Shown here: in pieces, positions 1-64,000 of the stretch
How positions within the stretch are numbered: the first letter of the stretch is position 1
How the letters are laid out: every line of letters begins with the position of its first letter
Virus record (IMG/VR): IMGVR_UViG_3300025425_001694
Origin: a virus
DNA length: 64,000 nucleotides
Reading direction: 5' to 3' (one strand)
The notes under the pieces: model-generated
What the model was told of the DNA's origin: nothing
Database searches by the model: none
The model's input: only the letters and a program-made list of their open reading frames with translations
Program-made: the position numbers and the translations under genes

Positions 1-204
1 TCAAGTAGCTCGTCAAGTAAAAGAACATTGCGCAAAGGTATGAAAGGCGACGATGTAGCTAAGATGCAAAAAGCTCTCGGTGTTACTGCAGACGGCGATT
101 TTGGCTTTGGTACTCTAGGTGTAGTAAAAAAATGGCAACGATCAAACGGATTAACTCCAGATGGTATAGTTGGCCCAAAGACTCAAGCAAAAATGTTTAG
201 TTGA
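1..204 (+). CDS. C-terminal part of a peptidoglycan-binding-domain protein, probable endolysin (5' truncated by window)
   Basis: Frame 1 reads RTLRKGMKGDDVAKMQKALGVTADGDFGFGTLGVVKKWQRSNGLTPDGIVGPKT, a typical PG_binding_1 pattern; lies upstream of spanin genes. Confidence 0.8.
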   Translation, partial: SSSSSSKRTLRKGMKGDDVAKMQKALGVTADGDFGFGTLGVVKKWQRSNGLTPDGIVGPKTQAKMFS

Positions 205-252
205 TAAATAGTAGATAATAAGTTAAACCACAGAAGAATAAGGAGACAGTAA

Positions 253-591
253 ATGTCAATTAGAGATATTATAGAGCACTCGGTTAATAAAAATCCTCTC
301 GCCATGAGAGAAGCTTTGGACGAAGAAATGCGCAACCGTATTTCTATAGCGATCCAAGAAAAAATGATGGCGGAAAAAAATGCTGAAATGTTGGAAGCAT
401 CTGATGACGAAGATGACGAAGATGACGAAGATGATGACGAAGATGATGACGAAGACGAAATGGCATCTGAAATGAAAGAACTACATGCTTCTTCATGTGG
501 CAAAACAGAAATGTATGCCAAAATGAAAGAAAAGTATGGTTGTAATAAAGCAACATTTGAAGGTCTATACGCTTCCAACTGTACTAGCTAA
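253..591 (+). CDS. Acidic protein resembling T4 gp67 prohead core protein
   Basis: N-terminal helix followed by a poly-D/E tract as in gp67; RBS AAGGAG; late-promoter-like GATAAATA at 203-210. Confidence 0.5.
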   Translation: MSIRDIIEHSVNKNPLAMREALDEEMRNRISIAIQEKMMAEKNAEMLEASDDEDDEDDEDDDEDDDEDEMASEMKELHASSCGKTEMYAKMKEKYGCNKATFEGLYASNCTS

Positions 592-603
592 AGAAAGCTT
601 TAG

Positions 604-1053
604 ATGGCAAAGTTATATCTTCTAATCATAATGATTGGTATTATTGGCGGTGTAGGTTACACAGCTAAAAGCTACTATGAATGGTCAGAAGAAACCATCG
701 GAACACTTCGTGAGAATAACGTTAAATTGGTGTCTGCAACTGAAACTCTACAAAATACTGTAGATACGATGGTTGCAGACGCTGAACGTAATGAAGAACT
801 AAATCAAAATCTTACAATACAATTAGCAGAATCACGTGAGTACCTTAATACTTTACGTAACAAATTTGCTCGTATTGATTTAACTATGGAAGCCTTACAA
901 GATCCTGTAAACTTAGAGGAAAGGGTACAGCGTGCAGTTGACAGACTTATCAATGACATCGCTGAAGACACTGCTCGTCCTGGTGATACCGATGACACTC
1001 CTGACGGCGTGCTCGAGTCGGATACCGGAACCGACAGTAGTAGTTCAGACTGA
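604..1053 (+). CDS. Inner-membrane spanin (Rz-like)
   Basis: N-terminal TM helix plus long coiled coil; 3' end overlapped by a lipoprotein gene. Confidence 0.75.
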   Translation: MAKLYLLIIMIGIIGGVGYTAKSYYEWSEETIGTLRENNVKLVSATETLQNTVDTMVADAERNEELNQNLTIQLAESREYLNTLRNKFARIDLTMEALQDPVNLEERVQRAVDRLINDIAEDTARPGDTDDTPDGVLESDTGTDSSSSD

Positions 1054-1312
1054 ATATCAAAAACAAAACATTCCGATCCAATCACGACCGCCTGTGGTCG
1101 AGTTTCCGCCTGTTGAATGGCATGTAATAACTGAAGATAACGTAGATGCAAAGATGGAAGAGCTTAACGGTTCAACCGGTAACTTTGTAGTGTTTGCAAT
1201 TGGTCCTAAGGGATACGAAAATCTAGCCATTGGTATTGCTGAGATGCGCAGATATATTAATGAGCAAAAGGCTATAATTGTTTACTATGAGGATGCTTTA
1301 GAGAATAAATAA
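953..1312 (+). CDS. Outer-membrane spanin lipoprotein (Rz1-like)
   Basis: Signal peptide with lipobox LLTAC, Pro-rich segment, overlaps the i-spanin in another frame; ATG at 953 preferred. Confidence 0.75.
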   Translation: MTSLKTLLVLVIPMTLLTACSSRIPEPTVVVQTEYQKQNIPIQSRPPVVEFPPVEWHVITEDNVDAKMEELNGSTGNFVVFAIGPKGYENLAIGIAEMRRYINEQKAIIVYYEDALENK

Positions 1313-1342
1313 CATTAGCAGATTGTATTATGTTGAATACTG

Positions 1343-1370
1343 AAGGGGATATAATTTATATCCTCTTTTT
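1343..1370 (+). terminator. Intrinsic terminator
   Basis: aaggggatata-att-tatatcctctt stem running into a T-tract. Confidence 0.6.
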
Positions 1371-1399
1371 TAATTTAAACAGCTAAAGAGTAAACAAAA

Positions 1400-1864
1400 A
1401 TGGTAGACGACTTAAACACACTTAAAACAGACGTTGCTCTTATAAAAAAAGACATAAAACAAATAGATCGTGTATTCAACAAAGTGGATAGTGCGATTGA
1501 AGACATGTCTGAACTTCATAAAATCGCGGCAGTACAAGATACGATATTAGAAAACACTGAAAGAAGACTTACAAGTCTAGAAAACAACTTCGTAAAACAC
1601 GGTGATGATGAACTTGCGTTCAGGAAAGATCTAAATAAATCTTTAAATGAAATGAAAGAAGAGGCGCAAATCCAAAGAGAGCGTCGACATAAAGAAATTT
1701 TAGAAACGCTCAACTCAATGAACTCGTCAGTAAAAAAACGTCTTGAAATGCAAGATGAAAGAGTACGAACATTAGAAAATTGGAGATGGTGGATCCTAGG
1801 TGCGTCAGGCGGCCTCGTTTTCATTTTAACAAAATATAATGTATTGATGTCATTTTTTAGTTGA
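1400..1864 (+). CDS. Coiled-coil protein with C-terminal TM anchor (XhlA/holin-like)
   Basis: Heptad-rich body, RVRTLENWRWWILG followed by a hydrophobic tail. Confidence 0.5.
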   Translation: MVDDLNTLKTDVALIKKDIKQIDRVFNKVDSAIEDMSELHKIAAVQDTILENTERRLTSLENNFVKHGDDELAFRKDLNKSLNEMKEEAQIQRERRHKEILETLNSMNSSVKKRLEMQDERVRTLENWRWWILGASGGLVFILTKYNVLMSFFS

Positions 1865-1889
1865 CATTTTCTTATATCGGTGGTATATT
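1861..1889 (+). promoter_or_regulatory. Sigma70-type promoter
   Basis: TTGACA-N17-TATATT upstream of primase. Confidence 0.7.
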
Positions 1890-1924
1890 AAATAGTAACC
1901 CTATAAACCAACTCGTGAGGCGAA

Positions 1925-2938
1925 ATGGTAGATTTCGTAGACCTTCATTATGCAACTTTGTTATCAAACAGGCTCGAACGCTTTCGAGTTAGATCTACAA
2001 ACCCGTATAAAATAAATTTCAGATGTCCAGCATGCGGTGATTCTCAAACATCCCGCACCAAGGCTAGAGGATGGCTATTAGAAAAAGATAACACGTTTCA
2101 TTTTTATTGCCATAATTGTGGAGCAAGTCAATCTTTTTCATATTTCCTAAAAAGTGTTGATAACCTAGTATATAACGATTACATATCTGAAAAGTTTGTA
2201 AAAAAAGTAAGTGAAAAACAGCCAGAAAAAACGGCAATAGAAAAAACAAAATTTGAAACTCCGGTATTCAATACAGATCCACTTAAAAAACTAAAAAAGA
2301 TAAGTCAGCTGAATGTTAACCATCCTTTAAAAAAATATATTATGAAGAGAGGTATTCCACCTCAACATCATTATCGAATGTTTTATGCGCAAAAATTTAA
2401 AACATGGATTAATAGTGTTATTCCAAACAAATTTGAAAATGTTGGAAAAGATGAGCCTCGCCTGGTAATACCATTCGTAGACAAAAAAGGTAAAGTCTTT
2501 GGAGTTTCAGCAAGAGGTTTTGATCCAAAAGGAATGCGCTATATTACAATTATGTTTGACGATCGCCCAAAGATTTTTGGATTAGACAAAGTTGATTTTA
2601 ATAAAAAATATTTTGTAGTTGAAGGCGCTCTTGACAGCATGTTTCTTTCAAACGCAGTAGCTATGGCTGGTGCTGAAGGAAGTACAGCAGCATTACAAAA
2701 TACTAATAATGCAGTATTTGTATTTGACGCCGAACCTCGCAACAAAGAAATTCACAAAAGAATGGAAAAGGTAATTCGCAACGGTCATAAAATCTGCATT
2801 TGGCCATCTGACATTCCTGCAAAAGATATTAACGAAATGGTATTAGCAGGCTCAAATAATGTTGAAGAAATTATTCGCAATAACACATATACTAGCTTGG
2901 AAGCTAATTTGAAATTGATGACTTGGAGAAAAACATGA
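1925..2938 (+). CDS. gp61: DNA primase
   Basis: Zn finger FRCPACGDS...CHNC, TOPRIM motifs VEGALD and FDAEPRN, KDINEM. Confidence 0.95.
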   Translation: MVDFVDLHYATLLSNRLERFRVRSTNPYKINFRCPACGDSQTSRTKARGWLLEKDNTFHFYCHNCGASQSFSYFLKSVDNLVYNDYISEKFVKKVSEKQPEKTAIEKTKFETPVFNTDPLKKLKKISQLNVNHPLKKYIMKRGIPPQHHYRMFYAQKFKTWINSVIPNKFENVGKDEPRLVIPFVDKKGKVFGVSARGFDPKGMRYITIMFDDRPKIFGLDKVDFNKKYFVVEGALDSMFLSNAVAMAGAEGSTAALQNTNNAVFVFDAEPRNKEIHKRMEKVIRNGHKICIWPSDIPAKDINEMVLAGSNNVEEIIRNNTYTSLEANLKLMTWRKT

Positions 2939-3408
2939 TTAAGGCAATATTAGCATGTGATGATGATTGGGGTATAGGTAAAGGTGGTACATTGCCTTGG
3001 CCCAATAATGCAAACGACTTGGCGTGGTTTAAAGAAAACACATTAAACGATACGGTTGTTATGGGAAGGCGGACATGGGAAAGCTTACCAGTCAAACCGT
3101 TAACAAAACGCAAAAATATTGTAGCATCTAATACCATGAAGCCTCAGACAGGCATTGAAGTAGTTCGATCTGATATATACAAATCAAGGATGAATACTCT
3201 TAGTAAAACCGACAACATATGGATCATTGGCGGTTGCCATTTAATTGAAAATAGCTTACCTATTATTGACGAGTTTTGGCTAAGCCGCATTAGTGGAACG
3301 TACGATTGCGAAATATTTTTGCCTAGAACGTTAATTGAATTATCATACGAACTTTATAGTAGTCAGCACGAAGGTAAAGTATATGTAGATAAGTGGAAAA
3401 AAATATAA
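2935..3408 (+). CDS. frd: Dihydrofolate reductase
   Basis: GIGKGGTLPW, DLAWFK, VMGRRTWES, IIGG; ATGA overlap with primase. Confidence 0.95.
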   Translation: MIKAILACDDDWGIGKGGTLPWPNNANDLAWFKENTLNDTVVMGRRTWESLPVKPLTKRKNIVASNTMKPQTGIEVVRSDIYKSRMNTLSKTDNIWIIGGCHLIENSLPIIDEFWLSRISGTYDCEIFLPRTLIELSYELYSSQHEGKVYVDKWKKI

Positions 3409-4298
3409 TGCATCAATATAAAAATTTGATTAATGACATTATTACGAGTGGCGAAAATGTAAGTGATCGAACTGGTGTAGGAACTCGTTCTATTTTTGGA
3501 TATCAAATGAAGTTTGATCTTTTAGACGGGTTTCCTGCAGTAACAGTAAAAAAGCTTGCATGGAAACCAGTAGTTGGAGAGTTACTTTGGTTTCTTGAAG
3601 GAGGCACTGACGAACGACGTTTAGCCGAACTTACGTATGGAAAAGATCGCGAAGATTTGGTAAATAAAACAACCATTTGGACTGCAAACGCTGATAAGCA
3701 AGGGGTTGATCTAGGGCACTATAATGATGAATACATCAAAGATCTAGGCCCTGTGTATGGATCTCAATGGAGACGCTTTTCCTATTATCAGGACGATCCA
3801 CGGGGTGTAGACCAAGTTTTAAACGTAATTAATCAAATCAAAAACAATCCTACTTCTAGGCGCATTATTATGTCAGCCTGGAACCCAATGACTATAGATA
3901 ACATGGCGCTACCACCTTGCCATGTAATGACTCAATTTGTAGTTCGTAATGGAAAGTTGCATTGTCAAATGTACCAAAGATCAGCTGATGTAGGTCTTGG
4001 CGTTCCATTTAATATTGCATCATACGCGTTGCTTACACATATTATCGCAAGAGAATGCAATCTTGAGGTTGGTACGTATGTTCATACTATTGGAGATGCT
4101 CATATTTACAACGATCATTTATATAATCTTGCAGAAGTATTGGATCGAGAATCTTATCCATTGCCAACTTTAAAAATAGATGATACATTTAATCTTATTG
4201 ATCGTTTAGCGTCAGGCTTTAAAAAAGAAGACTGTAGTTTATTTACTTTGGATAACTACCAACACCACCCAGAAATTAAAATGAAAATGGCCGTGTAA
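3408..4298 (+). CDS. td: Thymidylate synthase (ThyA type)
   Basis: DRTGVGT, ELLWFL, LGPVYG, MALPPCH, YQRSAD, VPFNIASY, GDAHIY. Confidence 0.97.
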   Translation: MHQYKNLINDIITSGENVSDRTGVGTRSIFGYQMKFDLLDGFPAVTVKKLAWKPVVGELLWFLEGGTDERRLAELTYGKDREDLVNKTTIWTANADKQGVDLGHYNDEYIKDLGPVYGSQWRRFSYYQDDPRGVDQVLNVINQIKNNPTSRRIIMSAWNPMTIDNMALPPCHVMTQFVVRNGKLHCQMYQRSADVGLGVPFNIASYALLTHIIARECNLEVGTYVHTIGDAHIYNDHLYNLAEVLDRESYPLPTLKIDDTFNLIDRLASGFKKEDCSLFTLDNYQHHPEIKMKMAV

Positions 4299-4460
4299 AA
4301 AAATAAAAAATATATGAAACAATTCGTATATGTTGTGGGCAAGGCTAATAAATATAATATGTCGGACATCGTAATGTCTAAATTTTCAAAACAATAAAAT
4401 TAAAGAGACCGTATTGCGGAATATGATTTCTTTACTTAATCAGCAAAAAAGGTTATAAAT

Positions 4461-5741
4461 ATGCTCGAAGGTTCTTTAGCACTAGAATATTCTAAAGCAG
4501 TTAATTACGTTTTAAAACGTGATGGCTCTACTGAAAATTTTAATGTCGAAAAAATCCAAACCGCTGTTTCCAAAGCAATGAAAGCAGTTGGAATTAAAAG
4601 CAAAAATCTTTCAAGCGAGATTGCTTCTAACGTCGTTGTTCATTTAAACACGGATTTTAATGATATTATAGTTGAAGTTGATTCTGTTCATAAAGCAGTA
4701 GAAAATGTAATCATGGATATGGGTCTACACGATCTCGCCCGTGAATATATTTTGTTTCGTTTTAATAATATGCCAAACATTTTTCGTAAGCGTACTAATT
4801 TAAAACCATACGAATATCCACAGTTGGTTGAATACACGGATGCTATTCGTCATTCATATTGGGTACATACTGAGTTTAACTATTCGTCAGACATTCAGGA
4901 TATGAAAGTTCGTATGACTCCTGAAGAAGTTGAAATTGTAAAAAAATCCATGTTAGCGATTTCTCAAATTGAAGTTGCGGTAAAAACCTTTTGGTCGAAA
5001 ATAGGAGACAAGTTTCCAAAGCCGGAAGTTGCTGCGGTTGGAATTACATTTGGAGAATCAGAAGTACGCCATGCTGACGCATATTCAAATCTTATTGAAA
5101 TTATGGGTCTTAACGAAGAGTTTGAAACAGTTGTAGAAGTACCAGCAATGAAGAAACGCATTGCATACCTCGAACAGTCTATCGGTACTCCTACTGACGA
5201 TAAAGATTACTTCCATAAAATTATACTATTTTCTATGTTTGTAGAAAACGTATCTTTGTTTTCGCAATTTCTTATTATGATGGCGTTTAATAAACACAAG
5301 AATGTTCTTAAAGGTATTTCAAATGCGGTTGAAGCAACGTCAAAAGAAGAAGATATTCATGCTCGCTTTGGTTTTGAATTAGTAAACATTATTCGTGAAG
5401 AAAACCCAGAATGGTTTAACAAAGAAAGTGTCGTAGAAGTTAATCGTTTGTGCCGAGATGCGTTTAAAGCAGAGTCCGCGATTGTTGACTGGATTTATGG
5501 TAATAGCGATTTAGATTTCCTTCCAAAGGATACTGTAAAAGAATTCTTAAAACATCGCTTCAATCAATCTCTTATTGCAATAAAATTGAAACCTCTTTAT
5601 GAAGTTGATGAAGAAAAAGTACGTTCAACAAATTGGTTTGCAGAAGAAATTCTAAGTACAAAAAATGTAGACTTTTTTGTAAAACGTAGCACTGCATATT
5701 CTAAAAAAACAAAAGCTTTCACAGAGGATGACCTTTTTTAA
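4461..5741 (+). CDS. nrdB: Ribonucleotide reductase beta subunit with N-terminal ATP-cone (class Id-like)
   Basis: ATP-cone VLKRDGS...EKI...AREYILFR; ferritin-like ligands QIEVAVK, ESEVRHADAY, FVENVSL, KEEDIH. Confidence 0.92.
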   Translation: MLEGSLALEYSKAVNYVLKRDGSTENFNVEKIQTAVSKAMKAVGIKSKNLSSEIASNVVVHLNTDFNDIIVEVDSVHKAVENVIMDMGLHDLAREYILFRFNNMPNIFRKRTNLKPYEYPQLVEYTDAIRHSYWVHTEFNYSSDIQDMKVRMTPEEVEIVKKSMLAISQIEVAVKTFWSKIGDKFPKPEVAAVGITFGESEVRHADAYSNLIEIMGLNEEFETVVEVPAMKKRIAYLEQSIGTPTDDKDYFHKIILFSMFVENVSLFSQFLIMMAFNKHKNVLKGISNAVEATSKEEDIHARFGFELVNIIREENPEWFNKESVVEVNRLCRDAFKAESAIVDWIYGNSDLDFLPKDTVKEFLKHRFNQSLIAIKLKPLYEVDEEKVRSTNWFAEEILSTKNVDFFVKRSTAYSKKTKAFTEDDLF

Positions 5742-5792
5742 AAAATTAAAAATTATGATATCAAACAAAATTAGTATACTCAAGAGGAAAAC

Positions 5793-7448
5793 ATGGAAAA
5801 ATTTTATTGGCTAAACGAAGACTCGCGTACATTTTTATCACGTGGATATTTAAGTGAAGGTGAAACACCAGAAGGTCGTATTCGTAATATTGCAGACGGC
5901 GCTGAAAGAAGATTGGGTATTAAAGGATTTGCCGATAAATTCTATGATTATATGAGCCGTGGTTATTATTCTCTTGCATCCCCGGTATGGGCAAACTACA
6001 ACAAAGATCGCGGGCTACCAGTTTCTTGCTTTGGTTCTTTCATTGACGACAGCATGGAATCTATTCTGTGTGGCCATGCTGAAAATGGAATGCTTATGAA
6101 AAATGGTGGAGGTACATCTGGATATTTTGGTGCAATCCGTGGAAGAGGAGCTGAAATTAAAGATTCTGGCGAGTCTTCAGGATCTGTTCACTTTATGCAA
6201 ATGTATGATACTCTAGCTTCTGTAGTTTCTCAGGGTTCTGTGCGACGTGGTTTCTTTGCTGCGTACACAGATATTGAACATCCAGATGCTAGAGAATTTT
6301 TAGACATTGGTACTGAAGGCAATCCAATCCAAGGTTTAACAACTGGTATTACTGTTTCTGATAAATTTATTAAAGAAATGAAAGCAGGTGACGGTGATAA
6401 ACGTTCTCTCTGGGCAAAGGTATTACAACGCCGTTCTGAAATTGGATTTCCGTATATTTTATTTTCTGACAACGTAAACAATAACAAACCTCAAGTTTAT
6501 AAAGACTTTAAAATGAGAATACACGCGTCAAACATGTGTGCGGAAATTGCGTTACCATCTTCTGCAGAAGAAACCTTTACGTGTGTTTTGTCGTCCATCA
6601 ATATTTTGCATTGGGACGAAATCATTAAAACAGATGCGATCGAAGTAATGACTATGTTTCTTGATACAGTATGCCAAGAATTTATTGATAAAACCGAAGG
6701 TCAAATTTACATGAAAAGAGCTCGTGATTTTGCGATTAATCACAGAGCTCTTGGAGTTGGTATTCTTGGGTGGCATTCATACTTGCAATCAAATATGATT
6801 TCGTTTGAATCAAAAGAAGCGGCTCAGAAAAATCTTGAAGTCGCAAAAACACTTAGAGAAAGAACACACGCTGCGTCTAAAGAATTGGCCGAAAAACTTG
6901 GAGAAGCTCCATTACTAAAAGGCTATGGAATGCGCAATACAACTACTATGGCTATTGCGCCAACAAAATCAAGTAGCTTTATTCTTGGTCAAGTATCGCA
7001 ATCAATTGAACCAGAATTCTCTAACGCGTATGTAAAGGATTTGGCAAAAATCAAAGTTACTATTAAAAATCCGTATCTTACTAAATTGCTTCAAGAAAAA
7101 AACGAAGACAGTCTTCAAACATGGGATTCAATTAAAAATAGAGATGGTTCTGTTCAGCATCTTGAGTGTCTTACACAAGACGAAAAAGAAGTGTTTAAAA
7201 CTTTCTCTGAAATTAACCCATATGCAATAGTAGACCAAGCAGGAATACGCCAGCAATACATCGACCAAGGACAGAGTTTAAACTTGATGTTAGATCCAGA
7301 TATGACTGTTAAAGAAATTAACCAATTGTATTTGTATGCTCACACCGCGGGTGTTAAGAGTCTTTATTATAGCTATTCCATGTCTGCGGCGCAATCACTA
7401 ACTCGTAAACGTGTTATGTCTGATGATTGTGCAGCTTGCGAAGCATAA
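5793..7448 (+). CDS. nrdA: Ribonucleotide reductase alpha subunit, no ATP-cone
   Basis: VSCF, GGGTS, SNMCAEI (NxCxE), AIAPT, SLYY, C-terminal CAAC. Confidence 0.95.
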   Translation: MEKFYWLNEDSRTFLSRGYLSEGETPEGRIRNIADGAERRLGIKGFADKFYDYMSRGYYSLASPVWANYNKDRGLPVSCFGSFIDDSMESILCGHAENGMLMKNGGGTSGYFGAIRGRGAEIKDSGESSGSVHFMQMYDTLASVVSQGSVRRGFFAAYTDIEHPDAREFLDIGTEGNPIQGLTTGITVSDKFIKEMKAGDGDKRSLWAKVLQRRSEIGFPYILFSDNVNNNKPQVYKDFKMRIHASNMCAEIALPSSAEETFTCVLSSINILHWDEIIKTDAIEVMTMFLDTVCQEFIDKTEGQIYMKRARDFAINHRALGVGILGWHSYLQSNMISFESKEAAQKNLEVAKTLRERTHAASKELAEKLGEAPLLKGYGMRNTTTMAIAPTKSSSFILGQVSQSIEPEFSNAYVKDLAKIKVTIKNPYLTKLLQEKNEDSLQTWDSIKNRDGSVQHLECLTQDEKEVFKTFSEINPYAIVDQAGIRQQYIDQGQSLNLMLDPDMTVKEINQLYLYAHTAGVKSLYYSYSMSAAQSLTRKRVMSDDCAACEA

Positions 7449-7462
7449 ACTAAAATAAACTA

Positions 7463-7491
7463 TTGACATTGTAATAGAATCAGTATATAAA
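7463..7491 (+). promoter_or_regulatory. Early promoter cassette with GANTC in spacer
   Basis: TTGACAttgtaataGAATCagtaTATAAA. Confidence 0.7.
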
Positions 7492-7520
7492 TTATTAACA
7501 GTGAAAAAAAGGTTCGAGCA

Positions 7521-8009
7521 ATGAAAAAGACACTAATTAGCATGGCAATCGTATTTACATCAGCCGTATCAGCGGCAGCAGATTGCAATAAAGAAGATCA
7601 GATCCACGCGCTAGCAATGAACATGTATCACGAGGCGCGTGGGGAAGGATCCGAAGCAATGCAGCTAGTCGGAGAAGTAACTCTAAATAGAACTAAAAGT
7701 AAACATTTTCCAAATAATATTTGTAAGGTTGTTTACCAAGCAAGGTTTGATTCTAAAGGAAATCCTCGGCGACATAAATGCCAATTTTCATGGTATTGCG
7801 ATGGTCTTTCAGATAAACCTTATAACGCAAAATCGTGGAAACAAGCTGAGGCCATCGCAACCGGCCTCGTGAATAAAACTATTTCTTTAATTGGAATTCA
7901 AGCTACTCACTACCACACAAAAAGTGTAAACCCGTATTGGGCAAAGAAATATACTAAGCTCGGCATGCACGGTACTCATGTATTTTATCATATGGGAAAT
8001 AAGCTGTGA
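7521..8009 (+). CDS. Cell wall hydrolase, SleB/Hydrolase_2 family
   Basis: Signal peptide; LAMNMYHEARGE, VTLNR, CQFSW, ATHYH, HVFY. Confidence 0.9.
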   Translation: MKKTLISMAIVFTSAVSAAADCNKEDQIHALAMNMYHEARGEGSEAMQLVGEVTLNRTKSKHFPNNICKVVYQARFDSKGNPRRHKCQFSWYCDGLSDKPYNAKSWKQAEAIATGLVNKTISLIGIQATHYHTKSVNPYWAKKYTKLGMHGTHVFYHMGNKL

Positions 8010-8191
8010 TAAGATGGTATGATTGGGTGCTAGCATTTGTAGTAGCAGATTTGTTTATAGCGAATATTGCCATGTTATTCAAATCCACGAACATTCTTGT
8101 AACTGCAATAGCATTCTTTTCGTGTTATACTCTGTTACATTTGTGGAATAAATATTATTGTAAATTTAGGTTAAAGTTGGAAAATAATTAA
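8006..8191 (+). CDS. Small membrane protein
   Basis: Two hydrophobic segments; GTGA overlap with upstream gene. Confidence 0.6.
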   Translation: MIRWYDWVLAFVVADLFIANIAMLFKSTNILVTAIAFFSCYTLLHLWNKYYCKFRLKLENN

Positions 8192-8210
8192 AGTAGGAGT
8201 TATATTTAAA

Positions 8211-8435
8211 ATGTTACACACTATTGAATCTCTCATAGAACGCATTAATGTAATGAAAGACAAAGCAATTCAATTGCATCGCATACGAAATCAATATAGT
8301 GAATTAAGCGGAAAAGAATACGACAAAAAACAAGCACAGTTGTTGTTAGATGATATACAAGCTATGGCGCTATCAATTGCAAAAGATCGTCAAGGTAATG
8401 AAATACTAACTGATATGGATGAATGGAAAAAATGA
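8211..8435 (+). CDS. Hypothetical protein
   Basis: RBS AGGAG, in operon. Confidence 0.7.
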   Translation: MLHTIESLIERINVMKDKAIQLHRIRNQYSELSGKEYDKKQAQLLLDDIQAMALSIAKDRQGNEILTDMDEWKK

Positions 8436-8770
8436 AATATGTAATTGATATTGACGGTACTATTTGTACTGAAGTAATACTTCCTGGAACTGGCGGAAAG
8501 AAAGACTACGCTAAACATATTCCAATGGTGGATCGTATTGCAAAAGTAAATGCACTGTATGATGCAGGACATACTATTAAATATATGACAGCACGTGGGT
8601 GCGTAAGTAAAATTGATTATTATGATCTAACTAAAGAACAACTAATAAACTGGGGTGCAAAGCATCACGAACTAAGTGTAGGCGAAAAAGAAAACTACGA
8701 TATTTGGATTGACGATAAAGCTTTTTGGAGTGAAAACTTCTTCCGTAGAACAGGCGAAAGCTATGAATAA
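8432..8770 (+). CDS. HAD-superfamily phosphatase (capless)
   Basis: DIDGT, MTARG, IDDK motifs. Confidence 0.8.
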   Translation: MKYVIDIDGTICTEVILPGTGGKKDYAKHIPMVDRIAKVNALYDAGHTIKYMTARGCVSKIDYYDLTKEQLINWGAKHHELSVGEKENYDIWIDDKAFWSENFFRRTGESYE

Positions 8771-8921
8771 AAAAACCTGTGATGCATTTTTTTGTATTAA
8801 CCAAACTCCAAAGAAATATCGTTACTGTCATGATTGCGCTAAACGCAAAGGATTAGCCGGTGGCACTAATTGGTTTGGCTGGGTTGTATTCTTTATAATT
8901 ATAATAGTACTTTTCGGATGA
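8763..8921 (+). CDS. Small Cys4 protein with C-terminal TM
   Basis: CxxxxC...CxxC then FGWVVFFIIIIVLFG. Confidence 0.55.
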   Translation: MNKKTCDAFFCINQTPKKYRYCHDCAKRKGLAGGTNWFGWVVFFIIIIVLFG

Positions 8922-9421
8922 GTAAAATTAATAAATTTAAAAGTAAAATTGATAATTTTTTTGGGTGGGTTAAAGTCACTGAGTTGGTTGAGCTTGAAAA
9001 CATTGATGTTAGCGAAGATCCAGTGCGCCCAGAACTTGATGTAGAATGGCGTACAAGCTACGGCCGCAAAATATATGGTTTAAAATATAACGAAGAAATT
9101 GAAGGTATCATTTGCATTGCATATACCAATGATGTACCCTCAAGTGTAAAAGAATTAGACCTAATGAGTCAAAATGCTTACTTACAGAATAATAGCGATA
9201 CTGCAGTTGCTTACACTGTGTGGAGCCGTAAACGTGGCGCTGGTAAAGAAATTATCGGAAAGGTAGGCGAATTAATGAAAGATGTGCCTGAGATTAAAAC
9301 ATTAGTAACTTTAAGTCCTCTAACACCAATGGCAACACATTTTCATATTCGTAATGGTGCAAAGCAGATTGCTATTAACAGCACTACACAAAATTTTAAG
9401 TATGATTTAACAAAAGGATAA
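8918..9421 (+). CDS. GNAT-fold protein resembling a malonyl-CoA decarboxylase catalytic core
   Basis: IAYTNDVPSSVKEL, TAVAYTVWS, GAGKEII, PEIKTLVTLSP. Confidence 0.45.
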   Translation: MSKINKFKSKIDNFFGWVKVTELVELENIDVSEDPVRPELDVEWRTSYGRKIYGLKYNEEIEGIICIAYTNDVPSSVKELDLMSQNAYLQNNSDTAVAYTVWSRKRGAGKEIIGKVGELMKDVPEIKTLVTLSPLTPMATHFHIRNGAKQIAINSTTQNFKYDLTKG

Positions 9422-9424
9422 CAC

Positions 9425-9604
9425 ATGATTGACAAATATTTTTTAAGTATAACGATAGTGTTAATATTAATAGGCTGTGTCTTACTAGGAACAATATTAA
9501 TTAATATTGGTGATAATATTGATAATATTAATCTAAAGCTACAAGAATCTGGGCGCATGCTAGATGCAATGTCGAATAAGCTAGAGGATATGCCAGATGG
9601 GTAG
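9425..9604 (+). CDS. Small membrane-anchored protein (59 aa, not in ORF track)
   Basis: RBS AAGGA; MIDKYFLSITIVLILIGCVLLG...; fills the operon gap. Confidence 0.6.
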   Translation: MIDKYFLSITIVLILIGCVLLGTILINIGDNIDNINLKLQESGRMLDAMSNKLEDMPDG

Positions 9605-10418
9605 ATTTATAGCTGCGATGGATCACAGCGGTGGTTCAACCGGTGCCGTGTTAAAACGATACGGGCAAGAATATACTGAAGAAGATAAAATGGAAAAAGT
9701 TCATGCTATGCGATTGCGCATGGTGAACTCGCCAGACTTTAACGATGAAAACATCTGGGGAGCAATCCTTTATCAAGACACGGTCACGCGTGGAATGGTT
9801 AACATCTTGGATGAAATAGGTATTGAAACATTCCTAAAAATTGATAGTGGCTGTCTTAGTAATGGTATGATGAGACAATTTCCAGTAAAGCAAATGCTAG
9901 AGTTTGCTACATCTGCCGATGAAAATAGTGCAAGCATTGGTCCTAAAATTTATGGGACGAAGATGCGCAGTATCATACACAATCCATTTATGATTGATCC
10001 TGTGCTCAAACAACAGTTTACACTTGCCCGTACTATTAGCGAATACGGACTCGTTCCAATTATCGAACCTGAAGTTCCTATTAACCATCCCGATAAAGAA
10101 GCAATTGAAGATACATTAATGTGTCTCTTGGAAGTTTATCTACACAGCAAAGACTTTCCTGTTATTCTTAAACTAACACCGCCCGAAGTACCTAACTTAT
10201 ACCACAACTTAACAGTTAAACATAACGTAGAACGTGTAGTATTTTTGAGTGGTGGATATAGTACAAACGAAGCATGCAATAGACTTGGCCTCAATGAAAA
10301 CGTAAGCGCCAGTTTTAGTAGAGCGTTATCGCAAGACTTGATTTATGACATGGGAGATACCCAGTTTAATACTATCATGTCTAGAAATATTAAATTAATA
10401 ACCGATGCATGCGGATAA
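9597..10418 (+). CDS. Fructose-bisphosphate aldolase class I (bacterial type)
   Basis: FIAAMDHSGGST, GTKMRS, PIIEPEV, Schiff-base LKLT, LSGGYS, SFSRAL. Confidence 0.9.
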   Translation: MGRFIAAMDHSGGSTGAVLKRYGQEYTEEDKMEKVHAMRLRMVNSPDFNDENIWGAILYQDTVTRGMVNILDEIGIETFLKIDSGCLSNGMMRQFPVKQMLEFATSADENSASIGPKIYGTKMRSIIHNPFMIDPVLKQQFTLARTISEYGLVPIIEPEVPINHPDKEAIEDTLMCLLEVYLHSKDFPVILKLTPPEVPNLYHNLTVKHNVERVVFLSGGYSTNEACNRLGLNENVSASFSRALSQDLIYDMGDTQFNTIMSRNIKLITDACG

Positions 10419-10473
10419 AAATAAAATGAATCAATTAGAACACGCATTTTTTAACCATAAAAAGGACAACAAC

Positions 10474-10893
10474 ATGACCAAAATTAAAAAAGCTTTTTGG
10501 CTGATACTTGGATTTCTTAGTCTCGGCATGGCCTACATAGGAGTCATTGTTCCTGGAATTCCGTTTTCAATCTTCTTAGTATTCGCGGCATACTGCTTTG
10601 CTAAAAGTTCTAAAAAAATGCACGATTGGATTTACAACCACAAATACTTTGGACCATTCCTAACGAATTGGACACAAAAGAGTGTATTCCCTACTAAGGG
10701 TAAATATGCAATGATTTTAGTTATGAGCAGTTCACTTGCTTTTTTGTATTTCAGTACAGGAAATATCAAGGCAACACTATGGAGTGGAAGCTTCATGGCA
10801 CTAGTTGCAATTTGGGCTTGGAGATATCCAGGCTCAGTTAATGAATGGGAAACTCGGCAAGACGCAGGGAAAAAAATTGGCTGGTTAAAATGA
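10474..10893 (+). CDS. YbaN/DUF454 family inner-membrane protein
   Basis: GVIVPGIPFSIFLVFAAYCFAKSS...HKYFGPFLTNW; RBS AAGGA. Confidence 0.85.
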   Translation: MTKIKKAFWLILGFLSLGMAYIGVIVPGIPFSIFLVFAAYCFAKSSKKMHDWIYNHKYFGPFLTNWTQKSVFPTKGKYAMILVMSSSLAFLYFSTGNIKATLWSGSFMALVAIWAWRYPGSVNEWETRQDAGKKIGWLK

Positions 10894-10911
10894 TTTAATT
10901 TCATTTTTTAG

Positions 10912-10940
10912 TTGACATTCCTGTTAGAATCAGTTATATT
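10912..10940 (+). promoter_or_regulatory. Early promoter cassette with GANTC in spacer
   Basis: TTGACAttcctgttaGAATCagtTATATT. Confidence 0.8.
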
Positions 10941-10974
10941 GTATATATAAGGTAACAAAAAAGGAATCACTACA

Positions 10975-11346
10975 ATGACAAAATTCGCAGTATATCAAAT
11001 TCAACTTACTTCAGCTCAATGCGACGCGGTTAACAACAACGAGATTGTTCCAGCATTCGAAGCTCGTAACAAAATGATGATGGACTTCAGCGGAGATCGT
11101 ATTGGTGGTTTGGCTTCTAACGCTTTCGAAGCTGGTCTATATACTCACGTAGCTAACATCACAGCTAAAGATTACAATGATTGTTTCGAAGTTGGTAACA
11201 TCGGTCCCGAGTCAAGCATCGAACGTTTGTCTCGTATGTCTTCACTTTCAGTTGGCGATGTTATCGTCCACGAAGATGGTACAGTAGCAGTTATTGCTCC
11301 AGTTGGTTTTGTAGCCTTTTCACATAATATAAAGGTAGCAGCATAA
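10975..11346 (+). CDS. Early protein with YodL-like motif
   Basis: FAVYQI N-terminus and SLSVGDVI...GF motif; strong promoter and RBS. Confidence 0.55.
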   Translation: MTKFAVYQIQLTSAQCDAVNNNEIVPAFEARNKMMMDFSGDRIGGLASNAFEAGLYTHVANITAKDYNDCFEVGNIGPESSIERLSRMSSLSVGDVIVHEDGTVAVIAPVGFVAFSHNIKVAA

Positions 11347-11426
11347 TGGGAGCTTTTGTTGGATGTTTAGTTTTTATCGTATTCTTAATTATTGCTACTG
11401 TAATTTACGAGAAATTTTATGATTAA
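11346..11426 (+). CDS. Putative 26-aa single-TM peptide
   Basis: TAATG coupling to upstream gene; MGAFVGCLVFIVFLIIATVIYEKFYD. Confidence 0.4.
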   Translation: MGAFVGCLVFIVFLIIATVIYEKFYD

Positions 11427-11925
11427 CTAATCCTGGCCATCTTCGAATAGAAATGGCGATTTTTGCTTCATATGGCAAGTAACTTACCTTATCGTTTTGA
11501 TTACCTCCTAAAATGATATAATATTCTGTTCCATTACTCGTGTAAGAACTTATATAAAAACCTACATGCCCCTTCCAATTAGAACCACCCCGAGGAAATA
11601 CTATTATATCACCATATTCTGGAGACTTTACTTCGTCTCCCCATTCTAGAAAGCTACGTGCCATCAAAGGATGATCGTGAAATTTGCCAGATCCTGGGAT
11701 GTTTACAGAATCAAGAATAGAATTAACAAACGCTGCACACCATTCAGTACGTACAGGATCTACTTCCATAAATGATTTTAACGCGGCCCTGTGATTGCTC
11801 TCGTCCATGCCAACGTATGCATCTGCGCTATTAATTAACATGACAGCTCTAGTTTCTTTTTCAATGTTTTCTAAATTAGCACAAGAAATTAAAAAAGTTG
11901 AGATAAATAAAATTAACAATTTCAT
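11395..11925 (-). CDS. TIGR02594-family NlpC/P60/CHAP-like cell-wall hydrolase, predicted lipoprotein
   Basis: WCAAFVN, ARSFLEWG, GDIIVF, GHVGF, LGGNQ; lipobox LISC. Confidence 0.85.
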   Translation of the reverse strand: MKLLILFISTFLISCANLENIEKETRAVMLINSADAYVGMDESNHRAALKSFMEVDPVRTEWCAAFVNSILDSVNIPGSGKFHDHPLMARSFLEWGDEVKSPEYGDIIVFPRGGSNWKGHVGFYISSYTSNGTEYYIILGGNQNDKVSYLPYEAKIAISIRRWPGLVNHKISRKLQ

Positions 11926-11944
11926 ATATTAAAAAGGTACCTTT

Positions 11945-12166
11945 ATGTATAATGCCATGATTCTTATGTGTCTTTACGGCGAAGCTGTTGACATTAACAA
12001 CTGCACTGTCATATATAATCAATTTATATACAAAACAGAAATTGAATGCATAGATTCTATTGCAGGGTTTTTAAATGATGAAATGTTTTCTATAGTATAT
12101 AAAGACTATAAACTAGAAAAAATTGAGTGTTACGAATGGTTCAATAGTGCTGAAAGTAAAACATAA
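11945..12166 (+). CDS. Hypothetical protein
   Basis: ORF with RBS AAAGGT; four Cys. Confidence 0.6.
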   Translation: MYNAMILMCLYGEAVDINNCTVIYNQFIYKTEIECIDSIAGFLNDEMFSIVYKDYKLEKIECYEWFNSAESKT

Positions 12167-12188
12167 TATTACTTTTTCTATTTATCTA

Positions 12189-12217
12189 TTTACAAACAAC
12201 ACAATGTGTAATATAAT
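12189..12217 (+). promoter_or_regulatory. Sigma70-type promoter, likely leaderless transcript
   Basis: TTTACA-N17-TATAAT ending 7 nt before the ATG at 12224. Confidence 0.55.
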
Positions 12218-12223
12218 AAACGT

Positions 12224-12535
12224 ATGTTAGAAAATTTTATAAAAAAAGACGATACCGATTCTGCAAAATGGGGTTCTCCTATTGAAGTAGAGATTCGCAA
12301 TCGAATTAAATTGTCAGTTGCTGCATACGCATACGAATATGAAAACGATTCGATAATGTCTGACGCTGAATATGATAAAAAATCGTTAGAAATAAAACCA
12401 AAGTTAAAGACAGGCTACTCCAGGATAGACGCGTTTTTTAAAAATAACTTCGATGCAGACACTGGTGTATGGATAAGAAAACATCCAGATCTGCTAAGAA
12501 TTAAAAATATATATAATGATTATTATAAGAGGTAA
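12224..12535 (+). CDS. Stand-alone NAD-ligase subdomain Ia-like protein
   Basis: AYAYEYENDSIMSDAEYD resembles LigA YY...ISDAEYD. Confidence 0.6.
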   Translation: MLENFIKKDDTDSAKWGSPIEVEIRNRIKLSVAAYAYEYENDSIMSDAEYDKKSLEIKPKLKTGYSRIDAFFKNNFDADTGVWIRKHPDLLRIKNIYNDYYKR

Positions 12536-12537
12536 AT

Positions 12538-13638
12538 ATGTGGTCATCGCAACAAGAAAAAGCACTTAAAGCTGTTGATAAATGGTTTTTTACAGAGTCA
12601 AAAAAGAAACAGATTTTTCGTATTTTTGGTTACGCAGGTACTGGAAAAACCACCCTTGCCACACACTTTGCACAAAACATCGATGGGTTAGTTATCTTTG
12701 CAGCATTCACTGGAAAGGCTGCTCTTGTAATGAAAAAAAGAGGCTGTGAAGGTGCTAGAACTATTCACAGCCTAATTTATATTGCAGGGCAAAACAAAAA
12801 GACTGGCGAAATTACTTGGAGAATGAATAAAGATAGTTCTCTTAAAGACGCGTCTCTTCTTATTATTGACGAATGTTCTATGGTAGATAAAGATTTAGCA
12901 GAAGATCTTCTATCGTTTGGTATACCTATTCTAGTTCTTGGAGATCCAGCCCAGCTTCCACCAGTTTCAGGCGCTGGATACTTTACTGACGCAAAGCCAG
13001 ATATCATGTTAACTGAAATACATCGTCAGGCTAAAGATAATCCTATTGTCTATCTTGCGTCTAAAATCCGCGAAGGTGTATATCCTGAACATGGGACGTA
13101 TGGCGAATCACGAATAGTTTCAAAGATCGCATCAACCGACGCACTAAATTCTAGTCAAATTTTGGTAGGTCGAAACGCAACTCGTGATAATATGAATATA
13201 AAAATGCGCAAGCTTTTAAAAATGAACGGCGAATATCCAATTCAAAAAGAAAAGCTTATATGCCTTAGTAATGACAAAGACTTAGGAATATTTAACGGCG
13301 GCATATTTAGCGTTGATAGAGTAATTGATACAAGACAAAAAAGTAATTTTTTACATATGAGTTTGTATCCAGAAGATGATGATGAAGGTATGCCGGTATT
13401 AGTAAAAGTTCACAAGAGCCAGTTCAGTGGAGAAGTATCAGCTCCAAACTGGAAGTTGTTAAAAGGAAGTCAACAATTTGATTTTGGCTACGCAATTACG
13501 TGTCATAAATCACAAGGATCACAATGGGATAACGTATTAATATACGATGAGTCTTGGTGCTTCCGTGACGATTGGCAACGTTGGCTGTATACTGCAATTA
13601 CCCGCGCGTCTGAAAAGGTAACGTTAGTTAAAAATTAA
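12538..13638 (+). CDS. dda: Dda/RecD-like SF1B DNA helicase
   Basis: GYAGTGKTT, IIDECSM, GDPAQLPPV, EIHRQ, YAITCHKSQGS, YTAITRA. Confidence 0.92.
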   Translation: MWSSQQEKALKAVDKWFFTESKKKQIFRIFGYAGTGKTTLATHFAQNIDGLVIFAAFTGKAALVMKKRGCEGARTIHSLIYIAGQNKKTGEITWRMNKDSSLKDASLLIIDECSMVDKDLAEDLLSFGIPILVLGDPAQLPPVSGAGYFTDAKPDIMLTEIHRQAKDNPIVYLASKIREGVYPEHGTYGESRIVSKIASTDALNSSQILVGRNATRDNMNIKMRKLLKMNGEYPIQKEKLICLSNDKDLGIFNGGIFSVDRVIDTRQKSNFLHMSLYPEDDDEGMPVLVKVHKSQFSGEVSAPNWKLLKGSQQFDFGYAITCHKSQGSQWDNVLIYDESWCFRDDWQRWLYTAITRASEKVTLVKN

Positions 13639-13662
13639 CAAATCTTATGATGTATTTTTTAG

Positions 13663-13691
13663 TTGACAAATTTTAAAAAATGTGTTATTAT
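13663..13691 (+). promoter_or_regulatory. Sigma70-type promoter
   Basis: TTGACA-N17-TATTAT. Confidence 0.65.
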
Positions 13692-13719
13692 TATATAGAA
13701 CGTAAGGAGAATAACTACA

Positions 13720-14166
13720 ATGGCCATGCACAAAACGAAAATTAATCATTCTCCAATCTTAGATACAGAACGAGTGTGTGAGCTATATTCTAAAAAGGAT
13801 GGTGTTCCTGTAAAATATGTCTGCACTAGTGCTGCAAATCATGGCACAGTTGCGATGGACATTTTTTATCGTCCTACACCGCATCCTGAGTTTGGCAATC
13901 ATTACTTTGGACTTTATAAAGCTACTGGATACGGTGCTGCTTTGGAGCCGCATGTCATGATCACTAACGCTGATAAGATTGAAGGTCTTGAGTTTGGTAT
14001 GATTGAAGGACCGGATGGTTGGGAATACAGCCAGCATCGACATGACTATCGTACTGTAGGTGATTGTGCTATTGATGGTGGCCGAGCATATGTTAAACGA
14101 GTTGGTGACGTGAGTGGGCCTTGTAAATATATGACAGTAAAAGACGGCGAATTTGTATTAGATTAA
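13720..14166 (+). CDS. Phage hypothetical protein
   Basis: RBS AAGGAG; SQHRHDY...IDGGRAY motif. Confidence 0.75.
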   Translation: MAMHKTKINHSPILDTERVCELYSKKDGVPVKYVCTSAANHGTVAMDIFYRPTPHPEFGNHYFGLYKATGYGAALEPHVMITNADKIEGLEFGMIEGPDGWEYSQHRHDYRTVGDCAIDGGRAYVKRVGDVSGPCKYMTVKDGEFVLD

Positions 14167-14220
14167 AAATGATTGGCATAGAGCATGAGTAAAAATGATT
14201 GGCATAGAGCATGAGTAAAA
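14164..14220 (+). repeat. Perfect 26-bp tandem duplication (2.2 copies)
   Basis: taaaaatgattggcatagagcatgag x2 plus taaaa. Confidence 0.95.
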
Positions 14221-14339
14221 TTCATTGGTTTGATAGAATTGAAAATCCAGCTAACAGAATGGTTGGGTACGAACACTATCCAGGATCGCACAAGGCAATT
14301 TGCTTCTGGTGGTTCTGTATTTTATGGAGTTCCAAATGA
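14211..14339 (+). CDS. Small hypothetical protein (42 aa)
   Basis: MSKIHWFDRIENP...; ATGA-coupled to next gene. Confidence 0.45.
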   Translation: MSKIHWFDRIENPANRMVGYEHYPGSHKAICFWWFCILWSSK

Positions 14340-14677
14340 CTGAATACAATCCTGACGAATACAATCCTGACAACTGGGTCATCATTAAGATTAAAGGTGA
14401 TGACCCTCACTACCGTGTCCTAGGCGGATGGAGTGGTGGTTACTTGGATGGTGACAGCTGGCGAATGAACAGTGGTATTACAAAGGTAGAAGAGGACGAA
14501 GCATTCTACTACTTCTATGGGTCTAGTGGGTCTCGATATCGTTGTTGTAAAGAGTCGTACACGTTAAGAATGAATAATGCTTATATTTGGGAACAACTAC
14601 AAGAACTTCACGGTGACACAGTTGAAATGATGTCAGAAGATACGGACTGGTTGAACACGGATTGGATTATCAAATGA
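14336..14677 (+). CDS. Phage hypothetical protein
   Basis: PDNWVIIKI...GGWSGGYLDGDSWRMNSGI; N-terminal 15-bp duplication (EYNPD x2). Confidence 0.75.
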   Translation: MTEYNPDEYNPDNWVIIKIKGDDPHYRVLGGWSGGYLDGDSWRMNSGITKVEEDEAFYYFYGSSGSRYRCCKESYTLRMNNAYIWEQLQELHGDTVEMMSEDTDWLNTDWIIK

Positions 14678-14847
14678 CTAAACTAGAAGAACTCAAGGCT
14701 GGTTATGATACTGCTCGTGATGCTTATGCTGCTATTCGTGATGCTTATGATGCTGCTTATGTTGCTTATGCTGCTGCTCGTGATGTGCGTGATGCTGCTT
14801 ATGATGCTTATAAAGCTGAACTGAAGAAGGAGAGCACAAATGACTAA
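14674..14847 (+). CDS. Ala/Asp/Tyr-repeat small protein
   Basis: Repeated RDAY/DAAY units; ATGA coupling. Confidence 0.6.
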   Translation: MTKLEELKAGYDTARDAYAAIRDAYDAAYVAYAAARDVRDAAYDAYKAELKKESTND

Positions 14848-14886
14848 ATTAGAAGGTGCTCGTAAAGCACAATTACTAGATAAAGT

Positions 14887-15066
14887 ATGACTGACCATAT
14901 GTGGAAACCAGTAGAAGAAGTTCCTGATGGTTGCTCCAAAATTGAAGTGATGTTTGAGGATAACTCCATAGGTCACTGGTGCTCATGCGATTATCATTGG
15001 GCTGTTGCTTTAAAACAAAAGTTGCCCATATATTATAGAATGGATATAGAGGATATGGACGAATGA
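14887..15066 (+). CDS. Small hypothetical protein (59 aa)
   Basis: MTDHMWKPVEEVPDG...DMDE; ATGA-coupled on both sides. Confidence 0.55.
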   Translation: MTDHMWKPVEEVPDGCSKIEVMFEDNSIGHWCSCDYHWAVALKQKLPIYYRMDIEDMDE

Positions 15067-15308
15067 GCTATAGGATTGAAGCCGCTACAAAAGAAGAATG
15101 GGCTGAAAGAGCATTATCTGGTGAGAAGAAGTTAGCTGACTTGAAAGATAGTATTAAAGAGTTGTTTAGTCTCCTTGATGCTACTGAAGAAACGGATGAA
15201 GGTCGGGCACACCGTCCAGTTCAAATAGTTTGTGTCCGTAGTGATATGTTGATGAAACTTGAGAACGTCTTGGCTACATTGAAAAGCACGTTAGGGGATA
15301 AAAAATGA
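15063..15308 (+). CDS. Hypothetical protein
   Basis: ATGA-coupled ORF. Confidence 0.7.
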   Translation: MSYRIEAATKEEWAERALSGEKKLADLKDSIKELFSLLDATEETDEGRAHRPVQIVCVRSDMLMKLENVLATLKSTLGDKK

Positions 15309-15469
15309 AGTTTATTCAACACCAAGATAATGGAACAAAGATTGAAATAGAAATCGACAATCATGCATCACTTGATGCTGTGCTTGAAGAGTTTCAAAAC
15401 TTTCTTCGTGCTTGTGGATACACAATTGAATATAATCAAGTGTTAACGATACAGGATATGGACGAATGA
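15305..15469 (+). CDS. Small hypothetical protein (54 aa)
   Basis: MKFIQH...LDAVLEEFQNFLRACGY...DMDE; ATGA-coupled on both sides. Confidence 0.65.
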   Translation: MKFIQHQDNGTKIEIEIDNHASLDAVLEEFQNFLRACGYTIEYNQVLTIQDMDE

Positions 15470-15972
15470 AAGTTAAAATTGGCGGATATCCAAACTATTA
15501 CTATTGGTTAGATAAGTTTTTTGGTTGGAATCCTAAACAAAAAATAAGCGTTCGTATTGATGAGCACGACACTTGGAGCATGGATAATACCCTTGCTCAT
15601 ATTATCCTACCTATGCTGGTGCAGTTGAAAGATACCAAGCACGGTGCTCCAAATGTAGACGCCGCCGATGTACCTAAAGAACTTCGTGCTACTAAAAAAC
15701 AACTGGCCGCATATAGTAAAACAGGCGAGACTGATGACAACTATTTCAAGCGTTGGGATTGGGTATTAGACGAAATGATTTGGGCGTTTGAACAGAAAGT
15801 AAAAGATGATTGGGAAAGCGATTATTACAAGTTGGAAGAAGGAGCTGGTGATGGGTTTCCTGGTGGTTTTAAACTAGTATGGGAGGATCGTGAAGGTTGC
15901 AAAGCGCATCAACTAAGAATGACCAACGGTTTTAAACTGTTTGGCAAATTTTACGAAAATTTATGGGATTGA
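15466..15972 (+). CDS. Phage hypothetical protein
   Basis: DTWSMDNTLAHII, WVLDEMIWAF, FGKFYENLWD motifs. Confidence 0.8.
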   Translation: MKVKIGGYPNYYYWLDKFFGWNPKQKISVRIDEHDTWSMDNTLAHIILPMLVQLKDTKHGAPNVDAADVPKELRATKKQLAAYSKTGETDDNYFKRWDWVLDEMIWAFEQKVKDDWESDYYKLEEGAGDGFPGGFKLVWEDREGCKAHQLRMTNGFKLFGKFYENLWD

Positions 15973-15976
15973 TGTA

Positions 15977-16189
15977 ATGAGTAAAATTCAAGCCAAACTA
16001 AATGTTATTATGGATGAAATCCAAGCTTTAATGGAAACCGGCCCAAGGGCACATCTTGAAGACGGATCTAATATTCACAAGCTTATGAGTTCTGCAGGAT
16101 TATATTTTGCTCATATGAATGACGAAAATAAAGATTATTATCAGGCTATTCAATATGCCATAGAAGAAGAAATGGAGTGGAAACTATGA
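15977..16189 (+). CDS. Hypothetical protein
   Basis: In-operon ORF from ATG 15977. Confidence 0.65.
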   Translation: MSKIQAKLNVIMDEIQALMETGPRAHLEDGSNIHKLMSSAGLYFAHMNDENKDYYQAIQYAIEEEMEWKL

Positions 16190-16365
16190 CGGACGGACCT
16201 TTTAAAAACGCATTTGACGCCGACACTACCGGTGTTGTTCGTAGAGAAATTGTAACATATCGTATGCGTGATGGCACGATGGTTAAAGAACAAGCATGTC
16301 GTGATTATTATCAGAGCGGTGATTATCACGACTCGCAAACAACTGCTCCATTGGTGGTACGATAA
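16186..16365 (+). CDS. Hypothetical protein
   Basis: ATGA-coupled ORF. Confidence 0.6.
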   Translation: MTDGPFKNAFDADTTGVVRREIVTYRMRDGTMVKEQACRDYYQSGDYHDSQTTAPLVVR

Positions 16366-16366
16366 A

Positions 16367-16597
16367 ATGGCTATATTACCCCAAGGTAGAAAACCGTTAA
16401 CCGAAACAGATTTGTTAAAAATGATACCTCGCAGTAATATTTATTGTACAGAAGAAATCATTAAAGAAGACACCGAAATGTTAGCTTGGCTCCGACTTGC
16501 AGCCGAAGATAGCGAAATCGTTACACGAATTGCAGATAGATTTGAATCGCTTGCAAATACAGCTCATAACCGTAAACATTGGACAGGACACGAATGA
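16367..16597 (+). CDS. Hypothetical protein
   Basis: In-operon ORF from ATG 16367. Confidence 0.6.
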   Translation: MAILPQGRKPLTETDLLKMIPRSNIYCTEEIIKEDTEMLAWLRLAAEDSEIVTRIADRFESLANTAHNRKHWTGHE

Positions 16598-16917
16598 TGG
16601 AAAAAGAATATGTTGTTATAACTACAATTTCAACTCACAAATCACGGTTTGTTATTCGTAAAGATGAATTGCAAAAAATGAACACTGATATTACTCTTAC
16701 AGACGAATCTGCTTTTGAATGGGCAGGAGACTCTGTTTTGTCTAATGAAATTAAAGAATTTTCTCAAGAATGGCTGGGAGACAGTTTTATTGACGCTGAT
16801 ATTAAAACTAAAGAAGAAATTTTACAATTGTTTGACCGTGAAAATGATTACCTGAAAAACTGGTCGCACGAGCAAAAAATGAATTGGATAAACAATTGGA
16901 GAGAAACTGATGTCTAA
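16594..16917 (+). CDS. Hypothetical protein
   Basis: ATGA-coupled ORF. Confidence 0.7.
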   Translation: MMEKEYVVITTISTHKSRFVIRKDELQKMNTDITLTDESAFEWAGDSVLSNEIKEFSQEWLGDSFIDADIKTKEEILQLFDRENDYLKNWSHEQKMNWINNWRETDV

Positions 16918-17176
16918 AATAGCAGTGACCATATATGGAAAAGATAATTGCCATTGGTGTAAAGAAGCAAAATCTTTAGCTGAAAGGTATTCTCTTAAGT
17001 ACGAATATAAAAATATAGGCACGGTAGAAAATAGAAACGAAATGTTTGAATTAGCTCCTGATGCTAAAACTGTGCCTCAAGTATTTTGGAATAATCAGTA
17101 CGTAGGTGGATATAATGAATTTGCTTCTGAAATCGAAAATACGCTAGGTAGCAATTTTGGACAAGAACTTTTTTAA
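16910..17176 (+). CDS. nrdC: Glutaredoxin
   Basis: CHWC active site, TVPQVF, YVGGY. Confidence 0.9.
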   Translation: MSKIAVTIYGKDNCHWCKEAKSLAERYSLKYEYKNIGTVENRNEMFELAPDAKTVPQVFWNNQYVGGYNEFASEIENTLGSNFGQELF

Positions 17177-17191
17177 ATTATCATTTAGCTA

Positions 17192-17226
17192 TTGACATTT
17201 GCCTAATAATAGTTTAGATTGATTCT
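17192..17226 (+). promoter_or_regulatory. Early promoter with GANTC directly after the -10 box
   Basis: TTGACA-N17-TAGATT-GATTCT. Confidence 0.7.
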
Positions 17227-17245
17227 ATAAACAAAAGGAATCAAT

Positions 17246-17488
17246 ATGACATATGCAATCGAACTTGACATTTCCCACGAACCTTCTCATTCGGAAGTTG
17301 TTCAATTCGCGGGTGACCATGGCTGCACAACTAAACTTCTGATGGAAAATGGTCCTGCAGGCGGCAATCCTCTTTATGAATTCTCATCTGATAACTATGA
17401 TAACATCCGAGGATTTCTTGAACGAGTTATAGGTTATGGTCATGGATTTGATGAAGAAGAACTTAAAACTATGATCGTAGAGGTATAA
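17246..17488 (+). CDS. Hypothetical protein
   Basis: GPAGGNP motif; RBS AAGGA. Confidence 0.75.
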   Translation: MTYAIELDISHEPSHSEVVQFAGDHGCTTKLLMENGPAGGNPLYEFSSDNYDNIRGFLERVIGYGHGFDEEELKTMIVEV

Positions 17489-17491
17489 ATT

Positions 17492-17680
17492 ATGATTGAC
17501 TATATTGAATTTGCAAAACGTCTTCGCAGCTTAGCAAGACGTGCTGATAATTTTGGAAAAAACCGCCAAGACGTTCTTTGGGAAATTATTGCAATTGCTG
17601 AAGACTATGAAGAAAAAGTAGATCGCCTTGAAATGGAAATGATTATCCAAGCTCAACGTGATGCAGTAGAAGCATCTTAG
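17492..17680 (+). CDS. Hypothetical protein
   Basis: RBS GAGGT, in operon. Confidence 0.65.
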   Translation: MIDYIEFAKRLRSLARRADNFGKNRQDVLWEIIAIAEDYEEKVDRLEMEMIIQAQRDAVEAS

Positions 17681-17681
17681 T

Positions 17682-18023
17682 ATGAGTATGCATATGATAC
17701 GTGGCGTACAAGTTCACGGAAAATGTAAAAAGAAACTAACTCCTAAAGATCGGCTAGCCGCTGTTGAGCATGAAAAGTGGCTTAAGTCTATGGGTGTTGG
17801 CAAGACAAAAGCTCAGAATACGAATACTATTCCAGATTATAGTACAGGACCGAGAATGACTTCTGATAAAATTGCAGGTCATGGTCGTGCTAAAGAGCGC
17901 AATGTATATAGTGGTGAACGACAACTGCTCGGCATCGCAACAATGCATAAAAGCAACATGGTACCAATCTTTGCCGATAAAAAAGAAGATGCTAAAGATA
18001 TTGCAGAAATGCGGAGAAATTAA
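17682..18023 (+). CDS. Basic hypothetical protein
   Basis: MHKSNMVPIF motif, in operon. Confidence 0.7.
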   Translation: MSMHMIRGVQVHGKCKKKLTPKDRLAAVEHEKWLKSMGVGKTKAQNTNTIPDYSTGPRMTSDKIAGHGRAKERNVYSGERQLLGIATMHKSNMVPIFADKKEDAKDIAEMRRN

Positions 18024-18227
18024 ATGAAGCTCACTACTAATATGATTATAGATGATGAGTATATTATGTTTGGAAACAGAATTACACGCTTTGAGGTTAT
18101 TGATAATAACGGCCGCTCTTATACAAAAAATGAAATAAAGGAAATAAAGTTTCAATTACAAGATGATGGTCAAACACTAAAAGCTTTTGTTCATTATAAT
18201 AAAGAAGAAGAAATATGTATTGATTAA
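18024..18227 (+). CDS. Hypothetical protein
   Basis: TRFEVID...QDDGQTLKAF. Confidence 0.65.
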   Translation: MKLTTNMIIDDEYIMFGNRITRFEVIDNNGRSYTKNEIKEIKFQLQDDGQTLKAFVHYNKEEEICID

Positions 18228-18248
18228 TAATTTAATCTAGGCAGGCTG

Positions 18249-18278
18249 AATAAATAACTCTATCAAAGGAGTTATATT
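18249..18278 (+). promoter_or_regulatory. Late-promoter variant overlapping an RBS-sequestering hairpin
   Basis: AATAAATA 18249-18256; ataactc/gagttat stem covers GGAG. Confidence 0.6.
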
Positions 18279-18713
18279 ATGTGGCATTACAAAGATAAAG
18301 AATTTACTTCAGAAATGATTGGGGATTATATCGGTTTTGTTTACATAATCACTGACGTTTCAAACGATAAGAAATATATCGGAAAAAAAATCTTTAAATC
18401 AAAAAGAAGACTTAAACCGCTTAAGGGTAAAACCCGTAGGCGGACTAAAATTGTTGAATCTGATTGGATGAAATACTATGGCTCATCAGAAACAGTTCAA
18501 TTGATATTAGAAGAAAAGGGAGTAAATAACTTTCATAGAGAAATAATTCATCTCTGTGATAAGAAAGGAGAAATGGGATACCTCGAGCTTTATGAACAAA
18601 TTACTCGTCACGCATTATTAGATGACTCATATTACAATGGTATATGCCAAGCTAAAATACATAGAAGCCATGTTAAGGGATTAAAATGGCTTATGAGTGA
18701 TACTAATAGTTGA
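18279..18713 (+). CDS. GIY-YIG endonuclease (Seg/EndoII-like)
   Basis: GFVYII...KYIGKK, YYGSS, FHREII, E...YYN. Confidence 0.85.
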   Translation: MWHYKDKEFTSEMIGDYIGFVYIITDVSNDKKYIGKKIFKSKRRLKPLKGKTRRRTKIVESDWMKYYGSSETVQLILEEKGVNNFHREIIHLCDKKGEMGYLELYEQITRHALLDDSYYNGICQAKIHRSHVKGLKWLMSDTNS

Positions 18714-18738
18714 CATTTATATTCAATTGTGTTATATT
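18710..18738 (+). promoter_or_regulatory. Sigma70-type promoter
   Basis: TTGACA-N17-TATATT; AGAATCA just downstream (18747). Confidence 0.7.
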
Positions 18739-18773
18739 AGAAATATAGAATCAAACATGCCGGAGAAAAGCAA

Positions 18774-19022
18774 ATGATTATTAAAAGAAAAAGTGTTATT
18801 AGTGGAACTGTTCGTTCATTGGATATTCCTGTTAATCCTGACGATTATGCTACATGGAAATCTGGCCTTGAAAGTATTCAAAAAGCTATGCCTTATCTTA
18901 ATGATGCTGATCGCGAGTTTATTCTCTCTGGCATTACAAGTAGTGAATGGGACAGTGCTTTTTCTGAAACGATTGAAGATATTATTTCTGATACAGTATT
19001 AAGCAGAAAGCTTTCGGTTTGA
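18774..19022 (+). CDS. Phage hypothetical protein
   Basis: IQKAMPYL...REFILSGIT..EW motif. Confidence 0.75.
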   Translation: MIIKRKSVISGTVRSLDIPVNPDDYATWKSGLESIQKAMPYLNDADREFILSGITSSEWDSAFSETIEDIISDTVLSRKLSV

Positions 19023-19669
19023 TTGTATTATTTAACGGACCTCCTAGGTCAGGAAAAGATGAGGCTGCTGACTATTTTAAACAAAAAGGGTTTAAACACC
19101 TTTCTTTTAAGTACCAGCTATACAGAGAAACATGTAACTATTTCAAATGTGACTATGAATGGTTTATAGAACGATATGACAATCGCAGCTTAAAAGAAGT
19201 TCCTCATGTTGATCTTGGCCATATGTCTTGTCGTGAAGCAATGATATACGTATCAGAAAAAGTTATTAAACCAAAACATGGTTTAGATTTTTTTGGAAAA
19301 CAAGTTGCAAATGAAATTAACTTATCAAAAGATTATTGTATTTCAGACGGTGGCTTTATTGATGAACTCATTCCGGTTATAAATAGAATTGGTTCCGATA
19401 ATTTTGTTTTGGTACAACTTACTAGAGACGGTTGCGATTATTCTTCAGATTCAAGAAGATATTTTGACGGTGAATTAATTCACCAATATATAAATTCGCA
19501 CGAAACACCAATTCAAAAAAAATATGTTTTACCTCATAAATTTAATGTAAAAACATATAGAATTCATAATAACGGCGCGCTCGGAGCCTTTCACAATGTA
19601 TTAAAAGATATTTACGCAAAGGAATGTCATGAGCGAGCATCAAGAGCAAAAGAAAACTGTCAAGTCTAA
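19019..19669 (+). CDS. Deoxynucleoside monophosphate kinase-like
   Basis: NGPPRSGKD P-loop, ISDGGF..E, IHNNG. Confidence 0.7.
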   Translation: MIVLFNGPPRSGKDEAADYFKQKGFKHLSFKYQLYRETCNYFKCDYEWFIERYDNRSLKEVPHVDLGHMSCREAMIYVSEKVIKPKHGLDFFGKQVANEINLSKDYCISDGGFIDELIPVINRIGSDNFVLVQLTRDGCDYSSDSRRYFDGELIHQYINSHETPIQKKYVLPHKFNVKTYRIHNNGALGAFHNVLKDIYAKECHERASRAKENCQV

Positions 19670-19859
19670 AATATTTTGCGAAAATCCGTATGATCTAGAA
19701 ACCTTTTTCCAATCGCTGGAAATTGCTGCACACGCAAACAAAGAACTTTTTTTTATGGATAAATTCGTATCTTATGTGCGTCTAGACCCATTAGTTGATA
19801 CTACAGAAATAAGTTATAAAATATTACAAGATTTAGATCTTATAAACATAGAAATTTAA
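19629..19859 (+). CDS. Hypothetical protein
   Basis: RBS AAGGA, in operon. Confidence 0.6.
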   Translation: MSEHQEQKKTVKSKIFCENPYDLETFFQSLEIAAHANKELFFMDKFVSYVRLDPLVDTTEISYKILQDLDLINIEI

Positions 19860-19877
19860 ATTCAAGGAAATTATATT

Positions 19878-20138
19878 ATGTACGATAGAAATGAAATTGC
19901 CGAGTCTTTGAAGAACGGTCGTTGTAAAATTGTCTTTACGAAAGTAAATGGCGATGAACGTGTAATGAATTGCACACTTCACGAGTCTCTACTCCCAGAG
20001 CAGATTGACATAGAAGAACATATTCAAAAGAAAAAACCAAACCAAGACGTTCTTGCAGTTTGGGATATTGATGCCACTGGCTGGCGGTCGTTTCGTTGGG
20101 ATTCAATTAAAGATTTTACAGTCGATTCTGTTCTATGA
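19878..20138 (+). CDS. SH3/WYL-like beta-barrel protein (DUF2693-like)
   Basis: FTKVNGDERVMNCTL...VWD...GWRSFR. Confidence 0.75.
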   Translation: MYDRNEIAESLKNGRCKIVFTKVNGDERVMNCTLHESLLPEQIDIEEHIQKKKPNQDVLAVWDIDATGWRSFRWDSIKDFTVDSVL

Positions 20139-21079
20139 GTTGTGTCTATAAAGGAAAGGTAATAGAAACAGATTTATCTAAAAACTCCAAAGGCGGCACT
20201 GAAATGATGCGCAATCGTCTTGTTGAAAACGTAGATAAAACTTTACTTAAAAAATATGCTGTTCATTTGTCAAGACCTCGAGAATTGTATGGTGATGTAA
20301 AAAACATTTTTTATTGTCACGATCTTGCTTTAGATCCTGAGAACAAAATTCTTAAAGACAATGGCTGGGAAAAATTCGATCATTTTGTGTTCGTTTCATA
20401 TTGGCAAAGAGATCAATATATTTTAATCTATGGAATTCCCTACTCTAAATGTACAGTTATTCAAAACGCTATTGAATTAGAATATTCGCCGATTGAAAAG
20501 CAAACAGGCCAAATTCGTTTAATATATCACACGACTCCACATAGAGGCCTCGAACTTGTATATCCAATTGTTGACGCGTTATCAAAACAATATGACAATA
20601 TTCATTTAGACGTGTATTCTTCTTTTTCAATATACGGTTGGAAGCAAAGAGATAAACCTTTTAAAGAACTTTTCAATAAAATTAAAAATCATAGTCATAT
20701 GACATATCATGGCTCTGTTAATAACAATGTTATTCTTGATGCGTTGAAGAAAAGCCATATATTTTTATTTCCATCTATTTGGCAAGAAACGTCATGCATT
20801 GCTATGATAGAGGCCATCCGCTCTGGGGTTCTAGTAATTCATCCTAGTTACGGTGCTCTTCAAGAAACTGCTGTCGATGCAACTGTGATGTACGAATATA
20901 CTGAAATTGCAAATGATAACGCGAATATGGCTTTTTCCGTAGTTAAAAATTTATTAGAAGCTCAAAAGATTGAACCAAATTTGTTTAATAATATGACTTC
21001 GTCTGAGCGATTTGCCCTTCCTAAAAATAGTATAAATAATTTTACTAACTCTTGGAATAACTTATTGAGGCATTTATAA
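20135..21079 (+). CDS. Glycosyltransferase, GT-B fold (GT4-like)
   Basis: GGTE, PHRGL, FPSIWQETSCIAMIEA (EX7E), GALQET. Confidence 0.85.
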   Translation: MSCVYKGKVIETDLSKNSKGGTEMMRNRLVENVDKTLLKKYAVHLSRPRELYGDVKNIFYCHDLALDPENKILKDNGWEKFDHFVFVSYWQRDQYILIYGIPYSKCTVIQNAIELEYSPIEKQTGQIRLIYHTTPHRGLELVYPIVDALSKQYDNIHLDVYSSFSIYGWKQRDKPFKELFNKIKNHSHMTYHGSVNNNVILDALKKSHIFLFPSIWQETSCIAMIEAIRSGVLVIHPSYGALQETAVDATVMYEYTEIANDNANMAFSVVKNLLEAQKIEPNLFNNMTSSERFALPKNSINNFTNSWNNLLRHL

Positions 21080-21080
21080 A

Positions 21081-21422
21081 ATGGGTGAACTTATTACCTT
21101 TCCGAAAATGAAATTAGATACTCCACCGCAATCCGCTGATGAATTAGCAGAAAAGCTAGCTGACTACAGAACCAGCTTTTCAACAGATGTTGCTGAACAA
21201 ATGTGGAATCTAGTTCTTATCGAAATGGTAAGGTCCGGGTGTAAATTTGATGATAACATGGAAGAGTATTTTCCTTCAATTATACTTTTGTTGGAAGCAA
21301 TCAAATCACTACACCTACAAACTAACGAAATTCATCATACACTACAAGATTTTGCAAAAGATTTTGTTATTGAAGAAGATATCAATGAAGAATCTATTGA
21401 CATTAATGATCTTTTAGATTAA
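21081..21422 (+). CDS. Hypothetical protein
   Basis: In-operon ORF. Confidence 0.7.
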   Translation: MGELITFPKMKLDTPPQSADELAEKLADYRTSFSTDVAEQMWNLVLIEMVRSGCKFDDNMEEYFPSIILLLEAIKSLHLQTNEIHHTLQDFAKDFVIEEDINEESIDINDLLD

Positions 21423-21463
21423 TATAGATCTGTAACACACAGATATGAAAGAAACAATATAAC

Positions 21464-22324
21464 ATGGCTATTTTAATTGACTTTAACCAAGTAATGCTAG
21501 CATCCTTATTCGCTAGCATTGGAAACCACCACAACATTGATGTTGACGAAAACCTTTTACGTCACATGTTCCTCAACTCTATTCGATCAAATCGAAAAAA
21601 GTTCCACGAAGAATTTGGCGAAATTGTAATTTGCGCTGACGGCCAAAAATCATGGCGGCGTGAGTCATATCCATACTACAAAGCAGCACGTAAAAAAACT
21701 CGTGATGAATCTGAATTGGATTGGAACCATTTGTTTAGTATCATAAACAATATTCGCTCTGAACTAAAAGAGTACTTTCCTTATAAAGTAATTCACATCG
21801 ACCATTGCGAAGCAGATGACGTAATTGGAACAGTACTACATAAATATGGTACTGAACTAAATATTGGCGCTGAACAATTTCTTGTTCTGTCTGGCGACCA
21901 CGATTTTAAACAATTGCACAAATACGCAAATGTAAAACAATACGATCCTGTTCGTAAAAAATGGATCCAAAATTCTGATCCTGATAAATATTTACGAGAA
22001 CACATATTAAAAGGAGACGTCGGGGACGGAGTGCCAAACATTCTTTCTGCTGATAATTGTATAGTAGTTGGCGAACGCCAAAAGCCGATGACAGCAAAAA
22101 GAATTGCAAACTTTACTGAAAATCCTGATTCGATGGATTCTCAAACAAAGGCCCGTTTTGACCGCAATACTCTTATGATTGATCTTTGTCAAGTTCCTCA
22201 AAAATATCAAGATATAATTCTTTCTGAATACGCTATTAAAAAAGAATTTGGAAGATCTAAACTATTTAACTATTTCGTACAAAAGAAATTGAAAAACTTA
22301 ATCACGGACATACAGGATTTTTAA
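21464..22324 (+). CDS. rnh: RNase H / 5'-3' exonuclease
   Basis: LIDFNQ, SWRR..YPYYK, EADD, SGDHDFKQL, GDVGDGVPN. Confidence 0.93.
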   Translation: MAILIDFNQVMLASLFASIGNHHNIDVDENLLRHMFLNSIRSNRKKFHEEFGEIVICADGQKSWRRESYPYYKAARKKTRDESELDWNHLFSIINNIRSELKEYFPYKVIHIDHCEADDVIGTVLHKYGTELNIGAEQFLVLSGDHDFKQLHKYANVKQYDPVRKKWIQNSDPDKYLREHILKGDVGDGVPNILSADNCIVVGERQKPMTAKRIANFTENPDSMDSQTKARFDRNTLMIDLCQVPQKYQDIILSEYAIKKEFGRSKLFNYFVQKKLKNLITDIQDF

Positions 22325-22764
22325 TGTTACTATCATTATCTGAAATTATTAATAAAGCATGTGAACTTAACTCAAAAGAGGAAAAGGTAGCATGGCTTCA
22401 ACAAAACGATACCGCTCCCCTACGAACAATTCTTAAAAACACGTATGATAAAGGTGTTGAATTTCTAATTCCTAACGTTCCACCCCCTTGGAAAAAGAAT
22501 GGGTATTTTGACGTTGAAGGAATGCTATTCAAAGAAGCTCGGCGTTTGCGTATTTTCATCAAAGGTGGTGGTTATGATAACCTAAACCAAGCAAAAAGAG
22601 AAAATCTTTTTATTAGTCTATTACAAGACATTGACGATAGAGACGCAGATCTCCTATGTAATATGATTGCACAAAAACCTATTAAAGGATTGCCAAAAGC
22701 AACAGTGATTGAAGCATTCCCAGACCTAATTTCAACAGAAGTAAAAGAGAAAGAAAATGGCTAA
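22324..22764 (+). CDS. Conserved T4-like hypothetical protein
   Basis: KRENLFISLL...AFPDL; follows rnh. Confidence 0.7.
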   Translation: MLLSLSEIINKACELNSKEEKVAWLQQNDTAPLRTILKNTYDKGVEFLIPNVPPPWKKNGYFDVEGMLFKEARRLRIFIKGGGYDNLNQAKRENLFISLLQDIDDRDADLLCNMIAQKPIKGLPKATVIEAFPDLISTEVKEKENG

Positions 22765-22915
22765 GTCGTTTAAAAAATTTAGAGAAGATTACGATGAATG
22801 GGATGATGATAACGAAGATCACGAACGCAAAAAGCAAAAAATGAACATCCAAAACCAACGTCGTAAAAAAGCGCAGGAAAGATCTTCTATTTTTGATGAA
22901 AACGAAAAACCATAA
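22757..22915 (+). CDS. Small charged protein (52 aa)
   Basis: MAKSFKKFREDYDEWDDD...; overlaps upstream stop. Confidence 0.55.
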   Translation: MAKSFKKFREDYDEWDDDNEDHERKKQKMNIQNQRRKKAQERSSIFDENEKP

Positions 22916-22934
22916 TTCTTTTTCATATTAACTA

Positions 22935-22969
22935 TTGACATTTGAGTAGTACTAGTGTATATTGATTCT
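22935..22969 (+). promoter_or_regulatory. Early promoter with GANTC directly after the -10 box
   Basis: TTGACA-N17-TATATT-GATTCT. Confidence 0.75.
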
Positions 22970-22997
22970 ATAGGGTAAAACAAAAGGAATCAGTCTT

Positions 22998-23384
22998 ATG
23001 GGTACTTCATCAATGATCGCAAACTATAACGAAGACGGCACAGTTACAGCAACGTATTGCCATTACGATGGTTATCTTGCATATAACGGCCGTCTTCTTT
23101 TTGATTCATATAACACTCCTGAAAAGGCAAAAGCTGTTGCGAATGCTGGTTATATCTCGAGTTTGAAAAAAGATCTACAAACATCCTTAGATGAGTCAGT
23201 TCACTCAAATCAAGATCCAATAACATATAGCTCTATCGAAGATTTTTTAGCCGAAGGTCGAGAATTTTCCATGGCGGATTATCTTTATCTTTTTGACGGC
23301 GGCGCGTGGTTTTATGCTGCAGCTAACGGTAATAAAAAATTGCTAATGGAAGAAGTTGAACTTAATTTGAAAGAAATGGCATAA
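22998..23384 (+). CDS. Phage early protein
   Basis: YCHYDGY motif; RBS AAGGA. Confidence 0.75.
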   Translation: MGTSSMIANYNEDGTVTATYCHYDGYLAYNGRLLFDSYNTPEKAKAVANAGYISSLKKDLQTSLDESVHSNQDPITYSSIEDFLAEGREFSMADYLYLFDGGAWFYAAANGNKKLLMEEVELNLKEMA

Positions 23385-23387
23385 ATT

Positions 23388-23438
23388 TGAAATTAAATCA
23401 AATTAACTATTGACATTCTCTTTAGAATCAGATAGATT
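23388..23438 (+). promoter_or_regulatory. Early promoter cassette with GANTC in spacer
   Basis: tgaaattaaatcaaattaacta-TTGACAttctctttaGAATCagaTAGATT. Confidence 0.8.
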
Positions 23439-23468
23439 GTATATATCAAATGGAAAAGGAATAACACA

Positions 23469-23828
23469 ATGACAAAGACAATCACAAAATTCGACAAACC
23501 AACACTTCGCAACCTTCGTACTGAAATGCAAGCATTGCTTGAGTCATATGGTGTTAAAACTAATTTGGATATCACGGTAGGAAACATGAGTTTCTCAGAT
23601 GCTGAAGTCAATATTAAAATCCAAGTAAAAGTAAAAGGTGCAGTTACTATGACTGACAGAATTCTTCAAATGGAAGTTGATCGTCTTGGTCTAGTAACAG
23701 TCAATAAAGCAGGAGATAAACTTGTAGAGTATAAAACGCGTGCTCAAAAATACTCATTCGTATATGAGTCTCGTGGAAAAATGTATAAGACCGACGAACG
23801 TGGTGTTCAAGCCCGGTTCGCGGCATAA
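23469..23828 (+). CDS. Early hypothetical protein
   Basis: Own promoter and RBS AAGGA. Confidence 0.75.
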   Translation: MTKTITKFDKPTLRNLRTEMQALLESYGVKTNLDITVGNMSFSDAEVNIKIQVKVKGAVTMTDRILQMEVDRLGLVTVNKAGDKLVEYKTRAQKYSFVYESRGKMYKTDERGVQARFAA

Positions 23829-23846
23829 GTTAAGAAAGAATATAAT

Positions 23847-24425
23847 ATGAAATTGAATGAAAAACTAATCCTCGTAGATTGCGACGGTGTATTGCTTGAT
23901 TGGCAATATTCCTTTTATAAATGGATGGAAGCACGGGGTCATACTCCGCTTTCGTACGATGAATATGATATGGGTAAAGTATTTAATATGCCTTATTCTG
24001 AAGCAAAACAAATGTGTGAATATTTTAATACATCGGCAGCAATTGGATGGCTAACTCCATTCCGTGATGCTGTTAAATACGTACGCAAACTTCACGAAGA
24101 TCACGGCTATGTTTTCCACTGCATTACATCGCTGTCAACAGACAAATATGCTGGTAAACTTCGTAAGAAAAACCTTGAAGCTATTTTTGGTAAAAAAGTT
24201 TTTGAAGAGGTTATTTGTCTAGAATGCGGTGGAGACAAGGATGAAGCCTTGCTACCATATAAAGATACCGGCTGTGCATGGATCGAAGATAAAGAGTCTA
24301 ACGCAGACCTCGGTTTAGAACTTGGTTTAAATTCGATGCTTATTGAACATGGTCATAATAAAAATTATGCTGGTGAAGCAATAAAAGTTGCAAATTGGAA
24401 AGAAATATACGATCTTATTGTATAA
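23847..24425 (+). CDS. HAD-family 5'(3')-deoxyribonucleotidase-like (T4 30.2-like)
   Basis: DCDGVLLDW, ITS, WIEDK, HN. Confidence 0.8.
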   Translation: MKLNEKLILVDCDGVLLDWQYSFYKWMEARGHTPLSYDEYDMGKVFNMPYSEAKQMCEYFNTSAAIGWLTPFRDAVKYVRKLHEDHGYVFHCITSLSTDKYAGKLRKKNLEAIFGKKVFEEVICLECGGDKDEALLPYKDTGCAWIEDKESNADLGLELGLNSMLIEHGHNKNYAGEAIKVANWKEIYDLIV

Positions 24426-24457
24426 ATAAAGGTAATACAGATTAGTTATATTATGCT

Positions 24458-24488
24458 AAGGCGGTTCTGTATGGATCGCCTTTTTTTT
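24458..24488 (+). terminator. Intrinsic terminator
   Basis: aaggcggttc-tgtat-ggatcgcc followed by T8. Confidence 0.75.
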
Positions 24489-24507
24489 ATTTATTAAAGG
24501 AGACTTA

Positions 24508-24741
24508 ATGCCTCATTATAGTTTTGAAAACAAAGAAACAAATGAACAATTTGATAAGATTATGAGCATGTCCGAACGCGAGACATATCTAATAGAAAAC
24601 CCCACCATAAAACAAATATTCAAGAGATTTCCGGGAATCGTTGACTCGGTACGCATTGGTGTCCGTAGACCTGATGATAATTTTCGTGATGTATTACAAA
24701 AAGCAAAAGTTCATAAAGATAACACAATAAACATACGATAG
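24508..24741 (+). CDS. FmdB-like small protein
   Basis: MPHYSF N-terminus, position before phoH; no Cys ligands. Confidence 0.6.
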   Translation: MPHYSFENKETNEQFDKIMSMSERETYLIENPTIKQIFKRFPGIVDSVRIGVRRPDDNFRDVLQKAKVHKDNTINIR

Positions 24742-24777
24742 GAAATGAAATATTTTCCTAATTCGTAAGGAGGTTTC

Positions 24778-25530
24778 ATGGCAACACAGCAGCGTAGATT
24801 ATCTAAAAGAGAAAAGCGTAGACAGGAAAGAGAAATGGATCATATAGTTGGTATTTTAAACCAAAAGTTTTCAATGCGAAAGATCAGTCCATTAACTCCA
24901 ACACAAAGCGATTTATTTCAATCTTATAAACAAGGATACAATCTCGCAGCCATCGGAACAGCAGGTACAGGAAAAACAATGTGTGCTACATACTTAGCAC
25001 TCAAAGATGTACTAGAGAAAGGAGAGTATGAAAAGGTCGTCATAGTTAGATCTGCAGTTCAGACGCGCGAGCAGGGGTTTGTACCCGGCACACTAGAACA
25101 AAAGGAAGCAATATTTGAAGCTCCTTATGTTGACATAGTTAACGATTTATTTAAAAGAAAAGACGCTTATCAAATACTTAAAATGAAAGGAATGATTAAA
25201 TTCACAACTTCTTCAAATATTAGAGGCCTTACATTTGATAACTCAATCATAATTGTTGATGAATGTCAATCCATGAATTATCACGAACTCGATACTATTA
25301 TTACACGGGTTGGTGAATCGTCAAAAATTGTATTCTGCGGTGATACAGCACAGGACGATTTAGCTACTTCTAAAAATAGAGCTGATAATTCAGGACTGCA
25401 CGACTTTTTAAAAGTTCTTAATCAAATCACGTCTTTTAACGTTATAAATTTTGGAGTAGACGATATTGTTCGCTCCGGGCTTGTAAAAGAATATATAATT
25501 GCAAAAGAAAAAATATTAGAAGCTGCTTAA
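24778..25530 (+). CDS. phoH: PhoH-like ATPase
   Basis: GTAGTGKT, RGLTFDN, VDECQ, TRVG, GDTAQ, DIVRSGLVK. Confidence 0.93.
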   Translation: MATQQRRLSKREKRRQEREMDHIVGILNQKFSMRKISPLTPTQSDLFQSYKQGYNLAAIGTAGTGKTMCATYLALKDVLEKGEYEKVVIVRSAVQTREQGFVPGTLEQKEAIFEAPYVDIVNDLFKRKDAYQILKMKGMIKFTTSSNIRGLTFDNSIIIVDECQSMNYHELDTIITRVGESSKIVFCGDTAQDDLATSKNRADNSGLHDFLKVLNQITSFNVINFGVDDIVRSGLVKEYIIAKEKILEAA

Positions 25531-25536
25531 ATACTG

Positions 25537-25577
25537 ATTAGCGCCTCTTTATAAATAAAAGTAAAAGAGGCGCTAAT
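25537..25577 (+). promoter_or_regulatory. T4 late promoter inside a 14-bp RBS-sequestering hairpin
   Basis: attagcgcctcttt / aaagaggcgctaat with TATAAATA at 25550-25557. Confidence 0.8.
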
Positions 25578-25580
25578 ATT

Positions 25581-25883
25581 ATGAGTGGAAAAGCAATAGT
25601 AAGAGATAGAATAGATCGTCATTATGGCCACGCATCTCCAACACCAAACCCATTTCATCAAACACCATACAATTCAACAAAACAATCCAAGGTGTTTGTT
25701 GAAACACGCAAAGCAATCGTAAAAGGTGACAAGACCGCGTGTGGAGATCCAGCTGTAGGCGCATCTACAAAGGTTTTTGCGCAAGGGATTGGCGTGCACA
25801 GAAAATTAGATACTACAGAGGGTCATGGTACTTGGGTTGCAAACGCCGCCAGTTCAGGATCTGGCAAAGTTTTTGCAGGTTGA
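25581..25883 (+). CDS. PAAR-repeat spike tip protein (gp5.4-like)
   Basis: GH...KVFV...GDKTACG...KVFA...H...GSGKVFAG. Confidence 0.85.
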   Translation: MSGKAIVRDRIDRHYGHASPTPNPFHQTPYNSTKQSKVFVETRKAIVKGDKTACGDPAVGASTKVFAQGIGVHRKLDTTEGHGTWVANAASSGSGKVFAG

Positions 25884-25889
25884 TGATTA

Positions 25890-26150
25890 ATGAGTACTAA
25901 ACCAAATTACAGAGATTTACTTGCCCAAATTGCGGCAGAAACAGACCCTGTTGAAAAACAGCGCCTGATTGAACTCTGTTTTCAATTTGTTTTTGACGAT
26001 ATAACTGATGAAGACAAAATAGCCTTTTCGTATGTTAACGACGATTATGTAGTACCAAACCCAGGTTATCAACCATATGGACCGGGAACGGTAGGTCTTT
26101 TTGCAGCCTACGTCGGCCTGTATTACAGTGACGAAGGAGAAACTACATAA
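25890..26150 (+). CDS. Hypothetical (probably virion) protein
   Basis: In late operon between PAAR and fibre genes. Confidence 0.65.
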   Translation: MSTKPNYRDLLAQIAAETDPVEKQRLIELCFQFVFDDITDEDKIAFSYVNDDYVVPNPGYQPYGPGTVGLFAAYVGLYYSDEGETT

Positions 26151-26809
26151 TGGCTGTTGTAACGCTAAGACGCAATAAAGGTTTCGCTTTAACGTTTGAC
26201 GAATTAGATGACAACTTTGCAGCTCTCTCCGGAGGGTTACTTTCTCTTGGTTTAACAATTTCTGACACTGCACCCGCAAATCCGACTGACGGCGAATTGT
26301 GGTTGGATACAGGGATAACAAATAGAACGTTTACTTGGTACGCAAATATATCCGCGTGGGTTGATATTTCTCCTGGCAATAAAACAACAGTTTCAGGGAC
26401 AGAACCTGCTACAAAGAATACTGGCGACGCCTGGTTTGATACTTCAAGTGGCGGCATTGGTTCTTTAGTAATATGGAATGGAAACGCGTGGCTTGAGGTA
26501 ATTGGGGCAGGTGGTGGAGGGGGAGGCGGCGCCAGCAGCGTCACTAGGACTGTTCAAACAGGCAGTATTCGCCATGATTCATCTATAACCTTTGCGGATG
26601 TACAAGTGGGTGACCAGCTAATAATCACCAGTATTGGTACTGGCACATTAGACCTTCGGTCAACAATTAACAGCACACCTTCAGGCTCTTCGTACACAGA
26701 TGATACTATCATTGATGTGACTATAGCAGGCTCATATCTCTTCTTCATACCCGACTTCTTATCAACTCAAAGTAATCAGGTAATTATTTCACAGACAAGG
26801 AGTACATAA
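26150..26809 (+). CDS. Short fibre/adaptor structural protein
   Basis: [18 protein letters not shown] virion-attachment motif; two [14 protein letters not shown] repeats; poly-Gly linker. Confidence 0.65.
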
Positions 26810-26811
26810 TA

Positions 26812-29800
26812 ATGGCATTCCCAACAAATCCAGTTAACGGCGATACATATGTTGTTGGCTCTATTGTATTTACTTATAATGCCGCTACGAATGTATGGGT
26901 TAGATCCACTAGCGCAGTATCTGCGCAAGGTACTCAAGGTACTCAAGGTTCTGGCGGTACTGACGGCGCTCAAGGATTTCAAGGTACTGATGGCCGTGGT
27001 TTTGACGGATTTCAAGGAACACAAGGAGAAACCGGCGAAGGTATCCAGGGTTTACAGGGCCGGCGAGGTATCCAAGGTATCCAAGGATTTCAAGGTGTAC
27101 AGGGCATTCAGGGAAACCAAGGAATGCAAGGAATGCAAGGCATTCAGGGACTTCAAGGAAATCAAGGTGTCCAAGGTATGCAGGGCATCCAAGGAGTACA
27201 AGGATTCCAAGGCATTCAAGGAGACCAAGGAGTACAAGGTACTGGGGGTCTAGGATCTCAAGGATTCCAAGGTACTACTGGTGAACAAGGTGTCCAAGGT
27301 AGAGCTGGATATGGTAACCAAGGACTACAAGGTATCCAAGGATATACTGGCGACCAAGGTATTCAAGGAACCCAAGGTTCTCAAGGAAACCAAGGCTTTC
27401 AAGGTATACAAGGATATCTAGGTATACAAGGCGACCAGGGCGTTCAAGGTGTACAAGGTATTGCAGTTCAAGGTACTACTGGTGCTGGGTTTCAAGGTAC
27501 TGTTGGGCAACAGGGCCTCCAAGGCGTACAAGGTATGCAAGGATTCCAAGGTATTCAAGGTACTCAAGGTGTACAAGGTCTTATGGGAGAGCAAGGCCTC
27601 CAAGGAGATCAGGGACTTCAAGGCGCGTTTGGCCCCGCTTTAAACATTATTGGTGCAGTAAGCGATGTTAACGCAAATCCGCCAAACGACCCAAATACAT
27701 TATTAAACGCAGGATTTCCGTCAGCAGGAGTTGGTGAGACTGTTATAGATGAAGCTTCAAACGATTTGTGGGCATATACTGGCGGTAGCGTTTGGATAAA
27801 TGTTGGACCAATAAGAGGCGTTCAAGGTTTTCAAGGGATACAAGGGGCGGCTATCCAAGGCATACAAGGTATGCAAGGTACACAAGCGGCGCAAGGTTCG
27901 CAAGGTGTCCAAGGAAATCTCGGAACACAAGGTACGCAGGGTACACAAGGCATCCAAGGTATGCAGGGCATGCAGGGTATGCAAGGGTTCCAAGGAATTC
28001 AAGGAGAGCAAGGTGTACAAGGTGCTATTGGTATTGGTACACAGGGTATTCAAGGTCGCCAAGGTATTCAAGGTTTTGACGGTATTCAAGGTATCCAAGG
28101 CGAGCAAGGTATTCAGGGCCTTCAAGGTGGGCAAGGTATGCAAGGCTTCCAAGGTATGCAAGGCATACAAGGAACGCAGGGTATACAAGGCGGTGGCGGC
28201 CAGCAAGGATTACAAGGAAGCCAAGGATTACAAGGCTTCCAAGGTATTCAAGGTAAAACTGGAGATCCATTTAGAATACTTGGATCTATTGAAGACGTTA
28301 ATGTTAATTTCCCAGCACGTACTCCTGAAGAAATAATAAGAGAAGCCTTTGGGCCTACGTTAGATGGTCAGCCGCCGACAGAAAGGCCAGCAATTGCTAG
28401 CCCAGATTTGTCTGACGGCATAATCGATGAAGAACTAAATGAATTTTGGCTGTGGAACGGTACTGAATGGATTAACACTGGTAATATTGTCGGGCCGCAC
28501 GGTATTCAAGGTATTCAAGGTCGCCAAGGTATTCAAGGTATTCAAGGTCGCCAAGGTATTCAAGGTGTACAAGGTATTCAAGGTGTACAAGGTATCCAGG
28601 GTCCGGTTGGACAGGGTCTTCAAGGTAGTCAGGCTTCACAAGGTATCATAGGAAATCGTGGTTTCCAAGGATTTCAAGGTATTCAAGGTCGCCAAGGTTC
28701 TCAAGGTACTCAAGGCATGCAGGGTATCCAAGGTGTACAAGGTGTACAAGGTAACACAGGTAACCCGTTTAGAATACTTGGAACTATAGCAGACGTAAAT
28801 CAGGCTCCTACATTTGACCCACAAGTAATATTGGAAACAGCCTTCCCAGATGCTGTACCAGGTGATGCGGTTATAGATGAATTGGAAAACGACCTGTGGA
28901 CGTTTACTCCTGACGATGGTGGAGAATGGATAAACGTAGGAAATATCGTTGGTCCTCAGGGTATTCAAGGTATTCAAGGTATCCAAGGCATGCAAGGTAT
29001 GCAAGGTATTCAAGGCGAACAAGGCACGCAAGGCAGCCAAGGTGTTCAAGGCTCGTACGGTCGGCAAGGTATTCAAGGTACTGGTAATGCTGGTTTCCAA
29101 GGTATTACTGGTGACCAAGGTGTACAAGGTATTCAGGGTTTACGTGGCCCTGGGCAAGGTGTGCAAGGTATTCAGGGCGAACAAGGTATTCAAGGCATAC
29201 AGGGAACGCTAGGTATTCAAGGTCGCCAAGGTATTCAAGGTCGTCAAGGATTACAAGGTATTCAGGGTCGCCAAGGTATTCAAGGTATGCAAGGCGAGCA
29301 AGGTATTCAGGGTGTGCAGGGTATGCAGGGTACTCAAGGTCGCCAGGGTATTCAGGGTCGCCAAGGTATTCAAGGTGTACAAGGTATCCAGGGTATTCAA
29401 GGACTACAGGGTATTCAGGGCATTCAGGGACTTCAAGGAAATCAAGGTGTCCAAGGTATGCAGGGCATCCAAGGAGTACAAGGATTCCAAGGCATTCAGG
29501 GTCGCCTAGGCGAGCAAGGTACTCAAGGTAAGACCGGGGCTGGTACTCAAGGTGCCCAAGGTCGCCAAGGTATACGAGGTGATACTGGCTTACAGGGTAT
29601 TTATGGAGTTCAAGGTTCTCAAGGTACTCAGGGTTCTCAAGGGAATCAGGGATTTCAGGGATTTCAAGGATTTCAAGGATTTCAAGGATTTCAGGGTTTC
29701 CAAGGATTGGTTGGCCATGGCCTTCAAGGACAGGCAGGGTCGACGCAGGGTACCCAGGGCTCTATAGGACCGGGCGGTGGGACAACATTACCGATAGGTC

Positions 29801-31686
29801 AAGAAGGTGAAGTACTCTATAATACTCAGGATGATACAAATAACGCAGCGTTTGATGATCTTGTAAATATAGAACCTATTATTGTAACGAGTGAAAGCGA
29901 AGCTGCAGCCTATTTTACCGAACCCGGCCCATCGGCACCGACGCCACAGGAGATCTTTAACAATTGGTATAGGTTTTCACACAATTCAGGAACAAATTAT
30001 CCAGCAAACGCGGCTGAAACTGCTTCGTCGCAATGGCAGTTTGATGCCGGAACACAAGAAATCGTTGGGGTAACCAACACGGGCACTGCTGTTGGCTTTG
30101 TTTCGGATCTTGAGTATTCATACTATACCTTATCATACACTTTAAGAAGTGGCCAGTACGACAACGATACGATTGGTGTTGTTCTTGCGTATATAACAGA
30201 AGGAACTTTTGGGCAGGCAGGTTATAGAGAACACACACTAACAGCATTTAGAACTGGCGGCGGTACTCAAGGAGCGCGTACATGGGGTGTTTCATATAAT
30301 ATTCTGCAAAGCGATGAGCAGATTATTGCCGACGGATCTCCTGCGGTGCCAACGACCGGTGTTTGGCATTCACTTGGATCTACGATCGTTGACGTAGATA
30401 GGCAAGGCGATATAATAACTGTAAAAACTTCTCCATTTGGTAGTGCATTATTGAGCCAAGCTTCAACTCTTACCATTGATCTAACTAGCAATCCAGTTCT
30501 CGAAAAGTTTAGAGGTCCAAAAGCTTACGGTTACATGGCTCATAGTCAAGGGGATGCGAGATTTAAAGGTGATTTTAGCGGTGTTTCATCCACAGACAAT
30601 GTTGTTTATGATGTTGTATCTGGTAAAGTTTACGGCTCACAAGTAACCCTGCCGTATTATAAAGAGTTAGTAGGAGCTGCGTCGTTTAATGACATTACAG
30701 AACCAGGCCGTTTCTATAACAACCCAGATAACAAGATTACTACCTGGAGATCTTCCTTTGATGAGAATAATTATCTAATAGGGGGCAGTGGAAGTGGAGG
30801 TACACAGGGTACACAAGGAACTACCGGGGCAGGCAGCATTGATTGTGTAGATTGCTACTATGATGAACCAACAGATACAACTAATAGTGTGGCGTTTCAC
30901 TCAAAACAATCCATGTATTTGTTTATTGATGATAACAATAATGTGGGTGAAGATTCGAATTACTTTGGCTTCTATAATGACTTAGATCCTTATACTGACA
31001 CGGTGAATAGGGATAATACAATCTTTAGGATAGATCAAGACGGGTCTGTTAGAACAACGAATGCGATATACGCAACAACGAGCGGTATTAAGTTTCCTGT
31101 TGATGCGTATGGGGGGTCGGGTGATACCGCAATGATTGATTTAAGAACAGGTGGCGGAGAAGCTACTCAACTTACTCTTCAAGTGACAAACGACGCGGAT
31201 GACGAAATACATTTTAGAGCTCCAACGGATAATGGTGTAAAAGTTAATGGATACACTGTATGGCACGAGGGAAATCATGACTGTAGTGGCGGCGGCGGCA
31301 CTGGCCTTGCTTCAAGAGCCAATTTAACAACAACGACATCTTCATTAGCAAATGATGTAAGTGAAAACGTTGACTTAACTGGCTATAAAGGATATGTGGT
31401 CTACACAATCACAACTGACCGGGCAGCTTGGGTTAGATTATATATCAATGCGGCGAGCAGAACGGCCGATGCAAGTAGAAACGAGCTTACAGACCCAGAT
31501 CCAGATGCAGGCGTAATCCTAGAAGTTATAACAAATGGCGCTGAAACCGTTGTCATTTCACCGGGTGTATTTGGATATAATGGAGAAGCTCCAGCAACAA
31601 CAACTATACCAATGAGAGTAACAAATAAATCAGGATCAACTAGCACAGTGCAGGTAGCAGTTACTGCGCTTCAATTAGAGGCATAA
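26812..31686 (+). CDS. Large collagen-like (Gly-X-Gln) fibre protein with repeated knob domains and globular C-terminal domains
   Basis: [11 protein letters not shown] start; long GxQ triplet runs broken by three homologous inserts; C-terminal AAWVRLY...[12 protein letters not shown] domain. Confidence 0.85.
27139..29498 (+). repeat. Identical 80-bp segments 2280 bp apart within the collagen gene
   Basis: 27139-27218 equals 29419-29498. Confidence 0.9.
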
Positions 31687-31689
31687 CAA

Positions 31690-33402
31690 ATGTTAAGAGA
31701 ATGGATCGTTACTCTTTATAATCGTGAAGATCTGGACGATTTTTACGAAGATATGCAAACGCCAGGTGGAAATTTATATATTCCAGACAGAGCTGTTGAT
31801 GTTGCCAAGCAAAGACCTATAAGCAGAAATACTCACTACATGTTAACTGACGAAGAAGCAGAAACGATACGCCAAGACGAAAGAGTTTGGGGAGTTGAAC
31901 TCCTTGAGCTTTTAGAACTATCAACTCGGCCGGCTGGATATAAAATTGAAAATGGTTTGTTTGCTAAAGATTGGGGTGCAGGTGGGCCACCATACACTTC
32001 TGATACTGATATAAACTGGGGATTTTTAAGACAAACCGAATCTTCAAACAGATCTAACTGGGGAGATAACGGTACGTCAGTAATAACAGATGATGTAACA
32101 ATAACCGCGTCTGGGAGGAATGTTGATGTAGTTATTTTTGATGGGCACATAGATCCAAATCACCCAGAATTTGCTGCCAACTCAGATGGCTCTGGCGGAT
32201 CGAGAATTAATCAATATAACTGGTTTCAAAATAACATAGGATTTGGAACTGGCACATACACTTATACACCGTATGTTGATTCTAGTAACGCTGGAAGAAC
32301 TAGCGATAATGATCATGGTGTTCACGTGGGCGGAACCGTAGCGGGGAATACTCAAGGTTGGGCTCGAGACGCCAATATATACAATATAAGTATATATGGA
32401 ACAAATCCAAGTTTTGGTACTCTTGGTCTAGACTCTTCAACTTATTGGGATTACGTAAGAGCTTGGCATAATAATAAACCAATTAATCCAGTGACTGGAA
32501 GGAAAAATCCTACTGTTACAAATCATAGTTACGGGTCAGCAATTACATACAATACCGGTTCTTTTGGGGCGGTGACTTCAGCAACTTTTCGTGGTGTAAC
32601 GTACTCACCAGGAAGAGCACTAACCGTCGCAGAGCTGCAAGCGCGAGGTTTCTTTACAAATGACACTTCACCCGGACCGATCCCATATTATTCTACATCA
32701 AGAACTTCAGATTTCGAAGATGCAATAAACGATGGCATAATTACGATGTCGGCCGCTGGCAATGAATCATGGAAAATAGTTAATTCATCAGACCAAGATT
32801 ATAATAATTCGTTTCTTGCAGCATTTAACGGAAGTACTTTTTCATGGTGGTTACATCGTGGAAACGGTGGCGGTGCTGGCATCGCTCTTAATATAACTGT
32901 TGGCGCCGTTGGAATTAATAAAGAAGATTATAAAGGTAATTTTAGTAATTGTGGTAGCCAAGTAGATATATTTGCCGCAGGTACTGCAATACAGAGTTCC
33001 CTTCATACCGCTTCCGGTACTGCCGGATCATCTGTCTATGACGCAAGAAACAATGCTTACTACCTTGGAAAGTACCAAGGAACTAGTATGGCTACTCCTC
33101 AAGTGTGTGGCATGCTTGCATGCCTTGCTGAGCATTGGCCCAATATGACTCAGACAGAATCAATTCAGTGGCTCGTAGATTTTTGTAACGAAAATCAAAT
33201 GGGTGATACAGGCGAAGACGATCCCATGGAAGTTTTAAGTCTTCAAGGGGCGCCAAACAAGTTTGCTAGATGGGCAAATCAAAGACCGATAAATGGGGGA
33301 ACGTTTCCAACAAGAAACTTTAGGCCGCGAACGGTTGATGGAGATCCTGTTTATTATGGAAGAAGAGTTTATCCGCGACCAAGGATACGACGAAGAGGTT
33401 AA
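31690..33402 (+). CDS. Subtilisin-like S8 serine peptidase
   Basis: Triad VDVVIFDG / HGVHVGGTVAG / GTSMATP, oxyanion AAGNE. Confidence 0.92.
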   Translation: MLREWIVTLYNREDLDDFYEDMQTPGGNLYIPDRAVDVAKQRPISRNTHYMLTDEEAETIRQDERVWGVELLELLELSTRPAGYKIENGLFAKDWGAGGPPYTSDTDINWGFLRQTESSNRSNWGDNGTSVITDDVTITASGRNVDVVIFDGHIDPNHPEFAANSDGSGGSRINQYNWFQNNIGFGTGTYTYTPYVDSSNAGRTSDNDHGVHVGGTVAGNTQGWARDANIYNISIYGTNPSFGTLGLDSSTYWDYVRAWHNNKPINPVTGRKNPTVTNHSYGSAITYNTGSFGAVTSATFRGVTYSPGRALTVAELQARGFFTNDTSPGPIPYYSTSRTSDFEDAINDGIITMSAAGNESWKIVNSSDQDYNNSFLAAFNGSTFSWWLHRGNGGGAGIALNITVGAVGINKEDYKGNFSNCGSQVDIFAAGTAIQSSLHTASGTAGSSVYDARNNAYYLGKYQGTSMATPQVCGMLACLAEHWPNMTQTESIQWLVDFCNENQMGDTGEDDPMEVLSLQGAPNKFARWANQRPINGGTFPTRNFRPRTVDGDPVYYGRRVYPRPRIRRRG

Positions 33403-33408
33403 AAACTA

Positions 33409-33437
33409 TTGACATTTTTTTAATATTAGTATATATT
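33409..33437 (+). promoter_or_regulatory. Sigma70-type promoter
   Basis: TTGACA-N17-TATATT. Confidence 0.7.
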
Positions 33438-33462
33438 GGAACTAGTATTAAAGGAATCAAAA

Positions 33463-34131
33463 ATGTTTAATCATGTAGAGCACGGATTAGTGCTCCCAAA
33501 ACTCACTCGCAAAACTAGTGAAACAGGCCGTAAGTATTTTACACCTGACGGTAATGCATATCCATCTATCACAACGGTATTAGGTATATTAAGCAAAGAA
33601 GGAATTCTAGCTTGGCGGGCCCGCGTTGGCGAAGAAGAAGCAAACAAAATTTCTCGTCAGGCCGCTGGGCGAGGAACAGCTGTTCACACACTAGCAGAAG
33701 ATTACCTAAACAATAAAGAAGATTGGAAAGGCAAACACATGCCTGCCAACTTAAATACGTTTAATGACTTACGAAAAATAATGGATGGACGTATAGATAA
33801 CGTATGGATGCAAGAAGAATTCCTTTATAGTGATAAACTAAAATGTGCAGGACAGGTAGATTGTATTGCAGAATATGACAATGAATTATCAATTATAGAT
33901 TTTAAGACATCTCGAAAACCAAAGAAAGAAGAATGGATTCAGTCATACTTCATTCAAGCCTCGTTTTACGCGGCGGCTTTTCTCGAGCGCACCGGAATTC
34001 CAATCAAACAGGCCGCGATCCTAATCGCGGTTGACGGATCAGAATCGCAAGTATTCAAAATTAATACGTTTGACTATCTTAAGCACTTTCTTGCGGTCCG
34101 TAAAAAATACAAAGAAATAAAAGGAGTTTGA
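33463..34131 (+). CDS. PD-(D/E)XK exonuclease
   Basis: YPSITTVL, RGTAVH, AGQVD, IIDFKTS, Q...Y. Confidence 0.88.
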   Translation: MFNHVEHGLVLPKLTRKTSETGRKYFTPDGNAYPSITTVLGILSKEGILAWRARVGEEEANKISRQAAGRGTAVHTLAEDYLNNKEDWKGKHMPANLNTFNDLRKIMDGRIDNVWMQEEFLYSDKLKCAGQVDCIAEYDNELSIIDFKTSRKPKKEEWIQSYFIQASFYAAAFLERTGIPIKQAAILIAVDGSESQVFKINTFDYLKHFLAVRKKYKEIKGV

Positions 34132-34143
34132 GGTAATTAACTA

Positions 34144-34172
34144 TTGACATTTTGTTTAGAATCAGTTATATT
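34144..34172 (+). promoter_or_regulatory. Early promoter cassette with GANTC in spacer
   Basis: TTGACAttttgtttaGAATCagtTATATT. Confidence 0.85.
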
Positions 34173-34200
34173 GATATTAACAAATGAAAAGGAATAGATT

Positions 34201-34539
34201 ATGACAAAGTTCAACAAAGCAGACTTCAACTTCCACGGTGGATACCTTACATACACAGGAGAGTACTATGGTCGTCCAGTATATGAAGATGGTCCTAATG
34301 TTCACCCAACTCGTGTAGGAAAAGGTAAAGATCTTTTCATCGCTCGCTTCAAGCACAAGGGTCCGATCACTAAAGCAAAATTTCTTAAAGAACTTATTAA
34401 GAACCATGCTGTTGAGGATTATGCAAATGCTTCCTTGTTTGGCATGGCTCCGGTAGCTATCCTTAAAGATAAGAACCCAGATTGGTATGAAAATATCATG
34501 ACCAATTTTAGAACTCTTAGCCGCGTTGGATTAATGTAA
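34201..34539 (+). CDS. Early hypothetical protein
   Basis: FNFHGGYLTY, FIARFK; own promoter and RBS. Confidence 0.75.
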   Translation: MTKFNKADFNFHGGYLTYTGEYYGRPVYEDGPNVHPTRVGKGKDLFIARFKHKGPITKAKFLKELIKNHAVEDYANASLFGMAPVAILKDKNPDWYENIMTNFRTLSRVGLM

Positions 34540-34752
34540 ATGAAATATTTTAAATCTAAATATATTGGTACAGAAAACCACCTGTTTAATGGATTTTCAT
34601 GGCCATACCGCAACTGCGAGGTTACAATGAGTCAAAAAGGATTTTCATGTACTTGCATGAAGAGAATGATATATAAATGCAATCATATCAAATCAGTAGA
34701 ATTAGGAATTTTAGGAGTAGGACAGACACACTATGAACTTATTCATTCTTGA
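34540..34752 (+). CDS. SWIM-type Zn-finger small protein
   Basis: FSCTC...CNHI. Confidence 0.6.
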   Translation: MKYFKSKYIGTENHLFNGFSWPYRNCEVTMSQKGFSCTCMKRMIYKCNHIKSVELGILGVGQTHYELIHS

Positions 34753-35290
34753 TAAATCCCCAATTAAATCTGCACAATTGCAATGTGATAAGCATATTCT
34801 AAAAATGATTGTTGAATCTGCGCAGATGCTTTCTACGACCCACAGGATGCTAGACGGGGAGCTAGAACGTCGTCCATCAAAATCGGGTAGGACTATAGTT
34901 AAGTATTGGAAGCTTCCTGATAGGCGCGAAAACTTCTTCTACAAGGCTGTTCATATGTACCATCCGTGTACTGTATGGACTGCTGAATCTAATAATAACT
35001 ATAACTGGCATTGGGTGCATTTTTCTGCACTTTGTGATGAATATAAATATCGTTATGGAAAGATACATGCAACCGATAAATTACTTCGTGAAGAATTACG
35101 TTCCTTACCTAAGAACATACCGATTGGTTATTTAACATCACAGCCGTTGGCTATGAAGGCGTATCCTGAATGTATGGATCCAAATAATATAGTAGAATCA
35201 TATAGAAAGTTTTATCAAACAAAACAGCATCGTTTTAAAATGGTTTGGACTAAAAGAGAAATACCAGAATGGTTTGAGTTTGCTGCTTAG
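34733..35290 (+). CDS. Pyrimidine-dimer glycosylase/DenV-related family protein
   Basis: MNLFILD...CDKHILKMIVESAQML, HPCTVW, EYKYRYGKIH. Confidence 0.75.
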   Translation: MNLFILDKSPIKSAQLQCDKHILKMIVESAQMLSTTHRMLDGELERRPSKSGRTIVKYWKLPDRRENFFYKAVHMYHPCTVWTAESNNNYNWHWVHFSALCDEYKYRYGKIHATDKLLREELRSLPKNIPIGYLTSQPLAMKAYPECMDPNNIVESYRKFYQTKQHRFKMVWTKREIPEWFEFAA

Positions 35291-35311
35291 TATTATAGTA
35301 GGAGAAGATAA

Positions 35312-35617
35312 ATTTTAATACGATATATAGTAGCTGAAGAGGAACTTGGCGTTTTTCTAGGTGCTTTTAAAAACCAAGGTGTTTTTGCAAAAACAGATAT
35401 ATTCGGTATATCAAAAGCTTTTAGCTTTAATTCTAAAGAAGATGCTAAAGAATTCATAAGTGATTACGCTGGTGATAATAACGGCAGTTGGTCAGTTATT
35501 GGAATAAAAACCAACAACAAATACGTTGATGTTATTGATCTTATAAAAAACGGTCATTCAAAATATACTCATGGAATGATAGATTCCATGCACATGTATT
35601 CTACAGAGCTACACTAA
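35312..35617 (+). CDS. 101-aa open frame with no ATG/GTG/TTG at its 5' end (ATT or ATA start?)
   Basis: ILIRYIVAEEELGVFLG...STELH; AGGAG 7 nt before ATT; fills the intergenic gap. Confidence 0.55.
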   Translation: MLIRYIVAEEELGVFLGAFKNQGVFAKTDIFGISKAFSFNSKEDAKEFISDYAGDNNGSWSVIGIKTNNKYVDVIDLIKNGHSKYTHGMIDSMHMYSTELH

Positions 35618-35644
35618 TTTTTATATTTAATTTCATTTTATCTA

Positions 35645-35673
35645 TTGACATTTCGTTTAGAATCAGTTATATT
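35645..35673 (+). promoter_or_regulatory. Early promoter cassette with GANTC in spacer
   Basis: TTGACAtttcgtttaGAATCagtTATATT; near-identical to the 34144 copy through the RBS. Confidence 0.85.
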
Positions 35674-35700
35674 GATATTAACAGATGAAAAGGAATACAC

Positions 35701-35880
35701 ATGCAATCTTATACTATAAAAGCATACGTTTGGAAGAATGGAGCTGAAGAACTGGTTGAATGGGCGTCTGGATTTGGACACCGTCAAGCGGATCAATATT
35801 TTAAAGCTCTTCGTGCTACCAAAGATTTTGCTAAAATTGAAATGACTATGATAGATAAAAATGAAATTAAATCAAATTAA
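35701..35880 (+). CDS. Small early protein (59 aa, not in ORF track)
   Basis: RBS AAGGA; MQSYTIKAYVWKNGAEELVEW... Confidence 0.7.
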   Translation: MQSYTIKAYVWKNGAEELVEWASGFGHRQADQYFKALRATKDFAKIEMTMIDKNEIKSN

Positions 35881-35912
35881 CTATTGACATTTCGTTTAGA
35901 ATCGGTTATATT
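35862..35912 (+). promoter_or_regulatory. Early promoter cassette with GANTC in spacer
   Basis: tgaaattaaatcaaattaacta-TTGACAtttcgtttaGAATCggtTATATT. Confidence 0.85.
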
Positions 35913-35947
35913 AATTATATCAAAACAAACAAACTAGGAATTATATT

Positions 35948-36901
35948 ATGTCACATGAATTAGAAATGGTTAACGGCGAAGCACAAATGGCTTACCGCTC
36001 TTCTCAAGGTAAGCCTTGGCACGGTCTTGGTACACCAGTATCAGACGATATGTCTCCACAACAAATGATGCAAGCTGCTGGTTTAGATTGGGGTGTTGAA
36101 AAAGTTGACACGTTTATTCGTTATAACGGTGATAACGTTGCAACAGGCCAACAAGCATTGGTACGTGATACTGATGGGAAAATCTTAACACAAGTTGGCC
36201 AAGGCTGGAATCCTGTTCAAAACGCTGCGGCGTTTGAGTTCTTTAATGATTTTGTTTCCGCCGGCGACATGCAAATGGATACAGCTGGTTCTCTAAAGGA
36301 TGGCCGTTTGGTTTGGGCTTTAGCTGATGTAAAAGATGGCTTTTCGTTGTTTAACGGTGACGAAGTAAAAGGCTACTTGCTATTTTCCAACCCTCACATT
36401 TACGGAAAATCTATTGATATTAAGTTTGTAATGGAACGTGTTGTTTGCAATAACACTTTGTCTGTTGCACTGAACGAGGCAGGTCAACCATCTGTCCGTG
36501 TCAATCATCGCTCAGTATTTAATCCTGATAGCGTCAAGGAAATTCTTGGCTTGGGTCACAATAAGGTCGAAAAGTTTAAAGAAGCTGCGGAATTCCTTGG
36601 CTCAAAACGTTACACCGACGATCAGCTTACTCAGTTCTTTGGAGTTGTTTTTGGCAAATCAACAAAAGAAAAAGAAACACTTGCTCGTAATGCTAAAGAA
36701 GCAATGGAAATCGTTGAAAACCAGCCAGGCGATCATTTTGTACCAGGTACTTGGTGGAATGCGTATAACGCGGTTACTTACATGACAGACCACAAGCTAG
36801 GTCGTTCAGCAGATACACGAATGGCTTCTGCATGGTTTGGAGGTAACGCTAAGCGTAAGGTTGATGCGTTGGATTTGGCACTGTCTATGGCAGATGCATA
36901 A
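35948..36901 (+). CDS. DUF932/DUF945 family phage-plasmid protein
   Basis: PWHGLG, AGLDW, TAGSL.DG, RVVCNNTL, GTWWNAYNAVT. Confidence 0.88.
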   Translation: MSHELEMVNGEAQMAYRSSQGKPWHGLGTPVSDDMSPQQMMQAAGLDWGVEKVDTFIRYNGDNVATGQQALVRDTDGKILTQVGQGWNPVQNAAAFEFFNDFVSAGDMQMDTAGSLKDGRLVWALADVKDGFSLFNGDEVKGYLLFSNPHIYGKSIDIKFVMERVVCNNTLSVALNEAGQPSVRVNHRSVFNPDSVKEILGLGHNKVEKFKEAAEFLGSKRYTDDQLTQFFGVVFGKSTKEKETLARNAKEAMEIVENQPGDHFVPGTWWNAYNAVTYMTDHKLGRSADTRMASAWFGGNAKRKVDALDLALSMADA

Positions 36902-36926
36902 ATTAAATTCTAAAAAAATGGTTTTT

Positions 36927-36954
36927 CATGGAGTAGCCTCAAAGCTACTCCATG
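36927..36954. terminator. Perfect 11-bp stem-loop, probable terminator
   Basis: catggagtagc-ctcaaa-gctactccatg. Confidence 0.55.
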
Positions 36955-37050
36955 TTCTAATAAAACCGTCGTATGCTACATAATTTACGTTGAGCCTTTT
37001 AAATAAATATATTTTTAAACCGGTTATTTGACATTAGTGAGAATTAATTT

Positions 37051-38250
37051 ATGGAATATTTAGAATACTTTAAAAACACAATTAAAGACTTTAGAGATGA
37101 TGGTCGTTATAGAGTTTTTAACGATATATTGAGAGAAAGAGGCAAATTCCCACGTTCAGTGTGGTATGGTAAATATGCTCCTAAAAATATAATTAATTGG
37201 TGTTCTAATGACTATTTAGGTATGGGTCAAAATAAGCATGTTATTGATTCTATGCATACAGCGTTGAATCAAACGGGCGCTGGTTCTGGTGGTACACGAA
37301 ATATCGGTGGGACTTCTCATTATCACGTAACACTCGAAAGAGAATTGGCTTCTTTACACGACAGAGATGCATCGTTACTGTTCACTAGCGCATATGTAGC
37401 AAACGAATGGACACTCATATCACTTTCGCGTATCATACCTAATATATGTTTCATTTCAGATAATAAAAACCACGCTTCTTTAATCATGGGTATTAAACAC
37501 TCAAGATCTGAAAAGAAAATCTTTCAGCATAACAACATGGAAGATTTAGAAACACAGCTAAAACTTACAAAAAAAGAAAAATTAAATCCTGTAATTGTTT
37601 TTGAATCTGTCTATAGTATGGACGGCGACATCGCACCAATAAAAGATATTGTTGCGTTGGCAAAAAAATACAATGCATTAACATATATTGATGAAGTACA
37701 TGCTGTAGGACTATACGGCAAACGCGGTGGTGGATTATGCGAAGAGCTTAATTTGTGGGCAGACGATATTGACATTATTAACGGAACTCTTGGAAAAGCC
37801 TTCGGAGTTCAAGGAGGATATATTGCTGCAAGTAAAGAGATTGTTGATGCTATTAGGTGTGTTGCTAGCGGGTTTATATTTACTACATCAACCAGTCCAG
37901 TCATTTGCGCCGGGGCCTTGGCATCCATCAGATATCTCCGTGACAATCATAGATTAAGAGTTCAACATCGAGAACGAGTTGCAAAATTAAAAGAAATGCT
38001 AGCTGATGCGAATATACCTATTCATCCAAATGCATGCACTCATATTATTCCAATTATGGTAAATGATGCATTTAAAACAAAAGAAGCAAGCGATAGACTT
38101 CTTAACGAATATGGCATATACATCCAAGCAATTAACAGTCCTACGGTTGAAGCTGGTACCGAAAGATTGAGAGTTGCTCCAACTCCTTATCATACAGATG
38201 TTATGATGATGGAATTAGTAACAGCATTAAAAACTATATTAAACACATGA
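37051..38250 (+). CDS. hemA: 5-aminolevulinate synthase
   Basis: [50 protein letters not shown] (PLP Lys), GFIFTTS. Confidence 0.95.
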
Positions 38251-38627
38251 TAAACAAAAAGGGTGGTTCATTGTTTTCAAGTAACCCATATTCTGCTTCC
38301 ATAAACGCGTTGTTACAAGCAACTGCTTTATTTGCTTCGTCACAAGGTGTAATCTGGGCAATGTATCCAATCATGGCAATGCTATGTTATATTGGATTTA
38401 TGCAATCCATCGCCGCCGCTAGCCTATTTTCAGGCTTTATCGAAGGAAGCACTGAAAACGAAGATCCTAACTACAGCATTTCAATATTAGTAGCGATTTT
38501 ATATTTAGTATCTTCTTATCATGTATATACTCTAGGGTATGGCGTTATCGCCGGCATTATGTTTACACATGCTGTAATATTTTTAATTACGAATATACTT
38601 GGTGTCTTGAAAGAGTATAAGGATTAG
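38247..38627 (+). CDS. Multi-pass membrane protein
   Basis: About four hydrophobic helices; ATGA overlap with hemA. Confidence 0.65.
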
Positions 38628-38629
38628 CA

Positions 38630-39064
38630 ATGAAAATATTAATCATGGGTCTACCAGGATCCGGTAAAACATGGCTAGCTGAAAGACTGCAAAAGCATCT
38701 AAGCTGCGCATGGTATAATGCTGATGAAATTCGTAAAATGGCTAACGACTGGGAATTTACAGACTTAGCTCGGTTTCGTCAAGCAAATCGAATGGCTGTA
38801 CTTGCAGACACGGAAGTATTGTTTGATCGTGTAGTAATCTGCGATTTTGTCTGTCCTACGAATACCCTTAGAAATGTATTTAACGCGGACTATACTGTAT
38901 GGATGGACACTATTAATACAGGCCAATTTGAAGATACTAATAAAGTGTTCGAAAAACCAAACTTGTCTAGTGTAAATTATCACGTTTCAAGATGGTTTGA
39001 TAACACTGATGAAACTTTAGCAGACGCTATTCATCGGCATATAAGGTTAGAACAGAATGTTTAA
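38630..39064 (+). CDS. cysC: Adenylylsulfate kinase-like P-loop kinase
   Basis: GLPGSGKT, NADEIR, F...R..QA.R, FVCP, FEKP. Confidence 0.7.
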   Translation: MKILIMGLPGSGKTWLAERLQKHLSCAWYNADEIRKMANDWEFTDLARFRQANRMAVLADTEVLFDRVVICDFVCPTNTLRNVFNADYTVWMDTINTGQFEDTNKVFEKPNLSSVNYHVSRWFDNTDETLADAIHRHIRLEQNV

Positions 39065-39467
39065 TTACCAAGCTCCAACTACTATGCTGCTTGGGCGGTG
39101 GCAACCTTGGCACAATGGACATACAGAACTGTTCAGACGCGCGTTAGCCGAAACAGGCCAAGTATGTATTCAAGTACGAAACGTCAGTTTTATTTTAGGC
39201 GAAGATGCAGGTGGCGGCCGCACAGTAACACAGGACGATAATCCGTTTAGTTATGATTATGTAGTAGATAGCATTGAAGATGGATTGCATGATGCGGGTT
39301 TTACACGTGGCGTAGAATATATTATAATGCAAGTACCAAACATTGTCGATATTAGTTATGGTAGAGGTGTGGGATATACCTTGACAGAACACAACTTAGG
39401 TGATACAATACATAGTATAAGCGCAACAAAAATTAGAAAACAAATGAGAGAAGAAGGAATATTATGA
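39057..39467 (+). CDS. HxGH cytidylyltransferase-like nucleotidyltransferase
   Basis: GRWQPWHNGH, NPFS, ISATKIR. Confidence 0.8.
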   Translation: MFNYQAPTTMLLGRWQPWHNGHTELFRRALAETGQVCIQVRNVSFILGEDAGGGRTVTQDDNPFSYDYVVDSIEDGLHDAGFTRGVEYIIMQVPNIVDISYGRGVGYTLTEHNLGDTIHSISATKIRKQMREEGIL

Positions 39468-39793
39468 ATACCAAAGTAACACAAACTTTGCCATCTGTTA
39501 TTACAAATAATGATCGTAAAGTTATTCAAAATGCGTTAAAAGAAATGTCAGATTCTATGACAAGAATTTCAGCTGAGAAAGATCTACAAAAAGAAATTTC
39601 AGAACAAATGGTTGAAAAACTAAACGTGCCAAAACGTGAATTCAATAGACTTGCTAAAATTTTTCATGCTTCTAATCTCATGGAAGAAGCCGCGAGGAAT
39701 GAAGAATTCATGGAATTTGCAGAAGCTGTTATGGCCCCGGTTTCTAATAGAATTGAAGATAATAACAAATTACCCGAAGTTGAAATTGTATGA
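39464..39793 (+). CDS. dsbA: Double-stranded DNA-binding protein (T4 DsbA-like)
   Basis: ALKEMSDSMTRI..EKDL.KEI...FNRLAKIFH. Confidence 0.65.
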   Translation: MNTKVTQTLPSVITNNDRKVIQNALKEMSDSMTRISAEKDLQKEISEQMVEKLNVPKREFNRLAKIFHASNLMEEAARNEEFMEFAEAVMAPVSNRIEDNNKLPEVEIV

Positions 39794-40014
39794 AGCCGAA
39801 CAGAAACTTTGACTTTGATGTAAATGAATTGGACTTAGTAGAATATTCTATGAAATATCGTATGTCTCGTTTACAAAAACGCCGGGCAACTGTAAAAAAA
39901 GAAACAAGCCGATTAGCTATTGACAATGAAATAAAACAGATATATACACTACTAGGAAAGATACATAATCAAAAAGTTTGGTATAGACCTAAGGGGTTTG
40001 TTCCAGGCGGGTAA
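39790..40014 (+). CDS. Basic hypothetical protein
   Basis: LLGKIHNQKVWYRPK; ATGA coupled. Confidence 0.7.
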   Translation: MKPNRNFDFDVNELDLVEYSMKYRMSRLQKRRATVKKETSRLAIDNEIKQIYTLLGKIHNQKVWYRPKGFVPGG

Positions 40015-40076
40015 AATGCTATTTTGGAGCTCCAAGGCAGCTATCAATGATAATATTCAAATAAGAAAGAAAAGCA

Positions 40077-40286
40077 ATGAATCGCGAAGATAGAAATGAT
40101 TTTACTATATTAGAAACAAATCGTACTACCGGTCAAAAAATATGGCAAATAATTTTAGGAGGCAAAGCTATTACAGTCTGTGTTACTGAAAAGCAAGCAG
40201 TTGACCTTGCAAAAAATTTAAATTTAGATCCATATTTTTTAAACAGAGGTCAAACACGTTCGGATGTAGCTGCGCGGTATAATTAA
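40077..40286 (+). CDS. Hypothetical protein
   Basis: Last ORF before the convergent terminators. Confidence 0.6.
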   Translation: MNREDRNDFTILETNRTTGQKIWQIILGGKAITVCVTEKQAVDLAKNLNLDPYFLNRGQTRSDVAARYN

Positions 40287-40296
40287 AACCAAAGAT

Positions 40297-40374
40297 AAAA
40301 AAAGGGAGATCCGAAGATCTCCCTAGTATTCGTAAAGAATTGTAGAGGAGGGGTTTATCCCCTCTTCTTTTTTT
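40297..40374. terminator. Back-to-back terminators at the convergence point
   Basis: Minus-strand gggagatcTTCGgatctccc+T7 (cUUCGg loop); plus-strand agaggagggg-tttat-cccctcttct+T tract. Confidence 0.85.
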
Positions 40375-40375
40375 A

Positions 40376-41686
40376 TTAGAACAAGTTGCTTACGCGAACT
40401 CTGCGGTAGTATACGTTAGTGTTATCTGTAAGAGCACCTTCACTGCGTGTTGGGCCTGCTGCGAACGGGTTAGCAACCATGCCGTAACGTGTTTTAAAGC
40501 CGATTTTTGGCTGGAAGGAATTCTCACCAACTGCGCGGTACATTTGCAATGGTACGTATGGGCAATAGAAGAGTCCTGCGTCGAATGCAGAAGAACCTTT
40601 ATAACCAACAACCAGATAATTGCTACCTGCATATGGATCGATATATACTCTGTAACGACCGTTTAGGATACCTGCGAATGTATTGCCTGTATCATCAACG
40701 TTAAGTGCGTTGCTGTTAAGAGCTGGAGTATAATCAAGAACACCAGACATCTGAAGTGCCGATGCAACATCGGAAGAACAGATAACGATGTTACCTTTAC
40801 CGCGACGAGTTGCTTTTGCAATCGCGTTGGCTTCGATTTCAACTTGGAACATCAAGCCTTTGAATTTCTCAACTGACCAACGACCGTTTGCGTCAACATC
40901 CAAGTCAAACACACCAGCTGATGCAGTAGATGCAGCACCGGTTACGGCTGTGTTATAGATTGTACGAACAACTTCACGGTTGATTTCTGCGAGGATTTCA
41001 GATTGAAGAATGTTTGCAAGCTCAGTTTCTGCGTCAAGACCATGAACAGCACGAAGATCTTGTGCAAGCTCAGTGGTATATTCTGCTTTCAATGCGCGGC
41101 TTTTTGCAGCAACAGTAACTTTTTCGATAGCAAGAGCCATCTCTGCAAAGTTTGTACCGCCACCGTCGCCAAGTGCTTCAGCATCCGCAGTAGCAAGACC
41201 AGTACCAGTTGGGGCTGTTGCGCCTCCACCAGTAGAGCCTGACATTGCGCCTGTACCTGAGAAGTCGGTATCAGCTTCGTTATAAAACGCTTCTTGTGCA
41301 GTGTTACCTGTCATTGCATTCATGTTAGAACGCATTGCGAAGATAAGACCTGTTGGGCCTGTCATTGGCTGTACACCAGCAATGTCGTATGCCATCAAGT
41401 TTGGCATTGAACGGCGAACCAAGCTGATTAGAACTGGGTCATAACCTGCTGTTGGAGTTGCTGAACCAGAACCAAATCCGCCAGTTCCAGCTGCGTTTGT
41501 TGGAGCTTCTTGTAAAAGCGAAGTCATATTGATTGACTGATCGCCACTTTCTACAAGTGCCTTTTCTGTGTTTTCAAGAAGAGTAGCAGTAACTGCTTTT
41601 CTGTGCTCGTCTTTGATTGTTGCGAAAGATGAGTGCTCAAGAAGAGGACCCCACTTTTCGATTAATGATCTGCTAGATTGACTCAT
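40376..41686 (-). CDS. gp23: Major capsid protein
   Basis: DPVLISLVRR, GVQPMTGPTGLIFAMR, KSRALKAEY, FYCPYVPL, FQPKIGFKTRYG; LQE/A cleavage site. Confidence 0.98.
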   Translation of the reverse strand: MSQSSRSLIEKWGPLLEHSSFATIKDEHRKAVTATLLENTEKALVESGDQSINMTSLLQEAPTNAAGTGGFGSGSATPTAGYDPVLISLVRRSMPNLMAYDIAGVQPMTGPTGLIFAMRSNMNAMTGNTAQEAFYNEADTDFSGTGAMSGSTGGGATAPTGTGLATADAEALGDGGGTNFAEMALAIEKVTVAAKSRALKAEYTTELAQDLRAVHGLDAETELANILQSEILAEINREVVRTIYNTAVTGAASTASAGVFDLDVDANGRWSVEKFKGLMFQVEIEANAIAKATRRGKGNIVICSSDVASALQMSGVLDYTPALNSNALNVDDTGNTFAGILNGRYRVYIDPYAGSNYLVVGYKGSSAFDAGLFYCPYVPLQMYRAVGENSFQPKIGFKTRYGMVANPFAAGPTRSEGALTDNTNVYYRRVRVSNLF

Positions 41687-41723
41687 TTTGTCACTCCTAT
41701 CTCTGTTGTTTTAATTATAGTGG

Positions 41724-41731
41724 TATTTATA
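41724..41731 (-). promoter_or_regulatory. T4 late promoter TATAAATA (further copies at 42720, 43443, 44621, 48736, 55046)
   Basis: Exact TATAAATA on the minus strand just upstream of structural genes. Confidence 0.85.
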
Positions 41732-41743
41732 ATTTGTTTATTT

Positions 41744-42679
41744 TCACTTTTGTTTGTTATTGATCGCTTCAACGATTGCAGAAACCGAAGAATATTGAGA
41801 AACTGGTTTTCTTGTTTCAGTCTCTTCAGTAAGAACTTCATCTTCTGTTTCTTCGCTTATTACTTGCGCCTTTTTAGCTTTAAAGAATGATTCCTTAAGG
41901 GTACCAAGATCTGCCTCATATGCTTGAATGTCGTCGTTATCAAGCTTTTCTGACAAAGATTTTAATCTTTCTTTCTGAGAGACTGTAAGTCCTTCTGAAA
42001 TATCATCAAAAACTTTTTCAGCTTTGAGACTGGCTATTTCCTTTGCAAGGGAAATATTTTCGTTGATAGCTTCATTTGTTTGATTTTGAAGTTCACCAAC
42101 TTGTTCTTCTAACCCAGCAACCACATCAACTGTTTCTTCATCAATGTCAATATTGTGAGCAGAGAAAATATCTCTGAGACCGTCCATTAATGATTCTGCC
42201 ATTTCTACTTTAATGCCAGACTCTACAGCCACTTTATTTTCTTCCATCCACTGCTCAACAACATAGTCGAGATACGAGTCTAGGTTTTCGGTAATTTCTT
42301 CTATAGCTTCGTTAACAGTTTCAACTAATTTGTTATCAAACTCTTCTTCAAGAGCGGTAACAGCTTCGTTCACTTTTGTGTTTGTTGCTTCTCTAACAGC
42401 TGTTTCAAATACTAATGATACTTTAGATTTGAACTCTTCAGAAAGATCTGTACCTTCAAACATTGAAGCAATAGACTCTTCAACAGATACAACTTCTTCT
42501 GCATCAACGTCGTCAGTTTCTTCTGACATAGGTGGCGCTTCTACAGTATCCGCTTTAGGATCTACTTTCTTTTTAACATCAGCTTTTTTCTTTTTAACTT
42601 CGCCGCCTGCTGGTGTCGTTGGTTCTGGAACCTCGGATACACCGTCGTCAGCAACGAATTTTTCTTCTAACTCTGACAT
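41744..42679 (-). CDS. gp22: Prohead core scaffold
   Basis: LSEEFK..VFE, LDSYLDYVVEQW, synteny. Confidence 0.92.
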   Translation of the reverse strand: MSELEEKFVADDGVSEVPEPTTPAGGEVKKKKADVKKKVDPKADTVEAPPMSEETDDVDAEEVVSVEESIASMFEGTDLSEEFKSKVSLVFETAVREATNTKVNEAVTALEEEFDNKLVETVNEAIEEITENLDSYLDYVVEQWMEENKVAVESGIKVEMAESLMDGLRDIFSAHNIDIDEETVDVVAGLEEQVGELQNQTNEAINENISLAKEIASLKAEKVFDDISEGLTVSQKERLKSLSEKLDNDDIQAYEADLGTLKESFFKAKKAQVISEETEDEVLTEETETRKPVSQYSSVSAIVEAINNKQK

Positions 42680-42731
42680 ATTTACTCTCCTCTTATTTGG
42701 ATTCGTGTTATATTATCCATATTTATAATTT

Positions 42732-43418
42732 TTAATTTTTCAGAGAAGTAAGGAATTTCTCAAAGAGTTTGGCGGCGTGTGACTCGTCAATTACTCTAAC
42801 AGTTTTCTTATATTCCCTTTTCACTTCTTGAACTATTTCCTCAACAACCTGTTGAACAGCATATTGTCTCCAAGTCCCAGCGGCAATATCATAATAATAT
42901 TCCGTATTTTCCATTATACCATTCACAAAACAATCAGGTCCAGAAGGATCTGTTACAATATCAACAGTTGCTAAATGAAAGTCGTCTTGCACTTCCATTA
43001 CGCCGTCTTTAGTAGGTTTGACAGAACCAAGACCACGCGTAGAAACACCAACCCTTACACCTTCATCTACGAAAGTTTTAACAATCTCACCCATTGGTGT
43101 CGACAAGATTTTTGCCTTCCCAATAAAGTTTGATCCTTCACGCTTCATTTCAGTAATAAGATGAGAAACTCTATCACCGTTAATTTGCGGTCCGTCAGGA
43201 TGTCCTAATTCACCAAGAGCTCTTTTTGGTTCAATAAAGTTCTTTTGGTATCTATTCATTTCTTTTTCAAGAATAGTTGAAGGATATATGCGACCGTTAC
43301 GATTTTTCATATCGCCTTGCATGAAGATACCTTCAATGAAGTAATTCTTCTTACCATTTTCAGCTGCTTCGGTAACAACCTCGCAATCTTCATTGAATAC
43401 TTCAGTAATTAACTTCAT
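42732..43418 (-). CDS. gp21: Prohead protease
   Basis: IEGIFMQ, NRNGRIY, ALGELGHP, GVSTRGLGS, DIVTDPS. Confidence 0.95.
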   Translation of the reverse strand: MKLITEVFNEDCEVVTEAAENGKKNYFIEGIFMQGDMKNRNGRIYPSTILEKEMNRYQKNFIEPKRALGELGHPDGPQINGDRVSHLITEMKREGSNFIGKAKILSTPMGEIVKTFVDEGVRVGVSTRGLGSVKPTKDGVMEVQDDFHLATVDIVTDPSGPDCFVNGIMENTEYYYDIAAGTWRQYAVQQVVEEIVQEVKREYKKTVRVIDESHAAKLFEKFLTSLKN

Positions 43419-43445
43419 GTATATACTCCTCGTTGTATCTTTTAT

Positions 43446-43670
43446 TTATACTCTAGCATCGTAGTAGTTTTTAGATAATTCGCCGCGTTCAGTAGTTTCT
43501 CCAGCTTTCCTAACTTTAACATACGTTTTTTGTACGTTTCCAAGAGGAGTTGTGAAAGTTCGAACACCAGCTGCTGTAGTTCCGTTTGCGCCTGAATATG
43601 TTGCTGCGGCCGTGGCAGCATTATCATATTCCCATATGCTGTTTGATCCTGGAACTACTACCCAAGCCAT
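43446..43670 (-). CDS. Small head-cluster hypothetical protein
   Basis: MAWVVVPGSNSIWEY...; between core and protease genes. Confidence 0.6.
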   Translation of the reverse strand: MAWVVVPGSNSIWEYDNAATAAATYSGANGTTAAGVRTFTTPLGNVQKTYVKVRKAGETTERGELSKNYYDARV

Positions 43671-43671
43671 A

Positions 43672-44589
43672 TTACATTGCTTCTCTTGCGAAACCAAGAA
43701 TTTCTTCAAACCCTGACTTATCTGCCATCGCAGTACTTTGCATTTTCTTACGGTTCGTAGAAGAAAGATCTTTGAACATTTGGTTTAAAAGATCAGCATC
43801 TTGTTTCTTTAGAATAACAGAAGAACCGTCCTTAAATTTTACCATTCCGGTTGCAAACTTTTCGTTTAAGTCTTCGTCAATTTCGGCTTCTTCGGACTTG
43901 TCCCAAGGTGCTTTCTTCAAAGATACTTTACCTTTAGGCTGCACCTTCATTCCTTGAAGAGCTCTTGTAATTGTTTTTTGCGAAATTTTTACAGTTTTTT
44001 TCGAACTTTTTGCTTCATCAATTTCGGCTTCTTCGCCCATAGACATTACTTCAGCTGTAGCGTAACTATATAATGTTTGCATTTCTTTAGCAACACCAGC
44101 TAATTTGTTTTGGAACCATTCTTCAGGATCTTGTGTTGATTGAACATAACGAGCAATACCCTGTACATTGTGTGACATTGAACGCAACGCATTCATCATC
44201 ATTGGCTTTTCTTCCATTGGGTTTTCAGAAAGCTCAACTTCTTCTTTAGCAATAGCTTTAGAAATAGCTTTGCGGCGCTTATGTAGATATTCGTCAGAAT
44301 CGTCAACATCGCCATCATTGTCAATATCTTTATCTTTACGATCTTTGTGCTTACCTTTAAGGGCTTTTGCATCTACTGGATCTATAGCTTCGTATACAGA
44401 TGCATCTTCTCCAGGTGCAAGATCTGCCCTACGCTTGAGTTTAGCTGTCCCAGGTATTTCACCAGTAAACTGATGATCTAAAGCAACAGGATGGCCAACT
44501 TTAGTTACGATGTGTTTATCCTTAAATGCTTTTTCGTCGCCTGCTTTTGGCTGAGCAACTTCAGATATTAAATTCTTAAAGGTTTTCAT
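43672..44589 (-). CDS. Prohead core/internal protein
   Basis: MKTFKNLISE capsid-targeting-like N-terminus; DIDNDGDVD motif; occupies the gp67/68 position. Confidence 0.7.
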   Translation of the reverse strand: MKTFKNLISEVAQPKAGDEKAFKDKHIVTKVGHPVALDHQFTGEIPGTAKLKRRADLAPGEDASVYEAIDPVDAKALKGKHKDRKDKDIDNDGDVDDSDEYLHKRRKAISKAIAKEEVELSENPMEEKPMMMNALRSMSHNVQGIARYVQSTQDPEEWFQNKLAGVAKEMQTLYSYATAEVMSMGEEAEIDEAKSSKKTVKISQKTITRALQGMKVQPKGKVSLKKAPWDKSEEAEIDEDLNEKFATGMVKFKDGSSVILKKQDADLLNQMFKDLSSTNRKKMQSTAMADKSGFEEILGFAREAM

Positions 44590-46262
44590 TTTTGAGGCTT
44601 TCTTTTAAATGATTTTGTTTTATTTATAACTTTAAGTGATTCTTCAGCATCGATTTCGGTATTATCATCTGCTGGCTCATCATCTGTAGGCTCTTGTTCT
44701 GAATCATCAAAATCGTCTTCTGCATCCATGCCCGGATCGTCTGGGTCATTGTATAGACCAGCCGATCTTTCTTGATCAATTTGCAGTTGCATTTCGCGCA
44801 TTTCATCGTCAGTCATGAATAGAACATTTTTGGTAATCCATTGTCTTGAATAATATTTGCCTACTTGTTCTTCCATATCTCTTAACGTTGTTATTTTTTC
44901 GCGTAGAATTTCAGTCTGTTTTAATTCTTCAAAATAGTTATCTTTCATAAAGTCATAACGTATTTTGTTTTTAATATCGCCCCACTCTTCAGGATCTAAA
45001 ACACCTTTTAAGATTAATTGCTTTTCAAGTAGAGAATCAAATAAACCTGAGAATCTGTTTCTTAATCTACGAATAAACTTACTAAACTTTATTTCATCAC
45101 GCGTCATTTCAGAAACACGGCCCATACTATACATATTTTCTGGCTCTAATCTAGAAACAGGAACTTTTAGCGATTTATATAATTTTCTTTGGAAATACGA
45201 AAGATTTTCATCACCACTTAGCGCTGCAGCATTACCACCAGCTAAAATATCCACTTCTGTAGATCTTTCTCCACCTCGGCGAGGAAACCAAAAATCTTCA
45301 GTCATAGTCATAAACTTACGACCATCTGTGATATCGCCACTATCTGAATCATACTGCAGTTTATTTTTATGGCGAGTCATCATGTCATGTAAGTATTGTT
45401 CAGCTTTTGCTTTTGGCAACTGACCTACATCGATATAAAATATTCTTCTTTCAGGAGCTCTTGTAATTGTATAAATTACAGTAGCATCTTCCAACATACG
45501 AAGTTGGTTTAACGGTTTAATAGCAGGATGTAAATACGAAAGAATTAGCGAATTATTTTCGTTCATATACCCAGAAGTTATTCTTGCTACTGAATCTTTT
45601 GCAATTCTATAACCCTGAACAGTTTGCCCAGATGAAACATTGGAACTAACCGCTTTGGATCCAAACCCTGAATCGGAATAAAGATAATATTCTTTCTTAA
45701 CTTTTTTCAAAGGAATTCCAGAATGAGGATCTTTTTGTTTTTCATCCATTTCTTTAATAAGACGAAGTTTCCGCGGATCTATATAACGAACTTCTTTTAT
45801 GCCATCTTTTAAGTTTTCATTGTCTATGATAACATGATAATTTAATCTGCCATCTACGTAAAACTTTTGAAAAATGTCATATCCATAATTTGAAAAGTCA
45901 AGAAAACGAAGAATTTCTTCAAATTCCTCTATTATTCTATCTTTTACTTTGTCTGGTAAATTCGTATCATCTAAAACAACTTCAACAGCGTTTTCATGCG
46001 AATCAATGTTTATAGCTTCGTTAATAACTTCATCAACGGCCTGTGAAATTTCGGGCTGCAACATCATACCACGGTATTTTGTCACTAATTCGCCTTCAGA
46101 CTTGGCATCGCCATCCATATTAATAGAAATACCATAGGATCCCCCGAGAGAGTTTCCTATGGTAATTGCGCCTTCGTCGTTAGTCGGTTCTACAAAAGAA
46201 ACCGCAATGTCTTCATCAGCGCCGCCGATATCTTTTTTTATTTCAAAACCAAAAATTCGCAT
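44586..46262 (-). CDS. gp20: Portal protein
   Basis: FYVDGR, NQLRMLEDA, RAPERRIFYIDVG, EDFWFPRR, LKVPVSR. Confidence 0.97.
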   Translation of the reverse strand: MRIFGFEIKKDIGGADEDIAVSFVEPTNDEGAITIGNSLGGSYGISINMDGDAKSEGELVTKYRGMMLQPEISQAVDEVINEAINIDSHENAVEVVLDDTNLPDKVKDRIIEEFEEILRFLDFSNYGYDIFQKFYVDGRLNYHVIIDNENLKDGIKEVRYIDPRKLRLIKEMDEKQKDPHSGIPLKKVKKEYYLYSDSGFGSKAVSSNVSSGQTVQGYRIAKDSVARITSGYMNENNSLILSYLHPAIKPLNQLRMLEDATVIYTITRAPERRIFYIDVGQLPKAKAEQYLHDMMTRHKNKLQYDSDSGDITDGRKFMTMTEDFWFPRRGGERSTEVDILAGGNAAALSGDENLSYFQRKLYKSLKVPVSRLEPENMYSMGRVSEMTRDEIKFSKFIRRLRNRFSGLFDSLLEKQLILKGVLDPEEWGDIKNKIRYDFMKDNYFEELKQTEILREKITTLRDMEEQVGKYYSRQWITKNVLFMTDDEMREMQLQIDQERSAGLYNDPDDPGMDAEDDFDDSEQEPTDDEPADDNTEIDAEESLKVINKTKSFKRKPQK

Positions 46263-46281
46263 TAATTAATCATCCTATAAA

Positions 46282-46815
46282 TTAAGTAGTTGAAGTGCCA
46301 GTAGTTCCTTCAACTCTCCACAGATCGTATTGGAATGTAACTCCAAATTCTTCGATAACATCTGTAGATTCCCATGAAAGGGGTATCGCGTCAACTGTGA
46401 CAGGATATATACCCTCGAATACGTATGTTCTAAGCAAAGATCCATCTTTACCAAACTGTGTTACAATCGCGTTTGATTTGTAATCTTGTGGTAACGACCG
46501 TGCATTAGAATCATGAGTATTTATCGCATTTGACCATGTTTCCATCGCGTTGCGAACTAAAAAGTCCTCATCGTTGATACACGTAACGGGCCAATCTTCA
46601 AACGTCCTATCTCCAGCATATTTGACTTGACGACCAAAGTATGGAACCACATAAGAACCTAGAGTTGATCCAGGTAATGCTGCAGTTTTAACCATAAATG
46701 GTACTTTCAAATCAGCAAGGCCAGTGATTGGATTTGTGATTTGCACTTGGAAGAGGGTAGGTCTTGCCCCACCCCCTACTAATTGCGATTTAAATTCGTT
46801 GATATTAAATGCCAT
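46282..46815 (-). CDS. gp19: Tail tube protein
   Basis: GGARPTLF, GDRTFEDW, NDEDF, EEFGVTF. Confidence 0.95.
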   Translation of the reverse strand: MAFNINEFKSQLVGGGARPTLFQVQITNPITGLADLKVPFMVKTAALPGSTLGSYVVPYFGRQVKYAGDRTFEDWPVTCINDEDFLVRNAMETWSNAINTHDSNARSLPQDYKSNAIVTQFGKDGSLLRTYVFEGIYPVTVDAIPLSWESTDVIEEFGVTFQYDLWRVEGTTGTSTT

Positions 46816-46839
46816 GATTATCTCCTTTTCTTTTATTTA

Positions 46840-48681
46840 TTAGAGTGGCTGACCAACGATTTCATCAAACTCAACGCCAGTTCTTGTGGCAACGAATGTC
46901 AATTCAATAACGTTAATTGAACGAGCAGGCTTAATAAAGATATTGCCTCTAAACAAGTTTTTATCAACAACATCTGGGGTATTTACAGTTGCATCAGATA
47001 CAACCCTGAAATCAATAATACCACGCTTTCCTTGAATATCGCGAAGGAATGGTTCCACTAAGTTTTTAAACTGCGTTTGAGTAAACTCATCGTTAAAGTC
47101 AAAGAGGAACGACGCCGACACCGTAGATATAGCTTTCTCAACTGTGATGAAGAGGCGGCGAACATTAATACGAGTAAATGCGCTCCCAGTTGCTGTACCA
47201 AGTCCAGTTTTATCACCAAAGAGTAATACACCTTGGCCTACTTGAGTAATAACTGGGTTAATATCAGCACCGTATAATTGGTCTCTTTGAGCTTTATTTG
47301 GATTAAATGCTAATTTAACAACATTTTTAATAATACCTCTTTTAAAACCAGCTGGTGATACCCAAGGTTCTACTCTCACAGAAAGACCTGCAATGTCACC
47401 GTTTAAAGGTACCCAACGATATTCGTCGTTATATTTGTCGTAACGATATTTATATCCGCTGTCCATAAACCAATAAGACGAAGATTGCACAAGATTTCTA
47501 AATGCAATAACATTTGTCATTTTAGTTTCAGGATTTGATGGAGTAACAGCATCAGCTAAAGGCGGCGAAAAGTAAACAACGCAATCTTTTCTATGTTCAG
47601 CAATATTTGCTACAACATAGTTTGCGAGATTTGAGCTATCAGATTTACCACAAATAATAGCTGAAATATCAACTTCATTAGCATCTTTATATAAATCGTA
47701 ACCTAATGCTACTTGTCCAAACGGTACCGCAGCTTCGCCAAGACCGTCTGTGCCATCTGCCATACGATCATAAATTGGAATTGTAATAGCAGTACTAACC
47801 AATGTGCCAAGAGCTATTTGGTTAACCCATGCAGAAGAATTAAATATCACAGTAGGATAATAATTGTTTGTGCCGTCCGGGAGTTTTGCATTGGAATTAA
47901 CTGATAAGTTTTCATATAATTCAAGAACAGTACCAGCAGTTCCAGTGATTTCGCCACCAGCATCAATAACAGCAATGTGAATATTGTTTGCATTTGACGG
48001 CGCAGATTGCGCTATATTTGCATATCCCCATTTTCTTGTTATTTTTAATAGTGCAAGATCTGTTTCAGCTAACGTAAATCTGTTTTTTGTTGTTATTGTA
48101 TAGTTAAATGGTGCAGAGCCAGGACTTGCGGTATCATCAGAAAATGCGGATACAATAAGTTCTTGGTACCCTACTGAATCGTTTCCTATTCGTATAATAT
48201 CATCTTGTTGAATTTCACCAATTTCGGCTGTTAAACCAGTTATGCTAAAAGATGTTGAGTTAAACGTAATAGTACCTGCTATATCGCCTATAGCCACAAT
48301 CGCTTCCTCATAAGATGTAGAAGTTACTACGGAAACTTCAATGCTATTTCCTAGTTCTCCTGGATACTTTGCCTGAAAATACGTATTATCAGCGATTGCA
48401 GTATTTGCCCCATCAGTGACGCGAGTTACATATAACGCGTTTGAATATGACAAAAAGTCTGCTGCACTAAAAAAGGTTTCATGGTTTTGCCAAGTAGTGT
48501 TTGCGTGTGGTTTACCAAAACGACTAGCTAGTTCTTCTTCCGAAGAAACTAAAATGCGTTCGTTAACTGGACCCCAACGAAAAACACCGGCAATAGCGGC
48601 AGGTGGTGTTCCAATGGCCGGTATTACTGCCGACGCATCTACTTCCCTGACGATGACGGATGGACTTACAGAAAAAGTCAT
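46840..48681 (-). CDS. gp18: Contractile tail sheath
   Basis: SPSVIVRE, WGP, SPAG, RINVRRLF, IKPARSIN. Confidence 0.97.
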   Translation of the reverse strand: MTFSVSPSVIVREVDASAVIPAIGTPPAAIAGVFRWGPVNERILVSSEEELASRFGKPHANTTWQNHETFFSAADFLSYSNALYVTRVTDGANTAIADNTYFQAKYPGELGNSIEVSVVTSTSYEEAIVAIGDIAGTITFNSTSFSITGLTAEIGEIQQDDIIRIGNDSVGYQELIVSAFSDDTASPGSAPFNYTITTKNRFTLAETDLALLKITRKWGYANIAQSAPSNANNIHIAVIDAGGEITGTAGTVLELYENLSVNSNAKLPDGTNNYYPTVIFNSSAWVNQIALGTLVSTAITIPIYDRMADGTDGLGEAAVPFGQVALGYDLYKDANEVDISAIICGKSDSSNLANYVVANIAEHRKDCVVYFSPPLADAVTPSNPETKMTNVIAFRNLVQSSSYWFMDSGYKYRYDKYNDEYRWVPLNGDIAGLSVRVEPWVSPAGFKRGIIKNVVKLAFNPNKAQRDQLYGADINPVITQVGQGVLLFGDKTGLGTATGSAFTRINVRRLFITVEKAISTVSASFLFDFNDEFTQTQFKNLVEPFLRDIQGKRGIIDFRVVSDATVNTPDVVDKNLFRGNIFIKPARSINVIELTFVATRTGVEFDEIVGQPL

Positions 48682-48754
48682 ATTTTTCTCCCCTGTGTAA
48701 GGTTATTTGACACTTGTTTTCAATCTATTCTTGTCTATTTATAAAAAACCGTTT

Positions 48755-50365
48755 TTACATCATCCAACGTTCATCTTCTTCGATGGGCTGAAATCCTGTG
48801 CTTAACGCGTTTTCACCACTATCAATGAATCCAAATGGAAGAAGATCATCTTGTATTTGCGCTTCGGTCTTTGCTCTTAGTTTATGTAGTGTATTTATAT
48901 CTGTTATTTCTTTGAAATATGCTTGGCTTGTTAACCATCCAAATATTACCAAATTCATTACAAGATCGTCGTGAGATCCTGGTTCTGCTTCATACGAATT
49001 ACCCTTTTTAGAAAATCTTGATAACTCTTGAATAGTTTCAAAATCGTTTATAATAAATTGGTTTTGTTCAATCAACATTTTCAACATTGAACAACCAACC
49101 GCCTTCACGGATTTTGTAGTCCTAACACCGGTATCAGCCATTTTGCCAAAACCAGAAGAAATTCTTTTACCTTCTCGGCCTGCGCTTTCTGTATGAAGTA
49201 AACTTTCGTAACCAAAGTCCATCAAAAGAGTATCGGATACTTGAGAACCAATATCATTAATTTCAACTAAAACCAATGCTTGGTTATATGCAGTACCTAC
49301 GCGATATATAATAGATGCAAAATCTATTGGAGATATGTAATTATCTCTAAAAGTACAAACCTGCCTATACGGCATTGTTGTAATATCTATTACGTTAAAC
49401 GTGGAATAATCTAAACCCTTTCCTCGGGAAACGTCAACAGTCATTGCGTATATGTGATTTTTTTCTGCTTGTGCGTATTGGCTAATACCTTCACTTGCAT
49501 ATAATGGTGTAGAAAACGCCAATTCTTTCAATTTGGAGCCAGAAATGAGTGTACCAGAAGATCCTAAAAATTGTCCGTTGTATTCTTGATTAAACTTTTC
49601 TTCATCATGATCTAACGCTTCTAGTGTTTCAGTTTTCCATTTTTCGTTTCTTCCTGGTACGTCACTCCATACAACTTTTACAAACTCGTATCCATTCGTT
49701 CCTTCTTCGGCCCCCTTACAAGTTTTCCAAAAATGGTTTAAACCGTTTGGTGTAGAGGTCATTAAAAGCTTTGTAGATTCACCCGATGAAATAGTAGGAT
49801 ATACTGACGCGAAGAATTCGTCATACCCCTCAATGAAGGCTACCTCATCTAGATACAAGAATGAGATAGACTTACCACGAATTGCAGAGCTAGATGTTGT
49901 ACCAGCTAAAACGTTACATCCGTTTTCTAATGCAATGTTACCTTTGTTCCATTCTTCGACGCCATGCTGTAGCCATTTTGGTAATGCTTCGTACGCAAGT
50001 TTAATTCTCGCAAGAACTTCCCTTGCAGCGTCGCCTTTGTTAGCAAGAACCGCAGCAGTTTTAAATTCGTTAAATAGAATATAGTGTAATATGACCGCAA
50101 CAGCCGTAGTAGTTTTTCCGGCTTGCCTTGCAGTTAAAACAGCAACTCTTCTATTATTAGTTATTTTTTCAACAATTTCTTGCTGATAGTCATACATATT
50201 TAAAGGAATAAGACCATGATCTACATGAACGATTTTAATATAATTACGCGCAAAATAAACAGGATCTTCTGAACATTTTAAATATTCTTTAATTAATTCT
50301 GGAGTCCATTCTATCTGTTCACCAGTTTTCTTTAAATGTATGTTACCTAAGTAACCATCACTCAT
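48755..50365 (-). CDS. gp17: Terminase large subunit
   Basis: ARQAGKTT, LDEVAF, STPNG, DVSRG, HDDLVM. Confidence 0.97.
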   Translation of the reverse strand: MSDGYLGNIHLKKTGEQIEWTPELIKEYLKCSEDPVYFARNYIKIVHVDHGLIPLNMYDYQQEIVEKITNNRRVAVLTARQAGKTTTAVAVILHYILFNEFKTAAVLANKGDAAREVLARIKLAYEALPKWLQHGVEEWNKGNIALENGCNVLAGTTSSSAIRGKSISFLYLDEVAFIEGYDEFFASVYPTISSGESTKLLMTSTPNGLNHFWKTCKGAEEGTNGYEFVKVVWSDVPGRNEKWKTETLEALDHDEEKFNQEYNGQFLGSSGTLISGSKLKELAFSTPLYASEGISQYAQAEKNHIYAMTVDVSRGKGLDYSTFNVIDITTMPYRQVCTFRDNYISPIDFASIIYRVGTAYNQALVLVEINDIGSQVSDTLLMDFGYESLLHTESAGREGKRISSGFGKMADTGVRTTKSVKAVGCSMLKMLIEQNQFIINDFETIQELSRFSKKGNSYEAEPGSHDDLVMNLVIFGWLTSQAYFKEITDINTLHKLRAKTEAQIQDDLLPFGFIDSGENALSTGFQPIEEDERWMM

Positions 50366-50795
50366 TAGTTTCACCCTTAATCATTTTAAGTAAATCAGCT
50401 GTAGAAAGTATAAGATTATTATTTGTTACGTTTTGCTGAGTATTAGATGCGCCGTTTTTTTCTTCTTTTGCATATTTTTTCTTAGTTGACATTTCAACAA
50501 AATCTTTGTTTGCGTCAAGGAGTGTTTTCATTAATGTTGATGCGACTTCAAACGCACGTGGAGATTCTGACTGTTTTGCTAGTTCTATCATTTCTTTTAA
50601 TGCGTCATCACCTTGCTCTATAATATTTTTTATATTTCCACGAGCTTGCTCAATATCAACAATAGTGTCATCTTCATCGCTCGAAGCTTCTATTATTTCT
50701 AACGGTTTTTCTTCAATTACTTCTGGCAAATTTTCTTGTTTAGCTTCTTCTAAAGGTCTTAAACCGAGAACTTTTGCAATTTTGTCTTCGCTCAT
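50358..50795 (-). CDS. gp16: Terminase small subunit
   Basis: SESPRAFEV, NNNLILSTADL. Confidence 0.92.
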   Translation of the reverse strand: MSEDKIAKVLGLRPLEEAKQENLPEVIEEKPLEIIEASSDEDDTIVDIEQARGNIKNIIEQGDDALKEMIELAKQSESPRAFEVASTLMKTLLDANKDFVEMSTKKKYAKEEKNGASNTQQNVTNNNLILSTADLLKMIKGETNE

Positions 50796-51613
50796 ACTTC
50801 GGCCTCAGGATCTTCGGTCACAACTCCAATTGGAGCCCAATCATCATCATACTCAACGTCTAAGTAAGGTATGGCCTCATCTACATCGGTTGTTGGTGCT
50901 CCATTTGCAGTCAACCCAGGGAATGTGTTTATGCCCCTTACAGGGTTTACTGTTGCCCCATTCGTTGTATCATAGACATCAGTATCAATAAACTTAATTA
51001 TTTTATTATCTTTTTCCGGTCCAAAATACCAGCATTTCATTGTAAAGTTGAGAGTCCACAGTACAGATCTTCTTTCAGTAAACGCGCCTTCGTACAATTC
51101 TTCGTTCGTAACACCATTTAAAATAAGTGGTATATCAATAGGATCCATGTCATCGATTAATTTAACAGTTGATGTCCATTCCGGTTTAAAGAATGGAATT
51201 ATTTGTTCGACTATTTTTGTTGCATCTTCAGAATATTTTGTCATAATGTATAACGAAAAATCTACATTGTATGGAGCTCCAGACCAAGTGTAGTATCTCT
51301 TATCCTCAGTCTCTGGGTTGGTTTTAAACATTCTTTGTTTTGATGCAATCTTACGAGTACCATCGTATGCCATGTTTGTCATTTCAAAAGACATTCGCGG
51401 GAGTGTAATTGAAGAAGGGTTACTTAAGTTCGGATCTTGTGTAATTTTTGCAAGAAACTTCTGAAAAGGGCCATAAGCAATAGGTACTATAATACTTTGT
51501 ACTTCAGCGTCATTGTTTCCATTCCGCGTGATACGAATCTTATTAAAAAGAGTACCAAACAGAGCAACATATTTTCTTGTACTTGAATTATAAAAGTGAT
51601 TTACAAATGCCAT
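50792..51613 (-). CDS. gp15: Tail sheath stabiliser/terminator
   Basis: FGTLFN, VPIAYGP, LPRMSFE, QIIPFF. Confidence 0.93.
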   Translation of the reverse strand: MAFVNHFYNSSTRKYVALFGTLFNKIRITRNGNNDAEVQSIIVPIAYGPFQKFLAKITQDPNLSNPSSITLPRMSFEMTNMAYDGTRKIASKQRMFKTNPETEDKRYYTWSGAPYNVDFSLYIMTKYSEDATKIVEQIIPFFKPEWTSTVKLIDDMDPIDIPLILNGVTNEELYEGAFTERRSVLWTLNFTMKCWYFGPEKDNKIIKFIDTDVYDTTNGATVNPVRGINTFPGLTANGAPTTDVDEAIPYLDVEYDDDWAPIGVVTEDPEAEV

Positions 51614-51645
51614 AGTTTATCCTATTTTTACACTTATTCGTTTCA

Positions 51646-52551
51646 TTATACTTGTTGGCCTGCAGAGTAGTACCGTGCTTGTGTTAAATCACCAACATCA
51701 GTCGCATTTCCATCAGATGCAAAAGGAAACTTATCAATTGTTCCGATGCCGGGAGTTCCGCCCGATGCATAACCGGATGCATTGCTTGATTGGCCTGCAG
51801 CCCCGGATCTACCTTGTGTTAAATCACCAACATCAGTCGCATTGCCGTCAGCAGCAAAAGGAAACTTATCAATTGTTCCGACTACCGGGGGAGTTCCGCC
51901 TGATGCATAACCAGATACATCGCTTGATTGGCCTGCAGGCCCGGCTGTCGCTACTGTTAAATCACCAACATCAGTCGCATTGCCGTCAGCCGCAAAGGGG
52001 AACTTATCAATTATCATGCTCCAATTGCCGGGGTCCATTCCGCCTGAAGTATACCCAGATACAGTACTTGACTGACCTGCCGCCACATATCTTGCTTGTG
52101 TTAGATCACCAACATCTGTTGCATTTCCGTCAGATGCAAAAGGAAACTTGTCAATAACAGTAGAAGTTGGAAAATGGCCACCAGACGAATAACCCGACAC
52201 TGTACTCGATTGACCCGCAACGGTCTGTCTTGCTACTGTCAAATCGCCAACGTCTGTTGCATTACCATCAGCTGCAAAAGGAAACTTGTCAATAACAGTA
52301 GAATAGGGAGGTGCAGTCCCACCAGAAGTATATCCGGATACTACGCTTGATTGCCCTCCACATATTTGTCCTCTTAATACTGTCAAATCGCCAACGTCTG
52401 TTGCATTGGCATCAGATGCAAAAGGAAATTTATCAATTACATTTGTGGACGCGGTTCCGCCTGAAGTATAACCGCTTACCGAGCCTTGTGCATGTGACGG
52501 GTTTGATACATGTACACTTGCTATCTTATCTTGAGTAATTTTTATTGCCAT
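51646..52551 (-). CDS. Six-repeat Kelch-like beta-propeller protein A
   Basis: 6 x [SGYxSGG-var-IDKFPFAxDxNATDVGDLT-var-AGQ]. Confidence 0.75.
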   Translation of the reverse strand: MAIKITQDKIASVHVSNPSHAQGSVSGYTSGGTASTNVIDKFPFASDANATDVGDLTVLRGQICGGQSSVVSGYTSGGTAPPYSTVIDKFPFAADGNATDVGDLTVARQTVAGQSSTVSGYSSGGHFPTSTVIDKFPFASDGNATDVGDLTQARYVAAGQSSTVSGYTSGGMDPGNWSMIIDKFPFAADGNATDVGDLTVATAGPAGQSSDVSGYASGGTPPVVGTIDKFPFAADGNATDVGDLTQGRSGAAGQSSNASGYASGGTPGIGTIDKFPFASDGNATDVGDLTQARYYSAGQQV

Positions 52552-53451
52552 TTTTCTATCCTAATATTTTATACTCGTTTGTTGACATTATACTTGTTGA
52601 CCTGCTAAACTATAACGACCCGCTGTTAAATTTCCTACATCAGTTGCATTACCGTCAGCCGCAAAGGGGAACTTGTCGATAATATTAGATTGGGCAGGGA
52701 CTTTGCCACCAGAAGAATAACCAGACGCGGTGCTCGATTGACCAGCTGCCTGGCGTTTTACCGTCGTTAAATCACCAACATCAGTAGCGTTAGCGTCAGA
52801 TGCAAAAGGAAACTTGTCGATAATATTTGTGAACGCGCCGCCATCGCCACCAGAAGTATATCCGGATACTGTGCTCGATTGACCAGCTGCATACCTTGTT
52901 ACTCTTGTCAAATCACCAACATCAGTTGCATTACCGTCAGCCGCAAAGGGGAATTTATCAATTATATTTCCAGACCCCAATGTGCTATACCCAGCTGAAG
53001 AATATCCGGATACTGCGCTTGATTGGCCAGCCGGGGAATATCTACCTTGTGTTAAATCACCAACATCAGTTGCATTACCGTCAGCCGCAAAGGGGAACTT
53101 GTCGATAACATTTGTAAGCGTCATGGCGCCGGTTGGATTGGTTCGCCCGCCTGAAGTATAACCAGACGCGTCGCTTGATTGACCAGCCATATAATAACGA
53201 ACCTGTGTCAAATCACCAACGTCAGTTGCATTTCCGTCAGAAGCAAATGCAAACTTATCAATTGTATTCTGCAATGCCTGTGCCGGCCACGTGTTTCCAC
53301 CTGAAGTATACCCAGATACAGTACTTGACTGACCTGCCACAGCATATCTTGCTTGTGTTAGATCACCAACATCTGTTGCATTTCCGTCAGATGCAAAAGG
53401 AAACTTGTCAATAACAGTAGAAGCTGGAAACATGCCACCAGACGAATAACC
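52043..53451. repeat. 152-bp near-identical segment shared by the two propeller genes
   Basis: 52043-52194 vs 53300-53451, 7 mismatches. Confidence 0.9.
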
Positions 53452-53589
53452 ACTTACCGAGCCTTGTTCAGGCGTCGTTGGATGATCGGCAAATTCTAAA
53501 TAGTCATTTACAACAAACTTTGTTTTGTCACCCGGGTTAATATTACCGGATGCATCTACAACTACGGTACCTTTTACTTTATATGTCAT
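52588..53589 (-). CDS. Six-repeat Kelch-like beta-propeller protein B
   Basis: Same framework as A with different loops and N-terminus; both end AGQQV. Confidence 0.75.
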   Translation of the reverse strand: MTYKVKGTVVVDASGNINPGDKTKFVVNDYLEFADHPTTPEQGSVSGYSSGGMFPASTVIDKFPFASDGNATDVGDLTQARYAVAGQSSTVSGYTSGGNTWPAQALQNTIDKFAFASDGNATDVGDLTQVRYYMAGQSSDASGYTSGGRTNPTGAMTLTNVIDKFPFAADGNATDVGDLTQGRYSPAGQSSAVSGYSSAGYSTLGSGNIIDKFPFAADGNATDVGDLTRVTRYAAGQSSTVSGYTSGGDGGAFTNIIDKFPFASDANATDVGDLTTVKRQAAGQSSTASGYSSGGKVPAQSNIIDKFPFAADGNATDVGNLTAGRYSLAGQQV

Positions 53590-53594
53590 ATATC

Positions 53595-54275
53595 TTATCC
53601 AGCATCTGTTGGGTTTGTGATAGTTTCGCTAAACGGATCTATCTCTGTGAAATCTATTATATCATCACCAGCATCTTCAAAGTCTATATTATTTGCAATA
53701 GGATCTTTTGTTTTTAATGCAGTGAGCGAAGTAACAGCAGTTGTTTTATAATTATCAAAAAATGTATCTATATCCGATACACCAGTTTGGAATCTTTCAT
53801 TGGAATATTCAAACAATTCGCACTGAAGGTCGAACACTTGTAAAGCACCACTCTGATAGAAGACGCTCTCATGTTCAACGTGAGTAATTTTAAAGAACTT
53901 GTTAACCATTGGAAAGTATACCAGTTCTCCTTCCTTTGGTCTTAAAATAGTAGGGATTATGTTAGTTACATTTTTCTCAAATGTTCGCATTGCAACAGTA
54001 AATGTAACTTGGTCACGAATTTGTAAACCAAACCTACTAAGGAAGTCGCCTTCACCTTGAAATCCATCAACACTCTTAACATACATTTCCATTTCATATG
54101 AAGTATTAAAGATCGAAAGATCATCTTCATTTAATATATTGTCTACAGCCTGCAAACTACGAGTAAGATAATACGTGTCTATCCCATAAATCTGAATAGA
54201 CTCGATCACCAGGTCATCAATGAGAGTCTGTTCGTTTGAATAATCATAATTATTAAAATATGCGTTAGTAGCCAT
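53595..54275 (-). CDS. gp14: Neck protein
   Basis: EQTLIDDLVIESI, FGLQIRD, RPKEG, CELFEYS, FTEIDPF. Confidence 0.93.
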   Translation of the reverse strand: MATNAYFNNYDYSNEQTLIDDLVIESIQIYGIDTYYLTRSLQAVDNILNEDDLSIFNTSYEMEMYVKSVDGFQGEGDFLSRFGLQIRDQVTFTVAMRTFEKNVTNIIPTILRPKEGELVYFPMVNKFFKITHVEHESVFYQSGALQVFDLQCELFEYSNERFQTGVSDIDTFFDNYKTTAVTSLTALKTKDPIANNIDFEDAGDDIIDFTEIDPFSETITNPTDAG

Positions 54276-54278
54276 GTA

Positions 54279-55022
54279 TTAACCCACAAAATTATAGGTA
54301 AGCGGTTGCAGGGAATTAATAGCGTTTTCTTCCATCTCTTTTCGATCTGTCTTAGCTTCGCTTAATATTTGCTCACCGTTAAACTGTACACCACCTACAA
54401 GTTGCATGTTTGTAAACTTCGTTAAATTAAATCCCCATTGTTCTCTTACTAGAGCTGAAGTGTAATTTTGAAGAAAGCGATCTTGCCAAACATCAGCATA
54501 TGTTTCACCACTTATGATATCATATCCTTCAATGATAATATGCGATCCTGCGACCATTATATTTTTCTTACCATCAATATAAAGGCGATTTACATGGCGG
54601 TTATATCGTACTAAAGGTTTTCCTACTAAAATTTCCTGAAGAAATTGCAGATGAGACATTGACATATAATAGTTCTGTATACTATATCCTGTAATATCAC
54701 TGAGGTTATTTAAAACGAATTGGTATTGCACATTAAAAATGCCAGTACCCGTTGACACAGATGAGCTCAAGTCAAATATTCGAGTAACACCGAGCATATT
54801 TTCCGGTACTGTGACATAACCTTGATCTATTTCAGCTTGGGTGAGCTCGTGCTTAAGATAAACCATTTGACTTCCATCATAATGATAATCTCTCCAAAAA
54901 GATATAGCTTCGTCAATACGGTCTTCAATTTGTTCTTCGGAAACATTTATTTGAATGACCGGAGCACCTATTTTACGAAGTACGTAATCTTTAAACTCTT
55001 CGCGTGTTGTTGGTAATGCCAT
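54279..55022 (-). CDS. gp13: Neck protein
   Basis: LRKIGAPVIQINV, YHYDG, QWGFNL.KF, GGVQFNG. Confidence 0.95.
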   Translation of the reverse strand: MALPTTREEFKDYVLRKIGAPVIQINVSEEQIEDRIDEAISFWRDYHYDGSQMVYLKHELTQAEIDQGYVTVPENMLGVTRIFDLSSSVSTGTGIFNVQYQFVLNNLSDITGYSIQNYYMSMSHLQFLQEILVGKPLVRYNRHVNRLYIDGKKNIMVAGSHIIIEGYDIISGETYADVWQDRFLQNYTSALVREQWGFNLTKFTNMQLVGGVQFNGEQILSEAKTDRKEMEENAINSLQPLTYNFVG

Positions 55023-55076
55023 GTGAGTTAACCTATTTTTGTTTATATTTATAAAAAAAGAGCTATTGTCATTTTT

Positions 55077-55239
55077 CTATTGACATTTTTCAAATAATAG
55101 ATATAATAGAATTATCTATTCTGGGAGTTGTGGTACTAGATTACAATAATTTAATTCAATGCAGGTACCATTTTTCCATTGACATTTCTTCAACAATGAG
55201 TATAATAGAATTATATATTCTAGGAGCCATGGTATTAGA
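55077..55239 (+). repeat. Two diverged ~63-bp promoter-containing units pointing antisense into the minus-strand operon
   Basis: attgacattt...agaattat(c/a)tattct(g/a)ggag...tggta(c/t)taga at about 55077 and 55176; second has TTGACA-N16-TATAAT. Confidence 0.7.
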
Positions 55240-55993
55240 CGCGTTCTATATCTTCTTCAATGCAATTACTGCCGTACTGTATTTCAACTATCCTAACTTC
55301 ATCATTTGTATTATTTATCAATTGATGCCATGTATGGACCGGAATGTATATTTCACCATGTTTTTTAAGTACTGATGTCTGTATATTATCTAGATCATCA
55401 CCATGATTTACGGTTGCTTCTCCGTAACTTACAATCCAATATTCACTTCTTGTTTCGTGTTTCTGCAAACTAAGCGATCTTCCAGGCGCAACAACAAGTT
55501 CTTTTACTTTAGTGGATGGGCCATCAGAATGAAGTACGCGATAATATCCCCATTTTCTTTCTGTTTTTGGTGTTTTCCACTCAGTAAGTATTTTACTGCT
55601 GGAATTCATCTTGTGAATTCCACCTACTCCGAAAACAAATGATAATCTCTTATCTTTAATTTTCATTTCTGGAATGTTATCATCTGTTCTATCTCCACCG
55701 TTCGCAAAGATAATTTCAGCGTTTGGATACATATTTAAACAATTATGAATTGCCTGGGATGCACCACCATCGCTATCGTCGAATACCATTACAGAGTCAA
55801 CGACAGAAAGATTTTTTACAATCTCAACTCTTTCGTTAATATCCATAAACGGTTGGCCTTTTTTACGAGTCAGCCATTCGTTGCTATTTACCCCAACAAC
55901 TAGCACGTCCCCTAACTTTTTCGCTTCATTAAAATATGCTATATGACCAGAATGAATCGGGTCAAATCCGCCTGTAACTAAAACTACTTTCAT
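55235..55993 (-). CDS. Cytidylyltransferase fused to a mannose-6-P-isomerase-type cupin
   Basis: GGFDPIHSGH, ANGGDR, NSSS; RKWG, LSLQKH..RSEYW, WHQL, EIQYG...EEDIER. Confidence 0.88.
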   Translation of the reverse strand: MKVVLVTGGFDPIHSGHIAYFNEAKKLGDVLVVGVNSNEWLTRKKGQPFMDINERVEIVKNLSVVDSVMVFDDSDGGASQAIHNCLNMYPNAEIIFANGGDRTDDNIPEMKIKDKRLSFVFGVGGIHKMNSSSKILTEWKTPKTERKWGYYRVLHSDGPSTKVKELVVAPGRSLSLQKHETRSEYWIVSYGEATVNHGDDLDNIQTSVLKKHGEIYIPVHTWHQLINNTNDEVRIVEIQYGSNCIEEDIERV

Positions 55994-55995
55994 TA

Positions 55996-56709
55996 TCAAT
56001 CTCCTAAATGCATATTTGAAACTTCGCCATCAAAGAAAAACATTTGCCACATTCTACAATCATGTATATTGCTACCAAAATATTCAGAAGCAGCATGTAT
56101 TGATCCACCTTCGAATATAACTAATCTGTTAAAAATATTACCAAAAGAATCTACCGTATCGTATGGAGTCTTATCTAAAAATGTATTTCCAGGAAATACT
56201 TTATGGCCAGTCCCATCGTTCCAATTAATTTGGGAATTATGATGGATTTTAGTTTCTCTATGCATATAGGTACTTGTACCAGTTTGTGGTGGGGCATCTG
56301 GAGTTAGGTATATCATAGCGGCCCATTTTTGTTGGTCACAGTGATATACTAATTTTTCACCGGCGTGGTTGTGTTGAAACCTTCCGTTCATACCATATGT
56401 TTCCCATTCGCTAATTCTTTCGCCAATGATACTTTCAAATGTTTCCTTTAGTCCTGGAAAAAGGTGTTGTGTTCTTGTTCTTTTACCGATATACCCGTCA
56501 TCATCAAAGTATTCTTGTTGAAGCGCAAATTCTCGCATCGCGTAAGGATCCGCATAAAAATTATCAATTATGAATGCTCTTTTGTTTTCTTGTAGATTGG
56601 GGTTAACCGCGTATACAGAAGAATCGTCATGATGAGTAATTTCTTCATCTTGAACTTCTATAATTTCTTCTTCTGTAATTTCTTCTTCTGTAATAAGCCA
56701 ATTTTTCAT
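55996..56709 (-). CDS. 2OG-Fe(II) oxygenase-like protein (DUF6445-like)
   Basis: IIDNFY.DP, YHCD, IYLTP, GT, FNRLV, IHAA, R..Q.FF. Confidence 0.75.
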   Translation of the reverse strand: MKNWLITEEEITEEEIIEVQDEEITHHDDSSVYAVNPNLQENKRAFIIDNFYADPYAMREFALQQEYFDDDGYIGKRTRTQHLFPGLKETFESIIGERISEWETYGMNGRFQHNHAGEKLVYHCDQQKWAAMIYLTPDAPPQTGTSTYMHRETKIHHNSQINWNDGTGHKVFPGNTFLDKTPYDTVDSFGNIFNRLVIFEGGSIHAASEYFGSNIHDCRMWQMFFFDGEVSNMHLGD

Positions 56710-56710
56710 A

Positions 56711-58270
56711 TTAAAAACCCATGTGTTTTTGTCTAACGAAATCTAAATCGTATGTTGTTGCTGAGATTGGTGTTTCTTCACCTTCAAATACTTCTTTATT
56801 AGGAGACAACTTTCTCCAACCGATACCCCATTTACGTGTTAAATAATCAATATTTAACTCATTTGAGTGGTCAAGCTTTTCTTTTAAACCATTTTCGTTT
56901 TTCTCTGTTTGACTACCGGTTTCATAATACATTGTACTATCACCGTGTCCATGCATATATTTATTCTCTAGACCAACAATCTTTCGAATAGGACGATGCG
57001 ACATTCGCATAATATAATCGGCATCTTCACAATATGCGGGGTATGTGTTTTCATCAAACAACCCAAATACCTTTACAACGTTTTCTCGAATAAGGAAAAG
57101 ATCCCACGCGCCAACATTAAAGTCTCCAGCATTTGGATGTATCATGCCGACCATTGGATCGCCGTTTATTCTTTCAACCATTTCGCCTAAAAGACCAGGG
57201 CCAAAGGCGACATCGTCGTTTGCAATAATCCAATAAGGAGCTAACATATAACATTTAATAATAAGGTTCCAAGCACCTGCGCACCCTACATTTGCAGGCA
57301 TGTGAACTACTTTAATATTATCAATAAACTTATGATCCATTTTAACCAAACGGTTGAGCTCTTCATCTAATTCACCCCTGCCATTATTGTTTATAATGAC
57401 AAAGTTTTCTACAGGATAGTCAACACTCATAATAAGTCTTGAAATCCAATAAGTGCTATTTACAACTGGTGCACCTATGACTGGGATTTTATCTACCATA
57501 TTCACCAACTCCTTTATATTAATATTATTTCCGTTTTCTTTCCACCAATCAGTTATAAATTTACTACTCTGATTTTGGATTGTGTCTATATTATCCTTGT
57601 TGTCCTGTCTTATAAGAGTGGAATCATGTACTCTATTTTCTGTAAAGAACGGAAACACGTAGCATCTTTTATAGTTATAAGGATATATTACATTCTCAGG
57701 TAAAGGAATGTGTCTTGTCTCTTTTATTTTTAGGTTGAAAGAATTTGTTTCTACATCGTAGAAGTCATCCAATATTTCCTTTGCATATTCTCGTCGCATT
57801 AAATATGCACAACACGACCAATCATTCCACCTTTTTCTTCTTATTCTCATGTCACTCCAATTAACTGGATCTTCTTTAATTAGTGACATTTGAATAACCT
57901 GCCAATCTTGTGGCAACGGTTCGATAAATTCACTGAAATCAAAGTTCCAATAATCGGCTAGAGAAAAATTAATATCATCTTCGCAAAAGAAACCAATTTC
58001 TTCATCGGTCTCTGTATACCAACGGTATATCATATGTAAATGGGATACTGCAACAGATAGTACTTCAGAAGAAATACCTATAGGACTTAAGTGTGGACTT
58101 GTTATATCTAATTGTTCTCGGATATCAACGGTTCTTCCATCGTATCCTTCAATCATACAAAAATTTACTCCTCTTGAGGACAGCTGCGATTCTAAATCGC
58201 GCTGCCTCTCTAAGGAATCTTTTAAAGAAAGATAATATACTGTTGGAAAGTTTTTAAGCTGCTTCGCCAT
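56711..58270 (-). CDS. Two-domain glycosyltransferase (GT25-like plus GT2-like)
   Basis: YYLSL....ER, GYDG, SH, CEDD; second domain AGAWN, NDD, GLFDEN..PAYCEDADY. Confidence 0.82.
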   Translation of the reverse strand: MAKQLKNFPTVYYLSLKDSLERQRDLESQLSSRGVNFCMIEGYDGRTVDIREQLDITSPHLSPIGISSEVLSVAVSHLHMIYRWYTETDEEIGFFCEDDINFSLADYWNFDFSEFIEPLPQDWQVIQMSLIKEDPVNWSDMRIRRKRWNDWSCCAYLMRREYAKEILDDFYDVETNSFNLKIKETRHIPLPENVIYPYNYKRCYVFPFFTENRVHDSTLIRQDNKDNIDTIQNQSSKFITDWWKENGNNINIKELVNMVDKIPVIGAPVVNSTYWISRLIMSVDYPVENFVIINNNGRGELDEELNRLVKMDHKFIDNIKVVHMPANVGCAGAWNLIIKCYMLAPYWIIANDDVAFGPGLLGEMVERINGDPMVGMIHPNAGDFNVGAWDLFLIRENVVKVFGLFDENTYPAYCEDADYIMRMSHRPIRKIVGLENKYMHGHGDSTMYYETGSQTEKNENGLKEKLDHSNELNIDYLTRKWGIGWRKLSPNKEVFEGEETPISATTYDLDFVRQKHMGF

Positions 58271-60104
58271 TATTAGTTCTGCCCATCATATAATCTTCAG
58301 CCATTTTTGTAGAATCATCGTTATTCTTTAAAATGCTAAACTCATTAGTATTTATAATATCTGGATGGACAAACCAATCTTCATAAGGCCTATCCTTATC
58401 AGGAGATATGTTACCAACAACAAGTTCATAGCCATACGATTTTAAATATTGTCTAGCTTTTTCTCTATATCCGCCGGTTGGATCTGCATAATGATCATGC
58501 TCAAATGTAATTACTCCAAACCTTTTGGTTTCAAACGGCATTGATAATAGTACTTTAAAACTTACTTCGGGCGGATCACAATCAATTTGCAGATAGTCAA
58601 TATCCTTACCAAAGCCAAGACCATTTAAGAATGAGTCGTAATTAACAGTAGTCGCATCTTTAAGAAGACACGTATGGTTTCTTTCTTTGTTATGGCCAGC
58701 AACAAACTCTTCGCTTATATCAAATGATACGCCATTCCAACCATAATCTTTTTCTAATAAGTATGTGTTATTTCCGTATGTAGGATGACCAGAACCAACT
58801 TCAACGTAACTACCGTTTTTCTTACCGCCGAATAATGTAAGAACAAACATATCTTGGTAAGCTTCAGAATAATTCTGTTTGATATTTTCAGAACCAGAAA
58901 ATTGATTTTTTAAACTACTATGTTTTTCATTTGTATATAATGTAAGACTTTTAGATGTGAATGCTCCTAATCTTACGAGGTTTTCATATACTGAATTGCG
59001 ATACTCATCTTTCAAATCATAATTTGTATAGAGATCCATTAACATACTTCTTGAATCCTCACTAAGACCACACCACCAAGCAGTATGAGCTTTTTGGAAT
59101 AATAAGGCATGTTTACCAGGGTAATCCACGACAGTCCTGAGAGGCTCTAATACGTCGTCTGTAAAGGAGTAACCAATTGACGCAGTTGTATACGAGTCAA
59201 ACCATTTACCGTCACCAGGATCATTTTCATAAAACTTACTAAGTAAATAATAACCTTCAGGGCGATGTGGTTGTGTTGCTATTGCGTGCTGCACGATACC
59301 CTTTACAGTAAATCTTCGAGTACCTTGTTTTTCAAAACACATCGCAGCCCGAATGAGACATTCGTATTTTAACAAATCTTCTTCTGTTCTTTCGGCTGTG
59401 CGAATATAAAAAGAAATCGCAGAAGCTAGTTGCCCAATTGTATCGTAGTGTAGAGCTAAATTCCAATTACTTTCAGGGTTATTTGGATCCATGATATAAG
59501 TTTTTAACATGAATTTTAGACCAGTCATTCCAAACATTTTTCCAAATTTTTCGGGGCTAATAAGATTTAACCATTCTACTCTATTTTTGTCAAAGTCTTT
59601 ATATTCTAATTCACCATTTGGTATATCTAAAGTTTTTTGCTTACCTTTTTTAATTATCCCACAACCATGATCTGTATTAACAGTGTACATTTCCAAATCT
59701 TTTCGAGTTGCTCTTAAATTGACAAATGCTTTCCAGCAATCACCATTCCAAGTACCTCCTTTAAATGGTATGATTTGATGTTCTTCCTTAAGTGGGTTCA
59801 TATCGTGACATACTATATAACCACCTTCATTTAAAATATCAACTGCGTTTGTAATATCACGATGAACTTGATCTGCGTGATGTAAACCATCAACAAATAT
59901 TACATCAAAAGTTTCTTTATTTTTTTCAAAAAATTCATCGGACGTTATAACACAATCAGCTTTTGACAGCGGTTCTGGGTCAACACTTACTTTGTGTTTG
60001 CATTTTATTTCTCTCCAATTGTATCCTTCTGAAATTCCTATTTCAAGATAGCTCTTTGCTTCTATTTTGTTTATGAGAGATTGTATAATATCAGTTCTGT
60101 TCAT
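58254..60104 (-). CDS. SAM methyltransferase + TPR + FkbM-like methyltransferase fusion
   Basis: YLEIG, FVDGLH, CHD; TPR-like PHRPEGYY; QD, YVEVG, NT, IDYLQID, ITFEH, EDWFV. Confidence 0.78.
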   Translation of the reverse strand: MNRTDIIQSLINKIEAKSYLEIGISEGYNWREIKCKHKVSVDPEPLSKADCVITSDEFFEKNKETFDVIFVDGLHHADQVHRDITNAVDILNEGGYIVCHDMNPLKEEHQIIPFKGGTWNGDCWKAFVNLRATRKDLEMYTVNTDHGCGIIKKGKQKTLDIPNGELEYKDFDKNRVEWLNLISPEKFGKMFGMTGLKFMLKTYIMDPNNPESNWNLALHYDTIGQLASAISFYIRTAERTEEDLLKYECLIRAAMCFEKQGTRRFTVKGIVQHAIATQPHRPEGYYLLSKFYENDPGDGKWFDSYTTASIGYSFTDDVLEPLRTVVDYPGKHALLFQKAHTAWWCGLSEDSRSMLMDLYTNYDLKDEYRNSVYENLVRLGAFTSKSLTLYTNEKHSSLKNQFSGSENIKQNYSEAYQDMFVLTLFGGKKNGSYVEVGSGHPTYGNNTYLLEKDYGWNGVSFDISEEFVAGHNKERNHTCLLKDATTVNYDSFLNGLGFGKDIDYLQIDCDPPEVSFKVLLSMPFETKRFGVITFEHDHYADPTGGYREKARQYLKSYGYELVVGNISPDKDRPYEDWFVHPDIINTNEFSILKNNDDSTKMAEDYMMGRTNNGEAA

Positions 60105-60117
60105 AATAATTTTCCTC

Positions 60118-61188
60118 TCAACCAATCATATCTTCAATTGTTTTTGGATTTACTTCTAAGATAAATGCTGCATTATCTTGGAACCCGAATGTAATAAGTA
60201 TTTTATCTTTGTAATGACACATGCCTGCTGAAAATTCAGTATGTCCGTTCATTAAAGAAAAATCTTTTGAATGTTTTAGTATATTCCAGTCTTTATCAAA
60301 TAATATAAACCTATGTCGATACACACCATCTTTTCTTCCAACATCACTTTTAAATAAATCAACGTCATGAGTAAGTGTAAGGTAATTATCACCAAACGGA
60401 ATTACTTGCGAACCTCCACGCGGATCCTTACTTAAAAAATTACCAGAAGATTGTAAGTGGCATGTTTCTGATTCGACCCAATTTGATTCAAAAACTTTGT
60501 CATCAGTTGGAGTTTCGTTAACTTTTACAACTTCTACTGGGTTACACCATTTTACATATTTAAAAGGCTGGTCTGCAATTGGCATCCAATTCTTTTCACA
60601 ATATGAATTCTTATCGTTTGGTGGATGAATTCTCCATCTTGAAACTTCTACAACACTATCTTCACGCACTTCAATTTCACAAAGTTCCATTCTCCCTTGG
60701 CCGTTTTCAGTTGTATCACGTCGTACTCCTGATGTAAATAGTTTTCCATTCCATTCAATTAAACGCGCATCCTCAAGACCAACAAAGTCCCACATTGGTT
60801 TGTAGTTGTCAAATTTGCTTGTGTCTATTTTATTAAACCGAGTTATTTCAAACGAATCGTCTAATTCGCAATAATAGTTTTCTGTCCTCAGATGCATATC
60901 GTTCTCGGGATGCAAATACGTAAGAGGTCCCCACGGGTGTTGAAACAGTTTTCTTTCTGAATGATAGAAAGTATAGTTTACGTGTCTTATATTTACAACA
61001 AGTTTACCGTCTATATTCAATATAGACGGGTTCATTAAACCTGTGCCGTTTGTAAGATTTGATGGAATAATGAGGGGGTAAATATCACCCCCATCATTTA
61101 AAACGTTTTTTGCAAAACTATCACTGTCGCCGTAATGATACGTGCTTTCAACTTCTTGTCCATTTTTAGTTTTTTCGAAAAAACTCAT
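60118..61188 (-). CDS. Five-blade propeller glycoside hydrolase/phosphorylase-like protein (GH130/GH43-like)
   Basis: NPSI, GLEDARL, EKNWMP, RGGS, EF..G, FG.QD. Confidence 0.7.
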   Translation of the reverse strand: MSFFEKTKNGQEVESTYHYGDSDSFAKNVLNDGGDIYPLIIPSNLTNGTGLMNPSILNIDGKLVVNIRHVNYTFYHSERKLFQHPWGPLTYLHPENDMHLRTENYYCELDDSFEITRFNKIDTSKFDNYKPMWDFVGLEDARLIEWNGKLFTSGVRRDTTENGQGRMELCEIEVREDSVVEVSRWRIHPPNDKNSYCEKNWMPIADQPFKYVKWCNPVEVVKVNETPTDDKVFESNWVESETCHLQSSGNFLSKDPRGGSQVIPFGDNYLTLTHDVDLFKSDVGRKDGVYRHRFILFDKDWNILKHSKDFSLMNGHTEFSAGMCHYKDKILITFGFQDNAAFILEVNPKTIEDMIG

Positions 61189-61230
61189 AATATATTTTCA
61201 CTCCATAATAAAACATAATAAAACTAGAAG

Positions 61231-63108
61231 TTACTTATTTTTAACTTCTTCCTTTAGTTTATTTATCGCGTCGATCATGATTGCAATTAAAGGAATATAT
61301 GAAACAGTTCTTTGACCATTGCCATTTTTCTTTACAAGCTCAGGCATGATTTTTTCTAATTCTTGCGCCATAACACCATAACTCAATTCTTTTGTATCTT
61401 TCCAATTAAACTTATATGTATCAATTTTATCAAGTATTGAAAAGCTATCATTAATTGGTAAAATATTTTCTTTAACTGTTGCATCTGAAAGTGAATTAAA
61501 GCCTGTTGCTGACAAGTCGCCAGTAGAAGGATTAAAATACAGTTTTGTTGTTGACGACGTAATTGTTTGAACAGATCCAGTTGCTCCAACAAAAACCGGA
61601 TAAAAATCTTGATTTGTTGATGTATCATTTAGTGATTGCAATTCATATGCAGAAGCAGCTTCTGCAGCTCCACCTTGAATACCTTGTCCACCAGTAATAC
61701 CTTGGATACCTTGCGAACCAACGCCAGTAATACCTTGGATACCTTGACGACCCTGAATACCTTGAATACCTTGTCCACCAGTAATACCTTGGATACCTTG
61801 TCCGCCAGTAATACCTTGGATACCTTGAATACCTTGAATACCTTGGGCGCCAGCGGCACCAGTAATACCCTGAATACCTTGTCCACCAGTAATACCTTGA
61901 ATACCTTGAATACCTTGAATACCTTGGGCGCCAGCGGCACCAGTAATACCCTGAATACCTTGTCCACCAGTAATACCCTGTATACCCTGTGACCCAGCTC
62001 CAGTAATACCCTGAATACCCTGTTCGCCAGTAATACCTTGAGCACCAGTAACACCTTGGATACCTTGAGCACCAGTAACACCTTGGATACCCTGAATACC
62101 TTGTTCACCAGTAATACCCTGAATACCTTGAACACCCTGAGCACCTACAGAACCTAATGTACCGCTAATACCTTGAATACCTTGTTCACCAGTAATACCT
62201 TGGATACCTTGAACACCCTGTTCACCAGCTCCTGTTAAACCTTGAATACCTTGTTCACCAGTTATACCTTGTATACCTTGAGCACCAGTAACACCTTGGA
62301 TACCTTGGTTTCCAGTACCGTCAGTACCTTGTACACCCTGTTCACCAGTAATACCCTGAATACCTTGGTCACCTTGACTACCTTGGATACCCTGTTCTCC
62401 AGTAATACCTTGGATACCTTGTTCACCAGTAGTACCTTGAGAACCTTGAATACCTTGATTACCGGTACCGTCAGTACCCTGAATACCCTGTTCACCAGTT
62501 ATACCTTGGATACCTTGAACACCCTGAATACCTTGGTCGCCAGTTATACCTTGAACACCCTGGATACCTTGTACACCCTGTTCACCAGAAATACCTTGGA
62601 TACCCTGTTGCGCAATACCTTGAATACCTTGGATACCTTGCGGTCCAACGATGTCTCCGGTGTTAACCCAATCACTACCACCCCAAACCCATAGGTTTGA
62701 TGTTGCTTCGTCAATTACACCGTCAGCCAAAGAAGGCGATGAGAAAGCTGCAGACAGAGTTGTTTGCGGGTTATTTGGCGGATTGACATTAACATCAGGA
62801 ACAGATCCTAATACTTTAAAAGGATCACCCTTTGTACCTTGGAGACCTTGAAATCCCTGAATACCCTGAATACCTTGTTCACCAGTGATACCTTGAATAC
62901 CCTGTGGACCAATTATAGTACTTCCGTCTATCCAATTTCTAGACCCATCTTCATCAGATGCAAGTATGTAACCGTTAGCAGATGGTACGCCAAGATCTGG
63001 TTCTGTTTCAGATAGAGTTAAAAATTCGTATCTATCTTCAGAAACTTCAGATGACGGAGTTTTTGATATTCTACCCGATACGGTAGAATCGGATATTAAT
63101 TTTACCAT
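61231..63108 (-). CDS. Collagen-like fibre with C-terminal intramolecular chaperone (peptidase S74)
   Basis: GIQ/GIT/GEQ triplets; [25 protein letters not shown]. Confidence 0.88.
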
Positions 63109-63110
63109 TT

Positions 63111-63575
63111 TTATTCAACTCCAACGTGTTCGTTTGACGTTTTCTCTTCTGCAGAAACCCAAATATCAAACATATTTGCTACTTCTGCTCTTACTTGTAA
63201 AGTATCACCAGACGCATTGTTTGCTACTCTTTTTAATAAACTTCTACCCTGTAAAGGTATCAACGCTGTATCACCAGCTGGTACTTCCACCTTAGCAAAC
63301 TCTATTGTTTGGCTATCTTCCGTGACAAAAATTGCCTCAACCCACCTAGTAACAGTATCTTTATTTTTTGCTGCTATCGGAGTCAAAAAGAATACTTCAC
63401 CTGGCCTGATTGCACGAGTATCATCAGTTGGATCGCGATCTGGGAACTTATTTGACGCGTCTGGTACCGAAAAGTCTGGTGCTTCTGCGATTGTTACAAA
63501 TGTACTTGCAACATCTGCTTGTATAATTCTTAATGGTTTCCCCGTAGATGGGGTTCTACATGTAATGCGTGCCAT
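63111..63575 (-). CDS. Hypothetical virion protein
   Basis: Beta-rich ORF in structural operon. Confidence 0.65.
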
Positions 63576-63578
63576 TAT

Positions 63579-63998
63579 TTAAAAACTCCTTGCGATTGCT
63601 GCTCTTGTGGCAATTCTATTTACTGCCTGATCGAATGGTGGTCCAGAAAGTTCTCCTGTGTCAGCATCAATTTTCATACCGCCAACGAATAGCGCAGAAC
63701 CTTGATCGTCTTGTCCAGAAGCAATAACTTTTCCGTTACTTAATTCCAAAATACTTTCTTCTATTGTTGTCTTATTTTTCGCTGGCGGAATGCGAGTAAG
63801 AGCAACACCTGTCATAATTGAATTCCAAGTATGACCGATTGCTGTAATAGTTGAAGGTTCTGAAATTCTTACTGGGTTTTGTTGTGTATTAATTAATGCT
63901 ACAAATAAAGCATCTACGATAGTATCAGAAGCCGCGTTGACGCCGGATAACGCTTTTATTTCAGCTCTTATAAATTGCCATGCTCTGATAGCTGCAGT
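63579..63998 (-). CDS. C-terminal part of a structural/fibre protein (5' end outside window)
   Basis: Frame open to the window edge; GHTW...GKVIASGQDDQG...IDADTGELSG. Confidence 0.65.
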   Translation of the reverse strand, partial: TAAIRAWQFIRAEIKALSGVNAASDTIVDALFVALINTQQNPVRISEPSTITAIGHTWNSIMTGVALTRIPPAKNKTTIEESILELSNGKVIASGQDDQGSALFVGGMKIDADTGELSGPPFDQAVNRIATRAAIARSF

Positions 63999-64000
63999 TT

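Follow-up and report, generated by a model that had tools for sequence, protein, structure and literature searches.

T4-type phages contain promoter-early stem-loop (PeSL) cassettes (PMC2839356, PMC4122927), each of which comprises an AT-rich stretch and a sigma70 promoter together with a Shine-Dalgarno site and an ATG, and sits before ORFans (PMC4122927). A different type of sigma70 promoter is represented by PcsM of Caulobacter crescentus, which is activated by GcrA, methylated by CcrM and contains a box in its spacer (PMC4647560, PMC5887438, PMC9976885). The GcrA consensus is TGATTCG or, in degenerate form, YGAKTCK, and the sites of the regulon are narrowly distributed around -20, with almost none at -6 to -1 (PMC4647560). 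All seven bases of the box contact the DNA-binding domain of GcrA, as seen with the crystal DNA CTGATTCG/CGAATCAG (PMC5887438), and the cryo-EM scaffold of PcsM carries CGAATCC in the spacer, on the non-template strand (PMC9976885). GcrA/CcrM-dependent promoters are characterized by a box centred at -20 +/- 1 or -30 +/- 2, or located +5 to +30 downstream.

The stretch of DNA analyzed here (the window: 64,000 nucleotides of the IMG/VR virus record IMGVR_UViG_3300025425_001694) includes six sigma70-type promoters in which the word AGAATC(A/G)G is held at one fixed position of the spacer. These six sites are part of an early promoter-leader cassette that occurs in multiple copies in an uncultured T4-like myophage. 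Among cultured phages, the nearest major capsid protein is that of Sinorhizobium phage phiM12 (67% identity), a T4-like phage with an alphaproteobacterial host that likewise possesses a repeated cassette (AAATTCCCTG, TTGAC, N18, TAnnTT and a conserved leader). The window was compared with three related phage genomes from IMG/VR, denoted G001 (91% complete), G002 and G003 (both 100% complete).

A repeated early promoter cassette with a selected spacer box

The sequence-only reading had placed nine promoters with GANTC words in the window, and on re-check all nine coordinates proved correct, as did the distances from the first T of TTGACA to GAATC, the TGATTCT words adjoining the -10 in two promoters and the AGAATCA of promoter 18710 (Table 1). 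The 7-mer is AGAATCA in five of the six spacer-box promoters, the exception being the variant at 35884. In promoters without the spacer box, the same 7-mer is found, in either orientation, directly after the -10; the layout of promoter 22935 is retained in the orthologous promoters of all three relatives, and the window is syntenic with G001 in promoter spacing. Box-class promoters lack the TG extended -10 that is present in the other, box-less class, which is exemplified by promoter 1861 and includes the similar promoters 13663 and 33409. IHF, CtrA and LexA-type consensus sites, compared by eye with the box, did not fit it and were discarded.

Table 1. Promoters of the window, their boxes and selected downstream genes. 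Offset, distance in nucleotides from the first T of TTGACA to the start of GAATC.
Feature	Position	Strand	Box	Offset	Details
Sigma70-type promoter of the other class (contrast)	1861..1889	+			no box; G/TG before -10
Early promoter, box one base further upstream	7463..7491	+	AGAATCA 7476-7482	14	TTGACA; -10 TATATA/TATAAA
ORF downstream of promoter 7463	7521-8009				endolysin-like PHROG match
Cassette-type early promoter	10912..10940	+	AGAATCA 10926-10932	15	TTGACA; 17-bp spacer; -10 TATATT
ORF downstream of promoter 10912	10975-11346				
Promoter without spacer box	17192..17226	+	TGATTCT 17220-17226		reverse-oriented, against -10 TAGATT
Promoter with TG-type extended -10	18710..18753	+	AGAATCA 18747-18753		box near start site
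Promoter without spacer box	22935..22969	+	TGATTCT 22963-22969		against -10 TATATT
Cassette-type early promoter	23410..23438	+	AGAATCA 23424-23430	15	-10 TAGATT
ORF downstream of promoter 23410	23469-23828				
Cassette-type early promoter	34144..34172	+	AGAATCA 34158-34164	15	-10 TATATT
ORF downstream of promoter 34144	34201-34539				
Cassette-type early promoter	35645..35673	+	AGAATCA 35659-35665	15	-10 TATATT
Cassette-type early promoter	35884..35912	+	AGAATCG 35898-35904	15	variant box
DUF932 gene downstream of promoter 35884	35948-36901				followed by hemA
hemA, 5-aminolevulinate synthase	37051..38250	+			TIGR01821, 551 bits vs cut-off 338.55

The positional enrichment is borne out against a shuffled background: the pattern TTGACATT-N7-GAATC has 5 matches in the window compared to 0.27 expected, a count that none of 100 shuffles reached. 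Among all 56 TTGACA words of the window, GANTC is found at offset 15 in 5 cases, compared to a mean of 0.18 at other offsets, and the respective values are 11 vs 0.61 in G001, 13 vs 0.50 in G002 and 12 vs 0.65 in G003; in the three related genomes, a sharp box peak is present in about 30% of the strong promoters. GANTC begins at -20 in 39 of 148 non-identical promoters; the counts for -21, -6 and -5 are 3, 9 and 7, respectively. TAGAATC/GATTCTA (55 promoters vs about 1 expected) ranks first in enrichment among the 7-mers close to promoters, followed by AGAATCA/TGATTCT (47 vs 1.6 expected). Overall, the window shows no GANTC enrichment (150 observed vs 220 expected from base composition) and its genome-wide frequency is not unusual; whole-genome over-representation of 7-mers is uninformative.

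Viral contigs were scanned for promoters with the box at this spacer position in both orientations and with a scrambled control. Among the matches listed, the three sets contained equal fractions of good -10 hexamers and gave no evidence of general box enrichment. The sets differed only in how many further boxes occurred in the same loci: among the matches listed, the box occupied the same spot in 6 of 159 other promoters of the contigs found via CGAATCA, compared to 0 of 154 with the opposite orientation and 0 of 109 with the scrambled control.

The cassette, approximately 65 nt in length, consists of AAATTAACTA, TTGACA, TTynnnn, TAGAATCAG, T, TATATT, a leader of about 25 nt with AAGGAA, and ATG, in this order; its conservation extends to either side of the box, from AAATTAACTA as far as the ribosome-binding site, and up to this site the 34144 copy is almost identical to that at 35645. 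In a conservation profile built from 39 non-identical cassette promoters of four genomes, the box TAGAATCAG is as strongly conserved as the -35 and -10 hexamers (about 8-10 on an information scale of 0-10), whereas the neighbouring spacer bases are free to vary (about 1-6, mostly 1-4, for bases 3-7). The nine conserved bases comprise the 7-mer with a T before and a G after it, and the central base is always A. Because the conservation of the box reaches the hexamer level while adjacent spacer bases vary, a combination seen across genomes that are only about 74% identical, the box is a selected element rather than merely a copied one, and the block (T)AGAATCA(G) is under purifying selection within the cassette. 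The cassette is plainly paralogous, so the box instances are not independent.

Similarity of the box to the GcrA recognition sequence

As had been pointed out previously, TGATTCT fits the GcrA consensus YGAKTCK, and the phage box is the reverse complement of TGATTCT; a minor variant of the box, CGAATCA, reads as the optimum TGATTCG on the opposite strand. The 127 distinct box instances have A (104), C (21) or G (2), and never T, as the 5' flank, and A (111), G (14) or T (2), and never C, as the 3' flank, a pattern (MGAMTCR) that equals YGAKTCK reverse-complemented. The flanks of 35 out of 39 variants conform to the GcrA degeneracy, the A-to-C transversion included, and 116 of the 118 boxes at -20 fit the reverse complement of YGAKTCK.

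Similarly to PcsM, the phage promoters combine sigma70 -35 and -10 elements, a 17-bp spacer and one GANTC box, with GAATC on the same, non-template strand that carries it in the PcsM scaffold. The GANTC core is located in or beside a sigma70-type promoter, as in GcrA/CcrM-dependent promoters, and further boxes lie downstream of the -10, as they do in Caulobacter promoters of this kind. Unlike in PcsM, the phage box lies closer to the -10 by 2 bp (spacer positions 10-14, vs 8-12 with centre -20 in PcsM), many copies adjoin the -10, two extra bases, the T before and the G after, are conserved, and the phage instances are early promoters in a repeated cassette. Numbered from the hexamer, the box centre is at about -18, and at -19 in 11 copies, compared to the published range of -20 +/- 1; other copies are found between -6 and -1, near +1 and near +8.

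We tentatively consider the best explanation overall to be a repeated cassette with a selected box on which GcrA would dock in a Rhodobacteraceae-type host. The claim of the sequence-only reading that these promoters are gated by GcrA stands in part: the selection on the box, the flanks that fit GcrA, the strand shared with PcsM and the plausible Rhodobacteraceae host speak for it, and the shifted position, the relatives devoid of detectable gcrA and methylase genes, the absence of the feature from the cultured phages named below and the weak hemA pointer speak against it.

It seems somewhat unlikely that the box functions as a spacer element within a PeSL-like cassette but has a reader other than GcrA, the GANTC core being coincidental. 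The candidate readers would be the host RNA polymerase (sigma region 3 or the beta-prime zipper) or else a DNA-binding protein of phage or host origin that would set the strength or the shut-off of the early promoters. Such a reader would be compatible with the nine conserved bases, which exceed the 7-mer of GcrA, with the 2-bp displacement from the PcsM position, with the copies directly past the -10, where GcrA sites are rare, and with the absence of the TG extended -10 in the box class; given that the other class does have TG, the box may replace this contact. The feature is also absent from every cultured alphaproteobacterial phage tested: the promoter geometry with the box was not found in six cultured Rhodobacteraceae phages (SIO1, DSS3phi2, RDJL Phi1, RcapNL, DSS3-P1 and RcTitan), and in phiM12, unlike in the window, GANTC occurs in just 6 of 33 spacers, at varying places and never at offset 15. 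Against a reader other than GcrA, the flank variants track the GcrA degeneracy in the proportion given above, and the orientation is the same as in PcsM. We are not aware of any RNA polymerase contact or regulator that has the specificity of the box, and a search on the box word yielded nothing useful.

Cassette origin and a possible host

In common with PeSL, the phage cassettes occur in many near-identical copies, pair an AT-rich stretch with a near-consensus sigma70 early promoter, include a Shine-Dalgarno site plus an ATG, and precede small genes without known function in the variable parts of a T4-like genome. Near-identical DNA was not found in cultured phages, and a 66-nt cassette query returned chance matches only. 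Unlike in PeSL, no stem-loop was detected upstream of the phage cassettes (within positions 7000-26900, no terminator-like hairpin precedes the box promoters, and the gap from the upstream stop codon to the promoter is as small as 18 nt), the conservation inside the spacer is sharply uneven, and a discrete word of 7-8 bases, not described in PMC2839356 and PMC4122927, recurs elsewhere and in other orientations.

The genes downstream of the box promoters are mostly of unknown function, and accordingly their earlier designation as host-takeover genes is not borne out. This property, the conservation of about 65 nt on both sides of the box, the near-identity of the 34144 and 35645 copies and a make-up equal to that of PeSL cassettes (PMC4122927) would all be expected if GAATC were a functionless passenger in a duplicated cassette whose copies recombine with one another and thereby stay uniform, the scenario proposed for PeSL. 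Such an origin is nevertheless improbable: homogenization should preserve the whole spacer, whereas bases 3-7 vary beside an invariant box, the 7-mer also appears in non-homologous positions, including reversed after the -10, the flank substitutions are non-random, and the upstream stem-loop is lacking.

An alphaproteobacterial host, from the Rhodobacteraceae, is plausible, the lead coming from a relative and not from the window itself. G003, in which the cassette is likewise present, has an atpE of Rhodobacteraceae type; among named cellular organisms, the closest relatives of this gene are in Neptunicoccus, Amylibacter and Rhodovulum. In a low-GC Rhodobacteraceae MAG, the GcrA recognition helix VTRNAVIGKVHRLGL is identical to that of Caulobacter, and a CcrM-like N6_N4 methylase of 378 aa is encoded. 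The hemA gene of the window, which had been taken as an independent pointer to such a host, does encode a true 5-aminolevulinate synthase; as a host marker it was rejected as weak, with 50-57% identity to the alphaproteobacterial enzymes and close homologues outside Alphaproteobacteria as well. The class I aldolase, which has environmental matches only, was also rejected as a host marker.

A search for gcrA and ccrM in the three related genomes (at least 91% complete) produced no match to PF07750, PF01555, PF02086 or PF05869, and neither gcrA nor methylases of the N6_N4, D12 and Dam types were found in them; virion DNA may therefore be unmethylated. That the phage supplies its own reader or writer, namely a GcrA-like protein or a GANTC methylase marking phage DNA, is highly improbable, being largely refuted for the relatives by these unmatched families and opposed in the window by the nature of its 623-aa methyltransferase, which is of the FkbM/class I small-molecule type and adjoins glycosyltransferases.

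Proposed GcrA docking and its implications for phage transcription

Under the favoured explanation, GcrA already bound to sigma70 domain 2 in a Rhodobacteraceae-type host would dock through its DNA-binding domain on the box in the -35/-10 spacer and would assist RNA polymerase in engaging and opening these early promoters of the phage, in the manner of Caulobacter PcsM. The phage may thus borrow host GcrA, a cofactor of RNA polymerase in Alphaproteobacteria, given that the cassette spacer always holds the seven-base word of GcrA. CcrM m6A methylation of the incoming phage DNA might be an added requirement, a second and weaker supposition.

To our knowledge, the only role known for GcrA is the regulation of cell-cycle genes of the cell itself, and no paper on phage promoters wired to GcrA in this way was found. 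It is conceivable, albeit doubtful, that a widespread marine and polar T4-like clade, probably infecting Rhodobacteraceae, has about one third of its strong early promoters wired to GcrA and possibly to CcrM methylation. Should another factor read the box, it would still be a sharply defined promoter element of a very abundant group of uncultured phages. If GcrA is the reader, the box in early promoters would represent a new viral route to recruit the host RNA polymerase, the phage would possibly sense DNA methylation or the cell-cycle state of the host, such that the first minutes of infection would read the epigenetic or cell-cycle machinery of the cell, and the box would serve as a sequence signature from which the alphaproteobacterial hosts of phages not yet cultured could be predicted.

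The spacer box and its cassette

The nine promoters that the sequence-only reading had placed in the window all match their earlier description. In those that carry the box (an AGAATC(A/G)G-type word with a GANTC core), the -35 hexamer TTGACA is followed by a 17-bp spacer and a -10 hexamer TATATT or TAGATT, and GAATC occupies spacer positions 10-14, with the promoter at 7463 having it one base further upstream. The claim that this position is fixed beyond chance holds, with 5 pattern matches in the window against 0.27 expected. Across all TTGACA words of the window and three related phage genomes (G001-G003), offset 15 is the unique peak for GANTC; in each genome, ~30% of promoters of the form TTGACA-N17-TAnnnT have (A/C)GAATC(A/G)G at the box spot, and the confirmed observation extends to a whole phage clade. 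Counted over all positions, GANTC is mildly depleted and no outlier among comparable words.

The window (64 kb, GC 37.6%) has the gene content of a T4-like myophage. No DNA-level match to cultured phages was found; its major capsid protein shares 67% identity with the one from the Sinorhizobium phiM12 group and 60-64% with its counterparts in Stenotrophomonas DLP6, OM43 phage Melnitz, cyanophages and pelagiphage HTVC008M. IMG/VR contains close as well as more distant relatives, three of which were taken whole. A 1624-aa collagen-repeat protein, directly followed by a 570-aa subtilase (S8), lies within a plus strand block that otherwise bears early-type promoters.

Each box promoter is a copy of a single ~65-nt cassette, which reads AAATTAACTA, TTGACA, TTynnnn, TAGAATCAG, T, TATATT, (G/A)nTnATATCAAATGAAAAGGAAT, ATG. 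This is the make-up of the promoter-early stem-loop (PeSL) cassette of T4-type phages, in which variable small genes are preceded by an AT-rich stretch, a sigma70 promoter of the early type, a Shine-Dalgarno site and ATG (PMC4122927), although a search for the upstream stem-loop at the box promoters in 7000-26900 found none. The genes downstream are mostly of unknown function, so that their description as host-takeover genes is unproven. Promoters of a second class lack the box and instead have G or TG before the -10 hexamer. The ribosome-binding site, often AAGGAATCA(GT) and ~17 nt past promoter start sites, provides a third set of GANTC sites in the window; the GGAATCA flank common there fits neither the GcrA consensus nor the flank pattern of the box and looks like Shine-Dalgarno context, and GAATCAGTTAT is common to some of these sites and the spacer box. 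Inside the minus strand late gene block, two near-identical promoters 99 bp apart each have the form TTGACA-N16-TATAAT, with the inverted repeat AGAAT-N5-ATTCT where transcription is expected to start and GGAG after it; these could be operator-controlled or antisense.

Locations and sizes of the features discussed
Feature	Genome or contig	Coordinates or size	Strand or remark
Promoters with spacer box	window	7463, 10912, 23410, 34144, 35645, 35884	
Other promoters	window	17192, 22935, 18710	
Ribosome-binding sites (examples)	window	10964, 17238, 22987	
Ribonucleotide reductase, thymidylate synthase, DHFR, RNase H, PhoH, Dda-like helicase	window		+
Major head protein, portal, sheath, terminase, collagen-like fibres	window		-
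Collagen-repeat protein and subtilase	window	26812-33402	+
Paired promoters	window	55080-55230	+
Related phage	G001	182.7 kb	~80-90% nucleotide identity to window in aligned blocks
Related phage	G002	201 kb	~74% nucleotide identity to window
Related phage	G003	221 kb	
Phage ATP-synthase c subunit	L224 (G003)	1468-1692	also L225, L227 (phage contigs in G006)
Contigs of MAG Water_Bin34	G006: C235, C116, C123, C160, C79, C259, C225, C102		
phiM12 early cassette (examples)	L215-L223	36260, 37584, 136733, 173326	
Roseobacter phage SIO1	L229		
TTGACA-N8-CGAATCAGC-TATAAA family	L456, L462, L471, L474, L544		IMG/VR contigs, GC 41-46%

Comparison with GcrA sites

GcrA, the alphaproteobacterial sigma70 cofactor, has the consensus TGATTCG or, more broadly, YGAKTCK (Haakonsen et al., PMC4647560), and its DNA-binding domain, crystallized with CTGATTCG/CGAATCAG, contacts all seven bases (Wu et al. 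2018, PMC5887438). Read on the other strand, the phage word AGAATCA becomes TGATTCT, within YGAKTCK, and the variant CGAATCA becomes the optimum TGATTCG; the phage flanks A/C and A/G are exactly what K and Y give on reverse complementation. In the cryo-EM scaffold derived from the GcrA-activated Caulobacter promoter PcsM, TTGACA-CCCGGGCGAATCCCTGC-TATAAT (PMC9976885), GAATC occupies the same, non-template strand as its phage equivalent but falls at spacer positions 8-12, so that the phage box is 2 bp nearer the -10 hexamer. Sites of the direct GcrA regulon gather narrowly around -20 and between +2 and +30, and the -10 is nearly free of them (PMC4647560). If transcription starts 7 nt after the hexamer, the box misses the published range of -20 +/- 1 by one base, and the phage copies abutting the -10 hexamer sit where Caulobacter sites are few. 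That the box is recognised by a reader other than GcrA is the somewhat less likely alternative. A literature search found no paper describing GcrA-type phage promoters.

Selection on the box

It had been allowed that the motif might reflect only the shared ancestry of a copied cassette. The box does lie in such a PeSL-like cassette, but three lines of result argue, from sequence comparison, for selection of the box and not mere copying. First, among 39 non-identical cassette promoters of four genomes, TAGAATCAG matches both hexamers in conservation while the adjacent spacer bases 3-7 are near random, and this unevenness persists between genomes only ~74% identical. Second, the box word recurs away from its homologous spacer position: GANTC begins at -20 in 39 of 148 non-identical promoters, with further starts at -21 (3 promoters), -6 (9) and -5 (7), and the top enriched 7-mers near promoters are TAGAATC/GATTCTA (55 promoters against ~1 expected) and AGAATCA/TGATTCT (47 against 1.6). 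The word after the -10 hexamer is forward (TATATT-AGAATCA) or reversed (TATATT-GATTCTA) and is found mostly in promoters without a spacer copy. Third, flank substitutions are non-random in 127 distinct instances (5' A 104, C 21, G 2, T 0; 3' A 111, G 14, T 2, C 0). Owing to the kinship of the instances, the counts in these three results do not represent independent events. It is improbable that the box is a passenger in the cassette.

Host, other phages and the reading of the box

The window hemA, previously taken as an independent pointer to an alphaproteobacterial host, encodes a genuine 5-aminolevulinate synthase but is only 50-57% identical to the enzymes of sampled Alphaproteobacteria; its close homologues occur on phage contigs that had been binned with assorted MAGs, and also in Neisseriaceae, Francisella and Neomarinimicrobiota genomes, and it says little about the host. 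The nearest named cellular relatives of the G003 ATP-synthase c subunit are in Rhodobacteraceae (Neptunicoccus, Amylibacter, Rhodovulum); the two membrane helices of the Rhodobacteraceae protein are retained in the phage version, whereas its loop is rewritten (KVMPKKPDTG versus GALRNPSAATGQ). The 3.6-Mb public MAG Water_Bin34 (G006) mixes a genuine low-GC (~37%) Rhodobacteraceae genome with contigs on which at least several distinct T4-like capsid genes lie, sharing up to 81% identity with the window gene; phage copies of hemA and atpE accompany them on several of the contigs. The genuine bacterial contigs share the low GC of the phage contigs, and the co-binning is weak evidence because it is probably driven by composition. 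A 26-kb contig of this MAG (GC 36.8%) encodes aspartate kinase, gcrA and argD; its GcrA recognition helix, VTRNAVIGKVHRLGL, is identical to that of Caulobacter. The MAG also encodes a 378-aa N6_N4 methylase. A Rhodobacteraceae host for the window phage is reasonably probable.

phiM12 repeats a promoter cassette of its own, in which a fixed GANTC was looked for and not found; its TTGACA words have no GANTC at offset 15. The early cassette comprises AAATTCCCTG, TTGACn, N17, cTAaTTT and then caaatcATAGAGAGAAAcgaaagag, the spacers often containing GGAATTTG or GGAATC. SIO1 is strongly depleted in GANTC (52 against 154 expected from base composition), far more so than the window's phage (ratio 0.68), and has no promoter-linked box; DSS3phi2, RDJL Phi1, RcapNL, DSS3-P1 and RcTitan gave zero matches to the box geometry. 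When viral contigs were scanned with the optimum box in both orientations and a scrambled control, a similar share of the matches listed had good -10 hexamers, and as a measure of general enrichment the scans prove nothing. Among the matches listed, the box recurred at the same place in 6/159 further promoters of loci found with CGAATCA, against 0/154 for the opposite orientation and 0/109 for the scrambled control; therefore, the families that reuse the box use the PcsM orientation. In a different phage family, TTGACA-N8-CGAATCAGC-TATAAA promoters have the box at the same spot and a TGATTCG word ~22 nt past the -10 hexamer.

The search for phage homologues of gcrA or ccrM came out negative, with zero matches to the GcrA, N6_N4, D12 and Dam-type families in G001-G003. 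The large methyltransferase of the window belongs to the FkbM/class I type, with glycosyltransferases beside it. The source of methylation would therefore be the host, and the proposal of methylation gating is accordingly less secure than that of a GcrA box; gating of the phage promoters in the absence of a phage methylase is uncertain. Since sequence, flank degeneracy, strand, approximate position and likely host group agree, the best single explanation, tentative as it is, would be that host GcrA reads the phage box.

What the first reader, a model, noticed from the sequence alone, without database searches (positions are those of the whole stretch)
51646..53589. Tandem six-blade propeller genes with invariant framework and hypervariable loops inserted between gp14 and gp15
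Seen: 12 repeats over two genes share SGYxSGG, IDKFPFAxDGNATDVGDLT and AGQSS almost unchanged. The two intervening segments differ in every repeat in sequence, and the first also in length (e.g. TASTNV, MDPGNWSMI, NTWPAQALQNT, RTNPTGAMTLTNV; VLRGQIC, QARYVA, TVKRQA). Known: a GG doublet plus an xxR segment in six repeats is Kelch-like, and gp14-gp15 are adjacent in T4. Inference: a scaffold-plus-variable-loop binding module, probably displayed at the neck/collar, that generates binding diversity by repeat shuffling.
Basis: partly seen in the sequence, partly recalled or inferred. Interest (0 to 1): 0.82.

Follow-up and report, generated by a model that had tools for sequence, protein, structure and literature searches.

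The report
Swappable Kelch-propeller binding genes in phage
An uncultured T4-like phage carries two extra late genes between its neck and tail-terminator genes. Each encodes a six-bladed Kelch-type propeller with a fixed scaffold and one variable face. They are probably virion-borne binding heads from a very large, undescribed phage-only family, and near-identical strains differ mainly inside these genes, apparently through blade-level recombination.

Summary
Two minus-strand genes, propA (52588-53589, 333 aa) and propB (51646-52551, 301 aa), lie between gp14 and gp15. Each has a short N-terminal peptide followed by six 45-52-aa repeats.

An AlphaFold2 model built on 102 homologues (pLDDT 93.5) is a six-bladed Kelch propeller; its best PDB matches are KLHL12, Keap1 and KLHL3. 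The two variable segments are the B-C and D-A loops. These lie on one face, the face with which Keap1 binds NRF2.

The scaffold is held by purifying selection: 91% amino-acid identity, synonymous sites near saturation, dN/dS about 0.05.

In a strain-level relative (L081), gp14 and both intergenic spacers are 0-0.4% different. propA is 9% different and propB 20%, and scaffold synonymous sites have diverged too. That points to recombination tracts rather than loop point mutation alone.

Copy number at this site is 0, 1, 2 or at least 4 among relatives, and one complete relative has no family member at all. The family has more than 8,000 cluster representatives, no Pfam model, and only one distant homologue in a cultured phage.

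Virion or neck display is not shown. No reverse transcriptase was found, so a diversity-generating retroelement (DGR) is unlikely.

This scan has already noted the same family in other genomes.

The parts
55046..55053 (-). T4-type late promoter motif TATAAATA just upstream of gp13; the likely start of the transcript that carries gp13, gp14, propA, propB and gp15-gp17
   Evidence: Exact-motif search. No minus-strand terminator-like site lies between 55300 and 48600. The next exact motif is at 48736-48743, upstream of gp18.
54279..55022 (-). gp13-like neck protein
   Evidence: Conserved partner of gp14 in all related loci
53595..54275 (-). gp14 neck protein
   Evidence: PF11649, E 4.5e-39; phrog_460 head closure
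52588..53589 (-). propA: six-bladed Kelch-type propeller, 333 aa. It starts 5 nt after the gp14 stop.
   Evidence: AlphaFold2 model with pLDDT 93.5 and pTM 0.89. Foldseek against PDB: KLHL12, Keap1, KLHL3 and SAKe6 designs, E about 1e-18.
53491..53589 (-). propA N-terminal peptide (residues 1-33), a candidate docking adaptor
   Evidence: 23/33 and 22/33 identical in the positional orthologues of G001 and G002, where the loops are only 24-30% identical. Identical in strain L081. pLDDT 63-69, with two short strands.
52591..53457 (-). The six propA blade repeats (residues 45-333). The C-terminal strand closes blade 1.
   Evidence: The same closure is described for Keap1 (PMC12314335).
52552..52587 (-). 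propA-propB spacer, containing TATAAAATA (52565-52573) and a Shine-Dalgarno-like AGGA
   Evidence: Sequence shown. Identical in strain L081. It is not an exact match to the late-promoter motif.
51646..52551 (-). propB: six-bladed propeller paralogue, 301 aa, with the family's commonest N-terminal motif
   Evidence: 8,086 cluster representatives at E<=1e-3.
53295..53451 (-). Blade A1 tract recently exchanged with blade B3 (52038-52194)
   Evidence: 95% identity over 157 nt. 81 identical bases and pS 0.065, against a mean of 0.565.
52038..52194 (-). Blade B3, the partner of the exchanged tract
50792..51613 (-). gp15 tail sheath stabiliser / tail terminator
   Evidence: PF16724, E 2.7e-69

Best explanation
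propA and propB are accessory late genes. Each encodes a short N-terminal docking peptide fused to a six-bladed Kelch-type beta-propeller.

Shown:
- The propeller is closed by its C-terminal strand.
- Its scaffold is under strong purifying selection.
- Its 12 variable loops (six B-C and six D-A) all lie on one face, the face Kelch domains use to bind ligands.
- The genes lie in the late neck-to-terminase operon.
- Copy number at this site varies among relatives.
- Near-identical strains differ almost only inside these two genes.

Inferred:
- The proteins are carried on the virion through the N-terminal peptide.
- The variable face binds host-surface or environmental ligands.
- The phage population keeps a repertoire of such heads and reassorts blades by homologous recombination on the conserved scaffold DNA, between paralogues and between co-infecting strains.

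Where the proteins sit on the virion (neck, fibre, baseplate or capsid) is unresolved.
For: Fold and topology:
- AlphaFold2 model with pLDDT 93.5.
- Foldseek top 50 PDB matches are all Kelch domains, TMt 0.85-0.94.
- The profile matches a designed Kelch protein at E 5.6e-4, with the GG doublet in register.
- Keap1 binds NRF2 in the pocket formed by its D-A and B-C loops (PMC12314335).

Selection:
- Framework: 91% amino-acid identity, pS 0.565, pN 0.048.
- Loop 2: pN 0.54, pS 0.73.

Operon context:
- Late promoter at 55046-55053 and no terminator before gp18.
- propA starts 5 nt after gp14.

Adaptor:
- N-terminus 23/33 identical in positional orthologues whose loops are 24-30% identical.
- The common M-A-I-K-I-type N-terminus recurs across 122 family ORFs.

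Hot spot:
- L081: gp14 2/523 nt different, spacers 0, propA 9.1%, propB 20.2%.
- Amino-acid changes in propA: 20/90 in loops against 3/192 in framework. In propB: 38/76 against 14/192.
- L002: 46 of 79 differences fall in 594 of 5,503 nt.

Recombination:
- Framework pS of 0.145 and 0.342 inside the genes, against about 0 in the flanks.
- A1/B3 exchange tract.
- Three-haplotype mosaic of window, L002 and L081.

Accessory cassette:
- 0, 1, 2 or at least 4 copies at the site.
- About 7 and about 9 paralogues in G001 and G002, none in the complete relative G003.

Association with host recognition:
- Arrays in other far-T4-like phages lie just upstream of gp13. This is inside the published 'host recognition cluster' of marine myophages, located between VrlC and the neck gene (PMC7029224).
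- Long forms are fused to Laminin_G_3 and Gly_rich_2 domains.
- The S-SKS1 homologue follows baseplate and tail-fibre genes.
- A Kelch protein of jumbo phage CBB was found in virions by mass spectrometry (PMC5259590).
Against: - No member of this family has been shown in a virion, and no ligand is known.
- Gene position in a late operon is only circumstantial.
- gp14 and gp15 have no extra domain in lineages that carry the insert, and a complete relative has no family member. The protein is therefore not part of the core neck.
- The strain haplotypes come from short metagenome contigs. Short-read assemblers can build chimeras through such repeats.
- No donor sequence for the variant patches was found in the DNA held.
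- The face opposite the variable loops is almost invariant, so the functional site could be there instead.
Confidence: 0.55

Rival explanations
1. The propellers are multivalent lectins that bind through the conserved face. Each blade would offer the same site, built from the invariant C-D hairpin (the D-x-N-A-T region) and neighbouring residues, as in six-bladed repeat lectins. The variable loops would simply be unconstrained.
For: The C-D hairpin is extremely conserved over 626 blades: N 92%, A 97%, T/S 96%. An N-x-T motif even survives in the 28%-identical S-SKS1 homologue. Six identical sites would give avidity. The comparison with repeat lectins rests on my own knowledge of that class and was not tested here.
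Against: Strain-level changes concentrate in the top-face loops, and in propA their pN exceeds pS (0.122 against 0.071), which pure relaxation does not predict. Kelch ligand sites are on the variable face. Conservation of the hairpin may be purely structural.
Confidence: 0.15
2. They are non-virion late proteins that act inside the infected cell as protein-binding adaptors, for host takeover, anti-defence or superinfection exclusion, by analogy with poxvirus Kelch proteins.
For: The fold's best matches are intracellular substrate adaptors. Poxvirus Kelch proteins appear among the viral fold matches. Fast-evolving multigene families are typical of arms-race genes.
Against: There is no BTB/BACK or other effector domain. 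The genes lie inside the late structural operon. The family is associated with the tail-fibre / host-recognition island. Fusion partners are lectin-like and glycine-rich domains.
Confidence: 0.15
3. The propellers are substrates, scaffolds or partners of the neighbouring modification enzymes, for example hydroxylated, sulfated or glycosylated at the invariant hairpin. In that case the modified surface, not the loops, would be what matters.
For: 43 of 64 family loci carry 2OG-Fe(II) oxygenase or sulfotransferase genes, often as the very next gene after the array. S-SKS1 has a 2OG oxygenase directly upstream. The window has a DUF6445 (2OG-like) gene, a GT25+GT2 fusion and a cytidylyltransferase-cupin upstream of gp13.
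Against: Marine T4-like phages carry many such enzymes throughout this island (PMC7029224), so adjacency may be non-specific. A collagen-like fibre in the same island is an equally good substrate. No modification has been measured.
Confidence: 0.1
4. The propeller is an enzyme of the galactose-oxidase or glycosidase type.
For: Some viral fold matches are annotated as galactose oxidase.
Against: The top face, where propeller enzymes keep their catalytic residues, is the variable part. There is no family match in Pfam, NCBIfam or PHROGs.
Confidence: 0.03

Closest known systems
Kelch-repeat beta-propellers of BTB-Kelch substrate adaptors (Keap1, KLHL3, KLHL12) and the designed SAKe6 propellers
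   Same: Six blades of four strands. GG doublet after strand B. A long, variable B-C loop. Arg in the D-A segment. Closure of blade 1 by the C-terminal strand. Ligand face formed by the B-C and D-A loops.
   Different: No Pfam Kelch match. The Tyr/Trp pair is replaced by Phe and aliphatic residues. There is no BTB/BACK domain. The blades are far more uniform (91% scaffold identity). The C-D hairpin is invariant. The family is phage-only, with a 24-44-aa N-terminal peptide.
Kelch-domain virion proteins of jumbo phages (for example CBB_552 of vB_PcaM_CBB; 'virion structural proteins' of PhiPA3, Noxifer and Phabio)
   Same: Phage-encoded Kelch-type propellers. At least one was found in particles by mass spectrometry (PMC5259590). 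They are fold matches.
   Different: Only 12-19% identity. Those proteins match InterPro Kelch signatures. They are not in large tandem repertoires and are not in T4-like neck or host-recognition regions.
Host recognition cluster (HRC) of pelagimyophages and cyanomyophages (PMC7029224)
   Same: A hypervariable island next to the neck genes that holds fibres, glycosyltransferases and oxygenases. Most arrays of this family lie there.
   Different: The two genes of this window lie on the other side of the neck genes, between gp14 and gp15. The paper does not mention propellers (0 occurrences).
Diversity-generating retroelement targets (Mtd-type variable proteins)
   Same: A phage binding protein with a fixed scaffold and a variable ligand surface.
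   Different: No reverse transcriptase in two near-complete relatives. The variation includes indels and whole-tract replacement rather than adenine-directed substitutions.
Synechococcus phage S-SKS1 SWZG_00001 (phrog_19111)
   Same: The only homologue in a cultured phage: 28% identity, E 1e-16. It has the same repeat plan and N-x-T hairpin and lies beside baseplate and tail-fibre genes and a 2OG oxygenase.
   Different: It comes from a siphovirus. It has at least 8 repeats in a truncated record and a different scaffold consensus.

Membership tests
Kelch-type six-bladed beta-propeller (fold level) | Six blades, each a four-stranded antiparallel sheet | tested here: met
   DSSP of the pLDDT-93.5 model shows 4 strands per repeat. 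TMt is 0.85-0.94 to Kelch domains.
Kelch-type six-bladed beta-propeller (fold level) | GG doublet after strand B, followed by a variable B-C loop | tested here: met
   GG in 11 of 12 blades and AG in A4. It aligns to the Kelch GG in the HMM alignment.
Kelch-type six-bladed beta-propeller (fold level) | Ring closure by a C-terminal strand completing blade 1 | tested here: met
   The last strand, 329-332, follows blade 6, and the first repeat supplies only strands B-D. Keap1 is described the same way.
Kelch repeat sequence families (Pfam Kelch_1 to Kelch_6) | Match to a Pfam Kelch HMM; conserved Tyr in strand C and Trp in strand D | tested here: not met
   No Kelch family at E<=1. Strand C has Phe and strand D has Val/Leu. 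There is only a weak profile match to Kelch PDB sequences, E 5.6e-4 to 0.03.
BTB-Kelch substrate adaptors | N-terminal BTB and BACK domains | tested here: not met
   The N-terminus is only 24-44 aa long, with no Pfam hit.
T4 neck/collar components (gp13, gp14, fibritin wac) | Homology to these proteins, or presence in every member of the lineage | tested here: not met
   No such Pfam or PHROG hit. Absent from the complete relative G003 and from the gp14-gp15 junction of all relatives with gp14 at or below 78% identity.
Virion structural protein | Detected in purified particles | not testable with these tools
   There is no cultured member of the clade. Only contextual evidence is available.
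DGR variable protein | Cognate reverse transcriptase and a template repeat with adenine-specific mismatches | tested here: not met
   No RVT_1 in G001 or G002, while the control genomes gave hits. The differences include indels and synonymous scaffold changes. The window itself was not scanned for a reverse transcriptase.
Host recognition cluster cargo (PMC7029224) | Located in the hypervariable island between VrlC and the neck genes | tested here: inconclusive
   Met for most family arrays, which lie immediately upstream of gp13. Not met for these two genes, which lie between gp14 and gp15.

The most novel reading that the evidence does not exclude
Uncultured T4-like phages maintain a combinatorial repertoire of Kelch-propeller adhesins. 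Single blades act as exchangeable cassettes: homologous recombination on the invariant scaffold DNA reassorts loop sets between paralogues and between strains. This would be a recombination-based host-range diversification system, comparable in logic to pilin or VSG cassette switching and an alternative to DGRs. The invariant N-x-T hairpins might additionally be sites of phage-encoded modification.
Probability: 0.3. Interest if true: 0.78.

Novelty: new variant of a known kind. Interest (0 to 1): 0.58.

Why it matters
Host recognition by the abundant uncultured marine and saline T4-like phages is largely unknown. This family is very large: more than 8,000 clusters at 50% identity, all viral where a source is known. 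It has no Pfam, PHROG or NCBIfam functional annotation, and I found no published description in the library searched.

In this lineage it is the main difference between strains that are otherwise more than 99% identical. If the proteins are virion adhesins, they are prime candidates for host-range determinants, and the regular scaffold is a natural template for engineered binders.

The gp14-gp15 site offers a clean natural experiment, with 0, 1, 2 or at least 4 copies between conserved flanks. It can be tested with long-read metagenomes.

Tried and rejected
- Single-sequence AlphaFold2 gave pLDDT 48 and was unusable. The model built on an alignment replaced it.
The five further paralogues reported by earlier notes outside my window therefore could not be read. 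Close relatives G001 and G002 were used instead.
- I searched for donors of the variant patches of L002 and L081 in all DNA held. None was found.
- DGR rejected.
- Literature searches on 'kelch' plus phage mostly returned the author B. A. Kelch in reference lists. Only the CBB paper, the 2010 T4-like cyanophage genome comparison (PMC3037559) and the long-read metagenome paper mention phage Kelch proteins.
- I considered a calcium-binding reading of the D-x-N-x-T-D hairpin (EF-hand or integrin-like). I set it aside because T, V and D lie along a beta-strand in the model, too far apart to bind one ion. This was not tested further.
- An Asp-box reading was considered: the position in the blade fits, but the spacing does not.
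- PF14040 and PF14789 'hits' fall below their cut-offs with no significant stretch, so I treat them as repeat noise.
- NCBIfam gave nothing.
Full report
**What is there**

On the minus strand the window carries a T4-type late structural block:
- a collagen-like fibre gene (61231-63108; many tail-fibre PHROGs);
- modification enzymes (55235-61188);
- an exact TATAAATA motif at 55046-55053;
- gp13, then gp14 (PF11649);
- two repeat genes, then gp15 (PF16724);
- gp16, gp17, a second TATAAATA, gp18, tail tube, portal, protease, scaffold and major head protein.

No minus-strand terminator-like site lies between gp13 and gp18.

The two repeat genes are propA (52588-53589, 333 aa) and propB (51646-52551, 301 aa). 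propA starts 5 nt after the gp14 stop. propB follows a 36-nt spacer.

Each protein has a short N-terminus (44 and 24 aa) and then exactly six repeats of 45-52 aa. Tandem Repeats Finder and the repeat finder (12 copies) confirm the periodicity. The one caveat is that the second segment keeps Arg in 9 of 12 blades and Tyr in 7 of 12.

**Fold**

A single-sequence AlphaFold2 run failed (pLDDT 48). With an alignment of 102 family members (A1) the model reached pLDDT 93.5 and pTM 0.89, with four strands per repeat.

Foldseek against the PDB returns only Kelch domains at the top: KLHL12, Keap1, KLHL3, KLHL17 and the designed SAKe6 propellers. E-values are about 1e-18, target-normalised TM is 0.85-0.94, and rmsd is about 2 Å. 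A profile of A1 also finds Kelch sequences in the PDB weakly (SAKe6FR E 5.6e-4, KLHL12 0.02), with the GG doublet in register. No Pfam Kelch model matches. Sequence-family membership is therefore not met, although the fold clearly is.

In the model the order of elements is: strand B (the G-Y-x-S-G-G block), variable loop 1, strand C (the I-D-K-F block), the invariant hairpin, strand D, variable loop 2, strand A (the A-G-Q-S-S block). Loop 1 is therefore the B-C loop and loop 2 is the D-A loop. In a four-strand meander these two loops lie on the same face. The final A-G-Q-Q-V strand completes blade 1.

Keap1 is described in the same terms. Its blade I has three N-terminal strands plus one C-terminal strand, and NRF2 sits in a pocket made of the D-A and B-C loops (PMC12314335). 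It rests on topology, because I could not read the model coordinates directly.

**Selection on scaffold and loops**

Across the 12 blades the 30 scaffold codons are 91% identical in protein. Their synonymous sites, however, are close to saturation: mean pS 0.565 and pN 0.048, giving dN/dS about 0.05. The invariance is therefore purifying selection on old repeats, not recent duplication.

Loop 2 has pN 0.54 against pS 0.73. Loop 1 varies in length from 6 to 13 residues.

One pair stands out. Blade A1 (53295-53451) and blade B3 (52038-52194) are 95% identical over 157 nt, with 81 identical bases and pS 0.065, and the identity includes the loops. This is a recent blade-level exchange between the two genes. 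Low-pS pairs do not follow blade position, so propA and propB are not simple whole-gene duplicates.

**Close relatives: a sharply bounded hot spot**

L002 (IMG/VR) matches window 58498-52996 at 98.6% identity. Of its 79 differing columns, 46 fall in the last 594 nt, which belong to propA. Every amino-acid change lies in a loop, the linker or an x position.

L081 is a 2,540-nt metagenome contig that spans the 3' end of gp14 to the start of gp15:

| Region | Differences from the window |
|---|---|
| gp14 | 2/523 nt |
| both spacers | 0 |
| propA | 9.1% |
| propB | 20.2% |

The N-terminal peptides are identical. Amino-acid changes are 20/90 in loops against 3/192 in scaffold for propA, and 38/76 against 14/192 for propB.

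Scaffold synonymous divergence inside the genes is 0.145 for propA and 0.342 for propB, while the flanks are essentially identical. Differences also come in patches that alternate with identical stretches. Positive selection on loops alone cannot produce this pattern. Tracts must have been replaced by recombination with diverged copies.

In propA the window, L002 and L081 form a three-way mosaic. L002 matches L081 in the linker and blades 1-2, but matches the window in blade 3.

Two caveats apply. These are short-read contigs, and assemblers can create chimeras in such repeats. No donor sequence was found in the DNA I hold.

**The insertion site**

- Relatives with gp14 at 64-78% identity have gp14 directly followed by gp15, as in T4 (L070-L072, L074-L077, L082-L086).
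- L073 has an unrelated 2.8-kb insert at the site.
- In the clade with gp14 at 89% identity or above, the site holds one propeller gene (G001/L066; G002/L069/L080), two (window, L081) or at least four (L079; L001/L068).
- Positional orthologues next to gp14 keep the N-terminal 33 residues (22-23/33 identical) and the scaffold (81-89%). Their loops are only 24-30% identical, no better than between paralogues.
- The second genes (propB and the second propeller gene of L001) have unrelated N-termini.
- Whole records: G001 (91% complete) has about 7 paralogues. G002 (complete, 201 kb) has about 9, in three places. G003 (complete, 194.6 kb, gp14 76%) has none.

The family is therefore accessory. 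gp14 and gp15 have the same length with or without the insert, which gives no support for a dedicated neck docking site.

**The family**

phmmer against 1.84 billion cluster representatives finds 8,086 proteins at E<=1e-3 and 1,460 at E<=1e-30. ESM Atlas neighbours are 100% viral.

Pfam and NCBIfam give no family. The only PHROG is phrog_19111, of unknown function. Among 50,697 phage records only S-SKS1 matches, at 28% identity. Its gene follows baseplate-wedge and tail-fibre genes and a 2OG-Fe(II) oxygenase.

In 64 IMG/VR loci the genes form tandem arrays of up to seven, mostly immediately upstream of gp13 in far-T4-like phages. That position lies inside the 'host recognition cluster' described for pelagimyophages and cyanomyophages, between VrlC and the neck gene (PMC7029224). 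That paper does not mention propellers.

Longer family members carry Laminin_G_3 or Gly_rich_2 domains at the N-terminus. About 40% of 122 complete family ORFs start with an M-A-I-K-I-type strand, as propB does. propA has a second recurrent type.

Phage Kelch proteins are known in jumbo phages, and one (CBB_552) was found in virions by mass spectrometry (PMC5259590).

**How it most likely works**

My best reading (confidence 0.55) is that these are virion-borne binding heads. A short N-terminal peptide would dock the protein to a shared site on the particle. The rigid six-blade scaffold would present 12 loops on one face to a host-surface or environmental ligand. The population would reassort blades by homologous recombination on the conserved scaffold.

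The fold, the loop topology, the selection pattern, the operon context, the copy-number variation and the strain-level hot spot are shown. Virion location, ligand binding and the docking role of the N-terminus are inferred.

Neck or collar display in particular is unsupported. A DGR is unlikely: there is no reverse transcriptase in G001 or G002, and the variation includes indels.

The rivals are a conserved-face multivalent lectin, an intracellular adaptor, a substrate or partner of the neighbouring modification enzymes, and an enzyme. They are listed with their tests in the Rival explanations section.

**Comparison and novelty**

The fold and the idea of a Kelch propeller carried by a phage are known. 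The new elements, as far as the held literature shows, are:
- this specific, very large and unannotated family;
- its repertoire organisation;
- the gp14-gp15 cassette site;
- the evidence for blade-level mosaicism between strains.

This scan has already flagged the same family in other genomes, and in this genome, with similar readings. This report adds the strain-level comparison, the site copy-number series and the recombination signature.

I rate it a new variant of a known kind, of moderate to good interest.

Noticed in passing
window 55070-55240 (+ strand): Two tandem ~99-nt units each carry a perfect sigma-70 consensus (TTGACA, 16 nt, TATAAT; 55080-55107 and 55179-55206), followed by a short AGAAT...ATTCT inverted repeat. 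They point away from gp13 and antisense to the minus-strand late genes that start at 55235. The repeat is conserved in L002, L003 and L044. They may be early promoters, or a source of antisense RNA over the late modification genes.
   Followed up: partly
L017:11312-13506; L055:2122-5344; L024:2348-6790; 43 of 64 family loci: Propeller arrays in other T4-like phages are followed directly by a sulfotransferase (PF13469/PF00685; phrog_27463) and a fusion protein with a 2OG-Fe(II) oxygenase domain, then gp13. Extra 2OG oxygenases and a methyltransferase lie between arrays. The enzymes may be functionally linked to the propellers, or the link may be no more than shared residence in the hypervariable island.
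   Followed up: partly
window 51646-53589, C-D hairpin of every blade: The invariant hairpin D-(G/A)-N-A-T lies on the face opposite the variable loops. Over 626 family blades it is N 92%, A 97% and T/S 96%. The 28%-identical S-SKS1 homologue keeps N-E-T. From my own knowledge, it has the form of an N-x-S/T sequon, and even of the extended bacterial D/E-x-N-x-S/T sequon. It could equally be a purely structural turn. Not tested.
   Followed up: no
L073:4636-7416: One relative (gp14 68% identical) has a ~2.8-kb insert of unrelated content between gp14 and gp15. The junction is therefore a recurrent insertion site for other cargo as well.
   Followed up: no
window 55235-61188: Upstream of gp13 lies a run of modification genes: a cytidylyltransferase fused to a mannose-6-P-isomerase-type cupin, DUF6445, a 519-aa ORF that earlier notes call GT25+GT2, and a methyltransferase-like 623-aa ORF. 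Beyond them lies a collagen-like fibre gene (61231-63108). This corresponds to the host recognition cluster of PMC7029224.
   Followed up: partly
window 43672-44589 (-): A 305-aa ORF between the portal and prohead protease genes matches only PHROGs of unknown function, through a short 50-aa stretch.
   Followed up: no
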